DNA of 64,000 nt from an uncultured archaeon (GTDB lineage: Archaea > Asgardarchaeota > Lokiarchaeia > Sigyniarchaeales > SOKP01). Both the position numbers and the translations under genes were made by a program. This document shows positions 1 through 64,000 of the stretch, one piece after another. The stretch covers positions 16,985 through 80,984 of the forward strand of contig CAZALK010000020.1 in NCBI GenBank assembly GCA_964486045.1, written 5' to 3'. Within the stretch, counting starts at the first letter, position 1; every line of letters begins with the position of its first letter. The notes below the pieces were generated by a model, which searched no databases, was not told where the DNA came from, and was given only the letters and a program-made list of their open reading frames with translations.

Positions 1-87
1 GAAAAATTAAAAGAATTTAGATTATCTACTCTTATCTAGTGAAATTCTTATTCAAAGATATGAAAATCACTTAGTAATTTTATAGTT

Positions 88-1305
88 TCAACTACTTTCA
101 TACTTTTTCTTTTTTCTAAATATCAAAAATAAAACTATCGCAATGGATAAAGGAACAGCAATTCCCATAACTAGCATAGCTTGATTTCCCAAAAAGTATA
201 ACACTAATCCTGATATAGGTGCTCCCAGTGCAATTCCCGCAACAACTAACGCATAAAAAGTACCAGTGGCAACACCTCTGTTATGTTTTTCAGTATTATT
301 TCTCATAATTCCAGCTGAAGTAGGGAAAATCATTCCATGCCCAATTCCAAAAATAATCATCCCAAATATTGGAAGTGGTGAGATCACTGAAATTGTTAAT
401 ACGAGAAAACTAAGGGAGACAAATAATAATCCATAAATCATTATTTTTGATTTTCCTTTCTTATCACTCAATATGCCTGATGGGTAATGAACCAATATTG
501 ATAATAACACTAAAACACTAAAAATCATTCCAATTTGACCATCGGTATAACTAGAATCCTTAAGAAGAATTGAGTATGTCGCTGTAATAATACCTAGATT
601 AAAATTCAACGCTAAAATGCCTAAATATGGAGAAATCATCTTCTTAGAGGCAATTACTTCCCTAAAAATAGCAAGTTCCTTCTTTAAACTTAATTTCTCT
701 TTAATTGGTTGATAGATTGTTGGTAGAACAAATGATAATGCCGCCATAACAAACAATAATATTGAGATAATAAGAAATAAATTCTTATAACCAATTTGTG
801 TAGCACCCACACCCCCAATCATAAAGCCAAATAGGAGTGCTATCCCAAATGAAATTCCATATAATGCCATTCCTCTCCCACTTTTCTCTTTTGGTGTTGC
901 ATCAGATAGATATGCCATTGTTCCTGGGCCTCCAAAACCACCACCTAATCCATGAAAAATCCTAGCAAAAAGTAAAAAATAAGGATCTTGAGCAAGCGAA
1001 TATAATAAAATTGATATTCCGTCTAAAACAATACCAATCGTAATTAAAACTTTTCTCCCAAATTTGTCAACTAATCTTCCTGAAATGATATTCGCTGGTA
1101 TGTGAACCATTGAATAAGCACCAACAATAAAAGAAGCAAGTATAACTGACGCCCCCAAACTAATAGCGTAATTAGAGATAATTGGAATCGCTACTGTGCT
1201 ATCAAAATTCACTATAAAGGTTAATGACAATAATACAATGTAATGCTTTCTTCCAATTTTCGATGTCTTAGATATGCTAATTTCTTTACTTTTTCCCGAT
1301 CTCAA
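88..1305 (-). CDS. MFS-type transporter
   Basis: 405-aa ORF with a hydrophobic multi-pass profile. The loop motif SGRLVDKFGRK fits the MFS TM2-TM3 signature (G-x-x-x-D-x-x-G-R-K). The gene ends in TGA. Confidence 0.8.
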   Translation of the reverse strand: MRSGKSKEISISKTSKIGRKHYIVLLSLTFIVNFDSTVAIPIISNYAISLGASVILASFIVGAYSMVHIPANIISGRLVDKFGRKVLITIGIVLDGISILLYSLAQDPYFLLFARIFHGLGGGFGGPGTMAYLSDATPKEKSGRGMALYGISFGIALLFGFMIGGVGATQIGYKNLFLIISILLFVMAALSFVLPTIYQPIKEKLSLKKELAIFREVIASKKMISPYLGILALNFNLGIITATYSILLKDSSYTDGQIGMIFSVLVLLSILVHYPSGILSDKKGKSKIMIYGLLFVSLSFLVLTISVISPLPIFGMIIFGIGHGMIFPTSAGIMRNNTEKHNRGVATGTFYALVVAGIALGAPISGLVLYFLGNQAMLVMGIAVPLSIAIVLFLIFRKKKKYESS

Positions 1306-1579
1306 TGTCGCGTATTTTATTACTTATGTTTTTTTCTAAAATTATGTTAATTTTTGAGTGATTTCTTAATATTGATAGTACGTTATTGAAATATCAAAAT
1401 TATTATTACAATTTAAAATTGATTTTTTAATTCCCTTCAGATAAATCCATATTTTAGTCATTTAGGACAAGCAAATGTATACTAGAAAATAAAACTCATT
1501 AATGTTATAGTTCAAAGAGTTTCGAATAAAATTTCAGTAAGCTTAAATTAAAATTCCAATTAAAATACTTGAGCATATT

Positions 1580-1912
1580 ATGGGATCTTCTAAAAACCGT
1601 TTAGAAAGGGAGAGGGAAACAATGAATACGATGATTTACATGTATTGTAAGAACAATCATGATTCTAAAGATATATTATGTCAAGATTGTTCAGAGCTTT
1701 TGGAATATTCTGGAGAAAGACTCAAATATTGCCGGTTTGGTGAAAATAAACCTACTTGCGAGAAATGCCCGATACATTGTTATAAACCTGCTACTAGAGA
1801 AAATATTCGAAAAGTAATGCGTTATGCTGGACCTCGAATGATTTATACACACCCTATTATGGGATTTCGGCATCTATTTAGAAAAATTAAAAAATTTGAA
1901 AATTCCGATTAA
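1580..1912 (+). CDS. nitrous-oxide-stimulated promoter family (YgbA-like) cysteine-rich protein
   Basis: 110 aa. CKNNH..CQDC..LKYCRFGENKPTCEKCPIHCYKP..IRKVMRYAGPRM matches the Cys pattern and the VMRY-GPRM block I associate with the YgbA_NO family. Confidence 0.7.
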   Translation: MGSSKNRLERERETMNTMIYMYCKNNHDSKDILCQDCSELLEYSGERLKYCRFGENKPTCEKCPIHCYKPATRENIRKVMRYAGPRMIYTHPIMGFRHLFRKIKKFENSD

Positions 1913-1976
1913 CTTGTTTTTATTTTTCTTCCCATCGTTTATTTGAGAATATGGGTTCCAAAATCTAAAAATCAAA

Positions 1977-2213
1977 ATGGAAAGCATTAAGAAATTTGGT
2001 GTTGATGCTATTATCGTAAATTGTCCTGCATGTTTTCAGCAATTTAATACTCGACAAAGGGATCTTTCTAAAAATTTTGAAGCAGAGGTTAACATTTCTA
2101 TCTTATATTTGACTGAATTATACGCCTTAGCGATTGGAGTTAATCCAGACGAGTTAAGATTAAAATTTCATCGAACAAGATTGATTGCAGTTCTAGAAAA
2201 GCTTGGAATATAG
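1977..2213 (+). pseudogene. isolated C-terminal CCG-domain fragment (HdrB/GlpC-like), probable gene remnant
   Basis: 78 aa. GVDAIIVNCPACFQQF is the typical C-terminal CCG-domain block of HdrB-type subunits, which are about 300 aa. The upstream in-frame sequence hits TGA at 1944-1946, and what lies before it is not HdrB-like. Confidence 0.4.
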
Positions 2214-2348
2214 AAAAAGGACTCAATATCATAATAATTACTTTTTTTTATTTTCTAATTTTTAGCTCTTTAGTACTGTAAAATTTAAATAATAATGAAT
2301 TCTTTAGTAAATTGGAGTTTTTAAATGTTTTAAATCAAGAACTCTATC

Positions 2349-3206
2349 TTGGTATGTTTTAAGAATATAAGAATTTATCAACCCATTTTAAGAGAAAATA
2401 TAAAGATGATTCTCTATAATTTAAATCGAGAAGCTCCTTGGTTTTACCACCATATTGAAAATTACTATCATCTATTTTTGAATATTAGATTTAATAATAG
2501 AATAATTACTGAAAGATTGATAAATTTTTCAATAGAATTGGATATCCAAGGATTTGAAGGTATTATTTTTTATATGTATAAGCCACATCCTAGAAAGATA
2601 ATATTCGACATATATAACCATTCAATTGATCAAACCCATAAGATTGATAACTTAAATTACATATTAAATAAGCAACCACTGAATTCATTTGATTTTGCAA
2701 TCATACCTTTTGGCTATTTTAAAGATGAGCATAAATTTAGATTATCAATAACTAATAAAGAATTAGAATCAAGTTTTGATATCTTTTCTTGGGCGCCATC
2801 AAAAATTTACAAAAATGTGAAATCTGTTATTAAAATAGATAATCGATATAGAGAGTTAATACCCATTGATGATTATAAAGGATTTTTTTTTCAAGTAGAC
2901 GGTTCGTTTAAAGGGAATGAAACTGGACGTTTATTCGATTTGATTAATCATCTTGTTGAATTAGATAAGAGTACTGATGAAATTAGTAAGAAATCTGCCT
3001 TTGAGCCTATGGATTTAGAAATAAAAACTTTAGTGTCTAAAACTAATGAGTTTTTATTTGAATTATGCAAAAAAACAGTTCCGCTAGGAATCAAAAACAT
3101 ATTACGAGAATTAGAAAGACTTAAATTCAATATTGACAGTCTGTCGAAAGAAGAAATCTTTAATTGGCTTGATGACCTGATTGATTTTTATGCTAGGAGA
3201 GAATAA
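2349..3206 (+). CDS. hypothetical protein
   Basis: Long ORF with no recognisable motif. The real start is more likely the ATG at 2406 (MILYNLNRE). Confidence 0.5.
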   Translation: MVCFKNIRIYQPILRENIKMILYNLNREAPWFYHHIENYYHLFLNIRFNNRIITERLINFSIELDIQGFEGIIFYMYKPHPRKIIFDIYNHSIDQTHKIDNLNYILNKQPLNSFDFAIIPFGYFKDEHKFRLSITNKELESSFDIFSWAPSKIYKNVKSVIKIDNRYRELIPIDDYKGFFFQVDGSFKGNETGRLFDLINHLVELDKSTDEISKKSAFEPMDLEIKTLVSKTNEFLFELCKKTVPLGIKNILRELERLKFNIDSLSKEEIFNWLDDLIDFYARRE

Positions 3207-3353
3207 AGTATAAGAAAAATATTAAATTGGATTTCAGATCAGAGATAAGCGTCTATTCATCTCTGTGTTTAATTTTATTGAATATTACATGAATTAAAGC
3301 TCCAATGAAATAAATTATTCCGATAAATAGTAACCCAAATTTTAGTGTCGCGC

Positions 3354-3758
3354 TTAATGATGCAATGAATGCATTCCATTCGTTATGAAAGATCGAGACA
3401 TAATTAATAAATTCACATTTTCAATTATATCGAAAATTCCTGTTAAAAATGGTGTAACAACAATATAAGTCCCAATTGTCTGTATTTTGTTTTCGGATTT
3501 TTGTAATACTAGAACTACAAGGCTAAATGCCAATGAAACATAGCCAATTATAAATAAGAAGTCCCAAAAAATCGCTATTTTCTGACTGGCAATGCCTTCA
3601 TAATCCCACACTTCAAAAATTTTCTCAACTTGACTAGAATTCCAGGCAAATTCATAATCTAATATTCCATAAGTCGAAACTGTTGAATCGATGGGGATAA
3701 ATACGAAGATTTCTACTAAAAATACTATTAGAAATCCTACTGCAGTAAGTATAAACAA
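3354..3758 (-). CDS. hypothetical membrane protein
   Basis: 134 aa with about 4 hydrophobic segments and no recognisable family. Confidence 0.45.
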   Translation of the reverse strand: MFILTAVGFLIVFLVEIFVFIPIDSTVSTYGILDYEFAWNSSQVEKIFEVWDYEGIASQKIAIFWDFLFIIGYVSLAFSLVVLVLQKSENKIQTIGTYIVVTPFLTGIFDIIENVNLLIMSRSFITNGMHSLHH

Positions 3759-3969
3759 TAGTTTTATTTTCGGAAATTCCTTAAATTTATCTAAAAACAG
3801 TTTATATTTTCACGTTTTAACTTGATAATTTTCATGAGACTCATTTAAACATAATATTGTTTTCAAAATACTTAAAACTAAATAATTTACTTTTATAGAG
3901 AATCATTAATTTTAATTGGCTCGGTTTATTTTCAATAGTGTAATAAATAAAACTAATTAAAATGCTATT

Positions 3970-4212
3970 ATGTGTTTAGCTATACCCGGGAAAATCTTGA
4001 AGATTGATGGGAATTCTGCTTTAGTTGATTTTAATGGCCTTACGCAAAATGTGATAGTTGTTTTAATTCAAAATCCCGAAGTGGGTAAATTCGTTATTGT
4101 TCACGCGGGTTATGCTATTGAAATGATGAATGAGAAAGATGCCCTAGAATCAATTGAACAATGGAAAGAACTTGCTGAAGAACAGAATTTAGATTTGTCC
4201 GATATATTATAA
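3970..4212 (+). CDS. hypC: [NiFe]-hydrogenase maturation chaperone HypC/HupF
   Basis: 80 aa. It has the canonical N-terminus MCLAIPGKI with the essential Cys2, and HypC-like length and fold pattern. Confidence 0.9.
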   Translation: MCLAIPGKILKIDGNSALVDFNGLTQNVIVVLIQNPEVGKFVIVHAGYAIEMMNEKDALESIEQWKELAEEQNLDLSDIL

Positions 4213-4228
4213 TAAACTTAATCAACTT

Positions 4229-5032
4229 TTATAAATCAAATAACTCTGATTTTAGTTTTTTTAATTTTCTATAGAGATTCTTAATCGCTTTAATACCCTC
4301 TGAATTTGAGTTAAAGTCGATAGGAGATTCTCCTTTCAAGTCCGCTCTGCCTATTTCGGGGTCAATATTGATTGAATGGTAAAGTGGGATATCCCAATTC
4401 TTTATCCGTTGATTAATTATTTCTAATTGAGTGTCATCGGTTAATTTATTTGCAATAAGATAGATATTAATAACTCCTAATTTTTTGGATAATTCTATAA
4501 TTTTCTTACACAAATCTAATGATTTTTGGGAAGGTTCCGTTATTACTAACATTACGTCAATTCCTTTTGCTGTCCCCCTACCTAAATGTTCTAAACCCGC
4601 CTCAAAATCAACGATTATAACTTCTTCTCTCTTTACAATTAAATTATAAAGTAATGTCCTAATTAATGCATTTTCAGGACAAAGGCATCCGGTCGCAGGT
4701 TCTTCAATAGAACCCAATACTAGAAGTTGTAACCCATCTGGTCCTGAAATCTTATACTTATCTGGGATATCTGAAACCTTTGGGTTAATGTTATATATAC
4801 CTGATCCTGCCCCGTTGACACTTACTCTCTCGTCAATAAGTGTTTTCATTTCTGAGATAGGAACTATTTTTTTTTTTGTCTCATTTTCAATTCCTAATGT
4901 ATAACTAAGATTCATAGCAGAATCATTATCAATCGCCAGAACCTCATAGCCATCTTTAGCAAACATTCTTGCCAAAGTACCGGCAACTAACGTTTTTCCG
5001 ACACCTCCCTTTCCTGAAACCGCAATTTTTAT
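4229..5032 (-). CDS. cooC: CooC-type nickel-insertion accessory ATPase (MinD/ParA P-loop family)
   Basis: The track ORF (4229..4975) lacks the Walker A. The in-frame upstream extension reads IKIAVSGKGGVGKTLVAGTLA (deviant Walker A). An ATGCLCPENA Cys-x-Cys motif as in CooC is present. There is no ATG/GTG/TTG upstream of the P-loop; the candidate ATA at 5032..5030 lies 8 nt after GGTG. Confidence 0.7.
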   Translation of the reverse strand: MKIAVSGKGGVGKTLVAGTLARMFAKDGYEVLAIDNDSAMNLSYTLGIENETKKKIVPISEMKTLIDERVSVNGAGSGIYNINPKVSDIPDKYKISGPDGLQLLVLGSIEEPATGCLCPENALIRTLLYNLIVKREEVIIVDFEAGLEHLGRGTAKGIDVMLVITEPSQKSLDLCKKIIELSKKLGVINIYLIANKLTDDTQLEIINQRIKNWDIPLYHSINIDPEIGRADLKGESPIDFNSNSEGIKAIKNLYRKLKKLKSELFDL

Positions 5033-5274
5033 AGTTCTAGCACCACATAATTGTTAAATATCAAAATCTTTTTGATATTAAATTTTATTCAATTTATATA
5101 AAATTTACTACGATAATAATATCATCTATTCTACTGTCTAGTAGTTAGATTAATAAATGATGACATAAGTAATTCCTAAACGATTTGGGTAGAGGAAATT
5201 ATTAAAAACTAGTAAAATAATTAAAAATTAATAATTAATATATCAATTTATGTATTAAAATTTTTTATCAATTA

Positions 5275-6096
5275 TTGATTATGACAGAGTCAAGAAATAG
5301 AGGACTTGCTCCGAAGAATGATGTTGAGCACGCTTATTTTAGTGGCATGATTATTCAACGAGTTCGTAATTTCGTAAAAAATGATAGTGTCAATGAACTC
5401 GTCAATTGGGGATATGGATCAAGTAGTAGAACGATTGATCCTAAAACTGTAAAGATCAAAGGAGATCGGGGTACTAATGGAATTTTTACTGCGTTTAAAT
5501 CAGAAAACGCTGAACTTTACCAATCACTGTTACCAAAACAGCTTGCAATACCAGAAAAGCCCATTATCTCTTTAGTTACAGTAGATTACAATACTGGTAA
5601 TTCTATAACCCGTTACAATGAAGGTATGGTTATGATAAAGGGTATATGTCCTGATGGTGAAGAAACTTGGTTTGTATTGAGTATGCCCGTTGAAACATGG
5701 TTAATGATGGAAATGGGAGTGGACTGGGGTTTTCCAAAACAAATTTTTGATATTACAGTCGCAAAAGAGAATACTTTAGTCTTGAATAAAGGTGTTAAAC
5801 ATTTAGCTCTTGACCTAACTCCAGACTCCTCTTTAAAGAAGGAAGACATTCTTATTCCTAAAGGAGATGCTTGGGGAATTAATAATATGGCAGTAATTCA
5901 CCCTGTTAGAAAAGATATTTTGTTGAGATTTTCTTATGGGCCCATAAGCGTTCAAGAAAGGGTACAAGGAATAGTGAGAGTCTCAATTGATCGAAAACAA
6001 TCTTGGGCGGAATTAATTCCTGAAGGTTTAAACATTCCTGGTGTGTCACAGAGATATGTACCTGTTGGAGACTCATTGATAAAAAAAGTCTTTTAA
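5275..6096 (+). CDS. acetoacetate decarboxylase (ADC) family protein
   Basis: 273 aa. EMGVDWGFPKQ resembles the catalytic-Lys block (GRE-x-x-x-YPKK) of ADC-family proteins, and the length is compatible. Confidence 0.5.
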   Translation: MIMTESRNRGLAPKNDVEHAYFSGMIIQRVRNFVKNDSVNELVNWGYGSSSRTIDPKTVKIKGDRGTNGIFTAFKSENAELYQSLLPKQLAIPEKPIISLVTVDYNTGNSITRYNEGMVMIKGICPDGEETWFVLSMPVETWLMMEMGVDWGFPKQIFDITVAKENTLVLNKGVKHLALDLTPDSSLKKEDILIPKGDAWGINNMAVIHPVRKDILLRFSYGPISVQERVQGIVRVSIDRKQSWAELIPEGLNIPGVSQRYVPVGDSLIKKVF

Positions 6097-6136
6097 AATC
6101 GGTGAAATTTTTATTTCAAAACCGTTAAAAGTAGGG

Positions 6137-7192
6137 TTGGTAGGAACAGGAGCAATGGGATATGCTCATTTACAAGCTTATCTTAAATATCCTGAAAAAA
6201 TCAAATTAGTAGCAGTTTGTGATTTACAAGAACAAGCTGCTAAAGCATATGCAAAAGCCGCAAAAATATCGTCTATTTACACTGATTTTGAAAAGATGCT
6301 AAAACAAGAGGATATCGATGCGGTTGATATATGTACCATCCATGATCAACATAAATACGAAACGATTTTAGCTGCTGAAACAGGTAAACACATATTACTT
6401 GAAAAACCCATGGCTTGTTCAATGAAGGATTGTCGAGACATGGTTCAAGCAACTAAAAAAGCCGGAGTTACTTATATGATGGCTCAAGTTCTTCGATATC
6501 TACCTTCCTCTCAGGCTGTATTAAGTCTTATGGAGAATAAGGAAATCGGTTCTATTAATGCGGTACGAGGAGACTCTATTCTAAAACAATCCTTGATTTT
6601 ACCTCATGATCATTGGATGTTTGATGGTAATCGTGCAGGCGGAGGTGTTTTGATTACACTTTCAATCCATATGATAGATCTTTTAAGGTATTTTATTGGA
6701 GATGTGAGAAAAGTCAATGGTATCTGTAAAAATTTTAACCATTTATTTGTAAATGACGCTGAAGACTTCTCAAGTGCTACTTTAGAATTCAAAACTGGGA
6801 CAATTGGGAATATCTTTGGAAGTCTTTCAATTGGGAGAACTCCTTGGAATATAAAATACATGATTTTTGGTGATTCTGGGACAATTTATTCAAATCCTCC
6901 TCCCATAAAAAAAGGACACTATCAAATCGGTAATGCGATGTTATCATCTAAAAAATTAGATTTGGAGGATAAAACAACTCAGAAAGGAAAGTTTATACCA
7001 ATAAATCAGGATTCAACAAAAGTCGTAAGCGAAAATCCATTTATTAACGAAGTTATTCATTTTGCTGATTGCTGTCAAACTAATGAAGAACCAATAAGTA
7101 GCGGGAAAGATAACTTAAATACTATGAAAATAATCTTTGGTATCTATAAATCATCTAAAACTAGTGAAGTGATTAATTTGAATGATATATAA
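6137..7192 (+). CDS. Gfo/Idh/MocA family NAD(P)-dependent oxidoreductase
   Basis: N-terminal Rossmann motif (V)GLVGTGAMG, an EKP motif (LLEKPMA) and a C-terminal alpha/beta domain. It overlaps the next gene by 11 nt. Confidence 0.8.
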   Translation: MVGTGAMGYAHLQAYLKYPEKIKLVAVCDLQEQAAKAYAKAAKISSIYTDFEKMLKQEDIDAVDICTIHDQHKYETILAAETGKHILLEKPMACSMKDCRDMVQATKKAGVTYMMAQVLRYLPSSQAVLSLMENKEIGSINAVRGDSILKQSLILPHDHWMFDGNRAGGGVLITLSIHMIDLLRYFIGDVRKVNGICKNFNHLFVNDAEDFSSATLEFKTGTIGNIFGSLSIGRTPWNIKYMIFGDSGTIYSNPPPIKKGHYQIGNAMLSSKKLDLEDKTTQKGKFIPINQDSTKVVSENPFINEVIHFADCCQTNEEPISSGKDNLNTMKIIFGIYKSSKTSEVINLNDI

Positions 7193-7934
7193 AAATGATT
7201 TGTTAAGAAGAAATTACACATTTGAGCAAGCAAAATTAATTCAAATTAAATATCAAAACTTCATTAAGAGCTCAAATATTGATGTAAATTCTAATGATAC
7301 TACCTCAATAAAGACTATTGCCGGAGTAGATATTTCCTATTATAGCAGAAAAAAAGCTGAATATGGCGTCGCTTGTGCAGTAGCTTGGAATATTGAAAAC
7401 GAATTAATAGAACAATCCTCTTTCAAGAGTGGTATTATTAAGTTTCCATATAGACCGGGATTCCTAGGATTTCGAGAGTGTAGACTACTTGCTAAGGTGA
7501 TCTCTAAACTTCGAAGAAGACCGGATCTTATATTATGTGATGGTCATGGAAAAATCCACCCCCGAAGATTCGGGGAGGCAGTTCACCTTGGTTTTGCTCT
7601 TAATATTCCTACAGTTGGAGTAGCCAAGAATCACTTCATTGGATATTCCGAATGGAATGAAATAAAAAGGTTCAAAGGAAAGAAAACACCTATTTGGGCA
7701 AACAAGCCTTTAAATAAAGCTGTGGAATTATCAAATGAATTGTTAGGGTGTGCTGTTTGCTTAAAAACTGATACCAAACCAGTATTCATTAGCAAAGGTT
7801 ATAAAATAAATCTCGAGGCTGCAGTGGCAATTTGTTTAGCTACAACTAAAAATCATAGACAACCAGAACCGCTTTTTTTGGCAGACCACCTTTCTAGAGC
7901 AAAAACAACTGAAATGCATCCATTAGATATTTAA
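7182..7934 (+). CDS. nfi: endonuclease V
   Basis: IAGVDISY, PYRPGFLGFRE, DLILCDGHGKIHPRRFGEAVHLG and PTVGVAKN match the conserved Nfi blocks. Confidence 0.9.
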   Translation: MIYKNDLLRRNYTFEQAKLIQIKYQNFIKSSNIDVNSNDTTSIKTIAGVDISYYSRKKAEYGVACAVAWNIENELIEQSSFKSGIIKFPYRPGFLGFRECRLLAKVISKLRRRPDLILCDGHGKIHPRRFGEAVHLGFALNIPTVGVAKNHFIGYSEWNEIKRFKGKKTPIWANKPLNKAVELSNELLGCAVCLKTDTKPVFISKGYKINLEAAVAICLATTKNHRQPEPLFLADHLSRAKTTEMHPLDI

Positions 7935-7944
7935 TAATAGTAAA

Positions 7945-9183
7945 TTAGGCCATTTCTCCCAAAACCTTTAGCGCAAGCTCTCTTACATCAATATCTATGT
8001 CTTTCGTGAGCTCTTTTAATAAATCTTTAAAAGCTTTATTCTCAAAACCAAATTTTGTTAGAGCTTTGATAACTTTAAATCTAATTACCCAGTCTTCATC
8101 ATGAAGTAAATCAAGAAATGCTTCATAAACTTTTTCATTTCTTATTTCCCCAAGAATTTTTAAAACAGCTCTTTTGACATCATTATTTTTGTTGTCCAGG
8201 TCTTTAATTAAATTATTAATGACAACTTTTTTGTCAATATCATCCAACAGATTAAACATTCTCTTAAAAAGTGAAATCTGAAACTGTCCTGGAAAGTTAA
8301 AAACTACAGATTTATATTCCCTTTCTATTGGTTGATTAGTATTTCCTTGGTTTAATTCTAATAAAATATTATTCAACCTTCGGTTTTCATTTTGATACTG
8401 GGATAATTCTTCTTTTAGATTGTTAAATTCATCGGTGGTATAAGTCAAGCTTACAGGAGTACCATCATCTGTTTCTAATCTCTGCTTTAAGTATCGAACT
8501 TGCGCTTCGTAATCATCTAATTCTAATGCTAAAGCTTCAATCTTTTGAAATGCTAGGGATAATTCTTCCGAATTCGATTCCTCTTTTTGTTTTTGTGATT
8601 GAATCTTTAACGAATCAATTTTTGTACGTAATATTCCATTTTCTTCCATTAATTGAAAATTCAAAAGCTTCATATTATCAATTTCCTCACTTTCTTCCAT
8701 ATAATCTTGATTGGTAACTTCAAATTCACTTTTTCCAGACTTCATCGAGTTGATTTGACTTTTCAATTCTTCAATTTCACTTCTGAAATTTTCACTTTCT
8801 TCCGTAAATGCAAGTATCAATTCTTGAGCTTGAATCAAATCCTCATTATCTTGGTTAGTAAAATTTCCATCTTTAGAATCCTCAATTTTTAATATCAGCT
8901 CATCGATTTTAGTGTTTTGTTTCTCATTAATTTCGTCTTTCTTAATTAATTTTTGTCTTTGGGAGATAACTAGATCCTTTAAAATGTCAAGTTCACTTGG
9001 AACAGTACCAACATCTAATGTCGTTGAATCAGATTGTTCGCTGATCAACATTTTCTGTTCAGTTATAACACCTTTCAACCGGTTAATCTCTTCATTGAGT
9101 GAGTTAATTTTGGCTTCTAATTCTGCATGGGATTTTGTTTCTTTTTCGACAGTATCAATTATATCTTTAAAATCTTTACTCAT
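7945..9183 (-). CDS. coiled-coil protein with C-terminal HEAT-like (PBS-lyase type) repeats
   Basis: About 270 aa are E/K/L/N-rich with a heptad-like pattern. The C-terminus then reads NNDVKRAVLKILGEI..LHDEDWVIRFKVIKALTKFG..DIDVRELALKVLGE, typical of HEAT_PBS repeats. Confidence 0.6.
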   Translation of the reverse strand: MSKDFKDIIDTVEKETKSHAELEAKINSLNEEINRLKGVITEQKMLISEQSDSTTLDVGTVPSELDILKDLVISQRQKLIKKDEINEKQNTKIDELILKIEDSKDGNFTNQDNEDLIQAQELILAFTEESENFRSEIEELKSQINSMKSGKSEFEVTNQDYMEESEEIDNMKLLNFQLMEENGILRTKIDSLKIQSQKQKEESNSEELSLAFQKIEALALELDDYEAQVRYLKQRLETDDGTPVSLTYTTDEFNNLKEELSQYQNENRRLNNILLELNQGNTNQPIEREYKSVVFNFPGQFQISLFKRMFNLLDDIDKKVVINNLIKDLDNKNNDVKRAVLKILGEIRNEKVYEAFLDLLHDEDWVIRFKVIKALTKFGFENKAFKDLLKELTKDIDIDVRELALKVLGEMA

Positions 9184-9333
9184 GGCTTATACATCTAAAT
9201 AATTGTATTTTATATGAATCAAACTGACTTCAATTATATTAATATCAATATTCATATAATATATTTTAGGTTGCTTCAAACTATAAAAAAGAAAGTGATA
9301 ATTGAGAAAGTGAAAAAAATATCTTTCTTGAAA

Positions 9334-9813
9334 TTATTGAATTTTAATTTCTTTTATTACATCTCCCTTGGCAATAGAATCAATAACTTTTTGATCAGCA
9401 ATAGGATCTACAACACCGCCAAAGATAGTATGTTTATTATTAAGGTGTGTGGTTGGAACATGTGTAATAAAGAATTGAGACCCGTTTGTGTTGGCACCAG
9501 CATTCGCCATAGCTAGAATACCTGGTTTATCAAATTTTCTTCCTGACTGAAACTCGTCAGCAAACGGATATGATGTTTGTCCTCCTTGAAATGGAAATGA
9601 AGTAATATCTTTATTTCTAGGACCACCGGTACCCTTACCCAATGGATCTCCACCTTGAATCATAAAATTTGCGATTACTCTATGAAAGACAATTCCATTA
9701 AAATAACCTTGTTTTGCTAAGAATAAAAAACTAGCTATTGTTAGTGGAGCATCATCATCAAATAACTCAAGATTAATATCTCCCTTATTAGTTACCATCA
9801 CAATTTTAGTCAT
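9334..9813 (-). CDS. cyclophilin-type peptidyl-prolyl cis-trans isomerase
   Basis: FHRVIANFMIQGGDP, GILAMANAG-NTNGSQFFIT and KHTIFG are canonical cyclophilin blocks. Confidence 0.9.
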   Translation of the reverse strand: MTKIVMVTNKGDINLELFDDDAPLTIASFLFLAKQGYFNGIVFHRVIANFMIQGGDPLGKGTGGPRNKDITSFPFQGGQTSYPFADEFQSGRKFDKPGILAMANAGANTNGSQFFITHVPTTHLNNKHTIFGGVVDPIADQKVIDSIAKGDVIKEIKIQ

Positions 9814-9962
9814 ACAATAAGATAAGATTTGGTATTTTTTATTCTTTTTCAGATATAATTATGTTGTACAAGTGTGTTTGATCACAATGAAAAACTTAAA
9901 AGGAAGTACGATTATAAAACTTTATAAAAGGTGGTATTAAGAAATATCATTTAGATCTGAAA

Positions 9963-12113
9963 ATGACTCAAAACGACATCTCCTTTTTCTTTAACCCCGC
10001 AAGCATCGCAGTTATTGGCGCAAGTGCTATAGAGGGTAAACTTGGTAATACAGTTTTAAATAATATTATTAAATCTGGGTATAAAGGAAAAATTTTTCCA
10101 ATTAATCCCGGAACTGATAAAGTTTGTGATATTCCATGCTATAAAAGTGTTCTAGATGTACCAGAGAATATTGACATTGCTATTTTTGTAATCCCTGGTA
10201 AATTTGTAAATCCTGTTGCTGAAGAATGTGGTAAAAAAGGAGTAAAGGGATTAATAGTAATTTCTGATGGATTTAAAGAAATTGGAGGAAAGGGTGTAGA
10301 AAGAGAGGAGCACCTAATACAAATTGGCAAGAAATACGATATGAGAATTTTAGGTCCTAACTGCTTGGGATTCATTGGACTTAACTATAATGGTTCATTC
10401 GCTACCGAAACCCCTAAAAAAGGGGGAATTGCTATGATTTCACAATCAGGTGCTATGCTTACAGGCATGATGGATTATTCCATGACACAAGCTTTTGGAT
10501 TCTCCTATAATATTAGCCTTGGGAATAAAGCTGACTTAGGAGCAGTAGACTTTATAGAATTTTTAGCGGAAGATGAAAATACCAGTGTTATCTTATGCTA
10601 TCTAGAAAGCATAACTAATGGTCAGAAATTTTTAGAAATTCTGCCTGAAGCTACACGAAAAAAACCAATTGTTATTTTGAAATCAGGAGTAAGTGAAGCT
10701 GGCGCTAGAGCTGCGTCTAGTCATACTGGAGCACTGGCAGGCGCAGATATTGCGTATGATCTTGCTTTTGAAAAATGTGGTGTTATAAGAGCCAAAACAA
10801 TAGAAGATCTATTTGACTATGGTGAAGTTTTCTTGTATCAGCCTGTTCCTGCGAATAATTCTTTTGCAATAATAACAAATGCTGGAGGTCCTGGAATTGT
10901 TGCTACTGATGCATTTGAACGAGAAAATTTGAAATTTGCTAGTTTTTCAGAGTCAATACTTCATGCACTAAGAACAGGATTGCCTTTACACGCATCAATT
11001 TTTAACCCAATTGATATTATTGGGGATGCTACTCCTGATAGATATGATTTTACAATTAAAACCATTTTTGGTTTAAACGGTAAAACAGAATCCAATGAAA
11101 TTTCAACCCAAGGTGTTTTAATAATTGTTACTCCACAGGCTCCAACAGAACCAACTAAAGTAGCAAAATTAATTCATGAAATTTCTACTCATCATTTAGA
11201 AGAAAAGCCAATTGTATGTTCCTTCATCGGAGGAAAAAATATGTCGGAGGGTAGAGAATACTTAAAACAAAATCATATCCCTTGTTATCACTTTCCAGAC
11301 CGAGCAGCCCACTCATTAAAAACACTCGTAAAAAGAGGTAAATACTTAAAAAGTACTCCCCTAAGTGATTTAAAAATTCCCAAATTTGAAGTAAATAAAA
11401 AAAGAGTAGATGAAATATTCGCAAGTATTAGAGAAGATAAGAGAACGGTCTTATTAAGCTATGAAACAAGCGAGGTTTTTGATTGTTATGGAATTAAATC
11501 CCCTACTTCTAGACTAGCCAGAACTCCTCGACAAGCAAGAAAACTGCTCTCAGAAATCGGTAAATCAGTAATGAAAATTGTTAGCCCACATATAATTCAT
11601 AAAACCGATGTCGGAGGAATTCTATTAAATATTGAGACAGAACAAGATGCTTTTGAGGCTTACATCCAAATTGTAAGTAACGCTAAAAAATTTGGTCCAC
11701 AAAATGCGAAAATTTATGGTGTGGAAGTGCAAAAAATGATCGACTTTAAAACTGAGAGAAAAGTTAATGAAATTATCATAGGGATGTCGGGAGATCCTCA
11801 ATTTGGGCCACTCCTCATGTTTGGTAGTGGTGGAATTTATGCAAACTTCATGCAAGATGTATCTTTCGCTTTAGCGTATAAATTTACCAAAGCTGATGCT
11901 AGAAAATTGATTGAAAGCACAAAAATCTTCAACCTCCTTCAAGGAGTGAGAGGGGAATCACCTTCTGATGTAGAAGCTGTACTTGATGTGCTTCTAAGAT
12001 TATCCCAACTTGTAAATGATTTCCCAGAAATTGTAGAATTAGATATCAATCCTCTTTTAGCATTTGTCAAAGGTTATAGCGCTGTAGATATTAAAATCAC
12101 AATAAAACGATAA
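9963..12113 (+). CDS. ADP-forming acetyl-CoA synthetase (fused alpha+beta; acetate--CoA ligase [ADP-forming])
   Basis: 716 aa. It has an N-terminal CoA-binding block (SIAVIGAS), a succinyl-CoA-synthetase-like flavodoxin domain with SSHTGALAG (phospho-His loop), and a C-terminal ATP-grasp domain. Confidence 0.85.
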   Translation: MTQNDISFFFNPASIAVIGASAIEGKLGNTVLNNIIKSGYKGKIFPINPGTDKVCDIPCYKSVLDVPENIDIAIFVIPGKFVNPVAEECGKKGVKGLIVISDGFKEIGGKGVEREEHLIQIGKKYDMRILGPNCLGFIGLNYNGSFATETPKKGGIAMISQSGAMLTGMMDYSMTQAFGFSYNISLGNKADLGAVDFIEFLAEDENTSVILCYLESITNGQKFLEILPEATRKKPIVILKSGVSEAGARAASSHTGALAGADIAYDLAFEKCGVIRAKTIEDLFDYGEVFLYQPVPANNSFAIITNAGGPGIVATDAFERENLKFASFSESILHALRTGLPLHASIFNPIDIIGDATPDRYDFTIKTIFGLNGKTESNEISTQGVLIIVTPQAPTEPTKVAKLIHEISTHHLEEKPIVCSFIGGKNMSEGREYLKQNHIPCYHFPDRAAHSLKTLVKRGKYLKSTPLSDLKIPKFEVNKKRVDEIFASIREDKRTVLLSYETSEVFDCYGIKSPTSRLARTPRQARKLLSEIGKSVMKIVSPHIIHKTDVGGILLNIETEQDAFEAYIQIVSNAKKFGPQNAKIYGVEVQKMIDFKTERKVNEIIIGMSGDPQFGPLLMFGSGGIYANFMQDVSFALAYKFTKADARKLIESTKIFNLLQGVRGESPSDVEAVLDVLLRLSQLVNDFPEIVELDINPLLAFVKGYSAVDIKITIKR

Positions 12114-12159
12114 TAGGTACATTGTTAAAAAATAAAATAAAAATAAATATATAAAAGAA

Positions 12160-13233
12160 TTGAAGAAGATGGTAAAAGTATTTTATTTATGTTCATTGAG
12201 AGAACGTGCTGGGAAAAGTTTCCTTTCGATTGGATTCATCCAGAAATTAAAGAAAGCTGGTAAAAAGTTTGCCTATTTTAAACCAATTGGGGTCCCAAGA
12301 GCGGCCTTTTCCAGCAAATCTGATTCAGATGTTGATTTTGTCCTCAATACAGTATATGAAACTGACCATCCCTATGATCTAATTTCTCCAGTTTCAATTC
12401 CAGCTTCATATTATGTAGATTTAGTTGATGCTAATAAAAAAGGTGGATACCTTCTAAAGATTAAAAGCGCTTATGATGAACTCACTAAAGATGTTGATTA
12501 TGTGGTTATTGAAGGGAATCCAAGTATTAGGAAATTTGTACGAACAGGAATTGATGATGTGACTATAGCACAGAATCTTGGTATTAAAGAATTAATCTAT
12601 GTTTCTGTAGATTCAAGTGATCGATGTATTGATAACTTCTTTTTTACGAAAGAATATTTTGATTTCCGTAAAATCGGCATTTTAGGTGTTCTTTTTAATA
12701 AAATAGATTTTGAATATATTGCAAGAATTAAAGAGATCTCAGAAGACCATATTAATCGATATAATATTCCCGTTTTAGGTATTATCGAAAAAAGCGTAGA
12801 AATATTCTCACCACGAGTGAACGAGATAATAGAGCAAATTGGGGGAGAATTACTAAATGACTCAGCATCAGCAGGATTGAATAACCTCGTAGAGACCTTT
12901 CTCATTGGTGCAATGAATGCTCAGAGTGCTTTAAAATATTTACAGCAAGTGAAAAAAGCAGCATTTATCACGGGAGGAGATAGAACAGACCTCGCACTGG
13001 CAGCACTTGATCAAGATGTATCAACATTAATCCTAACAGGTTTCATCCAACCCGATATGGGTGTTATTACTGCGGCAAATAAAAAGGGAATTCCAATTAT
13101 CTTGAGCCCCTCTGATACTTATACTACCATGAGAAATTTAGAACGTTTGAAACCAGGAATTCAAGAAGATGAAATAGAAAAAGTTTTAAAGATAATTGAA
13201 AAAGAGATTGACTGGGATTTTTTATTAAAATAA
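12160..13233 (+). CDS. DRTGG-domain protein related to the phosphotransacetylase N-terminal region
   Basis: 357 aa. A DethiobiotinSynthase-like N-domain is followed by FITGGDRTDLALAAL (DRTGG motif). It lies immediately downstream of the acetyl-CoA synthetase. Confidence 0.65.
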   Translation: MKKMVKVFYLCSLRERAGKSFLSIGFIQKLKKAGKKFAYFKPIGVPRAAFSSKSDSDVDFVLNTVYETDHPYDLISPVSIPASYYVDLVDANKKGGYLLKIKSAYDELTKDVDYVVIEGNPSIRKFVRTGIDDVTIAQNLGIKELIYVSVDSSDRCIDNFFFTKEYFDFRKIGILGVLFNKIDFEYIARIKEISEDHINRYNIPVLGIIEKSVEIFSPRVNEIIEQIGGELLNDSASAGLNNLVETFLIGAMNAQSALKYLQQVKKAAFITGGDRTDLALAALDQDVSTLILTGFIQPDMGVITAANKKGIPIILSPSDTYTTMRNLERLKPGIQEDEIEKVLKIIEKEIDWDFLLK

Positions 13234-13271
13234 AAAAAAAATTAGATATCGATTTAAAACTTCATATCCCT

Positions 13272-13562
13272 TTAGACTAATGCTCCAAGAAAAGCTAGAA
13301 TCCCAAAAAGTATTAGCATAGGTAAGATGAAAATAATAAACACTAAACCTATAATACCTAATATAAGACCCGCAATCGCCATCCCCTTTGATTCATCAGC
13401 AATTAGCCCAATAATACCAAATAGAATAGCCGCTCCAGGAAAATAGAATGCACTATAAGGAAGAACTACTGGAATCAAAGCGAACAATAACCATCCAAAG
13501 AAACCCAATATACCACAAATTAAAGCAAGAATACCAAATATTTTTCCCAATTTTTGCACCAT
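13272..13562 (-). CDS. small Gly/Ile-rich membrane protein
   Basis: 96 aa, almost entirely hydrophobic, with repeated GLILGIIGL-type segments. Confidence 0.45.
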   Translation of the reverse strand: MVQKLGKIFGILALICGILGFFGWLLFALIPVVLPYSAFYFPGAAILFGIIGLIADESKGMAIAGLILGIIGLVFIIFILPMLILFGILAFLGALV

Positions 13563-13765
13563 TTATTTATTTTTTTAAGGTAACACTCTGAAAGTGTATG
13601 ATATTAATGGGACCATGAAGTATATAAGTTTATATCTTTTCCCTTTATCATCACTTCTCGCTTTTTCTACTTTTCAATTTTGGGGAGTTAATGTATAGAA
13701 CTAATATATTAAAAAAGATATTGATTGGAGTTTACTGTTTTAAATTAAGCCAGATTCTTCATCCC

Positions 13766-14323
13766 TTAATTATTTGCGAGTTTTCTTTTTTTAAAATTAT
13801 GTTCGTATAATTTTTCCATTATTGGTTTCATAGCAGGACAGTTATCCCAATTGCCATTAAAATCACACTCTAAACAAATTTTTTTAACATGCTTAGCTCT
13901 AATGTAGGCAATAACACCCACAATAAAATTGATCTCGAATAAGAGCGAAATCTTAAGAAATAGAAAGAGAGGAAGAAAGAGAGTAGAGACTATCAGTAAG
14001 CCTGTTCCTATACCAATTGATATTTTTGAAAAAATTTTTAAAAATTTATGCTTTGTTAACCCAAATATATTTAAAACTATTGGGATGAAGAAAATATAAG
14101 CTAGGAAAAACATTGTAAAAAGATTTAACAAGCTTAGATTAAGAAATAAAATAATGAATAGAATCGTAAAACCGACTGTTGGATAAAAAGTAAAACACCC
14201 AATGCATAATTTTTTTCTTCCAATATGATAGACATGAGTGGAAAATCTTTCACAGTTTGGGTGATGTGATAAAAGTATCGGTTTAAGATCTGATAAAATA
14301 AGTGAAATACGAGATAACTTCAT
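13766..14323 (-). CDS. membrane protein, DUF2085-like
   Basis: HHPNCERFSTHVYHIGRKKLCIGC followed by TM helices resembles the DUF2085 pattern (H-x-P-x-RSF...C-x-RC). A second Cys cluster is present at the C-terminus. Confidence 0.4.
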   Translation of the reverse strand: MKLSRISLILSDLKPILLSHHPNCERFSTHVYHIGRKKLCIGCFTFYPTVGFTILFIILFLNLSLLNLFTMFFLAYIFFIPIVLNIFGLTKHKFLKIFSKISIGIGTGLLIVSTLFLPLFLFLKISLLFEINFIVGVIAYIRAKHVKKICLECDFNGNWDNCPAMKPIMEKLYEHNFKKRKLANN

Positions 14324-14461
14324 TTTAAATCCTTTTAATGATTATTAATTAATAAGAAACATTCTATCGATAATGGTTATATTATCCTTTCATATATACT
14401 AATGTTAGGTAAATGAAATAAAAAAAAATTGAATAATTTGAATTTTAATTTCTTTTTGGAT

Positions 14462-14674
14462 TTAATCCCTGACAACTAGATATATTATACAGCCAATACA
14501 TCCTGTTACGAGAACGATCAATAACCAAACTGCAGCATTCATGTCTCTTTTTTTTGCATCTTTATAAACCCAGACTGCTAAAACTATACCAATCACAAAA
14601 AATAAGATAACTACTACCATTAAAATTAAGTATATTCCAGCAAATAACCCAAATGGATCAAGTTGAAAAATCAT
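14462..14674 (-). CDS. small membrane protein with PLD-nuclease N-terminal (PLDc_N)-like domain
   Basis: 70 aa with two TM helices. WVYKDAKKR....WLLIVLVTGCIGCIIYLVVR matches the PLDc_N pattern. Confidence 0.5.
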   Translation of the reverse strand: MIFQLDPFGLFAGIYLILMVVVILFFVIGIVLAVWVYKDAKKRDMNAAVWLLIVLVTGCIGCIIYLVVRD

Positions 14675-14943
14675 TTTATTTTCCTCTTTGAATTTATTTA
14701 ATTTTTGTTTAGAATTTTGATTTATACTAATTACTTACGTGATTCAAGTATATAAACTTATTTTCCATAATTACACTTAAATGTTATCTTACTCAATTTT
14801 GAATGAATTCTATGTCTGAAATTGAAAGGTTGTCAAATTATTGGAAATTTTGTTTTAAGAAATAAAAAACTAATTTAAATTTGAAATATGTGCATGATAT
14901 AATTGCCATTAAAAGAAATTTTTTTAGTAAAAAGTGAGTAATT

Positions 14944-16128
14944 ATGGTATCTAGAAGAATTAATGAAATTTCTTATGCTATTCGTGAAATAGCTGCTGTT
15001 GCTAATGAAGTTGCGAAAAGTGGGAAGAAAATTTACCATTTAAATATTGGAGATCCTGTTATATATGATTTTACTACACCTCATTATATTTCTCAAGCGT
15101 TAGCGGATGCTACCTTTGGAGGAAAAAACTACTACATTGATTCTTTAGGTGCACCGGAACTCAGAGAGGAATTAAGTAATTCTATAAACCAGAGATATAA
15201 GTTAAATGTAAACTCTAACGACATTTTAGTAACAACAGGGGTTACAGAAGCAATATTCTTTATTATAGCTGGGATTATAGAAGATAAGAAGGAATTATTG
15301 ATTCCCGGACCTAGCTATCCACTTTACATAAATTATTCAAAATTTTTTGATGGTGTTCCAATAGAATATGAACTCGATGAAAATAATAATTGGGAACCAA
15401 ATATTGATGATTTAAGAAAAAAAATTACAAACCAAACCCAAGCAATTCTAATTTGTTCTCCTAATAACCCAACTGGTGTAATGTTCAGTAAAAAAAATAT
15501 TAAAGATATAATAGATATCGCGGGGGAGTATAATTTATTCATATTATCAGATGAAATTTATGATCAGATCATCTATGATAAACAGTTTACATGCCCAGCA
15601 ACTCTTAGTAATGATGTCCCAGTTATCGGACTTAATGGGTTTTCTAAAACTCATTTAACTACAGGGTGGAGGTTGGGGTATATGTACTATCATGATCCTA
15701 TGGATAAATTACATGATTTAAGACAAGGCATAGCAAAGATGGCTAGGGCAAGGTTATCAGCTAGCTCTACTGCTCAGTATGCTGCCATTGAGATATTAAA
15801 AAATCCCGGGACACATACTCAAGAAATGGTTACTAAATTAAAAGAAAGAAGAGATTACTCTTATGATAGATTGAGAAAAATTGAAGGGGTTACTTGCGTA
15901 GAAGCTAATGGTGCTTTTTACTTATTTCCTAAATTTGATTTTTCCGAATTAAAAAAGTGGAAGAACGATAAGGAATTTGTCGTTGAGTTTCTTAAAACTA
16001 CTGGAGTTTGTACTGTATATGGTTCTGGTTTTGGCGAATACGGAAAGAACCATGTTAGATTAACATTTTTACCAAAAATAGAGATTTTGGAGATTGTCTA
16101 TAATCTTCTTGAAGATTTTATAAGATAA
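14944..16128 (+). CDS. class I/II pyridoxal-phosphate aminotransferase (aspartate/alanine aminotransferase-like)
   Basis: 394 aa. CSPNNPTG, the SDEIY block and the PLP-lysine block GFSKTHLTTGWRLGY are present. Confidence 0.85.
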   Translation: MVSRRINEISYAIREIAAVANEVAKSGKKIYHLNIGDPVIYDFTTPHYISQALADATFGGKNYYIDSLGAPELREELSNSINQRYKLNVNSNDILVTTGVTEAIFFIIAGIIEDKKELLIPGPSYPLYINYSKFFDGVPIEYELDENNNWEPNIDDLRKKITNQTQAILICSPNNPTGVMFSKKNIKDIIDIAGEYNLFILSDEIYDQIIYDKQFTCPATLSNDVPVIGLNGFSKTHLTTGWRLGYMYYHDPMDKLHDLRQGIAKMARARLSASSTAQYAAIEILKNPGTHTQEMVTKLKERRDYSYDRLRKIEGVTCVEANGAFYLFPKFDFSELKKWKNDKEFVVEFLKTTGVCTVYGSGFGEYGKNHVRLTFLPKIEILEIVYNLLEDFIR

Positions 16129-16177
16129 ATCTCTCAAACCTTAAGATATAAGACTAGAAAAAAAGAGAAACTTCTAA

Positions 16178-16456
16178 ATGGTACTTAAAGACAAAGCAAA
16201 AAGCGAACGGAAGAGCCTTTATTTTGATTTAATATGTGGTGTAATAAGTTCAACCTCTGCTTTAATAGGTATAATCTTTATTACCTTTATGCATGAAATT
16301 ACCAATATGACGGGTTTGCTAGCTGGTTTGACTTTTTGGACTGCATATTTAGTTTTTTCGTTATTTTTATTATCCGTTGGGTTATATACTAGGTGGAAAG
16401 ATAAAAAATTTGACAATAAACCGCCAAGAAAAGATTTAAAACCACAGATAGTATAG
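16178..16456 (+). CDS. small membrane protein
   Basis: 92 aa with two hydrophobic helices. It ends in TAG, followed immediately by TAA. Confidence 0.4.
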   Translation: MVLKDKAKSERKSLYFDLICGVISSTSALIGIIFITFMHEITNMTGLLAGLTFWTAYLVFSLFLLSVGLYTRWKDKKFDNKPPRKDLKPQIV

Positions 16457-16572
16457 TAATATTACTTTCTGGTGCCTACTTCCCTGATAATTTTCACCAC
16501 CAACGTTTTAACATGTTGTTTTAATCATTACAAGAAGAAATTTTTTATATTAAAACCGCATTTTAGTGAATT

Positions 16573-17682
16573 ATGATCAATAAATTTTATGAGAATCTAG
16601 CTGCATTAGTAGTTAATTATTCCGTAAAAGTAAAAAAGGGAGATAGAATATATATTACTGGTCCTGCTTTCGCTAAAGAACTCTTTCAAGCTCTCTATGT
16701 TGAAATTATAAAATCTGGGGGAAATACTTTTCTTCTACCACAAATAGAAGGAATTGGAGAACTAAAATATAAATATGCATCTGAAGAACAATTAATATAT
16801 GTAGATCCCATTTTTAAATTATTACTCAAAGAAATTGATGGTTACATATTAATACAAGGAGATTATAATACTCGGAAATTAAGTTTGATCGATCCAAGAA
16901 AAATTGCAAAATCTCAAGGATCACCTGATAACCGGGAGCTCTGGGAAATTTTAATGGATAGGATTGGTAGAAAGAATCTTAGTTACCTTGTTGTGCCATT
17001 TCCGTGCAATTCATTAGCCCAAGAAGCAAATATGGATTTATTTTCCTATTTTGAGTTTGTCCAAAATGCTTAGTTACTTCACAAAGATGATCCTGTTAAA
17101 GAATGGTCAGAAATCGATAAAAAACAACAAAAGATTTGTGAAGTTTTAGATAATGTTGATAAAATTCAAATAATTGGTGAAGATACAGATTTAGCACTTT
17201 CAGTGAAAGGGAGAAAGTGGATTAATTGTTCTGGACAATTAAATTTACCTGATGGAGAGGTTTGCACAGGACCATTAGAAAACTCTGCTAATGGACATAT
17301 TAGATTTACATATCCTGGATTATATCAAGGGAGAGAAATTACAAACATATATTTGGAATTTAAAGACGGAATAGTTTTAAAAGCTACAGCAGAAAAAGGG
17401 GAAGAGATATTAAAAGAAATATTAAAAATTGAAAATGCTGATAAGCTAGGGGAATTTGCTATCGGGACGAATTATGGAATCACTCAATATACTAAAAATA
17501 TATTATTTGACGAGAAATTGGGAGGTACAATACATCTTGCTCTTGGGGGAGGACTTGAAGAAGCTGGTTCTAACAATAAAAGTGCTCTACATTGGGACAT
17601 TATAAAAGATATGAAACAGTCTGGATCAAAAATTCTTGCTGATGATAAAATTATATATGAAGAAGGAAAGTGGAAGATATAA
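16573..17682 (+). CDS. M29 family aminopeptidase (AmpS/PepS-like), interrupted by one in-frame TAG at 17071..17073
   Basis: Track ORFs 16573..17073 and 17203..17682 are in the same frame. The 129-nt gap reads LLHKDDPVKEWSEIDKKQQKICEVLDNVDKIQIIGEDTDLALSV with no further stop, and this aligns with the conserved DPV-x-x-W ... G-TDL block of AmpS. C-terminal blocks LGEFAIGTN and HLALG are present. Confidence 0.8.
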
Positions 17683-17820
17683 AATAGGATTAAGAGGATT
17701 AGTTAATGCATTCAATTTAATAAGCCACATCTTTTTTTCTTTTCTTGAAAAAGAATAGATTTATATACATATTTGTCTTATTTTTTTCTGGAATAATAAT
17801 TGAATAATCCCATTTTAAAA

Positions 17821-17964
17821 TGGGGTGAATTATAGTCAACACGTAGAGTCACTGTACTGTTAAGAATAATGATTTCATTAGCCTTAATAGATGTATATGT
17901 GATACACGAGACAGGAAATCAATTAGAATTCCAAAAAATAAAATTTTTACTATAATTCACCCCA
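17821..17964. repeat. perfect 16-bp inverted repeat with a 112-nt spacer in a 640-nt intergenic region
   Basis: TGGGGTGAATTATAGT at 17821..17836 is the exact reverse complement of ACTATAATTCACCCCA at 17949..17964. The arms are G/C-richer than their surroundings. Confidence 0.7.
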
Positions 17965-18320
17965 CCCTTATTATATTCAGATATTAATTCAAATATCTAA
18001 TTGAGAATTTTTCTGTTTTTTCTTTAATATTAATCACATTTTTTATTTAATACCCCTCAATAGAATATCTCTAAAATTTTATTCTCAAACGATTATAATA
18101 TCTAAGTATTACATTAGAAAATATAATTCCATAGGATTCCTTTAAGTAAATATTAAGATAATTTTACACACAAATTATTTATCAAAAAGTTATGGCTCTT
18201 CTTGGTTAACTTTAAGGATAAAATTATTTGGACATAAAATTGTGCGGAATGTCATAACAAAAAATAAGAAAAATATAGTTACTTAAAAATATGGTTTATC
18301 TTTAAATAATTAGAACCAAA

Positions 18321-18653
18321 TTGTCCATAAAAAAAAAGATGAAAATTAGCAACAACGAAGAAGATCATGAGTTAGATTGTTATCTGAATATACTTGAATA
18401 TTTCCAGAATGTCAAGATAGATAAAAAAAATACTGACATTTGGAAGAACCAATCTTTTATCGATCTTATGAAATTGTTAGAAAATAAAAAAAATAGGGCC
18501 TTGGTAACCAATGCTATAATCTTAATTTTATCCTTATTTGATGATATCCCTCCAGATACTTATAATAGCCGCGGAGAAGATATTAACATGATTTCTATTG
18601 AAGATAGAAAATCTCTATTTGCCGGTTTAGATGAAGACTTTTTACCTAATTAA
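18321..18653 (+). CDS. hypothetical acidic protein
   Basis: 110-aa ORF with no recognisable motif. Confidence 0.35.
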   Translation: MSIKKKMKISNNEEDHELDCYLNILEYFQNVKIDKKNTDIWKNQSFIDLMKLLENKKNRALVTNAIILILSLFDDIPPDTYNSRGEDINMISIEDRKSLFAGLDEDFLPN

Positions 18654-18787
18654 ACTGAATCAGTTTTATTTCTTTTATAGTTTCAATCATTCAAGTAAAA
18701 AATTCCTAAAAACATTCATTTAAATTTTTATAGTTTCATTTTTATTACAAACAGTTATAGATTTATTTCTATGGATAAGGGGATACC

Positions 18788-21700
18788 ATGCACATAAATC
18801 AAAAGATTTCTCTTAAAAAAAAGAGGATCAATTGCTTATTTGTTATAATTTCGATGTTTTTTTTAATTTTATTCATTAATTTGAATTTAATCAATAATTC
18901 GAATCTAACTATCTATGATTCAAAAAATCCAAATGAAGACCATAATGATTCCTTTCAAAATATAAAAACTTCCAATTCAGAATCTATTTTATTCCAAGGA
19001 ACTGAAGCCCATTTAAATATAACTGATACTGGTAATTTCTATGAATATAATCAAGAGATATCAGTATCGAATCAAGGGGAAACAAATTTAACATATTATT
19101 TAGACGATGTACATGACTGGAAAGGTTCAACAATAGAAACTACGATAACAAATATTCAAGATACTAGAAATTGGATTAATAATTCTGGATTTAAATCTCC
19201 TATAATTTATAGAGTATATCAAGTCTTTCAGACAGATCATAACTATTCAAATAATAATAATCTAAATTGGGCTAGTCCAGAATCTTCTGTTTTTGAGTCA
19301 GGAGCAAAATATATTAGAGTTCATTTTGTTAATTTTTCTTTTGAGCTAAGTTATGATTTTTTATATCTTGCTAATGAAACTAATGATATCTACTATGTGA
19401 ATGATAGTAAAGCATATGATTTATTTTCTCCGTGGATTCCTGGGGAATATATCAAAATAGATTATGATTCTGATAATTCTGTTGATGATTATGGTTATTA
19501 TATCGATTATTATGAATATATTAATGATAGTTCAAATACCGTAATTAATTCAGAATGGAGTTTTAATTATAACCAAATTGGAACAACTGGAAGGAATTAT
19601 AATGGGGTAAGTGAGATTGACAATAGTACAGCTATGTATGTTGCTATGTATGCAGAATATCTGGATTACAATCAATTTAGTTATGAAGATGGAGCATTTT
19701 CTGAAGTTTATCAGGATTTTAGTATACCTAGAGGTACAGTAAGTGACGCTTACATAAGTTTTGATTATTATGCTCAATATGGATTAGCAACGAATGATAA
19801 CTATGTATATGTTTCAATTAATAATAAAAAAATATATTCCAAAGGAATTGCAGATCTATTAGAGTTAGGTAAGAACCAATGGCATAAAACTGGAAAAATC
19901 ACTACTAATTTTTGGGTTAATTCTTCTTCTATTTTTGATTCAAATGTTCAAAATCAGCAATTTAATATTTCAATAGGGATAAAATGTGCTGGTGGGTATA
20001 CATACACTAATTTTGATGATGGCTTTTTAAATATTATTTGGTTTGATAATGTATCCTTAGTTTTATCAACAATAGGAAACTCAAGCCAAGATGATATAAA
20101 TTTAAAAATTAATTCAGAGAATTTATTTGAAGGAAATGAATGGGGGTTTTCAAACTTAAACTTCACCGGAATTTGGGAAACAAATCCAGTAACTCTATCA
20201 ATAAATACAACATCGCCGGATCTAAATTTCATTTTAAATACTACGATATATGGGAATCACTCTGGGACTTCAAAAATTAATCAACAAAATGATGAAGGAA
20301 TTAGCTATAAAATTTTGAATAACGGGTCAATTTATTGGGATTTTTTTCACAATTTTTATATGCCCTCTCAATACTCTGATTTTGAATTCAATATACAAAA
20401 GCCAAAAAATTGGAAATTTTTAGATAGTTTAGATCCTACTCTACAATCTCGATCATATGAAGGTGGAGATATAGGAGATTCATTTTTGAAGATTAACAAA
20501 ACAAATGCAATTTTTCCTGGATGGTGGTCATTTAGAGCTGAATCTCCTAATTACCTTAATATTTTAAATTCTAAAATACTTAAGGAAAGTCAGTGGGTTA
20601 CAAATGCGTCATTTAACACCGGAGAATCAACTCGAATAAAAACTCAATTAAATTACTCAGGTGAAATACCAAATGATGCAGGAGTAATTAATCTTACAAT
20701 ATATCATCCCAATGGAACGATTTTTTATGAAGAAAGCGTAGCGCCATTCGGTGGTAATGTATCATTTTCAGAAATTACCTTTGGGGTGTATAATACTAGT
20801 GGCGGTCTTTATGAATATACTCTATTTTGGAGTAATAGTACTGCATTAGGAGGTTTAATATCAAGTTTTATTGTCATGCATCAAAGTTCAATAACTTTAT
20901 TAAAACCGGATAATGCAATTTCCGATTTAATAACAGATGCTTTTTTTGGAGATATAATTCCATTACGGATCCAATTAAAAGATTTAGAAAATAATAGATC
21001 ACTTTCAGGAGCCATGGTTACTTATAATTGGTCAACAGGGTTAGAGAACTTTGCAGAAGCAGCTTTAGGAATATATGAAACAATATTAGATACCTCTGAA
21101 TTAAATTCAAATGGCTTTTATGAGATTTTCATCAATTCTTCCAAACTTGGATTTACAAATTATAATATAACAGTAAAAATCAATTTGCTTGAGGAAACTA
21201 ACTTACTCCGCTTGGAATCATCGTATTATATTGAATTACATGATAATAGTACAGTTAAATATAGTTATACTAATTTTTCAGGAGGTGGTATTTCAAGTGC
21301 TATTGTAGACATTAATTTAAATAATTCCTATTAGAGTATAACAGATTTTCTTGACGGTAATTATACTGTAGAATTCGATACTTCATATATTAATAATTTA
21401 GGAGTTCATCAAATAGAATTAAACTTTTCTAAACCTGCATTTGAAACTAAATATGCATTACTTCAGTTTGAAATAATAGAACAGTCTGTAAATTTGTCTG
21501 TATATATAAATTCTCAAAAAATTCAAGAAAACTCATTAATCGAAGCGATGTTTAAAGGAACTTTAAATATATCCGTAAGAATTTTTGCTACAATTGATGA
21601 GACCTATCTTTCAGGAGGTAATGTGACATGGGATTCTGACAAATATTATAAAGAAATTTTAGAAGGATCAAATTCTTGGTTTAATTATTCAATTCAATTA

Positions 21701-23590
21701 TCAAGTAACAATTTCTCAATGGGTTTAAATTTCGTGCTCATACAATTTGAGCAAGCAAATTATAGAATCAGCAGTTTTGGGTTCCAAATATTAATGGAAG
21801 CGCAAACTGTAAACATATCAACGTTTATAAATGGAGAAGAAATTCCTGAAAATTATATTGAAGAGTTAACTTTCAAGGAATCAATGAATATTTCAGTAAA
21901 AGTATTTGCTAATGGTGAGAGTGTTTATTTATCTGGGGCAAATGTCACATTAATCGGTGATACCCTTAACACAATAGTACCTGAAACTGTTTTTCCATGG
22001 TATAATACTTCCATTATAATTTCGAATTCTTATTTTAACCCCGGTGTAAATTATGTTTATTTAAAATTTCAACTTGAAAATTATACAACAGACACTTTTT
22101 CATTTCAATTGATAATCAAAACCCAAACACTTAATTTGTCTGTATATGTAAATTCAGAGAAAATATCAGAAAATAATCTTTTAGAATTCAGATTTAATGA
22201 AGAATTCTCTATTTCTGCCCAGAGTTTTGCGACTGCAGAGGAAGTTTATTTAACTGGAGGAATATTAACTTTTATTGCTAGTACTTATGAAAAAAACTTA
22301 ACAAATCTTTCCGATTGGTATAATTCAACAATATCCTGTTCACCAGACATTTTCTCAATAGGAGTTAATTATATATATTTGAGATTTCAAAAGGAGAATT
22401 ACTCTACAACTCTTTTTTCTTTTCAATTACTAATTGATCAAATTGATCTTCAAGTAGATTCGATAGGTTTTGAGGACACTATTAATGTCGAAATAGGTGA
22501 GACATTTATTATTCAGCTAAAACTATTAAATCCTAATAATAATATGACGATTGAGTCCGCTACTATAAGTTTCACGTGGGAATATGGATTTGGAGTGTTT
22601 AACGCTACACAAAATGGAATTTATCAATATACATTAAAATTACCTAAAAATCTAAGAGGAAATTATCAATTTAATCTAATTATTATTCCAGATAATACAA
22701 CTTATAAAGCAGTCCAACATTCTTTTGTTGTTGTAATTAATGAGCCAATTATCCAAAATAATTCTCCAGGATTTTTATTATTGAGCATTATTCTCATTTT
22801 AATTGGTATTGTGAGTGCATTAGGAGTTCTTAGTTTGAGATCTTATGTATTATTGCCAAGAAGAAGGAAAAAGGAATCAGAATTATTATCGAAGACTCAA
22901 AGATTCAAGGATCTTAAAAATATTCAAGCAATTGTTATGATACATAGAATAAGTGGAATACCACTTTACACAAAGACTTATTCGATTTTAGAAAAGCATA
23001 AAAAAGAATTGTTTTCAGGGTTTATTCAAGCTATTACAACAATTGGAGAAGAATTTACTGATTCTGAAGAAATAGAGAGTAGATTGGATGCAAAGAAAGA
23101 AAACTTCGGAATTGAAAAGATAATTGAATTAGATTTTAAATATTTTTATTGCTTAATTTCGGATAAAGAAGATATAAGAATAGTATTTATCCTCAAAGAA
23201 AAATCTTCAGAACGACTGAAAAGTCAAGTTTCACATCTTTTGCTGGCTTTAAACCTCAAATTATCACAATATATAGAAGATTGGGATGGTTCTTTAGACA
23301 TATTTGAGGAGATGGTTCCTACGATAATAGGTGAGTATTTCGAGTTATATTATAAAGGCTCATTTAAACTTCCTAAAAAATTAAATCTTTTTAAATTAAG
23401 GAAAGATAAGTCTCTGTCGAAGATGGAAATTCGAGTTCTAAATGTAGTTGAATCAATGTTAAAAAGGGGTGAGGAGATTCTAACTTTAAACAGTATTCTC
23501 GAATTGGTTAGTGAAGAAAATAAAGATCTGATTATTGAAGCAATTGAGGTATTGATAGAAAGAAAATTAATTATTCCCGTCAATCCTTAA
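18788..23590 (+). CDS. giant (about 1600 aa) sequon-rich surface protein with one TM helix and a cytoplasmic longin-like + wHTH tail; interrupted by one in-frame TAG at 21332..21334
   Basis: Track ORFs 18788..21334 and 21494..23590 share a frame. The gap translates without stops and continues the 107-aa repeat pattern (..LLQFEIIEQSVNLSVYINSQKIQEN). Features are an N-terminal anchor/signal helix (CLFVIISMFFLILFINL), very many N-x-S/T sequons, and SPGF + TM (LLLSIILILIGIVSALGVLSL) + RRRKKE. A roughly 240-aa tail follows. Confidence 0.75.
21482..22444 (+). repeat. three tandem 321-nt (107-aa) coding repeats inside the surface protein, with a more diverged copy upstream spanning the TAG
   Basis: Repeat heads are QSVNLSVYINSQKIQEN, AQTVNISTFINGEEIPEN and TQTLNLSVYVNSEKISEN. 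Shared blocks are NISV..FA...E.VYLSGG.VT and G(V/L)N(Y/F)..L.FQ..NY....F.FQ, at a period of 107 aa counted by hand. Confidence 0.8.
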
Positions 23591-23638
23591 ATTTATAATA
23601 ATAAAATTCAAATTTTAATTTATTTTTCTTTGACTTGA

Positions 23639-24259
23639 ATGGTAAATCCAGAAGAACTAAGATTTATCTGCACAAGATGTGGGAACTGTTGTACAGATCG
23701 CGATACTATTGTTAATATTACATACTTAGATATTTTAAGATTAAAAACAAGTTTAAAATTAGATCTGAAAGAAACCATTGAAGTTATTGGATTTTATGTA
23801 TTTCACAAGAAGTTAACTGAAAGAAACTTGAAGAAAATGGTTGTTTCTCCAATAGAAACTGAAAGGGGTTTAGCATTTACTGGTCTTCTTAAAAATAGCT
23901 TAGGTGAGTGTTATTTTTTTGATAATAAAAAATTGGAATGTTTAATTTATGATGTAAGACCTATGCTTTGTAGAACTTTTCCTTTCTCCTTTTATACAAC
24001 CAAGAATATTGAAAATCAAGCTAAAGGAAAGGTTGAGATTTGTTATACTGAGAAAGCTAAGGAATATTGCCCGGGTATAGGTTTAGACTCAGAAATTATT
24101 GAACATGATCACTGGTTAAAAATTGGTAAAGAAACTTTAAAACAACTAAAAAAAAACCATCTTTTTAATGAAAAATGGAATATTAACGTCAAAAATGGAA
24201 GTATATTACCAAAAGTGAAAAATTATCTTAGAACTATATTTAAGATTAACGAAACTTAA
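23639..24259 (+). CDS. YkgJ-family (UPF0153) cysteine-cluster protein
   Basis: FICTRCGNCCTD is present at the N-terminus, with later CLIYDVRPMLCRTFPF and CPGIG blocks typical of the zinc/iron-chelating YkgJ family. Confidence 0.7.
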   Translation: MVNPEELRFICTRCGNCCTDRDTIVNITYLDILRLKTSLKLDLKETIEVIGFYVFHKKLTERNLKKMVVSPIETERGLAFTGLLKNSLGECYFFDNKKLECLIYDVRPMLCRTFPFSFYTTKNIENQAKGKVEICYTEKAKEYCPGIGLDSEIIEHDHWLKIGKETLKQLKKNHLFNEKWNINVKNGSILPKVKNYLRTIFKINET

Positions 24260-24284
24260 GCCAACAAGTTAAAATAACGTTAAT

Positions 24285-25466
24285 TTAAAGATTTAAAAAA
24301 TTTTGAACAGTGTATTGAGTGCAAGCTAATAAAGACCAAAATAGCATCCTTAACTCAATCTTATATGCTAATTTATCAATTCTCCAATTAAAATCTTTAT
24401 CAAGATTTTCTAAACTAAAATATTCTGTTGATTTTATAATGAAATTGAGTAATCGACTGCTTAATATTGATTCTTGATTTTTCATGTCAAGTAAGCTTAG
24501 TATTAATAATGTTTTAGCAGAATTTGTTACTAAATCATCAATAGAACCCTTTTGAGTTAAATCTTTTTTAAGCTCATTAATATAGAGGGTATTAAACTTT
24601 GAAGTATTTATTTTCCTGTCCAATATTTTAAAGAACCCTATATAATTATAAATATCCAATACTGGATTAAATCTTTCTATATTTAATAAATCTAATCCTA
24701 AAACATGAGATAATAAATATTCTTTATTCAAGGGGATAATCCCACTTTTTTCTAAAATTTTTAAGGATTGTAAGGTATAGTGATTCAATTTTAATTTCTC
24801 TGGTATGAAAATTTTGAATTCTGCTATTAGAAACTCTTTGATCGCTTGAAGATTTATTATATCAATATTATGTATTAAATCCAATTCGGTTGTAATAGCA
24901 AGTCCATAAAAGATATTAATAGGATCAGGTACGCTATTTTTGGAATAACTAAACACTTTATTAGAAATATAGTTTTTTAAGATTCCTACTATTTCTGTTG
25001 ATGTAAAAGGAAATTCAATCCCTAACATCTTTAAGATTGAGATATAATAATAGGAACTTTCCAAATCTAAGAAAGCAGGATTAATTATTCGTGAATTCAG
25101 CAGATTGACAGTATTTATTTTAAATCTATTTATGATATTTGGATCTACAGATGGTAGATTGCCAATATCATCCAGGAAAATATTCGTTTTTTCCTTTGAA
25201 TCATTTTCAATTTTTTCAATGTTTTTAGGTTTAATATTATCCTTTGGAACAATGGAAGGTATTTGCTTAAAATCTTCTGCATATCTTTGATAATCTTTAT
25301 CTAAATTTGTCTCTTCTAATTTTTCGACAGAAGATTTGAACACTTCCGTTTTCAGTTTCTTTAAAGTTTCAATAGAATCCTTCCTAGCTTCTTCTAATTG
25401 TTTTAAAATATCTAATTCATCACTTTTCTTTTCCTTTGTATTTCCAGGTCCTTTTTCCTCATTCAT
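24285..25466 (-). CDS. hypothetical protein (charged coiled N-terminus plus helical-repeat C-terminal region)
   Basis: 393-aa ORF with no catalytic motif recognised. Confidence 0.45.
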   Translation of the reverse strand: MNEEKGPGNTKEKKSDELDILKQLEEARKDSIETLKKLKTEVFKSSVEKLEETNLDKDYQRYAEDFKQIPSIVPKDNIKPKNIEKIENDSKEKTNIFLDDIGNLPSVDPNIINRFKINTVNLLNSRIINPAFLDLESSYYYISILKMLGIEFPFTSTEIVGILKNYISNKVFSYSKNSVPDPINIFYGLAITTELDLIHNIDIINLQAIKEFLIAEFKIFIPEKLKLNHYTLQSLKILEKSGIIPLNKEYLLSHVLGLDLLNIERFNPVLDIYNYIGFFKILDRKINTSKFNTLYINELKKDLTQKGSIDDLVTNSAKTLLILSLLDMKNQESILSSRLLNFIIKSTEYFSLENLDKDFNWRIDKLAYKIELRMLFWSLLACTQYTVQNFLNL

Positions 25467-25644
25467 TATCGTATTATCAAACTTGGTAAGATTCTTTTTG
25501 GTTTTTTCTATTTTAATAGATAAATCTGATATATTTAAATATTCTTCAATACCCGTGAGAGCAATATATTCTTTTATTTTATCAGAAATAATATTCTTTT
25601 CTTTGAATTGATGTATTTTGTTAACAAAACTAGGAGATATTAAT

Positions 25645-26058
25645 TTAAATAATCTTTAAAGCTTCAATTTTTTTGATATCCAAATCTATTAAGTATTCAA
25701 TTATGATTTTGAATAAGATTTTAGTCACATAATCATTAAGATAATGTAGTAAATAAGAACTATAATCAGGTTCCTTTATATTATTTTTGTTAATCTCACT
25801 TAAATAATTAGTTTGAATTTCTGTCAATTTGCTTATTGGCACTCCAAGAGTATTTAAGCCTGTTTTTATTGCTTTTAACATTTTATAAAGAGTTGCTTTG
25901 AATGTTTTTTCTGTCTCAGTTGAAGTATCTATCTCTAAATTGATATTTTTATAAGAAACAAGGTCTTTTAAATACAAGTAAGATCTCTTGTAATAATCTA
26001 CAATCTCGTTTTTCATATATGATAAAAATTCAGTGAGGAAATTTAGTGAATCTTCCAT
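25645..26058 (-). CDS. hypothetical helical protein
   Basis: 137-aa ORF on the same strand, upstream of 24285..25466. Confidence 0.4.
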   Translation of the reverse strand: MEDSLNFLTEFLSYMKNEIVDYYKRSYLYLKDLVSYKNINLEIDTSTETEKTFKATLYKMLKAIKTGLNTLGVPISKLTEIQTNYLSEINKNNIKEPDYSSYLLHYLNDYVTKILFKIIIEYLIDLDIKKIEALKII

Positions 26059-26151
26059 TTCCCGATTTCCTATTTTATTAAAAGGTATATATTGAAAATT
26101 ATAAATCTATGTTAACATATATATGTTATAAAAAATAAAACATTTTCACTT

Positions 26152-26916
26152 ATGGAGGGTAATATTTTCGACCAGATTGCTAAAGATTATCACTCAAAAA
26201 GGAGAAAACCGTGGAAACCTCTTGAATTCTTTTTTAATTATTTAAAAAGGAAGAAATATTTGTTTAGAGGGATGTCTCTAGATTTGGGTTGTGCAAATGG
26301 TAGAAATTTCAAGATTTTAGGAAATTATCCCAAAAAGCTAATAGGAATTGATAATTCACTTGAATTCCTAAAATTAGCTCAGATTGGTTTAAAGAACTCA
26401 GAAAAATATCTAAAATCAGAATCAAATTTAATTCAAGTTCTTCTTGCAGATTTAAATTACCTACCAATTAGAAAAAATTCAATCCAAAATATTTTCTCCA
26501 TCGCGACTATTCACCATATTAAGCATAAATCTACACGAAATAAACTCATATCTCAATTTAATCATATTTTAAAAATAGATGGAAACCTTTTAATAACTGT
26601 GTGGCGTAAATGGCAAAAAAAATATCGAAGTTATTTTCTTTTAGATGGAATTAAAAGGAGTTTTAGTTTTAAACATAAGAAGCAACAAAAAATTGATGGT
26701 TTGAGTCAGTTTGGGGATAAATATATACCATGGACGCTTTCAGAAGAAAATATGATATTTAGTAGATATTATCATTTTTTTTCCAAACGAGAGGTTAAGA
26801 ATTTATTAAAGAACTTTACGATAAAAGAATTTAAAATTATGGGTGGTCCAAATAATCATGATAACTTTTTTATTTTAGCCCAAAAAAAAATTATCAGTGG
26901 CATTCAATCGAGTTGA
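26152..26916 (+). CDS. class I SAM-dependent methyltransferase, Trm9/ALKBH8-MT-like
   Basis: IFDQIAKDYHSKRRKPWKPLEFFFNYL followed by LDLGCANGRN (motif I) resembles the Trm9 N-terminal block (HFS-TR-x-x-WP...FL) plus the SAM motif. It ends in TGA. Confidence 0.55.
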   Translation: MEGNIFDQIAKDYHSKRRKPWKPLEFFFNYLKRKKYLFRGMSLDLGCANGRNFKILGNYPKKLIGIDNSLEFLKLAQIGLKNSEKYLKSESNLIQVLLADLNYLPIRKNSIQNIFSIATIHHIKHKSTRNKLISQFNHILKIDGNLLITVWRKWQKKYRSYFLLDGIKRSFSFKHKKQQKIDGLSQFGDKYIPWTLSEENMIFSRYYHFFSKREVKNLLKNFTIKEFKIMGGPNNHDNFFILAQKKIISGIQSS

Positions 26917-27385
26917 GGGTTTTCAACAGACTTGGTTTAAAATTATCATACATGCTTTCTATTACTGCCGTATGAATATTTATTAGTCTCTCAGATATTT
27001 CGCAAAAGAAAATACCATGTATTACCCTTTCAACAAAATATCTTTTTCTTATCATTTTCCTTCGATGCCCATACCAGAATGTAAATTCATGGGCCATTAG
27101 CCAATCTCTTTCTTTTTTAGTTACTACAATGCCTATTGCATTATAGGTTTCAATGCACCTTTCAACTTCTTTATAATAGAAAAGATTTGCTCTATCTTTT
27201 TTTTCCCAATTTAATTCAATTGTGGAATCTGGACCCCAAATCTCATCATAGTCATTTTGAGAATGAAATATAATTGAACCATTGTTTTCATCACCTTCAA
27301 ATTCTGTTTCTTTAAACCAAATCGCCATCTTATTAATTGATAAATTGCATTCCGATTTTTTGTATACATAAAAACTATATTCCAT
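26894..27385 (-). CDS. hypothetical protein
   Basis: 163-aa ORF. Its 3' end overlaps the convergent methyltransferase gene by 23 nt. Confidence 0.4.
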   Translation of the reverse strand: MEYSFYVYKKSECNLSINKMAIWFKETEFEGDENNGSIIFHSQNDYDEIWGPDSTIELNWEKKDRANLFYYKEVERCIETYNAIGIVVTKKERDWLMAHEFTFWYGHRRKMIRKRYFVERVIHGIFFCEISERLINIHTAVIESMYDNFKPSLLKTLNSIECH

Positions 27386-27531
27386 GGTTGAACCTACTCA
27401 GGTTGATTGTTAATTGAATAAGGAAACTTATTTCTAAAATATATTTAGTATTTATAAAGCTTCTGGTACAAGAAAATACCTAAAAATAAAATAGGTATAA
27501 AGGTTGAAACTACTAATTAAAATAATAGATT

Positions 27532-28143
27532 TTACCGCTTGAGCATTTCCTTCCCTTCTTCAATCCATTTTGCTATTCTTTCTAGAGAAACACCACTGAT
27601 TAAAGATACTAATTCTTCAGGATTCTCCTTAATTAACTCCTCCACAGATCCAACGCCAAGTTCTGCAAATTTCTTTGCTGTAGCAGCACCTAAACCGGAT
27701 AGATCAGTTAAACTTGTTCCTGCTTCTTCAGTTTTAACTTTCTCTCTTTTTACAGGTTTTTTCTTCTCTTTTTTTACAGTATCTGCTTTTTTCTTCACTG
27801 CGGGTATTTTAGGGGCTTTTTCAATAATTTTTTTGGTTTTTACTTCAGGTTTCTCTTTCTTAGGTTTGAAAGGGGTATTCTTCTTCTCTTTTTTTACGAA
27901 GGGTTTCCTTTTTTTTTTCTTCTTCTCAGTTACCTTAAGTGACTTAAGTTTTTCAACGTTTTCTGGATAGGAAGAACGTCTAAAAAAATCAATTTTAATA
28001 TTTAATTCCTTTAATTGACTAATATATCTTCCTGAATCCTTTATTTCCCTCAGAGAGTAACCTTCACCCTTTCTCAAAAAAGACTCTCTCGAGGGACTTT
28101 TTACTAGGGCAGTGAGTTCTATTTTATTCCCCATGATTAACAC
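27532..28143 (-). CDS. ribosomal protein L13e-like domain fused to a Lys-rich linker and a C-terminal helix-hairpin-helix domain
   Basis: The N-terminus VKSPSRESFLRKGEGYSLREIKDSG...IKIDFFRRSSYPENV fits the eL13 pattern (GRGFSL-EL-x-aG ... vD-RR). The middle is K-rich. The C-terminus LSGLGAATAKKFAELGVGSVEELI is an HhH. Confidence 0.55.
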   Translation of the reverse strand: MLIMGNKIELTALVKSPSRESFLRKGEGYSLREIKDSGRYISQLKELNIKIDFFRRSSYPENVEKLKSLKVTEKKKKKRKPFVKKEKKNTPFKPKKEKPEVKTKKIIEKAPKIPAVKKKADTVKKEKKKPVKREKVKTEEAGTSLTDLSGLGAATAKKFAELGVGSVEELIKENPEELVSLISGVSLERIAKWIEEGKEMLKR

Positions 28144-28269
28144 ATGATTATTATAATACTAAGGTAATTTTGATAGACTTAGAAACCATTTATTTTTTTC
28201 TATTTATATCAAATGCCTTAAAAACAGTTTAGATAGGTATTTTCAGAATCAAACTTATCACGAAGATCT

Positions 28270-28908
28270 TTATTCCCTTTTAACGATGTCTAATTGTTCT
28301 AATTTTTTAAGTGCATCAGCAATCTCATTTCTTTTCGAGCTTAACATTCTCGAAATTTTCAGAGCTGAATTTTTTCCAGTGCATAATAAAGCAATTTGAA
28401 AATCATAATCGGTTATTAAACCCATTGTCAAGACTTTTTCTAATACACTTTTTGCGACCAGCAATTCAGGAAATCCTTCTGCGATTTTTCCTCCCCTTGT
28501 TAGATTTTCAACATCAGCATTTAATGTTTGAAATCGACCCTTTTCCGTTGTAGCTCTAAAGACTTTAAGATCTGACTGATGCTTTTTCCAAAATCTTTTT
28601 GCAATTTTATGAATTACATCCTTTATTTTTTCTGTATCATCATCTGCGTCAGAAATCGAACAAAATAAGACTCTAGATAAAGGATGATAATAAATTAGAA
28701 CAGTTGAATCTTCAGATTCTATAACTCTATTCATCTCATTCACTCGTCTTCCCTTTACCATTGATTCTTGAATGATATCGATTGTTTTACTAATCACATT
28801 AAAAAATCCAGTTAAAATATCATCTTGGATTTTTTTTAATTCTTTAAAGGTTGATTCAAAAAGTGAAATTCCATTATCTCCATCGATTAAATAAACTTTA
28901 TATATCAA
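28270..28908 (-). CDS. longin-like (SNARE-like fold) domain + C-terminal winged-helix protein
   Basis: 212 aa with a TTG start. IYKVYLIDGDNGISLFESTF..ILTGFFNVISKTIDII..TVLIYYHPLSRVLFCSISD follows a beta-beta-alpha-beta-beta-beta-alpha pattern. It aligns with the cytoplasmic tail of the 18788..23590 protein. The C-terminal ALKISRMLSSKRNEIADALKKLEQLDIV is wHTH-like. Confidence 0.55.
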   Translation of the reverse strand: MIYKVYLIDGDNGISLFESTFKELKKIQDDILTGFFNVISKTIDIIQESMVKGRRVNEMNRVIESEDSTVLIYYHPLSRVLFCSISDADDDTEKIKDVIHKIAKRFWKKHQSDLKVFRATTEKGRFQTLNADVENLTRGGKIAEGFPELLVAKSVLEKVLTMGLITDYDFQIALLCTGKNSALKISRMLSSKRNEIADALKKLEQLDIVKRE

Positions 28909-29059
28909 ATTTTCAACAAATTTGCACTATATTCTTCTTATAAAAGTAATAAAATCTCATCCTTTTGAATTTTTATTAAATCAAGTTTCTAAATAATTAA
29001 AATTAAAAGCTGAAAATTTATACATTTTATAAAAACTATTTAAATTCACGATTTCAAGA

Positions 29060-30307
29060 ATGAAAACAAAGAAAGTATTTCTTTTTATGTTCTTATTTTT
29101 TTTTCCGGTATCAATTTCAGCTTATCCGAACTTACCGACACCATCAACAATGTTGGATAATTTTCCATTCACATCTTCCCCTGATTATGGTGTTTCTAAT
29201 TATAATATTACCCAAAGTGTAAAATATAATATAGAAATCAACTTTACTTTAACTCACAAATCAGGTCCTGGTTCCTATTATTTTAAATTTGCACGATTAA
29301 ATAACAGAATGCCAAACTCAACAAAGTCTCAATATACTCCCCCTTATCAAGAGAGTAATCTTTTATATAATAATATAACAGGATACTCAGTGCTTAATAT
29401 GGACCATAATGACCAATTTAATAACACTTATGACTCTTTTAACGCAACATTACTACCCGAAGAAACAGTTACATTAAGTCAACACTATATCACTGAAGTA
29501 AATGCTATCAATTTTCTGGAAGTTGATATGGCAGATATTGAGGTCTATAATACGTCAGATGAAATATTCTCTTTATATTCTAACAATACAGAACTATATT
29601 ATGAGCGAAACAATTCCGTTTTAGTTGATTTGTCTAATAACCTTGTAGATCCAGCTGATAATCCGATAGAAAAAGCGCAGAAGATTTTTAACTGGGTTAT
29701 AAGCAACCTTGAATATAATGGAGAGTTACCTGCTCAAGAAAAGGGAGCCCTTTGGGCTTATAATAATCTAAAGGGAGATTGTAGTGAATATTCGAGTTTG
29801 ATGATTACATTATTACGTATTCAAGGTATACCAGCTCGCAAAATAACCGGATTCTTAGTATCTAATAACCTCGCTTTGAGACCTCAAGCAGGTAATTCTT
29901 GGAACTTCTATGTCTCAGATTCAGGCGATAACATGTTAGGACATGCTTGGATTGAATATTATGTTCCTAATATTGGCTGGATTGCAAGTGATCCTACTTG
30001 GAAAACAGGTTATTTTAATAATATTGATTATCTTCGGTTCCATCTCAATGTAGGAGCGAACATCTTTTTTCCTCCTGATAGTACTGTGAGTGAGTTTGCT
30101 AATCCCATTTTTGCTTATTCTGGAGGAGCAACCTTTACATTTAGTTATGACATTGATATAACCGTTATAGAGTCGAACCTGTTACCGTTGGAGCAATTCC
30201 CATTATTGTTTGCTATATTTATTGGGGTAGGGGCTGCCGCTGTGCTATTTACACTGATTATTATAATAAAAAGAAGTCGCAAGAAAGATTTTTTTGAATA
30301 TGAATAA
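29060..30307 (+). CDS. secreted/membrane-anchored transglutaminase-like cysteine protease-fold protein
   Basis: It has a signal peptide (KKVFLFMFLFFFPVSISA). The Cys-His-Asp core is GDCSEYSSL...GHAWIEYY...ASDPT. A C-terminal TM anchor is followed by KRSRKKD, and an oligo-T run follows the stop. Confidence 0.8.
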   Translation: MKTKKVFLFMFLFFFPVSISAYPNLPTPSTMLDNFPFTSSPDYGVSNYNITQSVKYNIEINFTLTHKSGPGSYYFKFARLNNRMPNSTKSQYTPPYQESNLLYNNITGYSVLNMDHNDQFNNTYDSFNATLLPEETVTLSQHYITEVNAINFLEVDMADIEVYNTSDEIFSLYSNNTELYYERNNSVLVDLSNNLVDPADNPIEKAQKIFNWVISNLEYNGELPAQEKGALWAYNNLKGDCSEYSSLMITLLRIQGIPARKITGFLVSNNLALRPQAGNSWNFYVSDSGDNMLGHAWIEYYVPNIGWIASDPTWKTGYFNNIDYLRFHLNVGANIFFPPDSTVSEFANPIFAYSGGATFTFSYDIDITVIESNLLPLEQFPLLFAIFIGVGAAAVLFTLIIIIKRSRKKDFFEYE

Positions 30308-30339
30308 ATAATTCCAAGATTTAGTTTTCTTTTTTTTTT

Positions 30340-31806
30340 CTAAATATAAGTATGGATTAACTCCAGCAGATTTTTTGAGAAATCTGGTAAGTTTTTCTCT
30401 ATTTTTTTAATTTCAAGAGATTTTTCAATAAACATTAGTAAATATAAGTTATATTTTTCAACTTGGATTTTTTTAAAAACAACTTTCTTAGAGTCGTCAG
30501 CAATTCCGGTGGATACTAAAAAATCTTGTTTCAATACTTTGAATTCCTTAAAGGTTTTATACAAGGTTTGAAAGTGAGGTGCTGAGATTTCAAAAACCCT
30601 GTCAGATATCTCAGATTTTGAAAAATTGGATAATATTATTCCATTTTCGTTAAGTAATAAAATTGCGTCTGAATTCGTTTTTCTTGCGAATTGCTTCAAT
30701 TGATTTCTGAATAATTCTCGATTAGGACTTAACTGAGAAAGTCCATATGAATAAGCAGTAATAAGACTCCAATGGTCGAAAATACTAGTTTGGAATATTT
30801 TAGTTAAAAATCGATCAGATCTCTTTTCTACCTCATCAGCAATAATTTCTAAATTTTTAAATATTTCTTTTGAACCCTTCAGATCAGGATCGAATTTATT
30901 TAAACACACAACTATGGGCGGAAATTCATCTAATTCGACTAATATTTTCGAAATTCTTTGGAAAAGATTTAATGCTTCTTCAATTCTCTCTACATCTTGT
31001 ATATCAATAAAGAAGAAAATTAGATCAACATTATATAAATAGACTTGACTTTGCTCAAGAAATCTTTCTAAATATTTTTTTTGGCCACCTATATCCCATA
31101 GAGAGATTAACGAGTTCTGTTCTTCAAATATATTCTCTTCTGTTCTTTCAACACCTTTAGTAGGTAATGATTTGATAATTTCTGAATATTTCTTTCTGAT
31201 TCCATAAAGAAAACTTGATTTACCAGCCTTATCTAATCCTGTCAATAATATTTTAATTTGTCTTTTTGGAGAAAAAGGATCTTTTAATTCTTTTGTAAAC
31301 TCGAATAGTTCTTCTCTAATATCATCCATTATTCGTTTCTGGTCATTAAATTCTTTTACATTCTGAATTTGTGTAGCTGTTTTATCGATTATAATCCTTA
31401 AATATTTCATATTTTCATAAAAAAAAACCTTATCTTCTTCGTCAATTAATACAGTTATTGTCGCAGCTAGTGCTTGACCGCGTGCTTTTTCATCAGGGAT
31501 AAGAAAAAAATAAGTTAAGCCATTCAATTTTAAATCAGGAAAAGGAAGAATTCCAAAGTAGTTAACTCCTATGTCTGATCCCTGAGAATTTTGATAAACT
31601 GAATCACCCATAAGCAAACTAATAGTTTTCATAGCTATTAGAAGTCCTGATTTCTCTTCTAGGTTAGAAGGCCATATTATTCTAGGTGTTGGGCCTTTTT
31701 CATCAAAAATACTTAAAACAACCGCTTTTATTAGATTGGATTTTTTGTCACCTGTATCGTTTCCTTTCATCTTCTTCTTATTCGAATTTGAGTCGGTTTT
31801 TGCCAA
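30340..31806 (-). CDS. three-domain GTPase: N-terminal longin-like domain + Rag/Gtr-like G domain + C-terminal roadblock-like domain
   Basis: 488 aa. The N-domain covers about aa 25-145 (LIKAVVLSIFDEKGPTPRIIWP...ILPFPDLKLNGLTYFFLI). G1 is LLTGLDKAGKSS, G3 is WDIGGQ, G4 is NKFD and G5 is QTSIFDHWSLITAYS..LSP (as in Rag TSIWD...LIP). About 125 aa of alpha/beta C-domain follow. It ends in TAG. Confidence 0.7.
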   Translation of the reverse strand: MAKTDSNSNKKKMKGNDTGDKKSNLIKAVVLSIFDEKGPTPRIIWPSNLEEKSGLLIAMKTISLLMGDSVYQNSQGSDIGVNYFGILPFPDLKLNGLTYFFLIPDEKARGQALAATITVLIDEEDKVFFYENMKYLRIIIDKTATQIQNVKEFNDQKRIMDDIREELFEFTKELKDPFSPKRQIKILLTGLDKAGKSSFLYGIRKKYSEIIKSLPTKGVERTEENIFEEQNSLISLWDIGGQKKYLERFLEQSQVYLYNVDLIFFFIDIQDVERIEEALNLFQRISKILVELDEFPPIVVCLNKFDPDLKGSKEIFKNLEIIADEVEKRSDRFLTKIFQTSIFDHWSLITAYSYGLSQLSPNRELFRNQLKQFARKTNSDAILLLNENGIILSNFSKSEISDRVFEISAPHFQTLYKTFKEFKVLKQDFLVSTGIADDSKKVVFKKIQVEKYNLYLLMFIEKSLEIKKIEKNLPDFSKNLLELIHTYI

Positions 31807-31969
31807 TGTATTCCCTTATCTCTTGCATTAAAATAAGTGATGTTAGATTTTTATTATTATCTCTAACTTATAGTTTAATAAAATCTTGAAATCACATTAA
31901 TAGATCCAAAATAACAATTATTATTAAATCATTACTTTTCTCTCTGAAAAACTGATAATTAAAAAAAAA

Positions 31970-33778
31970 TTATGAAAAAAATCCCAATCTTACTAGTTTA
32001 GACGGTAAAAAGATTCTATTTACAAAATCCTCTAGAGTTAGATTACTTTTTGTAAGTTCAGTTAAAGATATATATTCAATTGCACCATTTTGGATAAACT
32101 GGTGGTAAACCTCTTGATTTTTAACTTTTTGTATTACATTAATTTCAGAATCTTCCCGAAAATGAGCAGTATTTGTATAATATGACATTTTTCCTTTGAA
32201 TTGGGGAATCGCTACTCCTGGAAAATGTTTTAGATCTAATTTTGCAAATCTGGAGGGTGATTTTTCAGAGGTATTTTCACTTAATACATGGCGAATATTA
32301 CTATTCTTAGATAGCTCTTTACAGACTTGATTCATCTCAATTAGGATTTTTTTGCCAAAAGTGAATACATCTGAACCTTCGTGCAGCTCGTAATCTGTTA
32401 AGAATTTAATAGCTTCGTTTAAACCAATAAAACTTATTGATAAGTATTGATTTTCTAAATTATAGAGATTCTGATTCTTAATATTAGTATTAAATAACGG
32501 CAAGTGATTTGACTGTAACCTTCTTCTTATGATATCATATTTTTTTAGTAAAATCCTAGAAGATAAATTCATTTTAGCTTTGAGTATCTCTAAGAAATCA
32601 TCTTCATCCTTACTCAGATAAGCAAAGCGAGGAAGGTTCAAACAAACCTCTTGAAGCATCCCTTGGTTATCATAACTAGGATAAGAAATTTTTTTACCTT
32701 TTTCATCATTGAAAAGGTGAGCATTTGAATTTAATAAAATTGGAGTTCTCATTGTTAATGTTTCATCCCAGACTTTATGATAAGCATCACCATACTTATT
32801 TAACAGTGTTTCATTAATATAAATTTCATGTTTGGGAGTATTAAATGGATTTTTATTATCATCACCTCCTTTAAAATTATAGGTAAAGGAGTTAAATATC
32901 TTCAGACAATCCTCATAATAATCTTCATAACATCCCTCGATTTTTCCAAAGGGTCCAACTGCAGGGTATTTTAATAAATATTTAACAATAGTAGGGTGAG
33001 TCATAATAGTGGTTGGAGGAATTGTCCGACCGGTTATTACTGAAAAATAATTCATTTCATAAATGAAATTCCTTATTATATGATTTAAATCTTGTTCATT
33101 AGATTCTTTAACATATGGTGCTAAGTAGATATTAATATTATTATATCCTTGACTTCCACAAATTTCATTTTGAGTTAATAATAACCATTTAATTAAATGA
33201 TCGCAGGCTTCCCTTAAGTTTTTTGCTGGTTTAAGTTTGCAACAAGGAAGATTTTTATTTAGAGGTGGTAAGCCATTTTCTAAAACGATACTGGGATCCC
33301 AAATTTGAGTCAGTGGTTTTAAATCAAAATATCGCAACTTATGAATATGGATGTCTCCGTATAAATGAGCCTTGGATTCTTCATTGGTGAGAATTCTTAA
33401 ATGAGCATATTCTTCAGAGATTCGATTTGAAGCCCAATTATGTATTTTCTCGGGGTTTATCACAATTTTTGGGTAATCAACCAAACCCTTTTCGAGAATT
33501 TCTTCATAATCCATTAATGGCATTCCAATTCTAGTGTATAATTTACGTTCATTTTCAAAATGTTGTTCAGAAAGTATTGAGCATACAATTTCTCTTATAT
33601 GCGGTCCAGAAAGAAATTTGATGCCAGAACTAATGATCCTTCTTACTACAAGTTCAGTAATCCTCTTAGCTTTGTCTTCACTCAAGTTAGTCTCTTTAAC
33701 AATGCTTTCAAAAATTATCGGGGAGTTAAAATCTGTTAAATCCCCTTCAGTTCTGAAAACTTTTGGTAATAAATCCAT
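31970..33778 (-). CDS. class III (anaerobic) ribonucleotide reductase NrdD-like protein with N-terminal ATP-cone
   Basis: 602 aa. The N-terminal KVFRTEGDLTDFNSPIIFESIVKETNLSEDKAKRITELVVRRI is an ATP-cone pattern. The C-terminal YYTNTAHF...GAIEYISL resembles the NrdD blocks. The extreme C-terminus is LVRLGFFS. Confidence 0.5.
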   Translation of the reverse strand: MDLLPKVFRTEGDLTDFNSPIIFESIVKETNLSEDKAKRITELVVRRIISSGIKFLSGPHIREIVCSILSEQHFENERKLYTRIGMPLMDYEEILEKGLVDYPKIVINPEKIHNWASNRISEEYAHLRILTNEESKAHLYGDIHIHKLRYFDLKPLTQIWDPSIVLENGLPPLNKNLPCCKLKPAKNLREACDHLIKWLLLTQNEICGSQGYNNINIYLAPYVKESNEQDLNHIIRNFIYEMNYFSVITGRTIPPTTIMTHPTIVKYLLKYPAVGPFGKIEGCYEDYYEDCLKIFNSFTYNFKGGDDNKNPFNTPKHEIYINETLLNKYGDAYHKVWDETLTMRTPILLNSNAHLFNDEKGKKISYPSYDNQGMLQEVCLNLPRFAYLSKDEDDFLEILKAKMNLSSRILLKKYDIIRRRLQSNHLPLFNTNIKNQNLYNLENQYLSISFIGLNEAIKFLTDYELHEGSDVFTFGKKILIEMNQVCKELSKNSNIRHVLSENTSEKSPSRFAKLDLKHFPGVAIPQFKGKMSYYTNTAHFREDSEINVIQKVKNQEVYHQFIQNGAIEYISLTELTKSNLTLEDFVNRIFLPSKLVRLGFFS

Positions 33779-33970
33779 GATGAGGTTATTATCGATTTTT
33801 TTTAGTTTTAATATTTACCTTTGAATTATTATATTCAAAAACCTTAAAAAAAAAAATTATTAATGGATTACATTAGATGTTAATTTTACTTTTTACATGA
33901 TTGTACTCAATCTTTAAATAGATCCATAAGGAGCATTTAGTTTGAGTACTAAAGCTTTTTATAGAATTTC

Positions 33971-34798
33971 TTGACTCTCTTTATGTTATTTTATAGGGAG
34001 AACGTAAATTATTATATGTCAAAATTATACTCATATTCCTCTTTACAACGATTTTTTAGCAGTATTTATTATATCTTGCAGGAGATTGATACAAAAATTG
34101 TTGAAGTCTGGTGTGAAATTCCAAGGATTACATTTTTTAAGAATCTTAGTAATTCTAAGCTTAGAGATTTCTTAGGGAAGTTTGAATTTATCTCCATTAA
34201 GAAGGGGAACTATATTTACTATGTTGTAATTAATAAAATATTATTTATCATCGATTGCATCAAATATTTACAATTTGACATTAAAAATCTTTCTGAAATT
34301 TTAGACTATAGTGGATTTGAGACATTAATAAAAGAGATTTTATCTAAAAACAGTTATCGGTCAATTACAAACTTCCGATTTTCAGATAAAAATAAGGTAG
34401 GATCAGAAAATTCACAGAAAAGGTATGAAATTGATGTTATAGGAATTTATTATAATTTTATTTTAATTATAGATGCAAAACAATGGAAACATAGAGATAC
34501 GTTTGGTTCATTAAATAAAGCAGCAACAAAGCAATATCATAGATTATTAGCCCTAAAAAGAAATCCAGGAGTCTTCGCAAAACTTATCTCTGAAATACTA
34601 GGTGAAAAACCCAATAAAAAAAAACACTTTCCATTAATATTAATTCCCGTTATTGTAACACAAGAAAATAATTATATTAAATTAAATGATGATCAGGTAC
34701 CACTTGTTTCGATTTATGAGTTAAATGCTTTTTTAGATGAATTACCAAACAACTTACACTATTTTAAAACCGTTCAAGTAGATAGAGTTTTTTTATAG
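33971..34798 (+). CDS. hypothetical protein with PD-(D/E)xK nuclease-like core
   Basis: YEIDVIGIYYNFILIIDAKQWK provides a D...(D)-x-K motif in a beta-strand context. The likely start is the ATG at 34016. It ends in TAG. Confidence 0.4.
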   Translation: MTLFMLFYRENVNYYMSKLYSYSSLQRFFSSIYYILQEIDTKIVEVWCEIPRITFFKNLSNSKLRDFLGKFEFISIKKGNYIYYVVINKILFIIDCIKYLQFDIKNLSEILDYSGFETLIKEILSKNSYRSITNFRFSDKNKVGSENSQKRYEIDVIGIYYNFILIIDAKQWKHRDTFGSLNKAATKQYHRLLALKRNPGVFAKLISEILGEKPNKKKHFPLILIPVIVTQENNYIKLNDDQVPLVSIYELNAFLDELPNNLHYFKTVQVDRVFL

Positions 34799-34868
34799 AA
34801 AAAATATTAATTTTCACCTATTTGTGAAAAATAATTAATCAATTAAAAAGATGCATCAACCCAAGATG

Positions 34869-35954
34869 TTATTTTTTTAATCCTAAATAATGTTTTACTT
34901 GTTTTTTTATAAGATTCATAGCAATAGAAATAATACCACTCTTAACTTGAGGATGTGAAAACAGTATTAAAATCATATCTTTAAGACTCGAAGTTTCTAG
35001 ATCAAGAAATGCCATATCTAAAACTCCCTCAGTACCTCTCACTGATATCGATCTTAAAGCTCCAGCACTTAAACCATCGATGATATCCGCACTTATCATT
35101 GAAAGATTTATCCCTATTGTACCAAATAAGGATTCCGATATTCTACTTGAAATAGCTGACGCTAACATTGTCCCATCTGTTTTTATGATTGCTGATGCCT
35201 CAATTTTTGAATCTAAAGTTATCAATTCTTTTAATATCTCATTCATCGAAGCTGGTGGTAATTTATTTTTTGGTTCTTTCTGAGAAGTTGATTTAGGTTC
35301 TTTTAGTTTTATTTTATTTACGATAATTTTCTTTGATAGAAAACCAAGAACCTCCGACATGTCTTTCTCTAGTTTCTTCTGTTTTATAATAGCAAGATCT
35401 GAGTCTACAGTTTTAAGGGGGAGCGGAGTTGTAGATGGTTTAGGTTTCTTAATTTCAACTTCGAGAACAGATTTTTTAAGTTCTTTTAGTGCATCTGAGA
35501 TAACTCCATTAGATTTAGGGATGAGAGAAATGAATTCTTTTTTGTCTGAGAGAATAGTACCTTTAAATGGTTTCGGGGTTATTTCTTGTAATATTGGGGG
35601 GGTTTTTTCTTCTAAATTGTGTTTCGTTTCTAGAGGTATTTCTGTAAGGGAATCCGATTCAATTTCTTCATTATCTTCTATTGGAATATCACCAAGCTTT
35701 GAAAAATCACTTAGTTTCTCTTCTTCTATCGGTATCTCATGTAATTCTAATTCTTCTGGTTCTAGATCTTCCGGTACTTTAGGTTCTTCTATTATTTGAG
35801 TAATAGGAACTTTTTTTGCTTTTTCTTCTTTAACGGTTTTAGGTTTTTTAGGTCTAGAGGTTCTAGTAGAAATTGGTAGTAATGCCCCACATGTTCTACA
35901 GATACGAGTTTTTTTCTCATTATTTGTTGTCCCACAGTTATTACAAATTATTAT
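34869..35954 (-). CDS. zinc-ribbon + acidic linker + Roadblock/LC7 (MglB/LAMTOR-like) domain protein
   Basis: The track gives only 34869..35360 (the roadblock part: ASAIIKTDGTMLASAIS...ISVRGTEGVLDMAFL). The frame stays open upstream to the TAA at 35960..35958, which I checked codon by codon. That extension encodes ICNNCGTTNNEKKTRICRTCG (CxxC..CxxC) plus an E/P/K-rich linker. No ATG/GTG/TTG lies in the extension; an ATA at 35954..35952 is 8 nt after GGGGGAG. Confidence 0.65.
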   Translation of the reverse strand: MIICNNCGTTNNEKKTRICRTCGALLPISTRTSRPKKPKTVKEEKAKKVPITQIIEEPKVPEDLEPEELELHEIPIEEEKLSDFSKLGDIPIEDNEEIESDSLTEIPLETKHNLEEKTPPILQEITPKPFKGTILSDKKEFISLIPKSNGVISDALKELKKSVLEVEIKKPKPSTTPLPLKTVDSDLAIIKQKKLEKDMSEVLGFLSKKIIVNKIKLKEPKSTSQKEPKNKLPPASMNEILKELITLDSKIEASAIIKTDGTMLASAISSRISESLFGTIGINLSMISADIIDGLSAGALRSISVRGTEGVLDMAFLDLETSSLKDMILILFSHPQVKSGIISIAMNLIKKQVKHYLGLKK

Positions 35955-36190
35955 TGATTATTCTCCCCCAGTATGATTTTAGCACTAATACTACAGTAAA
36001 TTTTAGAAATTTTTAGTTATTAGTTTTATAGTGTTTAATTTATAAATAGAAATTTGATATTATTAATATTAGCAACTTGAATTTGCCAATTTAATTTGTA
36101 CTTTTAATGAATATTTTTAAAATTCCTAATTCTAATTACAGTCATTAAAGTTGAATAAAAAATAGTCATAAATTATTTTAGAAACTGCTA

Positions 36191-37165
36191 TTATTTATAG
36201 AGGATCTCTTTCAATATTTTTGCGAAAGCTTCAAAGTCTTCTTTGTTAAAAACAGGATTATCTTTTAATAGAAGTAAGTAATAGGGTGTGGACTCTTTTC
36301 GTAACGAAATCTGTTTAAACATGAAATTTTTCCCATATCTTTGTACAATCATTCTTTCCTCGTACTTTTTCTCCAAAACGCTTGTGGATTGAAAGGAATC
36401 ATGAAGAGTGAGAAAATATGGGGTTGAAGCGGTGAGTAGGTGCCGAGTCTCATCATCCTTATAATAAGATCCAATTATTAGTGAATTGTCGTCAATTACT
36501 ACTACCCCACCGGAATCTACCTTTTTAGCAAATTCTACAATTGTTTTTTCAATTAATTCAGATTTTGGATAGAGACTTAAAAGGATTTCAGACATGGCTG
36601 CTATTATTGATGAGAATTCATAAATGGAGGTTTCATAGAAATAAATTTCCTTATAATCTGTAGCGTTTCTTATTAGTTCCTTTAAATCTATTATAAGATT
36701 TTCCATTTCATTTAAGGCACCCCTCTTTAAAGCAGGATCATATTTATGAAGGAAAACATAGATTGGTGGTTCAATTTCCAATTTGTTAAACTGCTCAATA
36801 ACATCTTTAAAATAACTTATTGCTTCAGGTATTCGCGGTTTATTCTGGATATCAATAACATAGATGGCAATTTCAGTTCCATCAAAGTATTTATTTGGCT
36901 TTTTTAAATAGGAGATCCTATAGCTAACCTGCCCGCCTAAATCCCATTCACTTATCTCTTTTCCTAGAAAATCGAATATTCTCCTTTGCGCTCCTCTCGT
37001 AGGAGATAATACAGCAATTTTTGAGAATTCTCTTTGGAGAGATAAAATTATGCTTGTCTTGCCTGCATCATCTAGCCCCGTAAATAAAATCTTTGAAGAT
37101 TCGGGTTCAGCTTCTAGATCATCTTTTTTTAAATACAAGATTGATTGTTTAAGATTTTTCTCCAT
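36191..37165 (-). CDS. Rag/Gtr-like small GTPase (G domain + C-terminal roadblock-like domain)
   Basis: 324 aa. G1 is ILFTGLDDAGKTS, G3 is EWDLGGQ, G4 is FLHKYD (His-Lys-x-Asp as in RagA HKMD) and G5 is YETSIYEFSSIIAAMSEILLSLYP (compare RagA [21 protein letters not shown]). A roughly 125-aa C-domain follows (VVVIDDNSLIIGSY...). Confidence 0.75.
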   Translation of the reverse strand: MEKNLKQSILYLKKDDLEAEPESSKILFTGLDDAGKTSIILSLQREFSKIAVLSPTRGAQRRIFDFLGKEISEWDLGGQVSYRISYLKKPNKYFDGTEIAIYVIDIQNKPRIPEAISYFKDVIEQFNKLEIEPPIYVFLHKYDPALKRGALNEMENLIIDLKELIRNATDYKEIYFYETSIYEFSSIIAAMSEILLSLYPKSELIEKTIVEFAKKVDSGGVVVIDDNSLIIGSYYKDDETRHLLTASTPYFLTLHDSFQSTSVLEKKYEERMIVQRYGKNFMFKQISLRKESTPYYLLLLKDNPVFNKEDFEAFAKILKEILYK

Positions 37166-37259
37166 AATTCAATTTCACCTATAATCTTATAATTAGAAAT
37201 TTACAAATATATTCTTTATCAAAATACAAAATTATATTATTGTTTATTTAGATTACGGA

Positions 37260-38615
37260 TTAAAATTTGTTTTGGAAAAATAATTTGAAATCCTGATAAT
37301 TTCTAATTTCTACCGGACTTGGGATCTCTTTGTTATTTTGGATAATATTCAACGAATTTGGTATTTTTGGTGTGATTTTAATTAATGAGATAATCTCGTT
37401 AGGGAACTTTGCAGGATCTGCCGTTTCGAAAATTATACCCTTGCATTTTGCATCTAAAGTATAATTATTTCTGTAAATATCTAAAGATGCCCATCCAACA
37501 GCCCCATGAGGTTCGATGATCCTGTGATATCTTTTGTAAAAATTTATAATTGTCTGTTTTGTTAACTTATCATTTATTGAATATGACACGATTTCACGTC
37601 TAATTTTGCCTAAATTTGGATATTTTTGCATTACACCAGTCTCATCAATCTGACCGTTATACAAATCTATAATTCGTGCAAAGTTCGAAGGGTGGCCAAC
37701 GTTCATAGCATTACTAATACAATTTTTTGAAGGTTCTACTTTTTCATATATACCTGTTTCTAAAAATCTTGGAAATTCGTTGTTCTCATTTACTGCTGAG
37801 ATAAATTTTCGTACAGGTAAACCCATTTTATATGCTATTAATCCACCCATAAGATTTCCAAAGTTCCCAGAAGGCACTGAAAAAATAACTTTCTCATCAG
37901 TTTCTTCAATAACACGGGAATAACTATAGAAATAATAAATAGCTTGAGGGATTAATCTCCCAATATTTATTGAATTCGCTGAAGAGAGCCCAGAGTCTTT
38001 TAAATCAGGATCAGCAAAAGCAGATTTGACTATACTTTGACAATCATCAAATTTCCCATTAATCCCAATTGCTGTTATGTTCTTTCCAAGTGTGCTCATT
38101 TGTTTTCTTTGTAAATCACTTATTTCATTTCTAGGGAATAAGACGATAACTTTTATTCTTTTAACATCAAAAAATGCTTGAGCTACAGCTCCACCAGTGT
38201 CTCCTGATGTTGCAGTAAGAATCACACTTTTCTTATCTTCAATTTCAAGAAAATATTCCATAATTTTTGCGAGTGTTCGAGCCCCAAAATCTTTAAAACT
38301 CGCGGTTGGACCTTGGTCTAGATAACAGACATAATCATTTTCGCGAATTTTTTCAATGGGCACTAAAAAATTAAGAGCATCTTTTAAAATTTTCTTGAGG
38401 TCATTATTAGGTATACAGCCACCTATAATTTCAGAAATAACCTCAAATCCAACATCATTTATCTTCAAATTTTTAAAGTTATTGATAATTTCCATAGATA
38501 ATTTAGGAATTTTATTCAGCATATATAATCCTTTATCTAACGCTTGCCCTCTTAGTACCGCTGTTTTAAAATCAACATCCGGGGTTCTATAATTTGTGGA
38601 ATGATATTTTATCAT
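37260..38615 (-). CDS. thrC: threonine synthase
   Basis: 451 aa. The PLP-lysine block PTASFKDFGAR, SGDTGGA and SANSINIGRL match long-form ThrC. Confidence 0.9.
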   Translation of the reverse strand: MIKYHSTNYRTPDVDFKTAVLRGQALDKGLYMLNKIPKLSMEIINNFKNLKINDVGFEVISEIIGGCIPNNDLKKILKDALNFLVPIEKIRENDYVCYLDQGPTASFKDFGARTLAKIMEYFLEIEDKKSVILTATSGDTGGAVAQAFFDVKRIKVIVLFPRNEISDLQRKQMSTLGKNITAIGINGKFDDCQSIVKSAFADPDLKDSGLSSANSINIGRLIPQAIYYFYSYSRVIEETDEKVIFSVPSGNFGNLMGGLIAYKMGLPVRKFISAVNENNEFPRFLETGIYEKVEPSKNCISNAMNVGHPSNFARIIDLYNGQIDETGVMQKYPNLGKIRREIVSYSINDKLTKQTIINFYKRYHRIIEPHGAVGWASLDIYRNNYTLDAKCKGIIFETADPAKFPNEIISLIKITPKIPNSLNIIQNNKEIPSPVEIRNYQDFKLFFQNKF

Positions 38616-38782
38616 AGATTTTTCAAAACAATTTCAATCGTTATAATAAAATCAATCAACGCTCAAAAATTAAATACTTATGACTTATCTTTAAAATTTT
38701 TTGAAGACAATTTTAATTCCTTAAAATAGTTTAATACATAATAATGATTCATATCTCTGAAAACCATTGAGGTGACAATAAT

Positions 38783-39532
38783 ATGAATAATGAAGATAAA
38801 GAGAAAACCTATGGGATTGAAGAAATATATGAAATGCTTGATAAAAAATTGAATCATGAAGAAATTTACAATTATATTGAAACAGGTATATTAGAGGGAC
38901 AGATGGTTGATGATAAATGGCAGATGACTCAAAAATCTATAAATAGTTTTATGAAAACTTTAGCTGAAGAAAGAGCATATATGGTTGGACCTTTTACACT
39001 GGATATTTCAGATATTAAATTAGAAGGTAGGATTCTAGACATAGGAGGAGGTGGAGAAGGGATTATAGGACAATTTAAGAAAGAACAAGTAATCGCAATT
39101 GATAAAAAAAAGAACGAGTTAGAAGGAGCACCTAAAAGTGGTGACTTAAAAATAATTATGGATGCGAAAGACTTGAAATTCTTAGATAATACATTTGATA
39201 CTGTTACCGCGTTTTTTTCGATGATGTACGTTCCTTTTAGTGATCACATTCTAATTTTTCAAGAAATTTGTAGAGTGTTAAAAATAGATGGGGAATTTTT
39301 ACTCTGGGATGTTAATATCCCTAAGAGGACAAATAAATCAAAAGATATTTATGGGGTGACCCTAAAGGTTAAAATTCCTGAAAAAATGATAGAAACGGGT
39401 TATGGTGTATTTTGGGTTAGAAAAAAAGATGTAGATTATTACAAACAGGTTGCTACAAATACTGGATTTAAGATTTTAGAGCAAAAAGTAGAAAATCAAA
39501 TATTCTTCTTACGATTCAAGAAAGAGATATAA
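38783..39532 (+). CDS. SAM-dependent methyltransferase with N-terminal excisionase/MerR-like HTH
   Basis: ILDIGGGGEG (motif I) and FDTVTAFFSMMYV (motif II/III) are present. The N-terminal 60 aa look like a helix-turn-helix DNA-binding domain. GAGGTGA lies 7 nt before the ATG. Confidence 0.65.
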   Translation: MNNEDKEKTYGIEEIYEMLDKKLNHEEIYNYIETGILEGQMVDDKWQMTQKSINSFMKTLAEERAYMVGPFTLDISDIKLEGRILDIGGGGEGIIGQFKKEQVIAIDKKKNELEGAPKSGDLKIIMDAKDLKFLDNTFDTVTAFFSMMYVPFSDHILIFQEICRVLKIDGEFLLWDVNIPKRTNKSKDIYGVTLKVKIPEKMIETGYGVFWVRKKDVDYYKQVATNTGFKILEQKVENQIFFLRFKKEI

Positions 39533-39581
39533 TAATTAAGTTGAAATTATGACAAATTCTACCATTAATCAAACGGGTGTC

Positions 39582-40106
39582 TTATAAAGATTCTGCTAGC
39601 TCGTTAATTTTAACTAGTACTTCTTCTGGAGTGCTTACTCCATAGACAATATCATTTCTCCTATCATCTATTTTTTGATTGGCAATTTTAGAAGACCACC
39701 CTTCAACACTTGACAAAGCAACAATAGGTTTATTGTATATCCATGCGAAACTAATTTCAGATAAGGTTCCTGCCTTACCACTAATAGCTAAACATATATC
39801 TCCCGTGAGAACAACTACTATATTTCTCGCTTGAGAAAAGGGACATGGAATTACAATATCTACATATTTATTAGCACGATCTTTTTCCTTGTATGGTATA
39901 ATTCCAATGGTTAATCCATTATTTTCTTTGACACCTTTACAAATAGCCTTCATTACTCCAGATAACCCACCACAAGCTACAGCGTAGTTATTTTTTGCGA
40001 GTAATCTCCCAATTTCAATTGTTTTATCCTCTATTTCTTTACTGATTTCGCTTGCTCCAATAACAGATATTACTGCTTTATAATTATCTTTAAAATTAAA
40101 TTTCAG
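39582..40106 (-). CDS. TIGR00725/LOG-like (SLOG superfamily) protein
   Basis: The track ORF begins at 39953, but the in-frame upstream sequence reads ISVIGASEISKEIEDKTIEIGRLLAKNNYAVACGGLSGVM. That is the conserved N-terminal Rossmann block of the family. No ATG/GTG/TTG is present; the candidates are CTG at 40106 (9 nt after GGAGGG) or ATA at 40115. Confidence 0.6.
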   Translation of the reverse strand: MKFNFKDNYKAVISVIGASEISKEIEDKTIEIGRLLAKNNYAVACGGLSGVMKAICKGVKENNGLTIGIIPYKEKDRANKYVDIVIPCPFSQARNIVVVLTGDICLAISGKAGTLSEISFAWIYNKPIVALSSVEGWSSKIANQKIDDRRNDIVYGVSTPEEVLVKINELAESL

Positions 40107-40144
40107 CTTAATTATCCCTCCGTTTATTGTAATTAAAAGAATTT

Positions 40145-41158
40145 TTAAGACATGGTTTGTCTTTTTATCCCAATGTTAACTAAATCATTTATAATTGCTG
40201 ATGCTGCCTCAAAACCACCTGCTCCTCTCCCTATTAAGATTATTGGTCCTGCGTATTTAGTTTGTAATTCGATTACATTTAAAGTTCCATTTATATTTAA
40301 TGGGGAAGACTTGTCAATTAACATTGGTTTAACAATAAGTTTATTTGATTCTGCCATCGCTAAATGTTTTATTACATAACCCTCTGATTTTGCAAGATCT
40401 ATTGCCTGAGGTGTTATTTTTGAAATGCCTTCAATTTTAACATCAGTTATGCTTTTTGAATAATCCAGTAAATCATTAGCTATTATTACCAATTTGCCTG
40501 CCGCATCATACCCCTCAATATCTAACGTCGGATCTGTTTCAGCATATCCCAATTCCTGTGCTTCACTCAATGCAAAAGCAAAATTAACACTTTCTGCAGT
40601 CATTCTACTCAAAATATAGTTATTCGTCCCATTAAGGATAGCCTTGATGCTTAAGATTTCATTTCCAATTAAATTCTCTCTTATACCTAAAGTTGGAACA
40701 GAACTAGCTACCGTAGCTTCATATTTTAAACTACAATTATTTTCTTTAGCTATGTTCTTAATTTTTTCATATTCTAAGTAGAAAGGACCTTTATTTGAAG
40801 AAATCACATCTATATGGTTCTTTAAAGCTTCAATGATGTGAGTAAGCCCAGGTTCACCCGTTTTGTGATTAGTGGGTGTGGTTTCGATACAAACATCAAT
40901 TTTTAGTTTTGAAATTAAATCAATTGGCGTTACACCATTTTTCCAGTTTGGCAAATTTTTGATGTCTTTCTTGTTATTAAGTAACTCCTTTAAGCCAATT
41001 CCATCTTCTTTAATTAAAGCTCCATCAATCTCAAATATTGAGTTCACATTAAATTTTAAATCAAATTTTCGTTCAAAAAATTCTTCTTTTTCATACAATA
41101 ATTGAAGAAAACTAGTACCTACGACACCCATTCCAATTAAACAAATTTTAATGTCCAT
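40145..41158 (-). CDS. hom: homoserine dehydrogenase
   Basis: The N-terminal Rossmann motif is IKICLIGMGVVGTS. The central and C-terminal blocks NGT-NYIL and AQELGYAETDP are canonical. Confidence 0.9.
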   Translation of the reverse strand: MDIKICLIGMGVVGTSFLQLLYEKEEFFERKFDLKFNVNSIFEIDGALIKEDGIGLKELLNNKKDIKNLPNWKNGVTPIDLISKLKIDVCIETTPTNHKTGEPGLTHIIEALKNHIDVISSNKGPFYLEYEKIKNIAKENNCSLKYEATVASSVPTLGIRENLIGNEILSIKAILNGTNNYILSRMTAESVNFAFALSEAQELGYAETDPTLDIEGYDAAGKLVIIANDLLDYSKSITDVKIEGISKITPQAIDLAKSEGYVIKHLAMAESNKLIVKPMLIDKSSPLNINGTLNVIELQTKYAGPIILIGRGAGGFEAASAIINDLVNIGIKRQTMS

Positions 41159-41257
41159 TTGCCTCAGGAGATCTTTTTTATTCTAAGATTTAGTTGATAA
41201 ATTAAATTAGTCGGCTACCATACAATTACCACGTTAATTATAAGAAATTAATTCCTT

Positions 41258-41749
41258 CTAATTCGTTATGAGAAATAATTCTTTTTCATCACAAATCATT
41301 CTAATTTCATTTACTATCTCATTTTTTGTAGTTCCTTCAGAAAATTCAATTTTAAGTTTTACATTACTAACTTCTTCAAATTCCGTAAAAACTGCATGCA
41401 ATTCTAGCACTCTAATACTTTTAGAAGCCAATCTTTGTAATGTATCTAGAATATCTGTACCAAAAACATGTCCAGTTAAGAGAACAATTATACCCTTTCT
41501 TTCTATCCCATAACTAACATTCTCAATTTGAATATTCTTTTCTTTTAACTCCAATTTAATATTTTGCATACTTATTTCTTTTATATCTTCAATCAGCTCA
41601 AAATTGATATTGACAGGTATCATATTATTTATCTTCCTATCATGGAAGTGCAATATGCCATAAATGTTCCCCCCATTCTGCGAAATTGGCTTTATTAATT
41701 CTATTAAACTTCCTGGAGTATCAGGGATCTTTACTTCTAAATTTATCAT
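41258..41749 (-). CDS. ACT-domain (amino-acid-binding) regulatory protein
   Basis: 163 aa. LEVKIPDTPGSLIELIKPIS has the beta-alpha-beta ACT signature, and a second ACT-like half is present. It lies directly upstream of hom and ends in TAG. Confidence 0.65.
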   Translation of the reverse strand: MINLEVKIPDTPGSLIELIKPISQNGGNIYGILHFHDRKINNMIPVNINFELIEDIKEISMQNIKLELKEKNIQIENVSYGIERKGIIVLLTGHVFGTDILDTLQRLASKSIRVLELHAVFTEFEEVSNVKLKIEFSEGTTKNEIVNEIRMICDEKELFLITN

Positions 41750-41804
41750 AATTTAATCATTTCAAATTTTATTTTTTTTGCAGTTATATTGAATATGCTA
41801 CTTC

Positions 41805-42767
41805 TTAAAATCTAATAACTTCTACAGATTCAGTTCCATCGTTTATCTTCAAAAGATTTGGATCATTAATAATTTTACCTATTAAATTCGCATCTAACCC
41901 ATATTCTTGAAAAATCTGTATCAATTCATTTGTTTTATGTACTGGAGCAGTTAATATGAATGAAGTAGTGAGATACATTTGAATAAATGTTTGTAGATCA
42001 TAATTTTCATCTAATAATACTGGTGGTATTTTGATTTTTGTAATATCCACATTAGCACCTACATTTGAATATTTTACCATTTGTAATATCGTTCCAAAAA
42101 TTCCGCCATTAGATACATCCTTTGATGAGTTAGCTAAATTCTTTTTTGCAATAGCATTCATAGCTTTTCTTTTCTGTAATACATGTTCAGATAATTTAAA
42201 AGTAGTTGTGTCATAATAAAGATTACTTGCTGTGCTTACTCTTCCATCAAAATCAACAGCTAAGATTATATCATCTCCTACTTGGGCGTTTCCAGCAGAG
42301 ATATAATCTTCCTTCTGAATTTCACCAATCATGGTAGAACTTAATTCATAACATTTCCCATGTATATTTGTATGACCTCTTATAATTGGAACTCTAAATT
42401 TATTAGATCCCTCACATATCCCCTTTAGAATTTCTTCACATGATTCAGGATCCTTTACAGAAATTATTATACTTGCTGCGAGTGGGGTACCACCACATGC
42501 ATAAATATCATCAACACTGACTAAAATAGAACTATACCCTGCTCCGCGCCCAAAATTCTCGATAAAAGATGTTTTTATCCTATCGGTTGTTACAAGTATA
42601 TATTTTTCGTTATTTTTTATCGCTGCCGCGTCTTCTCCGATGTCTAAATAGATATCTGTACTTTTAAAAGAATTTTTATCAATATACTGAATTATCGGGG
42701 TAATTTCTTTCTTTTCAATAATATTTTTATTGGTTTTAATGGTTTCAGCAATCTTTTTAAGTATCAT
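41805..42767 (-). CDS. AIR-synthase-related (PurM/ThiL/HypE superfamily) protein
   Basis: DIGEDAAAI...LVTTDRI is the N-domain motif of the PurM superfamily. The 320-aa length is compatible with it. The subfamily is not resolved. Confidence 0.6.
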   Translation of the reverse strand: MILKKIAETIKTNKNIIEKKEITPIIQYIDKNSFKSTDIYLDIGEDAAAIKNNEKYILVTTDRIKTSFIENFGRGAGYSSILVSVDDIYACGGTPLAASIIISVKDPESCEEILKGICEGSNKFRVPIIRGHTNIHGKCYELSSTMIGEIQKEDYISAGNAQVGDDIILAVDFDGRVSTASNLYYDTTTFKLSEHVLQKRKAMNAIAKKNLANSSKDVSNGGIFGTILQMVKYSNVGANVDITKIKIPPVLLDENYDLQTFIQMYLTTSFILTAPVHKTNELIQIFQEYGLDANLIGKIINDPNLLKINDGTESVEVIRF

Positions 42768-42862
42768 TTATGAAATTAATATAAAGTTATTAATAATTAA
42801 TTTTTCTTAATTTACCTAAGGAAATTTAAAATTTATAATATAAACAAAAATTATTTTATACA

Positions 42863-44362
42863 ATGGAAAGATTATTTGAATCTTCGCTAATTAAAGGATT
42901 TATATTTAGTGCCTACGGGGAACTAGGACCACAACCCGTTTATACATGGCCTAATTATTATACCGAAAAAGAAATAAAACAAATTAAAACTGAAGAAAAG
43001 AAATCTCTAATTTTATCATTAAGGGATGTCACTCAAATCTCAATAAAGAATCTCAGCTTATTTATAAGTGACAGAGAATTCTCACAAGAAAAAGACTTCC
43101 AAAATCTAAGATATTTCGCTATTTTACCCTATCCTGATTTTAAAGCAACATCTCTCACTTATTTTCATTATATTGAAAATGGTACTTTTGACCTACCTGT
43201 CGCCACCGCATTTTCAATATTAGTTGAGGAATATAGAAGAAGTTTCTTATACAATAATATAAACAGAATTAAACCGATAGTATCTGAATTCTTTACTCGG
43301 TTTGATCAAAAATTACTTGAGAATTATCCTCCTAAAGAAGAAATAGAAGAATTTTTTATTGAGTTGTTTAAACAGCTTAATGAGATTGAAAAAAATCCAT
43401 CAACCCCGATCACCTCTCACCGAAAATTAAAACTTATTTTTGCAGGTTTAGATGATTCTGGTAAAACCAGCTTCCTTTTAAGTGTTGATCGTAAATATAG
43501 TAAACTTATTGGGTTAAAACCAACTACAGGAGCGAGTATCAAATCAATTGAAGCTCTAGGTGCTACAATCTTTTTGTGGGACTTAGGTGGCCAGTTGAAA
43601 TTTCGAAGAAAGTATATAGATAAGGCTGAGATTTACTTATATGAAGCTGATTTAATTTTCTATTTTATTGACGTAAGAAATGAAAGTAGATTTGAAGAAA
43701 GCATAGAATATCTTCTTAGCATAAAAAAAGTATTAGGAGATTTTAAACAAAATACTCCAATTGTCTACATATTATCAAAAGGAGATTCTGATATTATAAA
43801 TACAGGAGAAATCAAAAATAATATTGAAAATGTGAAGAAAAAACTATTTGAAATTACTCCTAAAGAATCCCCTGAATTATATGTCACCAGTATCTTTCAA
43901 ATTTTTACAATTCTAAGGGCATTTTCTTCTGGAATTTCAAAATTAAGCCCTAATAGAAATTTAATAAATCATAACCTTAGAAATTTCTCTCTTAAAACAA
44001 AGGCTTTTTTAACATTACTCTTAAGTGAAGATGGTTTAGTTTTAGCAGACTTCTATTCCTCAAAAGCAAAGAAACTAACAAAGATTCCCAAATCTGAGGA
44101 ACTCATAAATGTTTTTGAGGTAACTGCACCTCAATTTGCCATGCTATTTAAAATCTTCTCAAGATTCAAAGCTTTAAAAGAAGAAGAAGCGATATTTAAA
44201 GTGTCTGATTCTGTAATCCTTTTTAAAAGGATCAAAGTTGTTGAGGAAAACATGTTCATTCTATTTCTGGTTGATAATGAGAAAAGAAAGGAAAAAATCA
44301 ACATTAAATTGCCCGTTTTCTTAGAGCAAACAAAAGAGTTATTGTTAAGATATATTGCATAA
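42863..44362 (+). CDS. three-domain GTPase: N-terminal longin-like domain + Rag/Gtr-like G domain + C-terminal roadblock-like domain (paralog of 30340..31806)
   Basis: 499 aa. The N-domain reads LIKGFIFSAYGELGPQPVYTWP...ILPYPDFKATSLTYFHYI. G1 is LIFAGLDDSGKTS, G3 is WDLGGQ, G4 is LSKGD and G5 is VTSIFQIFTILRAFSSGISKLSP. The C-domain reads LTLLLSEDGLVLADF.... Confidence 0.7.
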   Translation: MERLFESSLIKGFIFSAYGELGPQPVYTWPNYYTEKEIKQIKTEEKKSLILSLRDVTQISIKNLSLFISDREFSQEKDFQNLRYFAILPYPDFKATSLTYFHYIENGTFDLPVATAFSILVEEYRRSFLYNNINRIKPIVSEFFTRFDQKLLENYPPKEEIEEFFIELFKQLNEIEKNPSTPITSHRKLKLIFAGLDDSGKTSFLLSVDRKYSKLIGLKPTTGASIKSIEALGATIFLWDLGGQLKFRRKYIDKAEIYLYEADLIFYFIDVRNESRFEESIEYLLSIKKVLGDFKQNTPIVYILSKGDSDIINTGEIKNNIENVKKKLFEITPKESPELYVTSIFQIFTILRAFSSGISKLSPNRNLINHNLRNFSLKTKAFLTLLLSEDGLVLADFYSSKAKKLTKIPKSEELINVFEVTAPQFAMLFKIFSRFKALKEEEAIFKVSDSVILFKRIKVVEENMFILFLVDNEKRKEKINIKLPVFLEQTKELLLRYIA

Positions 44363-44381
44363 GTGCATTAATATACACACT

Positions 44382-45284
44382 TTAAAATAAAACTTTTAAA
44401 GGATTACTTTTTGAAATCTCTTTTTTTAAAACTCTTTTCCTATAATAGGAATTGACCCCAGAGATCAGAGCAACCGCAGGTACCACACATTTTGCGAACT
44501 TAAGTGGACCAAATAAAATGAAATCGCTTGGTGCACATGCACAATATACCATGATAGAGGCTATACTACCACATCGTGCAACCTCTCCATATTTCTTTAT
44601 AAAATCCCAACCATAAATCACATTAGCAGGAGCACATCCTGTAGGTAATCCAAACTTATTTTTTACTAAATGAGATGTCTCAAAATTTATTGAAATTGAT
44701 GGTAGATCTAACACTGCTGAATCGACCAAAATATTTTCAATTTTTGCCTTCAATGCTTTTGGAATTAATATTTCTTCTAATAATTTTAATTTCTGCATAG
44801 GAAAAAGATATCTTCTCCCAAAAGTTAACAAAATTGCGTTTCTGACCCCGATATTTTTTAATCTTTCAAGGTTTTCCTCGGTTGTCGCTTCATCTATACT
44901 GTTTAAAATAGCTCGATCAAGCAATCCTATTTCTTTTAATCCTTCCATTGCAGGAATACGAGAAAAATCAGTTAACCCATCAACCAAAAAAGGATAATCA
45001 ACAATATCAGCTACAAATTCACACTCTTTTATGAGTGCTTTAGGGTATGCACCAACGACATCAATTATTCCCTGCATTTTTGTGTCTTCAATAATTTCAG
45101 TAAATTCATTTAATTCGTTTTCAACGAGTAGTTTATCTATTTCACCGGTTTTCTCATTTAATAGCGCATCGTGATTCCCGTAAAAAACAGTACCGATCAT
45201 CGCAATAGGGTTTTGGCCAGGATTTCCCCCAATTCGATTCTTCCCTATTTGCAATACTTTCTGTTCGGTTTCGAAATTTAGCAT
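44382..45284 (-). CDS. mtrH: MtrH-family corrinoid:tetrahydromethanopterin/THF methyltransferase
   Basis: The N-terminus FETEQKVLQIGKNRIGGNPGQNPIAMIGTVFY matches the conserved MtrH start (F-x-x-EQ-x-V-x-x-I-G-x-x-x-I-GG-x-PGE-x-P-T-x-x-x-G-T-I-FY). The length is 300 aa. Confidence 0.8.
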   Translation of the reverse strand: MLNFETEQKVLQIGKNRIGGNPGQNPIAMIGTVFYGNHDALLNEKTGEIDKLLVENELNEFTEIIEDTKMQGIIDVVGAYPKALIKECEFVADIVDYPFLVDGLTDFSRIPAMEGLKEIGLLDRAILNSIDEATTEENLERLKNIGVRNAILLTFGRRYLFPMQKLKLLEEILIPKALKAKIENILVDSAVLDLPSISINFETSHLVKNKFGLPTGCAPANVIYGWDFIKKYGEVARCGSIASIMVYCACAPSDFILFGPLKFAKCVVPAVALISGVNSYYRKRVLKKEISKSNPLKVLF

Positions 45285-45358
45285 AATTCATGAATTTTTC
45301 GTTGTTATTTAATATAAAGAGAAAAATGATTCTATTATTCTGCGTGAACAATTATCAT

Positions 45359-46231
45359 TTATACTTTATTTTCTGCAAATGGTTTATCCAACATTAGTAA
45401 TTTAATAAAATTCGACACTTTATCATCGGGAATTATCAAGAATTTTCCTTTTATAGAATAACCATGAGCTTTTGCCCATGGATTCATTTTTTCAGAATAA
45501 GTCTTTTTATCCATCCGTAACACCTTTCTGATTAAATTTAACTCAACTTTTTTTAATTTAGTGACAATTTCCTTTATTTTTTTCTTTCTATTATTCTTTA
45601 CTGGCTCTCCCACCAAGGTTCCAACATATATAATGCTAATTATAAACTCGGGAATATACCGATGCATTAGAAGGACAATAATCGCAGCAATAAACGAGCT
45701 TGCGGCACTGATCGAGAAGTGAATATCTACCCAAGCATATCCAATATTATATAATTGAATTTGAATCAACATTCGGATAATATTGACAACATAAAAAATA
45801 ATTGATGAAATAATAAGAGCTTTAGTTTTTCTCCAAACTACATCCCTTTTTGTTTCCCTATCTTGGCTATGTGGCGTGAAAACAATCACACCTACAAAGA
45901 TGACAATTGCCTGAACGCCTGTACAAAATGTCTCAAAATAAATGGATGATTTCCCAGGAATATTAAATTTCCAATGATACAATGGTCCTGGTTCATGAAC
46001 AGCTGTAGCATTCATATTAAAAAAAAGATTTAGAAAATAAACTGTTTGCTTAACTGTAATTTCGTGTAACCAGTAATTCATCTCTAAATCGAAAAACAGA
46101 TAAACCAAATAAGCAGAAATGGGTGCACCTATAGCTAATAAAATCAGAGATCTTATTGAAAAGATATATTTCTTTTCATTAAATTCGATTATTGGCTTTT
46201 TAAAATTCATTAATTCTTTAAACTTCTGCAT
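45359..46231 (-). CDS. archaeosortase/exosortase-family membrane protein with soluble C-terminal extension
   Basis: Multi-pass membrane protein with ordered Cys...Arg...His candidates: ETFCTGVQAIV, VVNIIRMLIQ and VDIHFSISAAS. An extra charged C-terminal region of about 85 aa is present. Confidence 0.5.
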   Translation of the reverse strand: MQKFKELMNFKKPIIEFNEKKYIFSIRSLILLAIGAPISAYLVYLFFDLEMNYWLHEITVKQTVYFLNLFFNMNATAVHEPGPLYHWKFNIPGKSSIYFETFCTGVQAIVIFVGVIVFTPHSQDRETKRDVVWRKTKALIISSIIFYVVNIIRMLIQIQLYNIGYAWVDIHFSISAASSFIAAIIVLLMHRYIPEFIISIIYVGTLVGEPVKNNRKKKIKEIVTKLKKVELNLIRKVLRMDKKTYSEKMNPWAKAHGYSIKGKFLIIPDDKVSNFIKLLMLDKPFAENKV

Positions 46232-46451
46232 CCAATTTTTCCTCTCTGTCTTTCAAATGTTTAAAATGGTAATGAAATCTGTCTATAATTACATAATTTA
46301 AAATTAGTAATAATGGAATCATTACAAACCCAAGATTATAAGAACTCTCTGAAGTTAATAAAGGAATAGAATACCCAATTATAAATGCAAACAATAAGTT
46401 AATAGATAATAATAGCCAAATTAATACTTTCTTCTTAATTATTTGTTCCAT
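46218..46451 (-). CDS. small two-helix membrane protein
   Basis: 77 aa. It overlaps the start of the archaeosortase-like gene by 14 nt, suggesting translational coupling. Confidence 0.4.
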   Translation of the reverse strand: MEQIIKKKVLIWLLLSINLLFAFIIGYSIPLLTSESSYNLGFVMIPLLLILNYVIIDRFHYHFKHLKDREEKLDAEV

Positions 46452-46687
46452 GGTTTACAAAACATAAATTTATGATATAAAAACAAATTAATCATGATAA
46501 AAAATCTTTATTAAAGGTTAAATAAACTGATATTTAATTTTATTTCTAATCTCTTTTAGTCAATTTATTTAAAAGCTATTAGAAGCGCTTTTTAGGTTTG
46601 TTTTAGCCAAAAAATTAAAATTAAATAATATGATAACTTAATATCTAATAGAAATTTCAGAATAAAAGGAGTTTGTGGAGTCCAACA

Positions 46688-47290
46688 ATGGTTCTTGAAG
46701 TGAAACCACCACCAAAAGAAAAAAATAGTCTAACATATACTCTCCAAAATTTCGTTGCTAAGTCAATTTTGCCTATAGAAAAAGACTTAGACTTACCCTT
46801 ATTGGCTACCAAATTAAACAATTCAAAATATGACAAAAACAGCTTTCCTGGACTTTTTGTAAGGTTTAAACACCCAAAGTGTGTGATTATAATTTTTAGG
46901 AATGGAAAACTAATCCTAACAGGTTTAAAATCAGCTTCTAATATAGATTTAGTCTTAAAAGAGTTAATTCTTAAATTAGAGAAAATTGAAACAATAGAGA
47001 CATTGAAAGACCAAATCAAGGCTGAAATTGTTAATATTGTAGTCACTGCTAATTTATTTAGGGAAATAAACTTAGATGCGGCAGTGATTAAGTTAAATAA
47101 TGCAATTTATGAGCCTGAGGTGTTTCCGGGATTAGTTTATCATTCCTCTTCTCCAGTAAAATCTGTTTTTTTGATTTTTAGTACAGGTAAAATCGTTCTC
47201 ACGGGAATACGGGAAGAAAACGTAATTGAACCTGTTTTAGTTAATCTTGGCCGTTTATTAAAAGAGGAAAATTTATTTAGAAATGTCTAA
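46688..47290 (+). CDS. tbp: TATA-box binding protein
   Basis: It has two TBP repeats: IQNFVAKSIL...FPGLFVRFKHPKCVIIIFRNGKLILTGLKS and IVNIVVTANL...FPGLVYHSSSPVKSVFLIFSTGKIVLTGIRE. The track start is the TTG at 46673, but the ATG at 46688 is more likely. Confidence 0.9.
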   Translation: MVLEVKPPPKEKNSLTYTLQNFVAKSILPIEKDLDLPLLATKLNNSKYDKNSFPGLFVRFKHPKCVIIIFRNGKLILTGLKSASNIDLVLKELILKLEKIETIETLKDQIKAEIVNIVVTANLFREINLDAAVIKLNNAIYEPEVFPGLVYHSSSPVKSVFLIFSTGKIVLTGIREENVIEPVLVNLGRLLKEENLFRNV

Positions 47291-47417
47291 CCTCGGATCA
47301 ACATTCAGTATAATTTATTAAAATTATGAATAAGATTTTTTTTCTATGAAATATTGTAAATGTTGAAGAATAAAGTTAATTTTTAAAAAAATAAAATTTC
47401 ATAAAGGGAGAATTAAT

Positions 47418-48272
47418 ATGTCAGAAAATAACCAGAGTAATCAAAACTCAGAAAAAGTAGAAGAAGCAGAAGCAAAAAAACCTGAGGATGAAGAAATAAA
47501 AGCTAAAACCAAATTCACTTTTAAATGCACTCGAGGTGGCGATTGTTGCATAGCTCGTGGACCTATTCCTATTACTTTTTGGGATTTAGAATTATGGGCA
47601 AAAAATGGAGTTGTTGCAAATTTCATGCCATATTTGGACATCTACCAAAAACCAGATGGAGCAATTGATTTAATATTAAAACCATTACCCCCAAAACCTA
47701 AAGAAGGAGAAGAAGAAGATACTAAAAAAGATCCATTCGGGGGGGGTATTCCGATTGAAGAATTACTTGATGTCAAGTGCCCGTTGTATAATAAGGATGA
47801 TAAAAAATGTCTTATTTATGACAATCGTCCACTAAGTTGCAGAACTTATCCTTTGGAATTTGATGGAAAGAATTATATCTTAGTCGATGCTGATTGTCCT
47901 GGTATAGGTGAATCGGGCATGACTAAGGAAGAATTAGTGAAGATGAGAGAAACAGCAAAAACAATGAATTATGAATTAACAAGGATGAGAATCGCTTTAC
48001 CAGTTTTAAATCAAGTTGTCTCCAATAATTTTATGAGAATGCTAATGAAACAACAAATGAATGCCATGAGTAATATGTCAGATGATGATCGGGGCAAACT
48101 TGACGATATACTCAAAAAACAAGAACCGGAACATAACCATGACTCAGAACATAACCATGACTTAGAACATGATCATGACTCAGAACATGATCACGACTCA
48201 GAACATGATCACGACTCTGAACATGATCACGACTCAGAACATGATCACGACTCAGAACATGATCATGAATAA
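47418..48272 (+). CDS. YkgJ-like cysteine-cluster protein with His/Asp-rich repetitive C-terminal tail
   Basis: FKCTRGGDCC, CLIYDNRPLSCRTYPL and CPGIG blocks make it a paralog of 23639..24259. The C-terminal (EH[ND]HD[SL])x8 tail is present. GGGAG lies 7 nt before the ATG. Confidence 0.7.
   Translation: MSENNQSNQNSEKVEEAEAKKPEDEEIKAKTKFTFKCTRGGDCCIARGPIPITFWDLELWAKNGVVANFMPYLDIYQKPDGAIDLILKPLPPKPKEGEEEDTKKDPFGGGIPIEELLDVKCPLYNKDDKKCLIYDNRPLSCRTYPLEFDGKNYILVDADCPGIGESGMTKEELVKMRETAKTMNYELTRMRIALPVLNQVVSNNFMRMLMKQQMNAMSNMSDDDRGKLDDILKKQEPEHNHDSEHNHDLEHDHDSEHDHDSEHDHDSEHDHDSEHDHDSEHDHE
48129..48272 (+). repeat. 18-bp tandem repeat x8 (coding) GAACATGATCACGACTCA
   Basis: Eight consecutive near-identical 18-mers run to the stop codon. 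The first two have AAC (Asn) in place of GAT/GAC. Confidence 0.9.
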
Positions 48273-48327
48273 CAAACTTTTTTCTTTATTATAATTTTTT
48301 TGTAAATAAATACAAACTGCTTGTATT

Positions 48328-48846
48328 ATGAGAGAGATAAAGGTTAAAAATTCAAAGATCAGACTTGTTCAAGGAGATATTACAGAATTGGTGATAGATG
48401 CGGTTGTAAATGCAGCGAATTCTCAGCTTAGACTTGGTGGAGGAGTTGCAGGAGCAATTAGAAGGAAAGGTGGGCCGACAATTCAAGAAGAATGTGACGT
48501 AATTGGTGAAACATTTGTAGGTGGGGCTGTTATTACAACCGGTGGAAATTTGAAAGCTAAACATGTAATCCATGCTGTGGGTCCTAGGATGGGTGAAGGA
48601 AATGAAGATACTAAATTAAGGAATGCCACTTTGAATAGTTTAAGGTTAATGGATGCTTATAGATTAAAAACTATTGCCTTTCCAGCAATATCTACTGGAA
48701 TTTTTGGGTATCCAATCGGTAAATGTTCAAAAATCATGATTACGACAGCAAAAGAATATTTAAGTACTAAAACTCAAATTAATGAAGTTATTTTTTGCCT
48801 ATATACGAGTTCAGATCTCGAAGTTTTTGAAAAAGAGTTAAAATAA
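48328..48846 (+). CDS. macro-domain protein (ADP-ribose / O-acetyl-ADP-ribose hydrolase-like)
   Basis: GDITELVIDAVVNAANSQLRLGGGVAGAI, HAVGP and FPAISTGIFGYP are canonical macro-domain blocks. Confidence 0.85.
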   Translation: MREIKVKNSKIRLVQGDITELVIDAVVNAANSQLRLGGGVAGAIRRKGGPTIQEECDVIGETFVGGAVITTGGNLKAKHVIHAVGPRMGEGNEDTKLRNATLNSLRLMDAYRLKTIAFPAISTGIFGYPIGKCSKIMITTAKEYLSTKTQINEVIFCLYTSSDLEVFEKELK

Positions 48847-48958
48847 TTCATTCTTGACGTTACTTTTTTTATTAAAGTTATATTTATAATCAGAAGAAGA
48901 ATAAATTATAGTAAGATATTTTCTCAATATAATTACAGTTTATGGGTTTATCTTTAAG

Positions 48959-51871
48959 ATGAGTGATTATAAGTATATAAAATTCTTTGAAGATTTAAGA
49001 GTGGGAGATGTACCTCTTGTAGGAGGGAAAAACGCTTCACTTGGTGAATTATTGAGCTTTGGAATGCCTGTTCCATTTGGTTTTGCAATAACTGTGAACG
49101 CTTTTGATTATGTGTTAGATACTAACTTCTTTACTATAAAAGATAAGGAAGTGTCACTTAGGGAGTTGATTGCAAGAGATATTAGAAGGATTTCTAACGA
49201 ATTGAAATCAGAAGATATAAAAGTCGTTGAGAAAGTAGACAAAATTTGCGCTAATATTCGCTATGTTATCGAACAATCAAAAATTCCGGATTCTCTCTCA
49301 GATGAAATCTTACAGGCTTATTCAAAGTTAAATGAAAAATTAGGGACAAAATCTACATTCGCAGTTAGGAGTTCCGCCACAGCTGAGGATCTACCTGATG
49401 CATCGTTTGCAGGACAACAAGATACGCATTTAAATATCTCGGGTGAAGATAATATTTTAGAATATGTTTTGAAGGATATGGCTTCTATTTTTACTACGAG
49501 AGCAACTATGTATCGTGAACGTGCGGGTTTTGACCACTTTTCTGTAAAGTTAAGTGTTTGTGTCCAGTTTATGGCAGGTGGTTTGGGTGGTGTTAAGTCT
49601 TCTGGTGTAATGTTCACTGAAGACCCTGATTCAGGTAATCCAAATGTTATTTCAATTAGAGGAACATGGGGCTTAGGAGAATTGATCGTGCAAGGTGTTG
49701 AAAAAGGAGACGAATTCTTAGTATTCAAACACGACCCCAAAGGACTAAGGATAATTCGTCGTGAATTAGTAAATAAAGAAAAAATGATGATATTTACTAA
49801 TAAGACTGAAAGTATAGGTACTGAAGTCGTTCCGGTACCGGAAGACAAACAAAGAATGTATAGTTTAACAGAAAAGGAAGTTTTAACCTTAGCAGAATAT
49901 GCACTAAAGATTAGAGAACATTATGGTAAAAGAATGGATATTGAATGGGCTGTTGGGAACAATAATGAAGTATACATCGTTCAAGCACGTCCCGAGACAG
50001 TTCATAGCATGAAAGGAGATGTAGAGGAAATATTTTATCTTCTTGAAGATCCCATGAAATTAATTCAGGATGGTTTATTAGTAGAAAATTCTGGAATTGC
50101 AATTGGTCGAAGAATTGGATATGGAAAAGTTAAGGTTATCGAATCAATTAGTGATGCAAATTTATTAAGAGAAGGAGATATTCTTATTACTGAGGAAACA
50201 AATCCAGATTGGACATCCTATATGCAAAATCTTGGTGGTGTTATCACGGAACGCGGTGGCCCAACCTGTCATGCGGCCATAGTTTCAAGAGAATTAAATA
50301 TTTCGTCAATTGTTGGGGCTGATGACATTATACAGGTAATGAAGGAAAAGCAACGAGATGGGATTGACTATGTAACAATAGATTGTAGTGAAGGGGAACC
50401 AAGAATATGGTTAAAAGATGTAGAATATGACTTTGATACAATTGAATTCGCTAAACTCCCACAAACAAAAACTAAGGTATTGGTAAATTTAGGAATACCG
50501 AAGGGAGCTCTTTCCTCAGGGAAATATCCCGATGGAACGGGGTTAGCAAGATTAGAATTTATAATCAACGATGAGGCCCAAATCCATCCAAATGCTTTAA
50601 TTGATTTCGAAGCTTTGATTTTGCGTCTTGAAATTTTACTCGATCAAAGAAATAAAATTGAAAACATAAAAAAAAGTGATTTGTATCCTAAAGATCCTTT
50701 TAATCAAGAAATATATCAATTAAGGCAGACATTAGATAAAATCAGAGAAGTTACTTTTGGGTACGATGATAAAAAAGAATTTTATGTTGATAAATTAGCT
50801 GAAGGAATTGCTACTATTGCTGCGGGAGTATGGAAAACTTTACCAGATGGCAGTGCTGCTGAATGTGTAGTAAGGCTTTCAGACTTTAAGACCAATGAAT
50901 ATGCAAATTTAATTGGGGGTTGGATCTATGAAGGAGAAGAAAATAACCCCCTTTTGGGCTTCAGGGGTTGTTCTCGCTATTCCCACGATGAGTTTCAAGA
51001 AGCGTTCCTCCTGGAATTAAGAGCTATCAAAAAAGCTCGTGGTTGGGGGCTGTCCAATATTATTCCGATGCTTCCGTTCTGTCGCTCCCATAACGAGGCA
51101 GCTCGGATATTAGAAATCATGGAAAGTGAAGGATTAGTTCGAGGAGAAGATGGATTAAAGGTTTATGTTATGGCAGAAATCCCTTCGAATATTATATGTG
51201 CTGACTTATTCAGTGAAATTCTTGACGGATTTTCCATAGGATCGAATGATTTAACGATGCTGACCTTTGGCGTTGACCGGGATGAAGCAAAGCTAATACC
51301 AATCGCTAACGAATTCAAATATACAACAAATAGTGAAGCTTTAAGAAGATCATTAAAACACCTCATTAAGACTGCTCATGAATATAATAGAAAAGTTGGA
51401 ATTTGCGGTCAAGCTCCGAGTGATGATCCCGATTTCTTAAGGTTCCTTGTCCAAGAGGGTATAGACTCCATCTCATTAAATTTCGACACATTCGCAAAAG
51501 GGAGGATTAATACGTGGCGTACTGAAGTAATTGAGAATAAACTTAAGGATGATGAAGAAGGAAAAAGCAAATCTTACGGTTTTCTTAGTGATTGTGATAA
51601 TTTAATTAACAACATCAGAATTCCTCGGGGAAAATTACGAAATTTGGTGAGAAAGCAAGGAAAAGAAGTCGATAAGAAACTTGGAGAATATACTGAACGT
51701 TATAATCAAATATTCCAAGAGATTCAAGATATTTCAGCGAAATTTGTTGAAGACATAGCTCAAACACAAAAGTTTGAGGATGTGTTTAAGAAATATGATG
51801 GTAAAATGACAATTTTTGAAGAGGAAATCCCCAAACTTCAGAAAGAAATTAGACGATTCAAGATATATTAA
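48959..51871 (+). CDS. ppsA: phosphoenolpyruvate synthase / pyruvate, water dikinase-like enzyme with about 130-aa C-terminal extension
   Basis: An N-terminal ATP-grasp domain (VGGKNASLGEL, RSSATAEDLPDASFAGQ) is present. The swivel phospho-His domain reads GGPTCHAAIVSRELNI. The PEP-utilising TIM barrel shows GFSIGSNDL and ICGQAPSD. The extra charged helical C-terminus follows. Confidence 0.8.
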   Translation: MSDYKYIKFFEDLRVGDVPLVGGKNASLGELLSFGMPVPFGFAITVNAFDYVLDTNFFTIKDKEVSLRELIARDIRRISNELKSEDIKVVEKVDKICANIRYVIEQSKIPDSLSDEILQAYSKLNEKLGTKSTFAVRSSATAEDLPDASFAGQQDTHLNISGEDNILEYVLKDMASIFTTRATMYRERAGFDHFSVKLSVCVQFMAGGLGGVKSSGVMFTEDPDSGNPNVISIRGTWGLGELIVQGVEKGDEFLVFKHDPKGLRIIRRELVNKEKMMIFTNKTESIGTEVVPVPEDKQRMYSLTEKEVLTLAEYALKIREHYGKRMDIEWAVGNNNEVYIVQARPETVHSMKGDVEEIFYLLEDPMKLIQDGLLVENSGIAIGRRIGYGKVKVIESISDANLLREGDILITEETNPDWTSYMQNLGGVITERGGPTCHAAIVSRELNISSIVGADDIIQVMKEKQRDGIDYVTIDCSEGEPRIWLKDVEYDFDTIEFAKLPQTKTKVLVNLGIPKGALSSGKYPDGTGLARLEFIINDEAQIHPNALIDFEALILRLEILLDQRNKIENIKKSDLYPKDPFNQEIYQLRQTLDKIREVTFGYDDKKEFYVDKLAEGIATIAAGVWKTLPDGSAAECVVRLSDFKTNEYANLIGGWIYEGEENNPLLGFRGCSRYSHDEFQEAFLLELRAIKKARGWGLSNIIPMLPFCRSHNEAARILEIMESEGLVRGEDGLKVYVMAEIPSNIICADLFSEILDGFSIGSNDLTMLTFGVDRDEAKLIPIANEFKYTTNSEALRRSLKHLIKTAHEYNRKVGICGQAPSDDPDFLRFLVQEGIDSISLNFDTFAKGRINTWRTEVIENKLKDDEEGKSKSYGFLSDCDNLINNIRIPRGKLRNLVRKQGKEVDKKLGEYTERYNQIFQEIQDISAKFVEDIAQTQKFEDVFKKYDGKMTIFEEEIPKLQKEIRRFKIY

Positions 51872-52061
51872 TCAGCCAAACTTAAAAAATGCTATTCTTT
51901 CTATTTGGTAGTATACATTCCAATATAAAATGACCCTCACTAAAGCATGAGATTTGGAAATTTGGTATTTCCTAAAAATAAATTCAAAAACAAAAAAATT
52001 AAATTTTAAATAATATTTCAAAATTTAAATTCCTCATTAAATACACTATTTTTGGTGATTT

Positions 52062-52343
52062 TTGTCCATGGCAAACGGATTTAACGACGTAATAAAAACA
52101 GCTTTCGAAGAAGTTGAAAATCTTTTAAATGGGTTGTTAGGTGACCGAAGCGTACCCCGAAACATTAAAAGAGTTGCTCAGAAAGGTATCGATGAACTTA
52201 ATAAAGAGGATGAAACCGCTGGTGTGCTTGCCAGTAATGTTATGTATATGGTTGATGATTTAAGTTTAGATCCAAATATACCCTTTCATTCCCGTACTAC
52301 TATTTACAGAATTATTTCTATTTTAGAAAAAATTAAAGATTAA
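52062..52343 (+). CDS. UPF0147 family archaeal protein
   Basis: DRSVPRNIKRVAQKGIDEL...VDDLSLDPNIPFHSRTTIYRIISILE matches the UPF0147 pattern (D-x-x-V-PRN-I-R-x-A...DPN-M-P...R). The probable start is the ATG at 52068. Confidence 0.7.
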   Translation: MSMANGFNDVIKTAFEEVENLLNGLLGDRSVPRNIKRVAQKGIDELNKEDETAGVLASNVMYMVDDLSLDPNIPFHSRTTIYRIISILEKIKD

Positions 52344-52462
52344 ATCATTTCAAGAGCAATATTTAACTAATTATTTTTATTTGAAAAATTGGGGATTAAT
52401 CAACTCCTATTTATTAAATTTCATTTTATTAATACAAGAATTTATAGAATCCTAATACCTAT

Positions 52463-52536
52463 GGGAAGGTGGTCTAGATTGGTATGATTCTTGGTTCGGA
52501 ACCAAGAAACCGGGGGTTCAAATCCCCCCTTTCCCA
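52463..52536 (+). tRNA. tRNA-Pro (anticodon CGG)
   Basis: The 74-nt cloverleaf was folded by hand. The acceptor stem is GGGAAGG/CTTTCCC (one G-U). The anticodon stem is CTTGG/CCAAG with loop TTCGGAA, giving anticodon CGG. The T arm is GGGGG-TTCAAAT-CCCCC, the discriminator is A, and CCA is not encoded. It forms a G/C-rich island in AT-rich DNA. Confidence 0.85.
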
Positions 52537-52626
52537 ATAAATCTAACCCATTCATTTATAAAGTGAAATGTATTTAATTAGATAGGAATTAAGCAATTTA
52601 TTTAATTTAATTGGGGACTTTGAATT

Positions 52627-53331
52627 ATGGCATTAGATCTAAACGGATGGATTGATGGTATAACAGCCACAGGTGTAGTAGTTTTTGGTATATTTGTAGG
52701 TTTATTCTTTTTTTACGAGTCAAGAAAGAGGAATGCAAAACTTTTAGCTTATTTGGGTTTAGCTAATTTGTTTGCTGGTCTTATGTTTTTAGGTGTGTTT
52801 TTAGATTTCCTTTTTGTACTCATATTACAGCAGAATATTGTTAATAATGGAATTGTAGCATTACTTTCTTATATCTGGTTTGCTCCTGTAATAATATCAG
52901 CGATGTATATTGGAGCTGAGCTCTTAGCTCCAAAAATAAAAAAACCTATATTCATAATCTTCTTAATTATTTCCATTATCTTTGAAATTGTAATATTCAT
53001 AGATCGTACAAATTCATTTAATTTCGTCCCTGCTATACCTATCCCTCCACCTATAAATTTAATTGATTATAATGTCAGTCTTCTCTCTTTAGCTGGAATA
53101 CTTATGGGTGGGTTATTATTACTGGTTTTGGTATTTTTAGGATTAGGATTTTTATATAAAGCATTGCAATCTTCAGGAGTAATTCGAAAAAATTTCTTAC
53201 TATTATCTGCTGGTTCAATTTCTTTCTGTATTTTTGGGTTATTAGAAGGTTTAATTGCTCCGGGACCGCTTGTAATTTTTATAAGGTTGGGTTATGGTAG
53301 TTCCTTTATACTCATGTATTTCGGTCTGTAA
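52627..53331 (+). CDS. hypothetical multi-pass membrane protein
   Basis: 234 aa with about 7 hydrophobic segments and no recognisable family. Confidence 0.5.
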   Translation: MALDLNGWIDGITATGVVVFGIFVGLFFFYESRKRNAKLLAYLGLANLFAGLMFLGVFLDFLFVLILQQNIVNNGIVALLSYIWFAPVIISAMYIGAELLAPKIKKPIFIIFLIISIIFEIVIFIDRTNSFNFVPAIPIPPPINLIDYNVSLLSLAGILMGGLLLLVLVFLGLGFLYKALQSSGVIRKNFLLLSAGSISFCIFGLLEGLIAPGPLVIFIRLGYGSSFILMYFGL

Positions 53332-53439
53332 AAGATATCCTTAAGTTCTTTTTTTTTACTCAGCGAATAATATTTATATGTAAAAATTAAATTAATTGTT
53401 AAGAGTGAATTATTTATTGGTAGTTTTTAGTAAAATCCT

Positions 53440-54492
53440 TTGAAAACCATGGAAAGACAAATAATTAAAGCTGTAGTATACAGTAATTTAGATGAAGAAT
53501 TGGGTCCCGATCCTAAAGCTTTTACACCTGATAATTTTCCTCTAGTAAATTTAATGCTTATTAGTATGAAAACCTTTGCCGTTCTTACTGGTGAGAAAGG
53601 ATTTATACCGGAGTCACTAGTTATTCTTCCGTTTCCATCACTTAAACTAAAGGGTTTAATTAAGTATATTAATTGGGAGGACCCAAAGAAACGAGGGGGT
53701 TTTGGCCAATCTAATATTGCGATATTTTTCCAAGAAATGGATGATGCAATTTTTTATAAGTATTTAAAGGAACTCTCAGCTCCGTTTAACGATGTAGCCC
53801 AAAACATCGCATTTTTAGAAAAATCTAATGCTCCTAAGGAAGATTATATTAATGAGTTAATAAATCTTCAAAATGCATTAACCGAAATTTTAGAAGAATT
53901 AAGAAGCATAGAGCTTTCGAAGTCAAACGTTGAGTCGTTGGAAGGGAGAATTAAGGATAGGAATTTGATAGATTTTCAATTTAAAATTATTCTTGTAGGG
54001 GATCCAACGGTAGGAAAAACAAGTCTAATTCTAAGATATACTGATAATGCTTTTAGGCGAGCATATGTTTCAACTATGGGTGTTCATGTTTCAAATAAAA
54101 TATTTAAAGCTGAAGATTCTGCGATTATCCAGCTTGTTTTATGGGACATAGGAGGTCAAGAAAGATTTAAAATAATGAGGCAACAGTTTTATCAAGGATC
54201 TGATGCAGTATTTATAATTTTTGACCTTACTAATCCCGATTCATTTAGAGGTGTGCCTAATTGGTATTCAGATATACAAAAACTATTAAAATTAAATAAA
54301 GAAGATACTCTAGGTTTCCTAGTTGGAAATAAGAGGGATTTAGATAAGGACATAAAAATAAAATCTGAAGAGGCTCAAAATCTGGCCGAACAGTTCAATT
54401 TAGAATATCTTGAAACTTCAGCACTCTCAGGAGAAAACGTTTATGCCGTTTTCAGCAATATCGCCAATTTACTCTATGAATCGAGAAAATAA
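53440..54492 (+). CDS. N-terminal longin-like domain + Rab/Ras-like small GTPase
   Basis: 350 aa. The N-domain IIKAVVYSNLDEELGPDPKAF...LVILPFPSLKLKGLIKYI belongs to the same family as the N-domains of the Rag-like proteins. G1 is LVGDPTVGKTS and switch I is YVSTMGV. G3 is WDIGGQERF, G4 is GNKRDL and G5 is ETSALSG. The probable start is the ATG at 53449. Confidence 0.75.
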   Translation: MKTMERQIIKAVVYSNLDEELGPDPKAFTPDNFPLVNLMLISMKTFAVLTGEKGFIPESLVILPFPSLKLKGLIKYINWEDPKKRGGFGQSNIAIFFQEMDDAIFYKYLKELSAPFNDVAQNIAFLEKSNAPKEDYINELINLQNALTEILEELRSIELSKSNVESLEGRIKDRNLIDFQFKIILVGDPTVGKTSLILRYTDNAFRRAYVSTMGVHVSNKIFKAEDSAIIQLVLWDIGGQERFKIMRQQFYQGSDAVFIIFDLTNPDSFRGVPNWYSDIQKLLKLNKEDTLGFLVGNKRDLDKDIKIKSEEAQNLAEQFNLEYLETSALSGENVYAVFSNIANLLYESRK

Positions 54493-54671
54493 TTTTGGGT
54501 GAATAGATCGTGAAAGGATGGTTTCACGAACTTATAATTCTCTAAGAAATCTATCATTTAGATTAAGAATTTTTTTAAATTCAGACGGTTAACAGTGAAG
54601 TTTAAACTATAAATTGCCCGATTAAATTATATTAATTATTTCATTATTTTTCTATAAAGAGAGTAGATAAT

Positions 54672-55505
54672 TTGTATATTGATTGTCATGCACACTTATT
54701 TTTTAACCCTATTCACACAGAAGCTATTGATGAAGATATCACAGGTGTTATCCCAACTCCTAATACAGATTTTATAAGTAAAACGATCTCTAACGCAGAA
54801 GAGAAAGGAGTTAGTCATTTTGTTGGAGTAATAAGCGATCCTAATAATTTTCCCTATTATCAGATTCAATTGGAGTTAGAAAATATTATACACATAATCG
54901 GGATCTCAAGGGGTAATGCACTTGGAGACCAAACACATATGTTTTCTCTACTGGAAAAGGAAATAGAAACAAAAATACCTCAAGGTATAGGAGAGATTGG
55001 TTTAGATTATGAATATGGTTTTGATAAGTTAAATATCCATGAAAAAAACTTGATGAAAAAAAAACAGCAGGAATTATTTGGAAAGTAAATTCAAATAGCA
55101 AAAGAAATTAATATCCCTATTGTCGTGCATGCTGGGTATGGAACAGATAAAGATATTGTTACAATATTAAAACAAGAACAAGCTCAAGATGTGGGGGGGC
55201 AAATTCATGGGTATATGTCTAATGAGGTGTTAGTTTCTGAACTACTTGATATTGGTTTTTACTTTTCATTTGGATATTTTCACACGAGAGAAGACGAATT
55301 CAAAAAAATAATTGAATTAGTCCCTTTAGAACACCTTCTTGCTGAAACTGATTATCCATATCATTTACTGGATTCTCCAAAGAGATTTATATTTCCAGAA
55401 GATGTAGTTTTAATAACTGACGAGATTGTTACTTTAAAAGTGATTGATTCTAAAATTTTTTGTAATCAGGTAATGAGAAATGCTAGACGACTCTTTAGAT
55501 ACTAG
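54672..55505 (+). CDS. tatD: TatD-family metal-dependent hydrolase, interrupted by one in-frame TAA at 55086..55088
   Basis: Track ORFs 54672..55088 and 55125..55505 share a frame. The junction reads KKQQELFGK*IQIAKEINIPIVVHAG and aligns with the conserved TatD block Q-x-x-x-F-x-x-Q-[IL]-x-[IL]-A-x-E-x-x-x-P-[VI]-x-[IV]-H, with the stop at the Gln position. The N-terminus is IDCHAHL. The final stop is TAG. Confidence 0.75.
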
Positions 55506-55807
55506 ATACGACATAGAAACCGAGAAGATCCAACTCACTGAATATTTAGAAATGTTAAGATTTATTTTTACTTTTAGTTTTAAATTCAAAAATCTTAAAT
55601 AAAAATTACTTATTATACTGAACTAATAAAAATTTTCGTCAAAAGAAGAGATAACAGATGAAGGTTGTCTTATTTAAGACAATTTTTTAAATATTTTAGA
55701 TGTAAAGATTCTTAATTAAAATAACACCAATATTTTATAAAACTACATATATAAGTTTACAAATGAAGAAAGACTAACTATTTTGTTATATAACGCATTT
55801 CTTTATT

Positions 55808-56857
55808 ATGATGAAAGAGATTATTAAATCTATTGTCTACACCTCAATGGATGAGAGGTTAGGACCGAGTCCGCATTTATGGTTGCCATTAGATTTACCC
55901 GAAGATATTCGAATGGGAGTAAGCATAAAATCAATTACGATGCTTACAACAGATCAAGGAATTATCCCTAAATCATTAGTAATCATGCCCTTCCCTTCTT
56001 TTGGACAAAAAGGATTGATAAAATATATTGAACGTGCAGATGATTCTCGCCGCGGAGGTATAGCATTATCATCAATTACACTATTATTTGATGAAGCCGA
56101 TGATCTTATTTTCTATAAATACTTGGATTACCTTGAAACTGCGTTTTCTAAAAGCGCCCAGAAAATTATTGAATTAGAAAATCAGAATGCAGAAAGCGTT
56201 GAGATTTATGCAGAGATAAATATCCTTCGAAAAAACCTCACAGAAATTTTAAATGATTTACAAAACAAAGAAAAATCAATTATTGAAGGAAAGGCGTTTC
56301 CTAAAGAAGAAACTGATAAAGAGTTAGTTGGATTTCATTCCAAAATTATTGTATGTGGAGATCCATCTGTAGGTAAAACCAGTACTATCCTACGATTTAC
56401 TGATAACGCTTTCATCCGTACTTATATCCCTACTTTAGGTGTAAGTATTTCTGAGAAAACTATCAAAATAAAAGAAGAGTATGTGAATTTAATCTTTTGG
56501 GATATAGCTGGACAAAGTAAATTTGAAATGATGAGGAGACATTTTTATCAAGGTGCAGAAGCGGTAATTGTTATATTTGATCTAACAAATCGTAAGTCAT
56601 TTGAAAGTGTTTCAGGTTGGTATAAGGACATAAAGAGGTACATCGAAATCTACCAAAACACTTTAATAGGGTTTGTTTTAGGAAATAAAGAGGATTTAGT
56701 TGGTGAGAGGAAAGTTTCAACTGCAGAGGCTAGTAGTGTAGCCAAAAGTCTAAACATTGGATACGTCGAGACTTCAGCTAAGACTGGTAAAAATGTTGAA
56801 CAGTTATTTTATAGAATAGCAGATTCTTTATTAAAAACAAAAAAAAAAAATGATTAA
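55808..56857 (+). CDS. N-terminal longin-like domain + Rab/Ras-like small GTPase (paralog of 53440..54492)
   Basis: 349 aa. The N-domain reads IIKSIVYTSMDERLGPSPHLW...LVIMPFPSFGQKGLIKYI. G1 is VCGDPSVGKTS and switch I is YIPTLGV. G3 is WDIAGQSKF, G4 is GNKEDL and G5 is ETSAKTGKNV. There is no C-terminal Cys (no prenylation motif). Confidence 0.75.
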   Translation: MMKEIIKSIVYTSMDERLGPSPHLWLPLDLPEDIRMGVSIKSITMLTTDQGIIPKSLVIMPFPSFGQKGLIKYIERADDSRRGGIALSSITLLFDEADDLIFYKYLDYLETAFSKSAQKIIELENQNAESVEIYAEINILRKNLTEILNDLQNKEKSIIEGKAFPKEETDKELVGFHSKIIVCGDPSVGKTSTILRFTDNAFIRTYIPTLGVSISEKTIKIKEEYVNLIFWDIAGQSKFEMMRRHFYQGAEAVIVIFDLTNRKSFESVSGWYKDIKRYIEIYQNTLIGFVLGNKEDLVGERKVSTAEASSVAKSLNIGYVETSAKTGKNVEQLFYRIADSLLKTKKKND

Positions 56858-56872
56858 AAATTTGAGATAAAA

Positions 56873-57448
56873 ATGAATTTAGAAGAAATTATTTTCAAAA
56901 GAAGAACAATTAGAAGATTTAAGCAAGATCCAATCTCGTTAGACACCTTAAAGAAGTTAGTGGATTTTGCTCGTGTTGCCCCAATGGCAAGTAATATTCA
57001 AGCCCTTGAATTTATCATCATTAAAGAGGAGGAAGAGAGAAAAAAAGTTTTTCAACTAGTACATTTTGCTAGTTCACTTCCTAAAGATCAAAGAACTCCT
57101 GAAAGCGGAAGAGAACCTACTGCTTATATCGTAGTTCTAGCAAATACCAATATAAAAAAATCCTTTGTAGATTTCGATGTTGGAGCGGCTGTTGAAAACA
57201 TATTACTCGGTGCAATTAATTTTGGGATTGGGACATGCTGGATGGCTAACATCAACGCGAAAAAAATAAGAGAAATGTATGAAATCCCTGAGCATTATGA
57301 TATAAAACAGGTCATCAGTTTAGGAATCCCGGATGAAGAATCTGTTATGGAACCAATTGAGGATTCATTTAAATATTGGAAAGACCAAGATGGAAAGATG
57401 CACATTCCTAAAAGAGATTTAAAAGATGTGATATTCAAAATCTATTAA
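56873..57448 (+). CDS. nitroreductase-family protein
   Basis: RRTIRRFKQDPIS, the APMASNIQ block and the C-terminal GIGTCWM block are typical of FMN-dependent nitroreductases. Confidence 0.8.
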   Translation: MNLEEIIFKRRTIRRFKQDPISLDTLKKLVDFARVAPMASNIQALEFIIIKEEEERKKVFQLVHFASSLPKDQRTPESGREPTAYIVVLANTNIKKSFVDFDVGAAVENILLGAINFGIGTCWMANINAKKIREMYEIPEHYDIKQVISLGIPDEESVMEPIEDSFKYWKDQDGKMHIPKRDLKDVIFKIY

Positions 57449-57639
57449 ATTTTCATAAATTTATTTCTTTTTTTTACTTATCCCCTTTACACCTCATTTT
57501 TCGGCTTCTATCTTAGGTAGATTAATATTTAAACCCTTTTATCAAGTTTAGCTTCAATGTTATTCTTATCTATATTTTAATGAATGGTAAAGTTTTCATT
57601 AAGATATGACTCAACTTCAATTTTATAGTCTATGTATAT

Positions 57640-58527
57640 TTGAGTGAAACAAGAAAAAGATTAAAAAAGAAGTCCCTATATTTTATTTACAAAGTAAAAA
57701 ACAATATTAAAAAAATAGAGGAAAAATGCATGAAGATAATAGAAATTGAAGGTGTTGGTGAAAAATATGCTAAAACTTTAGAGAAAGCAGGTATAGCAAA
57801 TGTCAAGGACTTAATACCTTTAAAATGGAAAGAAATTAAGGATCTCGCTGCTAAAACAGATATTTCTTTAAAATTAGTTGAAAAATGGCAAGATCAGGCA
57901 GAATTAATGAAAATAAAAGGTGTTGGTCCTGAATATTCCGAAGTCTTGAATAGAGTTGGAATAGATTCAACTCGAGAACTTGCCTATCGAAACCCTAAAA
58001 ATACACTTGAAAAAATTGTTGAATTTGACAAGAAACAACCTAATGTCATAAGAAAAATCCCAGTTGCTAAAGATATAGAAGGCTGGATTACTGAAGCCAA
58101 AGGTATGATTAAAGAGAAAAATGTAAAGATTACAACAAAAACAACTCCTATAATTGACATCGAGGGAATTGGTGATAAATTTGGAAAAACTTTAGAAAAA
58201 GTGGGTGTAAGTTTTGTCGAAAATCTTGTGGGTTTAGATAAAGACGGCATAAAAGAATTAGCTTCGAAAACGAAAATCTCAGAAAAATTAATAGACAAAT
58301 GGGCAGAACATGCAGATTTGATGAGAATAGGGGGTGTGGGACCGGAATATTCTGAAGTATTGAATGAAATTGGAATCGACTCAGTAAAAGAATTTGCACA
58401 ACGTAACCCCAAAAATACTTTAGACCGAATAATGGCCTTGGATAAAGAAAAACCAGACATTTTCAGGAGACCACCATCTTTAAAAATGGTTGAAGAATGG
58501 ATTGAAGAAGCCAAGAAAATTAAATAA
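57640..58527 (+). CDS. tandem DUF4332-type helix-hairpin-helix protein (internally duplicated)
   Basis: It consists of two copies of about 130 aa. Copy 1 reads IEGVGEKYAKTLEKAGI...IKGVGPEYSEVLNRVGIDSTRELAYRNPKNTLEKI. Copy 2 reads IEGIGDKFGKTLEKVGV...IGGVGPEYSEVLNEIGIDSVKEFAQRNPKNTLDRI. The likely start is the ATG at 57730. Confidence 0.65.
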   Translation: MSETRKRLKKKSLYFIYKVKNNIKKIEEKCMKIIEIEGVGEKYAKTLEKAGIANVKDLIPLKWKEIKDLAAKTDISLKLVEKWQDQAELMKIKGVGPEYSEVLNRVGIDSTRELAYRNPKNTLEKIVEFDKKQPNVIRKIPVAKDIEGWITEAKGMIKEKNVKITTKTTPIIDIEGIGDKFGKTLEKVGVSFVENLVGLDKDGIKELASKTKISEKLIDKWAEHADLMRIGGVGPEYSEVLNEIGIDSVKEFAQRNPKNTLDRIMALDKEKPDIFRRPPSLKMVEEWIEEAKKIK

Positions 58528-58584
58528 TATTTTTTTATCTTTATTTTTTAGTTGAGATCAATATATTGCTGTTTGATTTTAGTT

Positions 58585-58818
58585 TTACATGGGTACAACT
58601 ATGTGTGTTTGAGTTCTATCAACACCCTCAATCCTATGAAGCTTTGCTAGAATAGTTTTTGCGATGGTTTCAACATCCTTTCCTTCTACTTTTGTAATTA
58701 TATCAATACCTCCAGTTACGCCATAAGTTTCTTTAACTTCTGGAATCTGATTTAATTCTTTAATAACAGATTCTACAAATCCAGCTTTAATTTTCATTAA
58801 GACAAAACATAACGTCAA
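58585..58818 (-). CDS. stand-alone Lrp/AsnC ligand-binding (RAM) domain protein
   Basis: 77 aa. FVLMKIKAG....VIKELNQIPEVKETYGVTGGIDIITKVEGKDVE....I..KLHRIEGVDRTQTHIV is the AsnC_trans_reg pattern without an HTH. Confidence 0.7.
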   Translation of the reverse strand: MTLCFVLMKIKAGFVESVIKELNQIPEVKETYGVTGGIDIITKVEGKDVETIAKTILAKLHRIEGVDRTQTHIVVPM

Positions 58819-58938
58819 TTTTTAAAATCTCCTCTATAATATTATTAATATAATTGTTAAAATTATCTTGAGAATTTATATTATTTTTTATTGTTTAATA
58901 TTAAGATTGAATTGATATTTAATTGTTGGAAAGCTTAA

Positions 58939-60535
58939 TCTCGGTTAATTTGATCACTTTTCTAATGTTTTAATAAATTATTCGGGGATCAATAATTGTA
59001 TAAGCCACATCTGCTATAAGCGTTCCTGAAATTATTATAATTGTAGAAAATACAAGTATTCCCATTGTTACTGTGTAATCGCCCTCGGTGATAGCGATAT
59101 ATAAATAATATCCCATACCGCCATAATTAAACGTGAATTCTACGAACATTGATCCCAAAAGTGATACTGCAATTCCTCCTGTGATAATGTGGCTTGTAGG
59201 GAGTATTCCGTTTCGAAAAGCATGTTTATTTATAACATCGCTTTCTTTAACTCCCTTAGACCGTGCAGTCCTAATATAATCCTGATCCAATACATCTAAC
59301 ATACTAGATCGGGTTTGACGGGTGATCGAAGATAAAGATACAAATATCATACAAAATGCTGGCAGAATCAGATGAGTCATTGTATCTAACAAATAGATTG
59401 GATCATTGTATAAAATACTATCAATAAACCTAAATCCTGTACTAACTCCGCCAAGAGGGATTGGAGTCGGTAAGGAGGGATTGTTTGAAAATAAGACTTG
59501 GATATAAACTTCACCATAAGTAAATTGTCTAATTGATATACCCATAAATAATTGTACAACTATAGAAATATAAAACAGTGGAAGTCCTGCTCCTACTATG
59601 CCCAAATCTCGAATAAGGGCATCTTTTGGGGTATTTCTATCTCTTGCTGAAGCAATTCCTAATTTTATAGCAATGATAGGAACAACAACAATCGAGAATA
59701 GCATTAATTCAATGGTTCTTGGAAAAATAACACCTATAATATCAAGTACTTTTTCTCCTTGTAATATAATATAAGATTCACCCCAGTCCCCAAGAAAGAA
59801 ATTTCTAATATATATGCTAAGTTGTACATACCATGGATTGTACCAACCTATTCTTATCTTTTCTCTTTCAAGAGCTAGAATTGCATCAGGAGTAAGCAAG
59901 CCTAAATCCTCAAATTTACTCATAATAGGATCGACATCCATAAGATGAGTTAAAATCCAAGTAAATGTTAAAACCGCAATTAAGATAGGAATCATTAGTA
60001 ATATTCTCTTAAAGATATATCTCGCCATATTCTGGACTTGACGTGCCATTTTTTTCCTCACTTTACAAATATTAATTTTGAAACCTTTTCTTAGCCAACT
60101 TACTTAAGCCTAGAAAATCCCCTTCTCTGCCTTGTTTAGATGATTTTCAATTAGGTTTTTTTATATTTCATAAGGATGGTTTAAAAAAAAATTCGCTGTA
60201 TTTAGTATTTACGTTCTTTTTTCAAGATATTTACGTTCGTAATTCTTTACCCATTGATAATTTTGTATTTTTTTTTTTCAATAAGAGAGAGTAAATTTAC
60301 CCTTGTTTAGAAAAGTAGAAAAACCATCATCATTAAATAAAATAATAACTTTTTTATGGAAATTTTTTGATAATTTTATAATCATGCATAAAGAAATTGA
60401 AAACTTAGTGGAAATATTTGTTGAAAACTATAAAGAAATTAATAAGGATAAAATAAATTGAAGTTTCCCAATTTTAGTCTTTGCAGATGCCAAAGATCCA
60501 ATGTTTCTTCGATTAAAACATATAATTGGTCAAGA
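58939..60535. repeat. segmental duplication, copy A (permease + divergent intergenic region + 5' fragment of the Fe-S gene)
   Basis: It aligns by eye with 60686..62273. The alignment is identical over the permease 3' third and nearly so over the intergenic region, and is more diverged in the permease 5' two-thirds. Confidence 0.85.
58970..60061 (-). CDS. ABC peptide/nickel-type transporter permease (DppB/OppB family), copy 1
   Basis: 363 aa and multi-pass. The EAA-loop region DYIRTARSKGVKESDVINKHAFRNGILP matches DppB/OppB. No cognate binding-protein, second permease or ATPase gene is adjacent. Confidence 0.8.
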   Translation of the reverse strand: MRKKMARQVQNMARYIFKRILLMIPILIAVLTFTWILTHLMDVDPIMSKFEDLGLLTPDAILALEREKIRIGWYNPWYVQLSIYIRNFFLGDWGESYIILQGEKVLDIIGVIFPRTIELMLFSIVVVPIIAIKLGIASARDRNTPKDALIRDLGIVGAGLPLFYISIVVQLFMGISIRQFTYGEVYIQVLFSNNPSLPTPIPLGGVSTGFRFIDSILYNDPIYLLDTMTHLILPAFCMIFVSLSSITRQTRSSMLDVLDQDYIRTARSKGVKESDVINKHAFRNGILPTSHIITGGIAVSLLGSMFVEFTFNYGGMGYYLYIAITEGDYTVTMGILVFSTIIIISGTLIADVAYTIIDPRIIY

Positions 60536-60679
60536 CCCTTACTCGGTGTAATAAGTTTTGGGATTAGAACATGCTGGATGGCTAACATAAATGCAAAAAA
60601 AATAAGAGAAATGTATAAAATCCCTGAATATTATGACATAAAACAAATTATTAGTTTAGGAGTCCCAGATGAAGAATCC
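60303..60679 (+). pseudogene. chimeric duplication scar: degraded 5' copy of the 62041.. Fe-S gene fused to a 3' fragment copy of the nitroreductase gene
   Basis: 60303..60535 parallels 62041..62273 but has an in-frame stop (..AAATAAATTGAAG..). 60538..60679 parallels 57202..57343 (LLGVISFGIRTCWMANINAKKIREMYKIPEYYDIKQIISLGVPDEES versus the intact nitroreductase). Confidence 0.8.
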
Positions 60680-60685
60680 ACTATA

Positions 60686-62273
60686 TTTCGGTCATTTTGA
60701 TCACTTTTTTAATGTTTTAATAAATTATTCGGGGATCAATAATTGTGTAAGCTACATCTGCTATTAGCGTTCCTGAAATTATTATAATTGTAGAAAATAC
60801 AAGTATTCCCATTGTTACTGTGTAATCGCCCTCGGTGATAGCGATATATAAATAATATCCCATACCGCCATAATTAAACGTGAATTCTACGAACATTGAT
60901 CCCAAAAGTGATACTGCAATTCCTCCTGTGATAATGTGGCTTGTAGGGAGTATTCCGTTTCGAAAAGCATGTTTATTTATAACATCGCTTTCTTTAACTC
61001 CCTTAGACCGTGCAGTCCTAATATAATCCTGATCCAATACATCTAACATACTAGATCGGGTTTGACGGGTGATAGTAGATAAAGATACAAATATCATACA
61101 AAATACAGGCAGAATCAAATGAGCGATAGTATCCAACAAATAAATTGGATCATTATATAAAATACTATCAATAACCCTAAATCCTGTGGTAACTCCGCCA
61201 GGAGGGACTGGAATCGGTAAGGAGGGATTATTTGAATATACGACTGGGACATAAACTTCACCATAAGTAAATTGTCTAATTGATCTGCCCATAAATAATT
61301 GTACAAGTATAGAGATATAAAATAACGGGAGTCCTGCTCCTACTATGCCCAAACCTCGAATAAGGGCATCTTTTGGTTTATTTCTATCTCTTGCTGAAGC
61401 AACTCCTAATTTCATAGCAATGATAGGAACAACAACAATCGAGAATAGCATTAATTCAATGGTTCTTGGAAAAATGACACCTATAATATCAAGTACTTTT
61501 TCTCCTTGTAATACGATATAGGATTCACCCCAGTCTCCAAGAAAGAAATTTCTAAGATATATGCCAAGTTGTACATACCACGGATCATACCAACCCATTC
61601 TTATCTTTTCTCTTTCAATAGGTCCAGATCTAACTTCCATCCAACCCTCAAATTTACTCATAATTGGATTAACATCCATCAGATGAGTTAAAATCCAAGT
61701 AAATATTAACACCGCAATTAAGATAGGAATCATTAGTAATATTCTCTTAAAGATATATCTCACCATACTCTGGACTTGACGTGCCATTTTTTTCCTCACT
61801 TTACAAACATTAATTTTGAAACTTTTTCTTTGCCAACTTACTTAAGCCTAGAAAATCCCCTTCTCTGCCTTGTTTAGATGATTTTCAATTAGGTTTTTTT
61901 ATATTTCATAAGGATGGTTTAAAAAAAAATTCGCTGTATTTAGTATTTACGTTCTTTTTTCAAGATATTTACGTTCGTAATTCTTTACCCATTGATAATT
62001 TTGTATTTTTTTTTTTCAATAAGAGAGAGTAAATTTACCCTTGTTTAGAAAAGTAGAAAAACCATCATCATTAAATAAAATAATAACTTTTTTATGGAAA
62101 TTTGTTGATAATTTTATAATCATGTATAAAGAAATTGAAAACTTAGCCGAAATATTTGTTGAAAATTATAAAAAAAATAATAAGGTTAAAACAAATTGGG
62201 ATTCCCCAATTTTAGCATTTGCAAATGCTAAAGATCCAATGTTTCTTCGATTAAAACATGTAATTGGTCAAGA
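60686..62273. repeat. segmental duplication, copy B
   Basis: See copy A. The offset is 1747 nt at the left edge and 1738 nt at the right edge, a net 9-nt indel that matches the 363-aa versus 360-aa permeases. Confidence 0.85.
60717..61799 (-). CDS. ABC peptide/nickel-type transporter permease (DppB/OppB family), copy 2
   Basis: 360 aa. The C-terminal roughly 120 aa are identical to copy 1, and the N-terminal two-thirds carry scattered substitutions plus a divergent 15-aa patch. Confidence 0.8.
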   Translation of the reverse strand: MRKKMARQVQSMVRYIFKRILLMIPILIAVLIFTWILTHLMDVNPIMSKFEGWMEVRSGPIEREKIRMGWYDPWYVQLGIYLRNFFLGDWGESYIVLQGEKVLDIIGVIFPRTIELMLFSIVVVPIIAMKLGVASARDRNKPKDALIRGLGIVGAGLPLFYISILVQLFMGRSIRQFTYGEVYVPVVYSNNPSLPIPVPPGGVTTGFRVIDSILYNDPIYLLDTIAHLILPVFCMIFVSLSTITRQTRSSMLDVLDQDYIRTARSKGVKESDVINKHAFRNGILPTSHIITGGIAVSLLGSMFVEFTFNYGGMGYYLYIAITEGDYTVTMGILVFSTIIIISGTLIADVAYTIIDPRIIY

Positions 62274-62880
62274 GCACAAACTTCCAAACGAATTGATGAG
62301 CACTGCTCAAACTATAATTACATATTTTGTTCCATTCAATCAAGAAGTAGTCCTTAGTAATGTTGGGGGTATAAAAGCTTCTCGAAAATGGGCGTTGGCT
62401 TATATTGAAACAAATAAGTTATTGAACAATTTGACTCGATCCTTATCAAATACATTACAAAACAAAAATTATGAATGCTTTGAAATACCTCCAACACACA
62501 ATTTTGATAAAACCACATTAAAAGGATACTGGTCTCATAAGCATGTAGCTTATATTGCGGGTTTAGGAAGATTTGGCCTACATAAAATGCTAATAACTGA
62601 AAAGGGATGCTGTGGAAGGTTAGGAAGTTTGATAACATCAGCAAGGATTGAAGCTACAGAAAGAAAAATAAATGAATATTGCCTTTATTATCAGAATAAC
62701 AGTTGTAAACAGTGTATTGCTAGATGTACTTTCGATATACTTAAGGATGATTCATTTGATCGACATAAATGTTATAATGTTTGTTTAGAAAACGGTAAAC
62801 TTTATTCTGCATTAGGGTTATCAGATATGTGTGGGAAGTGTGCATGTGGTGTTCCTTGTTCACTTAAAAATCCTTGTTAG
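62041..62880 (+). CDS. QueG/reductive-dehalogenase-like iron-sulfur protein
   Basis: HVAYIAGLGRFGLHKMLITEKGCCGRLGSLIT resembles the QueG core (aGLG-x-x-GK-x-x-L). Two Cys clusters are present: CKQCIARC and CGKCACGVPC. The likely start is the ATG at 62122. It ends in TAG. Confidence 0.5.
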   Translation: MFRKVEKPSSLNKIITFLWKFVDNFIIMYKEIENLAEIFVENYKKNNKVKTNWDSPILAFANAKDPMFLRLKHVIGQEHKLPNELMSTAQTIITYFVPFNQEVVLSNVGGIKASRKWALAYIETNKLLNNLTRSLSNTLQNKNYECFEIPPTHNFDKTTLKGYWSHKHVAYIAGLGRFGLHKMLITEKGCCGRLGSLITSARIEATERKINEYCLYYQNNSCKQCIARCTFDILKDDSFDRHKCYNVCLENGKLYSALGLSDMCGKCACGVPCSLKNPC

Positions 62881-62953
62881 TATGGGATGTCACTAACTTA
62901 CTCCTTTTAAAATGGTTGAATTGACATGGATTTTTGGAAATAAAATAAAAAGA

Positions 62954-64000
62954 TTATTGCAGAGGATACACACCATATTTATGAGTAGCTTCGACCATCC
63001 ACTTTATTCTTTGATATGTCATAGCAGGATGAGAATTGGAGGGTGATAATATATATCCTCCTCCCGGGCCTAATGCTTTAATAGCGTATTTAACTGCTTC
63101 TTCAACTTCTTTTTGTGTCCCTTTTACCAGTATATGCGATGTATCTATATTTCCAAGTAAACACAATTTATCCCCTACTTTCTTTTTTACCAAATTTAAG
63201 TCAACATAAGGAGGCTCCAAACAATGAAGACCATCAAAACCTGATTCAACTATAAAATCCAAGAGTGAAGTTATATCACCATCTGAATGAAATATAATTT
63301 TTCCACCCCATTCATGCACAGCTTCGGTTACTCTTTTCATGCAGGGTAAAACGTATTGGTTTATATATTTTGGATTGAGTAATGGTCCCGATTTAAATGC
63401 CATATCCCCTCCCTCAAAAAATATTTGTGCACCAGCTTCAGCATAAGTTTTAAACAATCCAATTACAAATTCAGTAGTTTGTTCAAAACGCTCTTCTATC
63501 AATTTAGGATTCTTACGTAACGCTCTTGCAAAACTATTCATTCCCATCCCTTGCCATACGGGGGGAAATACACTAGCAAAATCATCCTGTGCCATAAAAC
63601 AAAAATCTGGATTCTTGAATTTCCCACTTCTACGGATGATTGTTCTATACAGCTTTTTAGCTCGATTGTAAATCTCGGGTAAATTAGGTTTTGGATAATT
63701 ATCCCAATCTAATTGATTCTTAATCACACCATCAATATAATATGGAAAAATATGTCCATTATCATTTAATATCTTATAAACTCGACCAAAAATATCAGTC
63801 ATTCTTTCTTTGCTCTCAAATTTGAATGGGATATACCCGATTCCACAAGTATCATACCCTACTATGGTCGCAGTTTCTATGGCACGCAAGAAGACATTTA
63901 TTTCTATCTCAGCTATTATGTTATTTACACGCTCAACCCAATCATCGGGATGTTGTTCCTCAAGTTCATCAATAATATCAAAAGCTGTTCTAGGTGGTTT
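62954..64000 (-). CDS. uroporphyrinogen-decarboxylase-family (MtaA/MtbA/CmuA-like) methyltransferase, 5' end beyond the window
   Basis: IFHSDGDITSLLDFIVESGFDGLHCLEP and ILSPSNSH blocks are URO-D family. The frame stays open from the track start (TTG at 63889) to position 64000, so the gene is partial. Confidence 0.7.
   Translation of the reverse strand, partial: KPPRTAFDIIDELEEQHPDDWVERVNNIIAEIEINVFLRAIETATIVGYDTCGIGYIPFKFESKERMTDIFGRVYKILNDNGHIFPYYIDGVIKNQLDWDNYPKPNLPEIYNRAKKLYRTIIRRSGKFKNPDFCFMAQDDFASVFPPVWQGMGMNSFARALRKNPKLIEERFEQTTEFVIGLFKTYAEAGAQIFFEGGDMAFKSGPLLNPKYINQYVLPCMKRVTEAVHEWGGKIIFHSDGDITSLLDFIVESGFDGLHCLEPPYVDLNLVKKKVGDKLCLLGNIDTSHILVKGTQKEVEEAVKYAIKALGPGGGYILSPSNSHPAMTYQRIKWMVEATHKYGVYPLQ

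Follow-up and report, generated by a model that had tools for sequence, protein, structure and literature searches.

Does the crowding of small-GTPase, longin and roadblock genes in one stretch of an Asgard archaeal chromosome reflect a single shared circuit, or does each GTPase act as a switch in its own right? The stretch analysed here (the window; 64,000 nucleotides) is part of a chromosome from the Promethearchaeota (a Lokiarchaeia-type Asgard genome). Eight GTPase/longin/roadblock genes lie within ~38 kb of it (Table 1), on both strands and among genes for ThrS, NrdD, PEP synthase, TBP and others. The original prediction had listed these genes and their domains from motifs, and had read them as a common pathway that is not a characterised system. 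Its observations were confirmed almost entirely, and the motif-inferred folds were all upheld by structure and profile searches, whereas neither the claim of an uncharacterised system nor that of a common pathway was supported. On balance, and with modest confidence, we favour an explanation in which the eight genes are members of this lineage's greatly expanded small GTPase/longin/roadblock repertoire, each GTPase is a self-contained multi-domain switch rather than one wire in a shared circuit, and co-location of the genes goes back to an order that the class has inherited and to one old tandem duplication, not to an operon.

Table 1 GTPase-, longin- and roadblock-related genes of the window, in order of position (nucleotide positions are those of the window).
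Product	Length (aa)	Position	Strand	Parts	Pfam match of GTPase	G-domain motifs
Giant type-I surface protein	~1,600 if read through	18788-23590	+	two same-frame ORFs, 18788-21334 and 21494-23590; in-frame TAG 21332-21334; TM ~aa 1325-1353 (nt ~22760-22846); cytoplasmic tail nt 22850-23590		
Free-standing longin + winged helix (wHTH)	212	28270-28908	-	longin ~aa 1-120; wHTH ~aa 150-212		
Longin - Rag/Arf-like GTPase - roadblock	488	30340-31806	-	longin ~31297-31743; G domain ~30757-31254; roadblock ~30343-30747	Gtr1_RagA 5e-25	GLDKAGKSS (P-loop), WDIGGQ, NKFD
Zn-ribbon (CNNC...CRTC) - low-complexity linker - roadblock/LC7	~360	34869-35954	-	roadblock ~34872-35255		
Rag-like GTPase - roadblock, without N-terminal longin	324	36191-37165	-		Gtr1_RagA 2e-24	GLDDAGKTS, WDLGGQ, HKYD (Rag-type)
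Second longin - Rag/Arf-like GTPase - roadblock	499	42863-44362	+		Gtr1_RagA 2.5e-18	GLDDSGKTS, WDLGGQ, SKGD
Longin - Ras/Rab-like GTPase	350	53440-54492	+		Ras 2.8e-45	GDPTVGKTS, WDIGGQ, NKRD
Longin - Ras/Rab-like GTPase	349	55808-56857	+	longin aa 1-165	Ras 6.2e-48	GDPSVGKTS, WDIAGQ, NKED

The predicted count of five small-GTPase genes was borne out, with three matching Pfam Gtr1_RagA and two matching Pfam Ras. For the first three, Gtr1_RagA scores of 88.6, 86.7 and 66.8 bits exceeded the cut-off of 22; Pfam Arf passed too (56–63 bits) and PDB matches to Arl3/Arf were as good as those to RagA, so that 'Rag/Arf-like' is the safe label. The 324-aa protein aligned over its full length (aa 10–319) with a solved Lokiarchaeota homologue, PDB 8yl2_A (E 7.5e-88), and also matched 8zla/9m28, 'LokiRagM' (2e-30), while the 488-aa protein matched 8yl2_A at 2.9e-32 and Pfam Folliculin at 0.0017 over aa 97–158. 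The 499-aa protein is 33% identical to its 488-aa paralogue over the full length. As had been proposed, profile searches placed a Rag-type roadblock at the C-termini of all three: a profile of the last 130–135 aa matched 8yl2 residues 215–342 (7e-23) and, weakly but specifically, the same domain in RagA (residues 202–282, 0.014) and Gtr1 (residues 174–243, 0.075), with the RagA C-terminal domain 6ehr_F at 0.23. Alignments of the full-length proteins enter ~50–65 residues of the RagA/Gtr1 C-terminal domains. These proteins therefore share with eukaryotic Rag/Gtr both a G domain whose best Pfam match is Gtr1_RagA and a related C-terminal roadblock domain, but they differ in their Arf-like P-loop (GLDxxGKT), in that only the 324-aa protein of the three has HKxD, and in that their context includes no TOR, Ragulator p18 or lysosome. 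Judged by their canonical P-loop, DxxGQ and N/H/SKxD motifs, the G domains would bind and hydrolyse GTP, and the roadblock may dimerise as in RagA/C and Gtr1/2.

The two Ras/Rab-like GTPases are paralogues of 45% identity, and are best explained by one old tandem duplication. The C-terminus of the 349-aa protein is polybasic. Neither protein has a prenylatable C-terminal Cys (ends '...NLLYESRK' and '...LLKTKKKND'), and they are therefore better termed Ras-like/RasL than bona fide Rabs, in agreement with published usage (PMC10933270; bioRxiv 2024.02.28.582541).

Four of the five GTPases carry the shared N-terminal domain that had been recognised from its motif. It spans ~165 aa, with pairwise identities of 19–43%, and the motif matches the conserved positions found, of which G19-P20, P61-F62-P63 and R82-G83 are nearly invariant among 50 homologues. 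An AF2 model of aa 1–165 of the 349-aa protein (pLDDT 88.6, pTM 0.83) has the ββαβββαα topology of the longin fold, without an N-terminal helix (E6-15, E19-26, H32-46, E58-62, E67-77, E85-95, H96-125, H130-163). In Foldseek searches the best match was 8yqg, a Loki longin dimer (3e-6), followed in order by GATOR1 chains (2.5e-5; 9o5a_H, 9v0j_A, 7t3b_B), the SEA complex (8adl_S), Lst4, FLCN complexes (8dhb_J, 6nzd_H) and SMCR8/C9orf72. A sequence profile of the domain matched the 8yqg longin, again at 3e-6, and Folliculin, matched by 6 of 22 N-domains, was the sole Pfam family matched by more than two. These data identify the domain as a longin, as predicted, and specifically as one of the FLCN/NPRL2/SMCR8 kind.

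Two conserved features bear on what this longin might do. The GP motif is present in all four N-domains, and across sets of 22–50 homologues its conservation is complete or reaches at least 90%. In the model it opens β2, and it aligns with the GP of 8yqg. The R82-G83 pair, at least 90% conserved, lies in the β4–β5 turn and is present in three of the four N-domains (as 'ARG' in the 488-aa and 'KRGG' in the 350-aa protein); in the 2-1-5-4-3 sheet this turn shares an end with the β1–β2 loop, which from the topology should bring the two motifs close together. According to a 2025 study, both GAP longins and longins from Asgard archaea have an Arg finger and a GP, the latter closing the β1–β2 loop or opening β2 (PMC12290439). 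Going by that description and the modelled topology, the loop Arg may be equivalent to the catalytic Arg finger (NPRL2 Arg78, FLCN Arg164, SMCR8 Arg147). A longin of this folliculin/NPRL2/SMCR8 'GAP-longin' type would dimerise and present the Arg, beside GP, to a G domain, whether in cis or in trans, serving as a built-in GTPase-activating or regulatory platform.

Longins are mostly GEF platforms rather than GAPs, and the N-domain could instead be a platform for GEF action, dimerisation or localisation, like those of DENN, Mon1–Ccz1 and TRAPP, with a structural Arg-Gly. DENND10 and DENND1A were indeed among the Foldseek matches, and the nearest homologue of known structure, 8yqg, which is described as a dimeric longin, has GP without an Arg at the loop position. 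The 499-aa paralogue family, moreover, has lost the Arg yet is conserved: the 499-aa protein, which has an insert after β2, reads 'ENGTFDLP' at this point, and GP is kept and Arg absent in 11 of 11 orthologues (63–88% N-domain identity). Roadblock/longin platforms are also reported to act mainly as GEFs (PMC10933270). We nevertheless consider a non-GAP role unlikely, since the best eukaryotic structural matches are longins of GAP complexes, the Arg-Gly is at least 90% conserved among homologues, and GP is reportedly confined to GAP longins and missing from those of DENND and TRAPP (PMC12290439).

The nearest eukaryotic counterparts are the Rag/Gtr GTPases with their longin GAP complexes, FLCN–FNIP, GATOR1 (NPRL2–NPRL3) and C9orf72–SMCR8, and the roadblock platforms of Ragulator. 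The N-domain has GP and a loop Arg, the latter a candidate equivalent of the Arg finger, and the presence here of two paralogues, one with the Arg and one without, parallels FLCN/FNIP and NPRL2/NPRL3. In eukaryotes, however, longin, GTPase and roadblock reside in separate subunits, whereas here they are on one polypeptide. Such fusions are not an uncharacterised arrangement, as had been supposed: reports of fused GTPases in Lokiarchaeia go back to 2016, and crystal structures exist for close homologues. A 2016 catalogue for Lokiarchaeum (Klinger et al., cited in PMC4917890) already lists Arf/Rag/Ras-like GTPases fused to longin and roadblock domains, and one for Prometheoarchaeum MK-D1 in 2024 lists them again, with the longin–GTPase–roadblock architecture among them (Tran et al., PMC10933270). 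These known proteins, with the structures 8yl2, 8zla/9m28 and 8yqg, have the same architectures as those found here (longin–G–roadblock, G–roadblock and longin–G), and in published reports the genes are scattered and non-operonic, as here; the present proteins are new orthologues and paralogues from another genome. The parts of the Asgard fused-GTPase literature available to us do not state the GP + Arg 'GAP-longin' type, the Ras/Rab-like fusion or the conservation of an Arg-less paralogue. The conserved Arg-less paralogue beside an Arg-bearing one is possibly new, as may be the small, highly conserved longin-wHTH family and its membrane-tethered copy described below.

Directly downstream of the 324-aa Rag-like gene, on the same strand and after a gap of ~235 bp, lies the gene for the predicted Zn-ribbon and Roadblock/LC7 protein. 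The gene is real and its frame uninterrupted ('IIICNNCGTTNNEKKTRICRTCG...'); the N-terminus had been missed in the ORF list because the frame has no ATG, GTG or TTG start. An SD-like GGGGGAG precedes ATA/ATT codons, and the start codon is probably a non-canonical ATA or ATT; the L001 orthologue starts at TTG. A profile of 27 orthologous roadblock domains matched the Asgard Roadblock structures 7f8m_A at 1.5e-4 (positions 17–116 to residues 20–112 of 120) and 7yh1_D at 0.007, and the Roadblock structure 9jue_D at 0.054; Pfam Robl_LC7 gave no match to the protein at E ≤ 0.1. The arrangement resembles MglA–MglB, a bacterial Ras-like GTPase and its roadblock GAP/GEF whose genes are neighbours, and Asgard Roadblock proteins, to which this roadblock is related, are structurally near MglB (PMC10933270). 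By this analogy the protein is a plausible MglB-like partner of the 324-aa GTPase. In contrast to MglA–MglB, the GTPase here has its own C-terminal roadblock, the partner joins its roadblock to a Zn ribbon through a low-complexity linker of ~200 aa, and the width of the intergenic gap leaves co-transcription putative.

The 212-aa protein, predicted to combine a longin with a winged helix, shows identities of 70–89% among over 100 proteins from Promethearchaeota, and profile and Pfam matches agree with the predicted domains. The N-terminal half of its family profile matched VAMP7/SYBL1 longins (4.7e-4 to 2e-3) and AP2 sigma (1.5e-3), and the C-terminal end MarR/ArsR/TFE-type wHTH domains (0.01–0.3, including ZitR/ArsR-type at 0.01). 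Its structural model, although poor (pLDDT 58 only), has ββαβββα secondary structure followed by helices, and its top Foldseek matches were all to the roadblock/longin superfamily (E 0.01–0.07). Among 24 longin-wHTH members, Pfam TrmB, HTH_47 and HTH_24 were matched by between 3 and 7 each (TrmB by 7, HTH_47 by 6), and Longin, Clat_adaptor_s and DUF742 (2.6e-4) by one each. In actinobacterial conservons, DUF742 is the wHTH-like component.

The giant surface protein has a signal anchor (aa 12–36) and an ectodomain with ~110-aa repeats and 55 N-x-S/T sequons. A single in-frame TAG interrupts its gene where orthologues have Tyr, and the orthologue is encoded in one piece (1,612 aa). Its cytoplasmic tail, for which a longin-wHTH module had likewise been predicted, is homologous to the 212-aa family (hhalign 96.9%, E 1.3e-10, 186 columns); the tail had no direct PDB match of its own. 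Both proteins could be further platform proteins with putative GTPase clients. Conservons comprise a membrane sensor (CvnA), a roadblock/LC7 protein (CvnB), a DUF742 wHTH-like protein (CvnC) and a small GTPase (CvnD), packed tightly into operons of four genes whose sensor is histidine-kinase-like. Parts of the same kinds occur at this locus, namely small GTPases, a protein of roadblock/longin fold, a module resembling a winged helix and a membrane protein; here, however, longin and wHTH are fused, and a giant, glycoprotein-like repeat protein is the membrane component. No conservon-like operon was found: the genes are spread along 38 kb and across both strands.

The common pathway of the original prediction would be an integrated network, in which the surface protein senses the outside, its longin-wHTH tail and the soluble paralogue recruit or regulate the Rag-like and Rab-like GTPases, and the output is transcriptional via the winged helix. 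The homology of tail and soluble protein over their whole length, the DUF742 match and a distant longin-wHTH homologue with a Ras-like small GTPase 77 bp downstream on the same strand are all consistent with it, whereas in three of four other informative distant contexts the GTPase neighbour was absent. Further, a membrane-tethered wHTH would need cleavage to serve as an ordinary transcription factor, and in this genome the surface-protein gene carries the premature TAG.

Gene order was compared across 51 Promethearchaeota loci. The GTPase-related genes were present in 49–51 of them (488-aa and Zn-ribbon–roadblock 51/51, 324-aa 49/51), and the 488-aa orthologue lay 0.1–2.1 kb from the 212-aa gene in all 51. 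The tail was found at 27 of 40 loci. Both longin-wHTH modules fall within a block conserved in Promethearchaeota, and the order of the whole window was retained in two loci (L084 and L093). Median identities of 73–77% for the 212-, 488- and 324-aa proteins, versus 51% for NrdD, also favour the network. Interleaved genes vary (NrdD in 41 loci, transglutaminase in 42, ThrS in 14), and because the GTPase-related genes are kept meanwhile, their linkage could be under selection, which counts against independent switches. Conservation of the neighbourhood, proposed originally as a check, was thus found for gene order, but was not specific to GTPase-related genes, since unrelated neighbours were as syntenic (35–39 of 40). 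Together with the mixed strands, the interleaved housekeeping genes and the unrelated gene context of a Helarchaeota longin-Rab homologue, this argues against an operon and against the proposed common pathway, and we regard the integrated network as quite improbable.

Conversely, the clustering might be functionally meaningless, a chance co-location of abundant paralogous families plus tandem duplication. Five GTPases in ~32 genes, set against a genomic background of ~2% (109 of 5,381 genes in Lokiarchaeum, PMC4917890), give P ~4e-4 and ~0.07 such windows per genome. With the paralogous Rab-like pair counted as one event, however, ~0.5–0.6 such windows are expected per genome, which puts the clustering at the very edge of what chance would give. 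Of the 74 small GTPases of MK-D1, similarly, 26 are roadblock or longin fusions, and they are 'not generally in operons' with roadblock or longin genes (PMC10933270). Since the Rag-like gene is followed by the Zn-ribbon–roadblock gene in 49–51 of 51 loci, we hold a wholly meaningless clustering to be very improbable. Inherited gene order with one tandem duplication remains our preferred reading, with hints of local coupling confined to this pair and to the distant longin-wHTH gene with its adjoining small GTPase.

Pfam confirmed the five small-GTPase genes of the original prediction, three of them Rag-like and two Ras/Rab-like, and canonical P-loop, DxxGQ and xKxD motifs could be read from the sequence of all five. 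The P-loop of the Rag-like proteins was of the Arf type (GLDxxGKT), and among these only the 324-aa protein possessed the Rag-type HKxD motif. The tandem 350-aa and 349-aa proteins (45% mutual identity) both lacked C-terminal cysteines and are therefore called Ras-like here, not true Rabs. The 324-aa protein matched chain A of PDB entry 8yl2 across residues 10–319 (E 7.5e-88), and 8zla/9m28 at 2e-30, the Foldseek label of 9m28 being 'monomeric Rag-like small GTPase from Asgard Lokiarchaeota (LokiRagM)'. A profile built from the final 130–135 residues of the three Rag-like proteins and their orthologues matched residues 215–342 of 8yl2 (7e-23) and, weakly but specifically, the roadblock C-terminal domains of RagA (0.014; 0.23 for the RagA domain 6ehr_F) and Gtr1 (0.075), in agreement with the C-terminal roadblock-like domains that had been claimed for three GTPases.

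GTPase and soluble longin-winged-helix (wHTH) genes in the window
Feature	Position	Strand	Evidence
488-aa Rag-like GTPase	30340–31806	-	Pfam: Gtr1_RagA best, Arf second
324-aa Rag-like GTPase	36191–37165	-	Pfam: Gtr1_RagA best, Arf second
499-aa Rag-like GTPase	42863–44362	+	Pfam: Gtr1_RagA best, Arf second
350-aa Ras-like GTPase	53440–54492	+	Pfam: Ras (1e-45 to 1e-48 for both Ras-like proteins)
349-aa Ras-like GTPase	55808–56857	+	Pfam: Ras (1e-45 to 1e-48 for both Ras-like proteins)
212-aa longin + wHTH protein	28270–28908	-	Profile and fold matches

An N-terminal domain of ~165 aa is common to the four longer GTPases and was modelled with AlphaFold2 from an alignment of 50 homologues (pLDDT 88.6, pTM 0.83). 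The order of elements in the model, β-β-α-β-β-β-α-α, is that of a longin, and its top match in a Foldseek search of the PDB was 8yqg (3e-6), 'Longin domain from a Lokiarchaeota Roadblock-Longin protein'; both results bear out the longin-like fold predicted for these four proteins. The next matches were GATOR1 chains (9o5a_H, 9v0j_A and 7t3b_B), which from their length are most likely NPRL2, followed in order by the SEA complex, Lst4, FLCN complexes, SMCR8/C9orf72 and DENN proteins. The sequence profile of the domain likewise matched 8yqg (3e-6) with a GP motif aligned, while FLCN and NPRL2 in the PDB were reached by the fold search only. Folliculin was the sole Pfam family matched by more than two members, weakly in 6 of 22 N-domains. 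Matches to a 'CAP repeat' and to the GCN4 coiled coil, obtained with the profiles of this domain and of the 212-aa family, were rejected as repeat or coiled-coil artefacts.

Near-invariant in the 50 homologues (numbering of the 349-aa protein) were G19-P20, K41, P61-F62-P63, G69, R82-G83, E96 and F102-Y103; in the model, GP stands at the very start of β2 and R82-G83 within the β4–β5 turn. A 2025 study (PMC12290439) singles out a longin class by a GP motif spatially adjoining an arginine finger, describes it among free-standing Asgard longins and asks which GTPases partner them. The N-domain probably belongs to this class, and on grounds of topology R82 would be the equivalent of the catalytic arginine. 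The fusion of a GP-motif, Arg-bearing longin to Rag/Arf-like and Ras-like G domains alike supplies a 'Rosetta-stone' argument.

The R-G pair was retained in the 488-aa protein and in both Ras-like proteins, whereas the 499-aa paralogue lacked the loop arginine ('ENGTFDLP'), as did all 11 of its orthologues with the N-domain recovered, which kept GP (63–88% N-domain identity). One longin with the arginine and one without it, alongside two Rag-like G domains, are reminiscent of how FLCN/FNIP and NPRL2/NPRL3 act on Rag heterodimers, and we hypothesise that the 488-aa and 499-aa proteins might form a heterodimer. Such a heterodimer would unite in two polypeptides what is distributed in eukaryotes over RagA/C and the FLCN-FNIP or NPRL2-NPRL3 longins, and would represent a primordial Rag switch that is self-contained, its GAP longin being catalytic in one chain and non-catalytic in the other.

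Since Pfam and NCBIfam gave no match for the roadblock domain of the predicted Zn-ribbon and roadblock protein, the 212-aa protein, or the tail or ectodomain of the surface protein, profile and fold methods were needed for these. At the Zn-ribbon-roadblock gene, the ORF lister returned only a 163-aa ORF (34869–35360) free of cysteine, from which it could be read that there is no Zn ribbon. This reading was overturned by the orthologue in a related genome (356 aa, with a Zn ribbon at its start and a TTG start codon) and by six-frame translation, which revealed a matching uninterrupted frame in the window, 'IIICNNCGTTNNEKKTRICRTCG...', reaching back to ~35954. A profile of the C-terminal domain matched Roadblock crystal structures from Thorarchaeota and Prometheoarchaeum MK-D1 (1.5e-4 and 0.007), and together these data uphold the protein as predicted; matches of the same profile to 'Cake' designed repeats were discarded as repeat artefacts. 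At the start of the gene (35946–35954, minus strand) there is no ATG, GTG or TTG, and ATA/ATA/ATT follow a TAA stop and a Shine-Dalgarno-like GGGGGAG, so that the initiation codon may be non-canonical. With the Zn-ribbon-roadblock gene coming after the 324-aa Rag-like gene on one strand, the arrangement resembles that of MglA-MglB.

The 212-aa protein was 70–89% identical across more than 100 Promethearchaeota proteins of ~211 aa, all of them unnamed and without a Pfam domain, and the family is small, with 46 longin-wHTH clusters among 1.84 billion representatives. A shallow first alignment made for a poor AlphaFold2 model (ββαβββα, then helices; pLDDT 58); even so, the best 50 Foldseek matches of this model all belonged to the roadblock/longin superfamily. 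With a profile from a diverse alignment, the N-terminal half matched VAMP7/SYBL1 longins (4.7e-4 to 2e-3) and AP2 sigma (1.5e-3), and the C-terminal end matched winged helices of the MarR/ArsR/TFE type, which substantiates the proposed longin plus wHTH architecture. Against Pfam, single members of the family matched TrmB (7 of 24), HTH_47 (6 of 24) and HTH_24 (3 of 24), with one match each to Clat_adaptor_s, Longin and DUF742 among the 24.

The surface protein is encoded on the plus strand by two same-frame ORFs (18788–21334 and 21494–23590), parted by a single TAG (21332–21334) beyond which the translation continues smoothly. Orthologues from at least 14 related genomes carry Tyr at this codon, which rules out pyrrolysine, and in one relative the gene is intact and encodes a 1,612-aa surface protein; the TAG has arisen by nonsense mutation or is a sequencing error. 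The read-through protein (~1,600 aa) combines a signal anchor at its N-terminus with 55 N-x-S/T sequons, a transmembrane segment at about residues 1325–1353 and a 247-aa tail. The tail had no PDB match of its own. An earlier hhalign comparison with the shallow 212-aa alignment gave 33%, and the diverse alignment then settled the homology of the tail and longin-wHTH families (probability 96.9%, E 1.3e-10, 186 columns), as had been proposed. No description of the longin-wHTH family or its receptor-tethered form was found in the open-access searchable literature. Both this small, very conserved family with its tethered copy and the conserved Arg-plus/Arg-minus pair are concrete targets for biochemistry in cultured Lokiarchaeia. 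A joint reading, in which a 488-aa/499-aa heterodimer is combined with the longin-wHTH protein and its tethered homologue as a platform coupling such GTPases to an extracellular signal, strikes us as rather unlikely.

The original prediction had also placed these genes in a common pathway. Here the fold assignments stood, and the shared pathway gained no specific support: the eight GTPase-related genes lie on both strands of a stretch of ~32 genes, among housekeeping and other genes (threonine synthase, homoserine dehydrogenase, NrdD, PEP synthase, TBP, MtrH, methyltransferases, a NERD protein and others), and unrelated neighbours are equally syntenic. Around the 212-aa gene, 80 loci were recovered from species-representative Promethearchaeota genomes (54–88% identity). 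Across the 51 with at least 9 kb on the GTPase side, the 488-aa GTPase and Zn-ribbon-roadblock genes were present in 51 and the 324-aa GTPase gene in 49, and interleaved genes were variable (transglutaminase 42, NrdD 41, ThrS 14); the NERD (nuclease-related domain) gene was kept in all 51, as steadily as the GTPase genes. On the other side, where the counts refer to 40 loci, unrelated genes were kept in 35–39 and the surface-protein tail in 27. This retention, together with the recurrence of the whole window's order in two metagenome contigs (L084 and L093), indicates a block ancestral to the class, in which the GTPase-related genes are not set apart by synteny. The longin-Rab homologue of a Helarchaeota genome lay in an unrelated neighbourhood. 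Against a background of ~2% GTPase genes (109 of 5,381 genes, PMC4917890; 74 genes in MK-D1, PMC10933270), five in 32 genes gave P ~4e-4; with the tandem Ras-like pair counted once, only ~0.5–0.6 such windows are expected per genome. A distant longin-wHTH homologue (P0305) had a 181-aa Ras-like GTPase gene 77 bp downstream on two contigs, and no GTPase adjoined the other distant homologues in three further contexts inspected. This adjacency and the Rag-like/Zn-ribbon-roadblock gene order hint at local coupling.

Eukaryotic membrane traffic and nutrient sensing depend centrally on Rag, Arf and Rab switches together with their longin and roadblock regulators, and the Asgard versions bear on the origin of this machinery. 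The claim that the system was not a characterised one goes too far in view of earlier work. Arf-, Rag- and Ras-like GTPases fused to longin or roadblock domains were reported for Lokiarchaeum in 2016, in a passage of PMC4917890 that refers to Klinger et al.; the MK-D1 catalogue of Tran et al. (2024) comprises 74 GTPases, of which 26 are fused to roadblock or longin, longin-G-roadblock included, and its authors noted that these genes do not as a rule share an operon with roadblock or longin genes (PMC10933270). As crystal structures of close homologues are also deposited (8yl2, 8zla/9m28 and 8yqg), the core of the finding belongs to an already-known protein kind, and the window adds no new kind to the published set. 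Overall, the observation is confirmed and its interpretation partly supported: the folds were right, and the claims of novelty and a common pathway are not borne out here.

The window has a G+C content of ~30%, and the closest relatives of its proteins are in Promethearchaeota and Lokiarchaeia metagenome-assembled genomes (70–91% identity). The genes for a TatD-family hydrolase (54672–55088 and 55125–55505, +) and an M29 aminopeptidase (16573–17073 and 17203–17682, +) are both broken into two ORFs, each pair covering complementary parts of its Pfam model. These splits, the TAG of the surface protein and the absent canonical start of the Zn-ribbon-roadblock gene suggest assembly errors or several pseudogenes on the contig. 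The NERD gene (33971–34798, +) lies between NrdD and the opposite-strand Zn-ribbon-roadblock gene. The gene for an uncharacterised 163-aa protein without a Pfam match (26894–27385, -) was a near neighbour of the longin-wHTH gene in 39 of 40 loci, and a homologue occurs on an unrelated marine metagenome contig (L099, 916–1383), directly 3' of a distant longin-wHTH member (28% identity); this linkage may be conserved. On a Helarchaeota contig (L096/L097, 8147–9084, -), an ArsR-type HTH_5 gene precedes, by 30 bp and on the same strand, a gene for a 190-aa Arf/Rag-like GTPase, a further small wHTH and GTPase gene pair in an Asgard genome. The sole RNA gene found in the window by ARAGORN and Rfam was a tRNA-Pro (CGG) at 52462–52537 (+). 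Near-identical ABC-transporter permeases (BPD_transp_1; 58970–60061 and 60717–61799, -) stand in tandem with ~650 bp between them, a sign of recent duplication. One CxxCxxCC protein is encoded at 23639–24259 and another, which ends in a long His/Asp-rich 'DSEHDHD' repeat, at 47418–48272 (+).

Follow-up and report, generated by a model that had tools for sequence, protein, structure and literature searches.

The window, by which we mean the whole 64,000-nucleotide stretch of DNA that was analysed, encodes a giant surface protein. Our main reading, to which we give a probability of roughly 0.6, is that this protein belongs to a conserved Asgard (Lokiarchaeia-type) family of type I surface proteins whose cytoplasmic tail likely docks or regulates a small GTPase or pairs with a longin protein. 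The earlier note on this DNA had described a fusion of a surface ectodomain, a transmembrane (TM) helix and a cytoplasmic tail that is longin-like and winged-helix-like, and this arrangement proved to be the rule in the family. Longin/roadblock proteins and small GTPases number in the hundreds in Asgard archaea, and the family physically links a large surface-exposed glycoprotein, via one TM helix, to a conserved cytoplasmic longin and winged-helix (WH) module. If the tail recruits or regulates a GTPase, the family would be a concrete candidate for carrying signals from the outside in, or for coupling the surface to the cytoskeleton, in those prokaryotes that are most closely related to eukaryotes; if the tail is just an anchor, a new protein family without annotation has still been defined and a false PGF-CTERM lead has been cleared away.

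A profile of the tail retrieved 875 representative proteins at E<=1e-3 (approximately 875 clusters at 50% identity). Among the matches listed, the members are mostly 700-2275 aa long with the tail at or near the C-terminus, those named are all Asgard, so that the family appears Asgard-specific, and the source names are either absent or "hypothetical protein", with the one exception of "Ig-like domain-containing protein". The cultured Ca. Lokiarchaeum ossiferum has a family member as well (UYP45688.1), which makes the idea of GTPase recruitment testable. Lokiarchaeia in culture lack an S-layer, and their surface carries many complex proteins instead (PMC9834061).

Gene layout and an in-frame TAG codon

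In the window, the surface protein gene starts at position 18788 on the + strand and its stop codon is at 23588-23590, and an in-frame TAG (21332..21334, codon 849) interrupts it in the middle of a domain. The gene is thereby cut into an N-terminal piece of 848 codons (18788..21331 in the ORF list), which has a signal-peptide-like start and a sequon-rich ectodomain, and a second piece of 751 codons. The sequence directly behind the TAG (21335..22765, + strand) continues the ectodomain up to the PGF tripeptide, as judged by self-comparison and by its conservation as protein, which is seen even between the TAG and 21494, where no ATG, GTG or TTG occurs. In approximately 55 orthologous loci, the TAG codon is a Tyr codon (TAT/TAC) within one continuous ORF of about 1100-1850 aa, and wherever the upstream DNA reaches far enough, the tail forms, with few exceptions, the C-terminus of a single ORF of that length. 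The orthologue starts coincide with that of the window and are often a TTG located behind a GGGGAT-like motif. The nearest orthologue, at locus L017, is 84% identical to the window over the 300-aa junction region at the protein level and reads NNSYYNITD there, and the proteins P0029 and P0011 are likewise uninterrupted across the TAG position. The earlier note had named a true stop at 21332 among the observations that would speak against its reading. The TAG is indeed present in the sequence, yet because the approximately 55 orthologous loci have a Tyr codon in a continuous ORF, we regard the gene as ancestrally one gene that is interrupted or mis-called in the window, and the one-gene model holds for the family. 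The TAT-to-TAG change in the window may be a nonsense mutation of recent date, an error in sequencing or consensus calling, or a stop that is suppressed.

As the gene is interrupted in the window, the intact protein may not be made there, and there is a sizeable, though lesser, chance that the locus is a pseudogene or split gene in which translation really ends at the TAG, the product is only a secreted fragment of 848 aa, and the TM helix and tail are unexpressed or aberrantly expressed. In addition to the TAG itself, such an outcome would fit the lack of any start codon in the 53 codons behind it; the first start after the TAG is a TTG at 21494, the product of which would lack a signal peptide. 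Another in-frame TAG interrupts the window's M29 aminopeptidase gene, at a codon for which 17 homologues have Leu, and in locus L002 a 2-nt insertion lies at the same codon of the surface protein gene. In contrast, the 751 codons past the TAG are free of any further stop or frameshift, approximately 70 other loci are intact at the site, and the junction region retains the 84% identity given above, meaning that any inactivation would be very recent, or else that the TAG is read through or results from an error in sequencing or consensus calling. On the evidence of the window, pyrrolysine or another reassignment of TAG was considered and rejected, since a conserved Tyr is replaced by the in-frame TAG of the surface protein but a conserved Leu by that of the M29 aminopeptidase, and since five other long ORFs in the window end in TAG; the sole tRNA within the window is Pro-CGG. 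L002 is from a metagenome-assembled genome in which the M29 gene is split as well, and we tentatively treat its frameshift at the same codon as an assembly or mutational coincidence. Less likely, the TAG at codon 849 and the L002 frameshift could together mark a recoding site giving rise to secreted and anchored isoforms.

Ectodomain, topology and fold of the tail

The surface protein has only two hydrophobic segments by hydropathy. One belongs to the signal-peptide-like start, in which a basic n-region is followed by hydrophobic residues 12-37 (nt 18821-18898), and the other is the single TM helix, a stop-transfer anchor of 21 hydrophobic residues (LLLSIILILIGIVSALGVLSL) at 22775..22837. Between them, self-comparison revealed three tandem repeats of about 107 aa each with approximately 40% mutual identity (nt 21482-22438), followed by a last, membrane-proximal domain at 22439-22765 (all on the + strand). 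The ectodomain had been described earlier as a stretch of roughly 1420 aa rich in sequons; the richness stands, with 55 N-x-S/T sequons against 26 expected from composition and none in the tail, but in the window the TAG prevents it from being one ORF. The order of PGF, TM helix and basic residues at 22766-22837 and beyond reads as had been described, with the basic cluster RSYVLLPRRRKKE directly behind the TM helix, followed by the tail of 244 residues up to the stop codon. Of 60 diverse family members, 54 have a strongly hydrophobic segment immediately ahead of the tail, and the remaining ones are near the threshold. A tail outside the cell had been named as evidence against the receptor reading; the charge and sequon distribution instead place the tail, by prediction, on the cytoplasmic side.

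The tail begins with a basic juxtamembrane segment (RSYVLLPRRRKKESELLSKTQRFKDLKN, 22838..22921, + strand) of net charge about +5, which is predicted to form a long helix (tail residues 2-22 in the AlphaFold2, AF2, model) and has near-invariant P, D and N residues in alignments A1 and A3. Its conserved motif is LRSYVxLPRKRKKE..TQRFKD..NIQA. The earlier note had allowed that the tail might turn out disordered; AF2 predicts it to be ordered (pLDDT 78.6, pTM 0.72, with 81-91 in the core), with a longin/roadblock-like domain at 22922..23338 (+ strand). The predicted topology is beta-beta-alpha-beta-beta-beta-alpha-alpha (strands at tail residues 23-30 and 36-41, a helix at 47-70, strands at 88-93, 98-104 and 107-113, and helices at 119-141 and 148-161), which is the element order of the longin/roadblock fold, and it is followed by three helices and a strand that form a winged-helix-like segment (23411..23587, + strand, pLDDT 74-89).

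Searching the tail model against the PDB with Foldseek returned 36 matches at E<=1e-3, and those listed are all longin/roadblock proteins, including AP sigma, zeta-COP, LAMTOR, Sec22b, VAMP7, TRAPP and an Asgard Roadblock2 from Prometheoarchaeum. The best matches to the tail core have E-values of 1e-4 to 1e-3, and the Sec22b longin domain reaches a target-normalised TM-score of 0.70. By its predicted structure, the tail has the fold of those eukaryote-type longin modules by which small GTPases are regulated. Sequence searches gave a different kind of result: no significant family came up when the tail, the pieces of the ectodomain and 21 members of the family were scanned against Pfam and NCBIfam, and profile searches of PDB sequences with alignments A1 and A2 gave noise only. 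As nothing in Pfam, NCBIfam or PDB sequences ties the tail to a known longin, roadblock or HTH family at the sequence level, the fold assignment rests on predicted structures.

Conservation within the family is highest in the juxtamembrane segment and the longin core, not in the winged helix. Two residues, G34 in the beta1-beta2 loop (nt 22955-22957, within SG-I-P) and R108 at the beta4-beta5 turn where beta5 starts (nt 23177-23179), are each kept in at least 90% of 61 sequences with identities down to about 18%, and the domain also carries a GF(I/L)QAI helix.

Longin SNAREs (Sec22b, VAMP7 and Ykt6), the sigma and zeta-COP adaptor subunits and LAMTOR/Roadblock proteins similarly hold a cytoplasmic longin/roadblock module at a membrane. 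The tail has no SNARE motif and no sequence similarity to any of them, however, and the longin SNAREs are tail-anchored with an N-terminal longin domain and no ectodomain, whereas the adaptor subunits and LAMTORs are soluble or lipid-anchored. Functionally, the surface protein may be compared to eukaryotic type I adhesion and signalling receptors (an integrin- or cadherin-like logic), in which a large glycosylated ectodomain made up of repeats is joined through one TM helix to a short, conserved cytoplasmic tail for the recruitment of partners from the cytosol; there is no homology between the two, and the tail domain type, longin plus winged helix, is different.

The stand-alone protein and the proposed role of the tail

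The window also encodes a stand-alone protein of 212 aa with longin and winged-helix domains (28270..28908, - strand), the architecture of which appears to resemble that of NPRL2/Npr2 by its AF2 model and Foldseek searches. It is highly conserved, with 392 homologues and identities of 70-89% among the matches listed, and its gene is syntenic with the surface protein gene. The earlier note had aligned the tail with this protein. The two predicted models share the same order of secondary structure elements and domains, and the two profiles are reciprocal best matches among 153 window ORFs (E 9.7e-5 and 4e-3), but their sequences are only weakly similar, over a stretch of no more than about 50 residues (beta1-beta2-alpha1). 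BLASTP gives 28% over 39 aa, hhalign gives a probability of 23% for the whole profiles and of 62% (E 7e-5) for the longin cores only, and the two winged helices align in register without significance (E 0.023).

The top Foldseek matches of the stand-alone protein are Npr2/NPRL2 over about 250 columns, at low TM-scores (0.2-0.38), and NPRL2 is absent among the best 50 Foldseek matches of the tail. As hhalign of human NPRL2 residues 1-167 with alignments A1 and A2 found nothing, the link to NPRL2 is at the level of the fold only. NPRL2 has a GP motif (G20-P21) ahead of beta2 and Arg78, within KKYSR78N, ahead of beta5 (sequence from 6ces_N); these have been described as the GP motif and the catalytic arginine finger, respectively (PMC12290439). 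The stand-alone protein has an invariant HPLSR79 at the structural place of R108 and an invariant G13-I-S. By secondary-structure order only, G34 and R108 of the tail and G13 and R79 of the stand-alone protein may be analogous to the GP motif and Arg78 of NPRL2, although the G-I-P of the tail differs from a canonical GP motif.

Npr2/NPRL2 and Npr3/NPRL3 of GATOR1/SEACIT likewise have an N-terminal longin domain followed by helical and winged-helix-like C-terminal domains, with, by the putative correspondence above, a Gly in the beta1-beta2 loop and an Arg ahead of beta5, and a Rag/Gtr1-like GTPase gene lies near the window genes. The differences are that sequence similarity to NPRL2 is undetectable and that a GAP role is putative here. 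NPRL2-like longin proteins have been reported in Asgard archaea (Liu et al., bioRxiv 10.1101/2020.10.19.343400); the tail differs from them in being fused to a TM helix and an extracellular domain of >1300 aa, and no description of such a TM-longin fusion was found in the literature searched, including that on NPRL2-like proteins.

In our preferred reading, a Sec-type signal peptide would export the ectodomain, which is long and variable, consists of repeated domains and offers many sites for N-glycosylation; a single, ordinary TM helix would halt transfer, and the basic juxtamembrane stretch would, by the positive-inside rule, hold the last 244 residues in the cytoplasm. The tail, as the conserved and defining part of the family, would comprise the juxtamembrane helix, the longin/roadblock-fold domain and the small winged-helix-like domain, in the same order as in the neighbouring stand-alone protein and in eukaryotic Npr2/NPRL2. 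It would act as a membrane-fixed protein-protein module that docks or regulates a small GTPase or pairs with a partner such as the stand-alone longin protein, coupling a cell-surface protein to the Asgard GTPase machinery. What the data show is the architecture and its conservation, the indicators of topology, the predicted fold, the lack of PGF conservation and the change from Tyr to TAG; the GTPase-related function of the tail, its heterodimerisation and the fate of the TAG are features that we infer.

The gene neighbourhood is compatible with this reading. The Rag/Gtr1-like GTPase (30340..31815, - strand) matches Gtr1_RagA (E 5e-25) and Arf (E 3e-17) in Pfam and has a weak N-terminal folliculin-type longin match (Folliculin, E 1.7e-3), and its gene, the stand-alone gene and the tail gene lie within about 8 kb in 54 of 61 loci. 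The block is not an operon, as it has mixed strands and includes housekeeping genes (NRDD, a methyltransferase and an HhH protein), and it may merely be conserved gene order among related genomes. Paralogous family members sit elsewhere, without the stand-alone protein or the Rag gene; a search around 10 paralogue loci for genes of GTPases or longin proteins found a Rab-like GTPase gene within about 8 kb at only 2 of them, which is uninformative because GTPases are so abundant. In general, a small GTPase gene nearby carries little weight in Asgard genomes, given how many of these genes they contain. Closer to the surface protein gene, a CxxCxxCC gene (PF03692; 23639..24259, Pfam E 1.2e-11) follows about 50 nt downstream on the same (+) strand and is probably transcribed together with it; 54 of 61 loci have this gene at +45 to +87 nt.

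A more specific form of the pairing, which we consider rather unlikely, is that the tail and the stand-alone protein together make a membrane-fixed GAP-like complex for the neighbouring Rag/Gtr1-like GTPase, with engagement of the ectodomain being relayed directly to this eukaryote-type switch; NPRL2 with NPRL3 and FLCN with FNIP would be the model pairs. If true, the pairing would constitute a pathway from a transmembrane receptor to a GTPase in a prokaryote, with a logic ancestral to that of GATOR/Rag signalling.

The winged-helix-like end also raises the idea of a membrane-tethered transcription factor, with the ectodomain as sensor and the winged helix binding DNA at the membrane or after regulated proteolysis. 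The earlier note had suggested a one-component transmembrane receptor with a wHTH-like end. The last 59 residues are indeed predicted as a unit of three helices and a strand, so the shape is borne out by AF2, and membrane-tethered wHTH regulators of the ToxR/CadC type exist. The corresponding end of the stand-alone protein matches a TrmB wHTH below the threshold (20.3 bits, with the cutoff at 25.6), as seen in 4 of its 21 members, and 1 member has a match to HTH_24. However, none of the 21 tail-family members matches a Pfam HTH model at E<=0.05, and the charge is unfavourable: the winged helix has a mean net charge of -1 in alignment A1 (range -5 to +4) and of about 0 in 60 diverse members, and in the window it is clearly acidic, with 7 K/R against 11 D/E. 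Its third helix, the putative recognition helix, has a mean charge of about 0 with no positive charge conserved, and in the window it is acidic and hydrophobic (ENKDLIIEAIEVLIERKL). The concentration of conservation outside the winged helix and the 80-400 additional residues behind it in some members argue in the same direction, and Npr2/NPRL2 use their longin and winged-helix arrangement for protein-protein and GTPase contacts. ToxR and CadC share a single-pass topology with a cytoplasmic winged-helix-like domain and an extracytoplasmic domain, but the wHTH of ToxR is N-terminal, in the opposite orientation, whereas the winged helix of the window protein is acidic, belongs to no HTH family and has a longin domain ahead of it. 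As such, we consider DNA binding by the tail improbable and retain the protein-protein module as the preferred reading.

The PGF tripeptide and the archaeosortase

The PGF tripeptide directly ahead of the TM helix (22766..22774, + strand) had led the earlier note to propose a PGF-CTERM signal and, as a speculation, archaeosortase cleavage with release of the tail. Comparison of the loci showed the tripeptide not to be conserved: among 84 loci, only 3 have it, namely the window, L020 and L032, it is absent from all of 60 diverse family members, and the position reads PGL in the nearest relative, L017, and mostly EFP, QFP, GLP or GPN elsewhere. The earlier note had proposed a search for other proteins with an internal PGF-TM followed by this module; a family with the TM helix and the tail was found, and PGF is not a conserved part of it. 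None of the CTERM sorting-signal models of NCBIfam matches the TM region at E<=10, a search in which the HMMER speed filters drop many weak matches.

The archaeosortase candidate itself was borne out. The protein at 45359..46249 matches ArtH (NF041736) at E 8e-93, with 310 bits against a cutoff of 200, and in the window this enzyme reaches only 27.5 bits against a cutoff of 75 with the ArtA model TIGR04125. No information on ArtH substrates was found in the literature searched, and GG_III-CTERM, a candidate cognate signal in NCBIfam (with an accession adjacent to that of ArtH), has no match to the giant protein. Substrates of PGF-CTERM/archaeosortase A, such as the haloarchaeal S-layer glycoprotein, resemble the window sequence in being glycosylatable and in having Pro-Gly-Phe, a TM helix and a basic cluster; they differ in that the motif of the window is unconserved, internal and without a model match, and in that the enzyme is ArtH and not ArtA.

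That the enzyme at 45359..46249 cuts the surface protein at PGF, so that the ectodomain becomes anchored to a lipid and a longin-WH fragment is set free, is therefore very improbable, even though the window does read PGF, TM helix and RRRKKE and a genuine archaeosortase is encoded 22 kb away, because the segment is followed by 244 conserved, structured residues whereas known signals of this type are C-terminal, because the tripeptide is so rarely kept and no sorting model matches, because the enzyme is not ArtA, the one associated with PGF-CTERM, and because the positive-inside rule leads one to expect basic residues behind the TM helix of any type I membrane protein; nothing in the data suggests either cleavage at PGF or release of the tail. 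Elsewhere in the window, GG_III-CTERM matches only the C-terminus of a transglutaminase-like protein, below the cutoff.

A giant surface protein read across a TAG

In the window, whose G+C content is about 29%, two forward-strand ORFs, 18788..21334 (848 aa) and 21494..23590 (698 aa counted from TTG), share one frame, and the TAG at 21332-21334 is the sole stop in an otherwise unbroken translation (…NLNNSY*SITDFLDG…). Read across this TAG, the product is 1600 aa long and by hydropathy has just two hydrophobic segments, i.e., an N-terminal signal-like segment after KKKR (aa 12-37) and a TM helix, LLLSIILILIGIVSALGVLSL (aa 1330-1350, nt 22775-22837), with the tripeptide PGF (22766-22774) directly before it and RSYVLLPRRRKKE directly after it. 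The tail comprises the 244 residues from the Pro of RSYVLLPRRRKKE to the stop. Ahead of the TM helix we counted 55 N-x-S/T sequons, where the composition predicts 26, and self-comparison found three tandem 107-aa repeats in this ectodomain, whereas the tail is Lys- and Glu-rich and has no sequon. Judged from its sequence, the giant protein looks like a type I membrane protein, the ectodomain lying outside and the tail inside. The earlier note was therefore correct in describing a PGF, a TM helix, a basic cluster and a long tail, apart from the TAG that interrupts the reading frame.

With the tail as query, 71 close homologues were retrieved, every one from an Asgard metagenome bin, and a scan with one genome per species gave 128 loci, 80 of which were kept. 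At nearly every locus with enough upstream DNA, one ORF, about 1100-1850 aa long, has the tail as its C-terminus. The codon that corresponds to the TAG encodes Tyr (TAT or TAC) in about 55 orthologous loci and Phe in one, and the nearest relative, locus L017, reads NNSYYNITD there, with 84% identity over the 300-aa junction region. Because these orthologues read Tyr and the TAG falls mid-domain, the two ORFs correspond to a single gene in the family, in which the window has TAG in place of TAT. The giant one-piece protein proposed earlier is thus the rule in the family, while the window itself has the stop. The change may be a nonsense mutation of recent date, an error in the consensus, or a stop that is suppressed; no second stop occurs in the 751 codons that follow.

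An M29 aminopeptidase gene (16573..17682, +) is also split by a single in-frame TAG, at 17071-17073, where 17 of 17 homologous loci encode Leu (TTA/TTG/CTN), so that two conserved genes are interrupted within 64 kb, each by TAG. As the two TAGs stand for different residues, Tyr and Leu, a reassigned or pyrrolysine-encoding TAG is unlikely. At locus L002 (GCA_054382875.1, JBQSAT010000061.1, 9800..9830), a 2-nt insertion (TAT TAT AG|AGC) breaks the giant gene at the very codon of the window's TAG, which is intact in about 70 other loci; the shared position may be coincidence, a hotspot or a recoding site. The M29 gene of the L002 bin is likewise called as two pieces. Several orthologues in L017-L022 and L030 (e.g., L020 5876..) apparently use a TTG start codon that lies a few bases downstream of a conserved (A)AGGGGAT(A/T)T, and the giant gene of the window has ATG at the equivalent place.

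Fold and distribution of the tail

A search of 1.84 billion representatives with the tail profile matched 875 proteins at E<=1e-3, of which 487 reached E<=1e-10. Among the matches listed, most tail-family proteins are 700-2275 aa long and carry the tail at the C-terminus or close to it, and all named members are Asgard archaea, including the cultured Ca. Lokiarchaeum ossiferum (UYP45688.1, 2145 aa) and Ca. Harpocratesius; their source annotation is 'hypothetical' nearly throughout. The tail family is thus large, unannotated and apparently Asgard-specific, with a new architecture. Four elements define it in alignment: the TM helix, a juxtamembrane motif (LSLRSYVxLPRKRKKE[AS]ELLxxTQRFKDxxNIQA), a core (SG(I/L)P, SGF(I/L)QAI, ELDFKYF and D..D.R.V.IL) and a C-terminal segment (LxKME.R.LNV…NKDLII.AIE.LI..KIIIP). 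Numbered from the first residue of the tail, P1, D19, N22, G34, L52, G55, F56, A59, I60, R108, L113 and G145 are kept in at least 90% of the 61 sequences of a broad alignment. At locus L081, a 457-aa ORF (10819..12192, -) adjoining a paralogous giant gene on the opposite strand matches the tail profile (E 1.5e-15), which suggests that the tail module has duplicated or diverged locally.

The AlphaFold2 model of the tail, built from a 21-sequence alignment (pLDDT 78.6, pTM 0.72), is ordered except at residues 69-86. A long juxtamembrane helix (2-22) is followed by strands (23-30 and 36-41), a helix (47-70), three strands (88-93, 98-104 and 107-113), two helices (119-141 and 148-161) and, at the end, three helices (189-203, 211-217 and 223-235) and then a short strand. 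Foldseek against the PDB returned 36 matches at E<=1e-3, longin/roadblock proteins throughout among those listed: AP-1/2 sigma, zeta-COP, LAMTOR/Ragulator, VAMP7, TRAPP subunits and Prometheoarchaeum Roadblock2, with a target-normalised TM-score of 0.70 to Sec22b. Because these matches are longin/roadblock proteins, the longin-like assignment is borne out at the level of fold, though not of sequence, where the tail found no match in Pfam, NCBIfam or PDB sequences.

The winged-helix-like (WH) character of the tail's end is indicated solely by a predicted helix-helix-helix-strand unit. That much of the proposed wHTH-like end stands, but none of 21 tail-family members matches an HTH family in Pfam. 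The WH net charge averages -1 in the family, the segment in the window, with 7 K/R vs 11 D/E, is clearly acidic, and the putative recognition helix is acidic and hydrophobic. A DNA-binding output, as proposed earlier, thus finds no positive support.

The stand-alone protein (28270..28908, -; 212 aa) is strongly conserved and has 392 homologues, with 70-89% identity among the matches listed. Its AlphaFold2 model (pLDDT 71.7) shows beta-beta-alpha-beta-beta-beta-alpha-alpha plus a C-terminal three-helix unit, in the same order as the tail, and its top Foldseek matches are Npr2/NPRL2 of SEA/GATOR1 (about 250 columns, E 3e-4 to 8e-4), followed by Sec22b, VAMP7 and LAMTORs. The kinship with the tail claimed in the earlier note is weak in sequence: BLASTP gives 28% identity over 39 aa, and whole-profile hhalign a probability of 23%, rising to 62% (E 7e-5, 50 columns) for the longin cores alone, with the WH parts in register but not significant (E 0.023). 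Among 153 six-frame ORFs of the window, the two profiles are nevertheless each other's best non-self match (E 9.7e-5 and 4e-3, next-best ORFs 0.2 and 0.11), and the stand-alone profile also detects tails of paralogues. We take the tail and the stand-alone protein to be distantly related or, at the least, modules of one type.

The PGF segment and the archaeosortase

The PGF had been read as part of a PGF-CTERM sorting signal. Only three of 84 loci, the window, L020 and L032, have PGF ahead of the helix; L017 has PGL, and most others EFP, QFP, GLP or GPN. None of 60 diverse representatives, down to about 18% identity, has PGF before the TM segment, and in at least 54 of the 60 the tail directly follows a strong TM segment. 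The PGF-TM segment is internal, not C-terminal, and matched no NCBIfam sorting-signal model even at E<=10. Under the positive-inside rule, a basic cluster just after a TM helix is an ordinary outcome. The candidate archaeosortase (45359..46249, -) is a genuine enzyme, though archaeosortase H, ArtH (NCBIfam NF041736, E 8e-93, 310 bits vs a cutoff of 200), rather than the PGF-type ArtA, whose model gives it 27.5 bits, below the cutoff of 75. We reject the sorting signal and, together with it, release of a wHTH fragment by archaeosortase cleavage at PGF; proteolytic release has no positive support.

The ArtH gene adjoins an MtrH-like methyltransferase gene (44385..45287), and the literature searched yielded nothing on ArtH substrates. 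A transglutaminase-core membrane protein (29060..30307, +) has a C-terminus (30215..30286) ending in …EQFPLLFAIFIGVGAAAVLFTLIIIIKRSRKKDFFEYE, which scores below threshold (15.4 bits vs a cutoff of 22) against NCBIfam GG_III-CTERM, a model with an accession adjacent to that of ArtH; this may be a real ArtH-type sorting signal.

Novelty, gene context and a possible GTPase link

The giant protein combines a Sec-type signal, a long sequon-rich repeat ectodomain, a single TM helix and a cytoplasmic longin-WH tail that is conserved and structured. Longin/roadblock proteins, NPRL2-like longins and longin-GTPase fusions have already been reported as abundant 'eukaryotic signature proteins' of Asgard archaea, and NPRL2-like longins fused to two-component domains have been reported too. 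We count the architecture as new because, in the literature searched, no giant type I surface protein is described as having a longin-WH module for its cytoplasmic tail. The architecture is real and widespread and can be tested in a cultured Lokiarchaeon, although the claim of an internal PGF-CTERM and a released wHTH was wrong.

Of the 61 loci whose downstream DNA extends for at least 9 kb, 54 have the same gene block after the giant gene; the other seven are paralogues elsewhere in the genome. In these 54 loci, a CxxCxxCC (PF03692) gene (window 23639..24259, +) follows 45-87 nt downstream on the giant gene's strand and is probably co-transcribed with it. Then come two unknown genes, a SAM methyltransferase, a 163-aa gene, an HhH protein, the stand-alone longin-WH gene, usually the transglutaminase-like membrane protein, a 470-490-aa GTPase and NrdD. 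The window GTPase (30340..31815, -; 491 aa) matches Gtr1/RagA (E 5e-25) and Arf, with a weak folliculin-type longin match at residues 100-161, and its 63-89% identity across the 54 syntenic loci exceeds the conservation of the tail. The block has mixed strands and includes housekeeping genes; a functional link among its members is suggested, not proven.

The tail would act as a membrane-fixed protein-protein module of the kind that binds and regulates small GTPases in eukaryotes. Given the longin fold, a conserved Gly/Arg pair and the neighbouring Rag-like GTPase, a link to a GTPase is our best guess. The Gly lies in the beta1-beta2 loop and the Arg at the beta4-beta5 turn in tail and stand-alone protein alike (R108 in …DKEDIRIVFIL and R79 in …HPLSRVLFCS). 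In NPRL2 these places correspond, by secondary-structure order and not by superposition, to the GP motif and to the catalytic Arg78 of …HKKYSR78NALLF (motif roles from PMC12290439). The tail and the stand-alone protein would pair as a longin heterodimer, a model made attractive, by analogy, by the fact that GAP-type longins act as heterodimers of two longin proteins.

Elsewhere in the window, a 359-codon ORF (55778..56857, +) has a C-terminal Rab/Ras-like GTPase domain and an N-terminal domain of about 180 aa that starts …SMDERLGPSPHLWLP, a sequence with a Gly-Pro; this ORF may be a further fusion of longin and GTPase. Two other ORFs, each about 357 aa long and 0.7 kb apart (58970..60049 and 60717..61787, both -), have identical last 45 residues (…YLYIAITEGDYTVTMGILVFSTIIIISGTLIADVAYTIIDPRIIY), as if a membrane (permease-like) gene had recently been duplicated in tandem.

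Follow-up and report, generated by a model that had tools for sequence, protein, structure and literature searches.

A longin-Rag-like GTPase-roadblock protein of Lokiarchaeia with a candidate arginine finger in its longin domain

Longin GAPs and longin-GTPase fusions described so far

Longin GAPs differ in their targets, with FLCN-FNIP2 acting on RagC/D, GATOR1 (NPRL2-NPRL3) on RagA/B and C9orf72-SMCR8 on Arf. Their catalytic arginine fingers are R164 of FLCN, R78 of NPRL2 and R147 of SMCR8. How the control of eukaryotic small GTPases (Rag-Ragulator-FLCN-GATOR, Arf/Rab GAPs) originated from Asgard parts is an open question. In a study on Asgard Folliculin/SMCR8 longins with GP motif and arginine finger (Traffic 2025, PMC12290439), which covers 14 Asgard longins, these are described as longin proteins, mainly of Heimdallarchaeia, and proposed to be ancestral GAPs. 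The study defines the GP motif as a feature that GAP longins have and other longins lack. It explicitly asks on which GTPases the Asgard longins act, without deciding between ArfR and Rag/Gtr proteins as their partners. The word “fused” is absent from the text of the article.

Asgard proteins that combine a longin with a GTPase are known as well. “LGR” (longin-GTPase-roadblock) proteins, among them WP_147663355.1 and WP_147663364.1, have been listed for Ca. Prometheoarchaeum syntrophicum MK-D1 (Tran et al., 2024, Commun Biol, PMC10933270), and longin-Rag fusions were mentioned by Liu et al. (bioRxiv 10.1101/2020.10.19.343400). The MK-D1 longin-GTPases were modelled as AF2 homodimers; they lack a switch-I arginine of their own and, in the words of the authors, “may require GAPs” (Tran et al., 2024).

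The protein described here is encoded at 30340-31806 of a 64,000-nucleotide stretch of DNA (the window) and has this Asgard LGR architecture, with longin, Rag/Arf-like G domain and roadblock in one polypeptide. It resembles the MK-D1 proteins in domain order, taxon and G-domain motifs (GL-x-x-x-GKT, WD-x-x-G, TSIF), and the two MK-D1 genes, nine accession numbers apart, recall a pair of such genes in the window. It differs in that the MK-D1 architecture was derived from AF2 models only, with no mention of an FLCN/NPRL2/SMCR8 class, a GP motif or an arginine of this kind. With the Asgard Folliculin/SMCR8 longins it shares GP and a candidate arginine finger at apparently the same longin-fold positions; unlike those longins as PMC12290439 presents them, it has the GTPase covalently attached. 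The three-domain architecture itself is not new and already published; the GAP-type motifs of L-G-R proteins have apparently not been described before.

The gene and its three domains

The L-G-R gene (30340..31806, minus strand, as are all its features given below) was taken from the ORF list and encodes 488 aa plus a stop codon, starting with TTG. This unusual start is kept in 19 of the 20 orthologs checked, all of which begin with TTG or GTG. A Shine-Dalgarno-like GGGAAT (31810..31815) lies 4 nt 5' of the TTG, and most of these 20 orthologs have GGGGAT or GGGAAT at the same distance. More than 500 homologs are present in the databases, where they are named “ADP-ribosylation factor-like protein”; the best 120 are 458-490 aa long and 74-99% identical. 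The initial annotation had read the gene as one three-domain polypeptide and had suggested surveying this architecture across archaeal genomes. The gene proved to be real, as at least 80 GTDB species-representative genomes of Promethearchaeota carry full-length orthologs (64-89% identity). Synteny around the gene is conserved, and longin, G and C domains remain together even in relatives whose N-domains are only 40-50% identical. All sequence motifs on which the annotation was built were recovered, namely GPTPRIIWP (residues 38-46), ILPFPDLKLNGLTYFF (86-101), GLDKAGKS (190-197), WDIGGQ (237-242), NKFD (303-306) and TSIFDHWSLITAYSYGLSQLSP (340-361).

The polypeptide begins with a Lys-rich tail (residues 1-23; 31738..31806) containing 7 Lys in 23 residues. 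Its composition is kept among orthologs, its sequence is not, and with a pLDDT of ~30 it is probably disordered. The following domain (residues 24-175; 31282..31737) had been suspected to be longin-like, and AlphaFold with Foldseek had been recommended as a check. The AlphaFold2 model, computed from a diverse alignment, reached pLDDT 90.4 and pTM 0.86 and has longin topology, b1-b2-a1-b3-b4-b5-a2-a3 (E5-14, E17-24, H30-41, E62-68, E73-83, E91-101, H102-110 and H112-127 in segment numbering; +21 gives full-length numbering). Foldseek against the PDB returned as first match 8yqg, the longin of a Lokiarchaeota Roadblock-Longin protein, with TM 0.72. Ranks 3-22 were nearly all chains of GATOR1 (NPRL2/NPRL3), SEA, Lst4, FLCN-FNIP2 and C9orf72-SMCR8, with probabilities of 0.99-1.00, and no TRAPP, SNARE or adaptin longin appeared among the top 50. 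Going by this model, the fused longin apparently belongs to the GAP class (FLCN/NPRL2/SMCR8), an assignment that appears to be new.

Matches among PDB sequences required a diverse profile, since neither phmmer with the N-domain alone nor a profile of close orthologs found any. The diverse profile recovered 8yqg, annotated “Longin domain”, at 1.3e-20 and SMCR8 at E 0.1-0.4. Its coiled-coil matches (spike HR1, syntaxin) came through the last helix and disappeared after trimming, so they were set aside as spurious. The Pfam family Folliculin (PF11704) matched 12 of 12 orthologous N-domains over the region of the arginine discussed below, with 18.6-19.7 bits and a best E of 2e-4, all below the cutoff of 23.3 bits. 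Aligned by hhalign with provisional N-terminal sequences of human NPRL2 and human FLCN, the family profile scored probabilities of 29% and 1.5%, respectively, with motif alignments that look correct. Pfam gave no match to a DENN domain or an NPRL2 C-domain in the protein, in which the longin is followed by GTPase and roadblock. The crystallised 8yqg belongs to the same longin family and carries the GP motif; it differs in being fused to a roadblock domain instead of a GTPase and in having P-E-K in place of the finger-loop R-G. Longins of this type also occur free-standing and fused to Ras-like GTPases, the latter a combination that is apparently new.

A short linker, KDPFSPKRQ (residues 175-183; 31258..31284), leads from the last longin helix to strand 1 of the G domain. 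Each of 25 orthologs has K175, D176, P177, S179, R182 and Q183, and distant L-G-R proteins have a similar motif, P-x-[ST]-x-x-R-K. The Rag/Gtr-like G domain (residues 184-362; 30721..31257) contains the complete G1-G5 set, with G1 GLDKAGKS at 31216-31239, the switch-I Thr at T216, G3 WDIGGQ at 31081-31098, G4 NKFD at 30889-30900 and G5 TSIFD, of the Rag-type TSI-x-D form, at 30775-30789. These motifs are invariant or nearly so in orthologs. On sequence inspection, P-loop and G3 resemble Arf more than Rag.

The Rag-like character that had been assigned to this domain was borne out by Pfam, where Gtr1_RagA ranked first (88.6 bits, 5.4e-25, cutoff 22) and Arf second (63.2 bits, 2.8e-17). The best PDB sequence matches of the G and C domains were Lokiarchaeota Rag-like GTPases, LokiRagO (8yl2; 2.9e-32) and LokiRagM (8zla/9m28; 2.6e-24), followed by Arf, RagA and Gtr1, and the RagA and Gtr1 alignments span ~220-240 residues. 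LokiRagO and LokiRagM share the G-R core; their matches begin only at residue ~169-181, and nothing in them corresponds to the N-terminal longin. Membership in the Arf family was considered and rejected. An Arf protein is a stand-alone G domain of ~180 aa that begins with an amphipathic helix, and here a 180-aa longin N-terminal part and a 126-aa C-domain flank the G domain.

That this C-domain (residues 363-488; 30343..30720) is a roadblock, as first proposed, is backed by homology and not by a model. The alignments to 8yl2, RagA and Gtr1 extend into their C-terminal roadblock domains, and the C-domain alone matched residues 223-295 of 8yl2 (E 0.0045). With a full-length model of low confidence, Foldseek aligned 250-316 columns to full-length Rag/Gtr chains. 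This AF2 model, made from 25 close orthologs, has pLDDT 51, with the C-domain part below 50, and is too poor for judging domain packing, including where R109 lies with respect to the nucleotide pocket. The roadblock is presumed to be a dimerisation module.

GP motif, R109 and the paralog

Across 58 diverse members of the longin family, with identities down to 23%, the only conserved positions are G38, P39, P46, K60 and R109, with G38 invariant and P39 and R109 at 90% or more. When 37 of the 58 sequences, trimmed to the N-domain, are aligned separately, the G, P and R are invariant. G38-P39 (31690..31695) forms the b1-b2 turn and was aligned with SMCR8 G68-P69 in a weak match (E 0.4) and, using the provisional sequence, with the GP of NPRL2 by hhalign. 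R109 (31480..31482) lies in an A-R-G motif of the b4-b5 loop and falls opposite R164 of the FLCN “LARG” in the sub-threshold Pfam Folliculin match and in the low-probability hhalign alignment. Judged from these alignments, G38-P39 corresponds to the GP motif of GAP longins, and R109 is a candidate counterpart of their arginine finger. Among 120 orthologs, GP is present in 120 and R109 in 119.

The window encodes a second, paralogous L-G-R protein of 499 aa (42863..44362, plus strand). From end to end it shares 33% identity with the 30340-31806 protein; it matches Pfam Gtr1_RagA at 2.5e-18 and has the GP motif without an arginine finger. In its orthologs GP is kept in 119/120 and the Arg in 0/120, and the loop equivalent to the finger is variable. 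The arginine is hence dispensable for the fold and has been selectively retained in one of the paralogs. This Arg-plus/Arg-minus split between co-located paralogs, which in our analysis would echo FLCN/FNIP and RagA/RagC, apparently has not been reported. The paralog is syntenic in two further loci (L001 and L002), its distance from the 30340-31806 gene is 7-11 kb in three genomes, and for more than 25 assemblies contigs of equal length appear in the match lists of both genes. The two genes do not form one operon.

A third gene, 36191-37165, encodes a longin-less Rag-like G-R protein. It is this gene that encodes the window's close homolog of LokiRagO (7.5e-88), and going by the sequence match it is possibly an ortholog. 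It lies ~5 kb from the 30340-31806 gene, in conserved synteny. The initial annotation had furthermore placed the gene beside a transglutaminase-like protein and a “longin-wHTH” gene. The former assignment holds (Pfam Transglut_core, 8e-25). The 212-aa product of the latter gave only a weak Pfam match to a TrmB-type wHTH, and no relation to the longin family of the 30340-31806 protein was found.

A built-in GAP and its alternatives

We propose, tentatively and with somewhat less than even confidence, that the protein is a self-contained Rag-like switch in which, inside a dimer, the longin supplies an arginine finger. Dimerisation would involve the roadblock domains and probably the longins too, as in Rag and longin-GAP heterodimers, and the longin would pack onto one of the two G domains, its own or that of the partner. 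R109 would enter the nucleotide pocket as arginine finger and speed GTP hydrolysis; the fused longin would act as regulator, and the GTPase and its off-switch would be one polypeptide. The likeliest partner would be the syntenic paralog, with the same three domains, GP and never the arginine. The resulting pair would be asymmetric, comparable to RagA/RagC taken together with FLCN/FNIP (or NPRL2/NPRL3, SMCR8/C9orf72).

Several observations point to a built-in GAP. The longin fold is confident and its structural neighbours are nearly all longins of GAP complexes, the G, P and R are conserved down to 23% identity, and the Arg is kept in 119/120 orthologs. P-loop, switch-I Thr, DxxGQ and NKxD are intact, the linker is short and conserved, and MK-D1 longin-GTPases lacking a switch-I arginine “may require GAPs” (PMC10933270). 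Pairing with the paralog is suggested by its proximity in three genomes and by the overlapping match lists. The separate operons and the homodimer models of Tran et al. (2024) count against a heterodimer. Compared with eukaryotic Rag/Gtr proteins and longin GAPs, the locus has the same Rag-like G domain plus roadblock, a longin of the same structural class with GP turn and conserved Arg, Arg-bearing and Arg-less longins as putative partners, and an asymmetric pair of GTPase paralogs. It differs in that the eukaryotic longins reside on separate proteins with DENN or other C-terminal domains and here form a cis fusion lacking DENN. Moreover, Ragulator, mTOR or a lysosome context are absent here, and sequence similarity is below family thresholds.

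Possible, but in our view rather unlikely, is that the N-terminal longin has no catalytic role and acts as a platform for dimerisation, scaffolding or effector binding, or of the GEF type as in TRAPP, Mon1-Ccz1 and DENN, with GP and Arg serving binding or structure. Most characterised longins are indeed GEF platforms, scaffolds or adaptors (PMC10933270), and the closest solved homolog, 8yqg, crystallised as a dimer and has GP without Arg. The Arg-minus paralog retains the whole longin, and hence some longin function must be independent of the Arg. The sub-threshold sequence links to FLCN, NPRL2 and SMCR8 likewise count against a GAP. However, the confident structural neighbours are GAP-type longins almost throughout and not those of TRAPP, SNAREs or adaptins, and the Arg persists in all but one of 120 orthologs although the fold can do without it. 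Furthermore, PMC12290439 states that only GAP longins have the GP motif.

It is less probable still that the longin is a GAP for a separate GTPase, such as the G-R protein 36191-37165, with its own G domain and roadblock as a regulated anchor. To our knowledge every eukaryotic longin GAP works in trans, the longin-less G-R gene is a syntenic neighbour, and the same type of longin exists free-standing and in roadblock-longin proteins. Against this, the linker between longin and G domain is short and conserved, and the longin has been fused repeatedly and independently to Rag-like and Ras-like GTPases. Because of this repeated fusion to two GTPase classes, the simplest reading is that the longin and its fused G domain are functional partners. 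An artefact (mis-assembly, two genes fused by sequencing error, or a pseudogene) can be dismissed with near certainty, since hundreds of independent assemblies, and at least 80 species genomes, contain the same uninterrupted ORF of 458-490 aa, start codon, ribosome-binding site and synteny are conserved, and the three domains stay together even in the 33%-identical paralog.

The built-in GAP may be taken one step further, to a version that we regard as doubtful. The 30340-31806 protein and its Arg-less paralog would then be an obligate asymmetric heterodimer, in which a longin heterodimer gives one arginine finger and two Rag-like G domains sit on a roadblock dimer. It would represent a single-complex archaeal precursor of RagA/RagC plus FLCN-FNIP (or GATOR1), from which the longin GAP modules later split off.

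The fusion of a GAP-type longin to Rag-like and, in sister families, to Ras-like GTPases offers a domain-fusion answer to the question of partners as posed in PMC12290439. The Arg-plus/Arg-minus split mirrors catalytic and non-catalytic longin pairs and the asymmetry of RagA/RagC, and a speculative link can now be approached experimentally with just one or two soluble proteins, each ~490 aa long. If the built-in GAP holds true, the Rag switch was once united with its off-switch. If the obligate heterodimer holds true as well, the Ras-like fusions would make built-in longin GAPs a general Asgard solution, older than the stand-alone GAP complexes of eukaryotes.

Conservation and Rag-like core of the three-domain protein

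The focal ORF lies on the minus strand (30340-31806; window G+C about 30%) and encodes 488 aa. All motifs quoted in the initial annotation were found at the expected residues, namely GPTPRIIWP (38-46), ILPFPDLKLNGLTYFF (86-101), GLDKAGKS (190-197), WDIGGQ (237-242), NKFD (303-306) and TSIFDHWSLITAYSYGLSQLSP (340-361). A search among 5.8 billion proteins revealed more than 500 homologs. The top 120 (458-490 aa, 74-99% identity) come from metagenome bins of Promethearchaeota/Lokiarchaeia, and sources that name them mostly use 'ADP-ribosylation factor-like protein'. Scanning GTDB species representatives, we recovered full-length orthologs (64-89% identity) in at least 80 genomes. Of 20 orthologs checked, 19 start with TTG and the other with GTG, and a GGGGAT-type, Shine-Dalgarno-like ribosome-binding site precedes the TTG start (31804-31815, minus strand; ortholog loci L004-L061). 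Given this spread and the conserved start and ribosome-binding site, the three-domain architecture is real, and the mis-assembly that the initial annotation had raised is excluded with near certainty. The conserved TTG suggests that initiation of translation is weak by design or regulated. A full-length ortholog (70% identical) was also found on contig DATKTW010000091.1, labelled 'Candidatus Nanopelagicaceae bacterium'; this contig is probably Asgard, mis-binned or mislabelled. Residues 1-23 (31738-31806, minus strand) form a Lys-rich tail modeled with low confidence, whose composition but not sequence is kept across orthologs. It might be a polybasic tail binding membrane or nucleic acid.

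Pfam assigned Gtr1_RagA to residues 185-399 (5.4e-25), followed by Arf (2.8e-17). The best solved sequence relative was 8yl2 (2.9e-32, across residues 169-434), and the next 8zla/9m28 (2.6e-24), named in the Foldseek output as the Lokiarchaeota Rag-like GTPases 'LokiRagO' and 'LokiRagM', respectively. RagA and Gtr1 aligned over about 220-240 residues, extending beyond the G domain into the roadblock C-domain, and the C-domain alone (363-488) matched 8yl2 residues 223-295 (E 0.0045). These homologies corroborate both the Rag-like G domain and the roadblock-like C-domain proposed initially. A full-length AlphaFold2 model from close orthologs was of poor quality (pLDDT 51); its Foldseek matches (LokiRagO, Gtr1, RagA/C and LokiRagM, 250-316 aligned columns) are consistent with a Rag-type GTPase-roadblock core. 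Across orthologs, the G1 motif, the switch-I Thr, DxxGQ, NKxD and TSIFD show little or no variation, and the domain therefore appears able to act as a GTPase. On inspection of the sequence, the P-loop and G3 resemble Arf and G5 and the C-domain resemble Rag, a mixed character that fits the MK-D1 class described as 'Rag-like but also close to Arf' (Tran et al., PMC10933270).

Gene order around the L-G-R gene (about ten genes, 26152-37165) is shared by 60-72 of 80 species loci (L003-L082): a GTPase-roadblock (G-R) protein, a roadblock protein, NERD, NrdD, the longin-GTPase-roadblock (L-G-R) gene, a transglutaminase-like gene on the opposite strand, a 212-aa protein, an HhH protein, a 163-aa ORF and a methyltransferase. 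Median tblastn identity was 72% for the L-G-R protein, 67-70% for the small neighbors and 50% for the housekeeping NrdD, an anaerobic ribonucleotide reductase that is thus less conserved than the genes beside it. The synteny may simply reflect common descent. The transglutaminase-core gene (29060-30307, plus strand; Pfam 8e-25) is convergent with the L-G-R gene in 64 of 80 species. Its product begins with a hydrophobic signal-like stretch and has, near its C-terminus, a transmembrane helix with basic residues behind it, as would suit an ectoprotein anchored at the cell surface; we draw no functional link to it. The G-R protein (36191-37165, minus strand, 324 aa) is Rag-like with a roadblock and without a longin, and is a close full-length homolog (7.5e-88) of LokiRagO, a homotetrameric RagA-like GTPase (PDB 8yl2). 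At 34869-35954 (minus strand) the ORF list gives only a 163-aa roadblock-like ORF; orthologs of about 361 aa open with a CxxC...CxxC zinc ribbon, continue through an acidic low-complexity linker and close with a presumed roadblock-like C-terminal domain, for which Pfam gave no match. These orthologs begin with TTG; the window has ATA there, behind a GGGGGAG motif, and the start is non-canonical or lost. The 212-aa neighbor (28270-28908, minus strand; 68% conserved, syntenic), labeled longin-wHTH in the initial annotation, shows only a weak TrmB-type wHTH match at its C-terminus, and profile comparison found no relation to the longin family described below.

Fold and motifs of the N-terminal domain

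Searching PDB sequences with the N-domain alone or with a close-ortholog profile gave no match, and a Pfam Folliculin match, seen in 12 of 12 orthologs tested, stayed below threshold (18.6-19.7 bits, cutoff 23.3). An exhaustive HMMER search of 1.84 billion representatives recovered 119 relatives of residues 22-180. Using an alignment of 58 diverse N-domains, AlphaFold2 predicted the topology b1-b2-a1-b3-b4-b5-a2-a3 of a longin (pLDDT 90.4, pTM 0.86). The top Foldseek match against the PDB was 8yqg, the longin of a Lokiarchaeota Roadblock-Longin protein (E 1e-8, TM 0.72), bearing out the longin-like fold suggested initially. Further matches were almost exclusively longin-GAP complexes (probability 0.99-1.0), namely GATOR1/SEA (NPRL2/3), K. 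lactis Lst4, FLCN-FNIP2 and C9orf72-SMCR8, and no TRAPP, SNARE or adaptin longins occurred among the top 50. The profile of the 58 domains also found 8yqg in PDB sequences (1.3e-20) and, weakly, SMCR8 residues 57-203 (E 0.11).

G38 is the sole invariant position across the 58 domains, down to 23% identity; P39, P46, K60 and R109 are kept in at least 90%, and G, P and R are invariant in 37 of the 58, cut before the C-terminal helix. G38-P39 lies in the b1-b2 turn, opposite SMCR8 G68-P69 in the profile-PDB alignment, and corresponds exactly to the 'GP motif' reported to be confined to GAP longins (C9orf72, SMCR8, FLCN, NPRL2; PMC12290439). R109 belongs to an A-R-G motif of the b4-b5 loop, a region covered by the sub-threshold Folliculin match. 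In hhalign with an approximate human FLCN sequence it fell opposite 'LARG' (R164) at low probability. R109 is a likely candidate for the equivalent of the catalytic arginine. The 8yqg longin belongs to the same family and has the GP motif, with P-E-K replacing the family R-G, and represents an arginine-less state.

Parallel fusions and an arginine-less paralog

The 119 relatives were classed by custom HMMs and motif checks, counting only alignments that cover both motifs. L-G-R proteins (460-580 aa, Arf/Rag-type G domain) comprised nine with GP and Arg and seven with GP only. Ras/Rab-type fusions (about 340-360 aa) had both motifs in 28 cases and GP alone in none, with one extra fusion lacking both. 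Longins without a G domain (stand-alone, or joined to a roadblock as in 8yqg) numbered 34 and four. Four genes in the window carry a GP-type longin: the focal gene, an L-G-R paralog and two longin-Ras fusions of about 350 aa with GP and Arg (53440-54492, Pfam Ras 2.8e-45; 55808-56857, 6.2e-48; both plus strand). The longin of the focal family has been fused repeatedly, to two GTPase classes.

The paralog (42863-44362, plus strand, 499 aa) shares 33% identity with the focal protein across all three domains and keeps the GP motif, with E-N-G-T-F-D at the arginine position. Comparing 120 orthologs of each, we found the GP motif in 120/120 focal and 119/120 paralog sequences. Arginine occupied the finger position in 119/120 focal orthologs and in 0/120 of the paralog, where the loop is variable; G4 is mostly NKFD (99/120) in the former and SKGD in the latter. 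Consequently, the longin can fold without the arginine, and only one paralog has selectively kept it. The two genes lie 11 kb apart in the window and 7-8 kb apart in two other genomes, and more than 25 contigs are apparently common to their match lists. In MK-D1, two 'LGR' proteins are nine accession numbers apart (Tran et al., PMC10933270).

A possible built-in GAP

A short, conserved linker (KDPFSPKRQ) joins longin and G domain. We tentatively favor, at somewhat below an even chance, a Rag-like switch that carries its own GAP. Here roadblock domains, and perhaps longins, would dimerize, a longin would pack against a G domain, R109 would serve as arginine finger, and the Arg-less paralog would be the likely partner. 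By analogy, such an Arg-plus/Arg-minus pair would resemble RagA/RagC with FLCN/FNIP, NPRL2/NPRL3 or SMCR8/C9orf72 (PMC12290439, PMC10933270). That the longin is instead a non-catalytic platform or GEF-type module seems less probable, and a GAP acting in trans on another GTPase, e.g., the neighboring LokiRagO-like protein, is improbable. An asymmetric L-G-R heterodimer might represent a single-complex precursor of Rag plus FLCN/GATOR1, which we regard as rather speculative.

The L-G-R architecture itself is already known, since Tran et al. (PMC10933270) used the label 'LGR' and Liu et al. (bioRxiv 10.1101/2020.10.19.343400) mentioned Rag GTPases fused to longin, along with abundant NPRL2-like longins. 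Tran et al. stated that longin-GTPases 'may require GAPs' and did not note a GAP signature in the fused longin. Asgard longins with GP motif and arginine finger were reported in Traffic 2025 (PMC12290439), which asked whether their partners are ArfR or Rag/Gtr. In the literature searched, the GAP-class assignment of the fused longin, the Arg-plus/Arg-minus L-G-R pair and the parallel longin-Ras fusions appear unreported. Together they offer a domain-fusion answer to this partner question, and the focal family adds a mechanistic lead to the known LGR kind.
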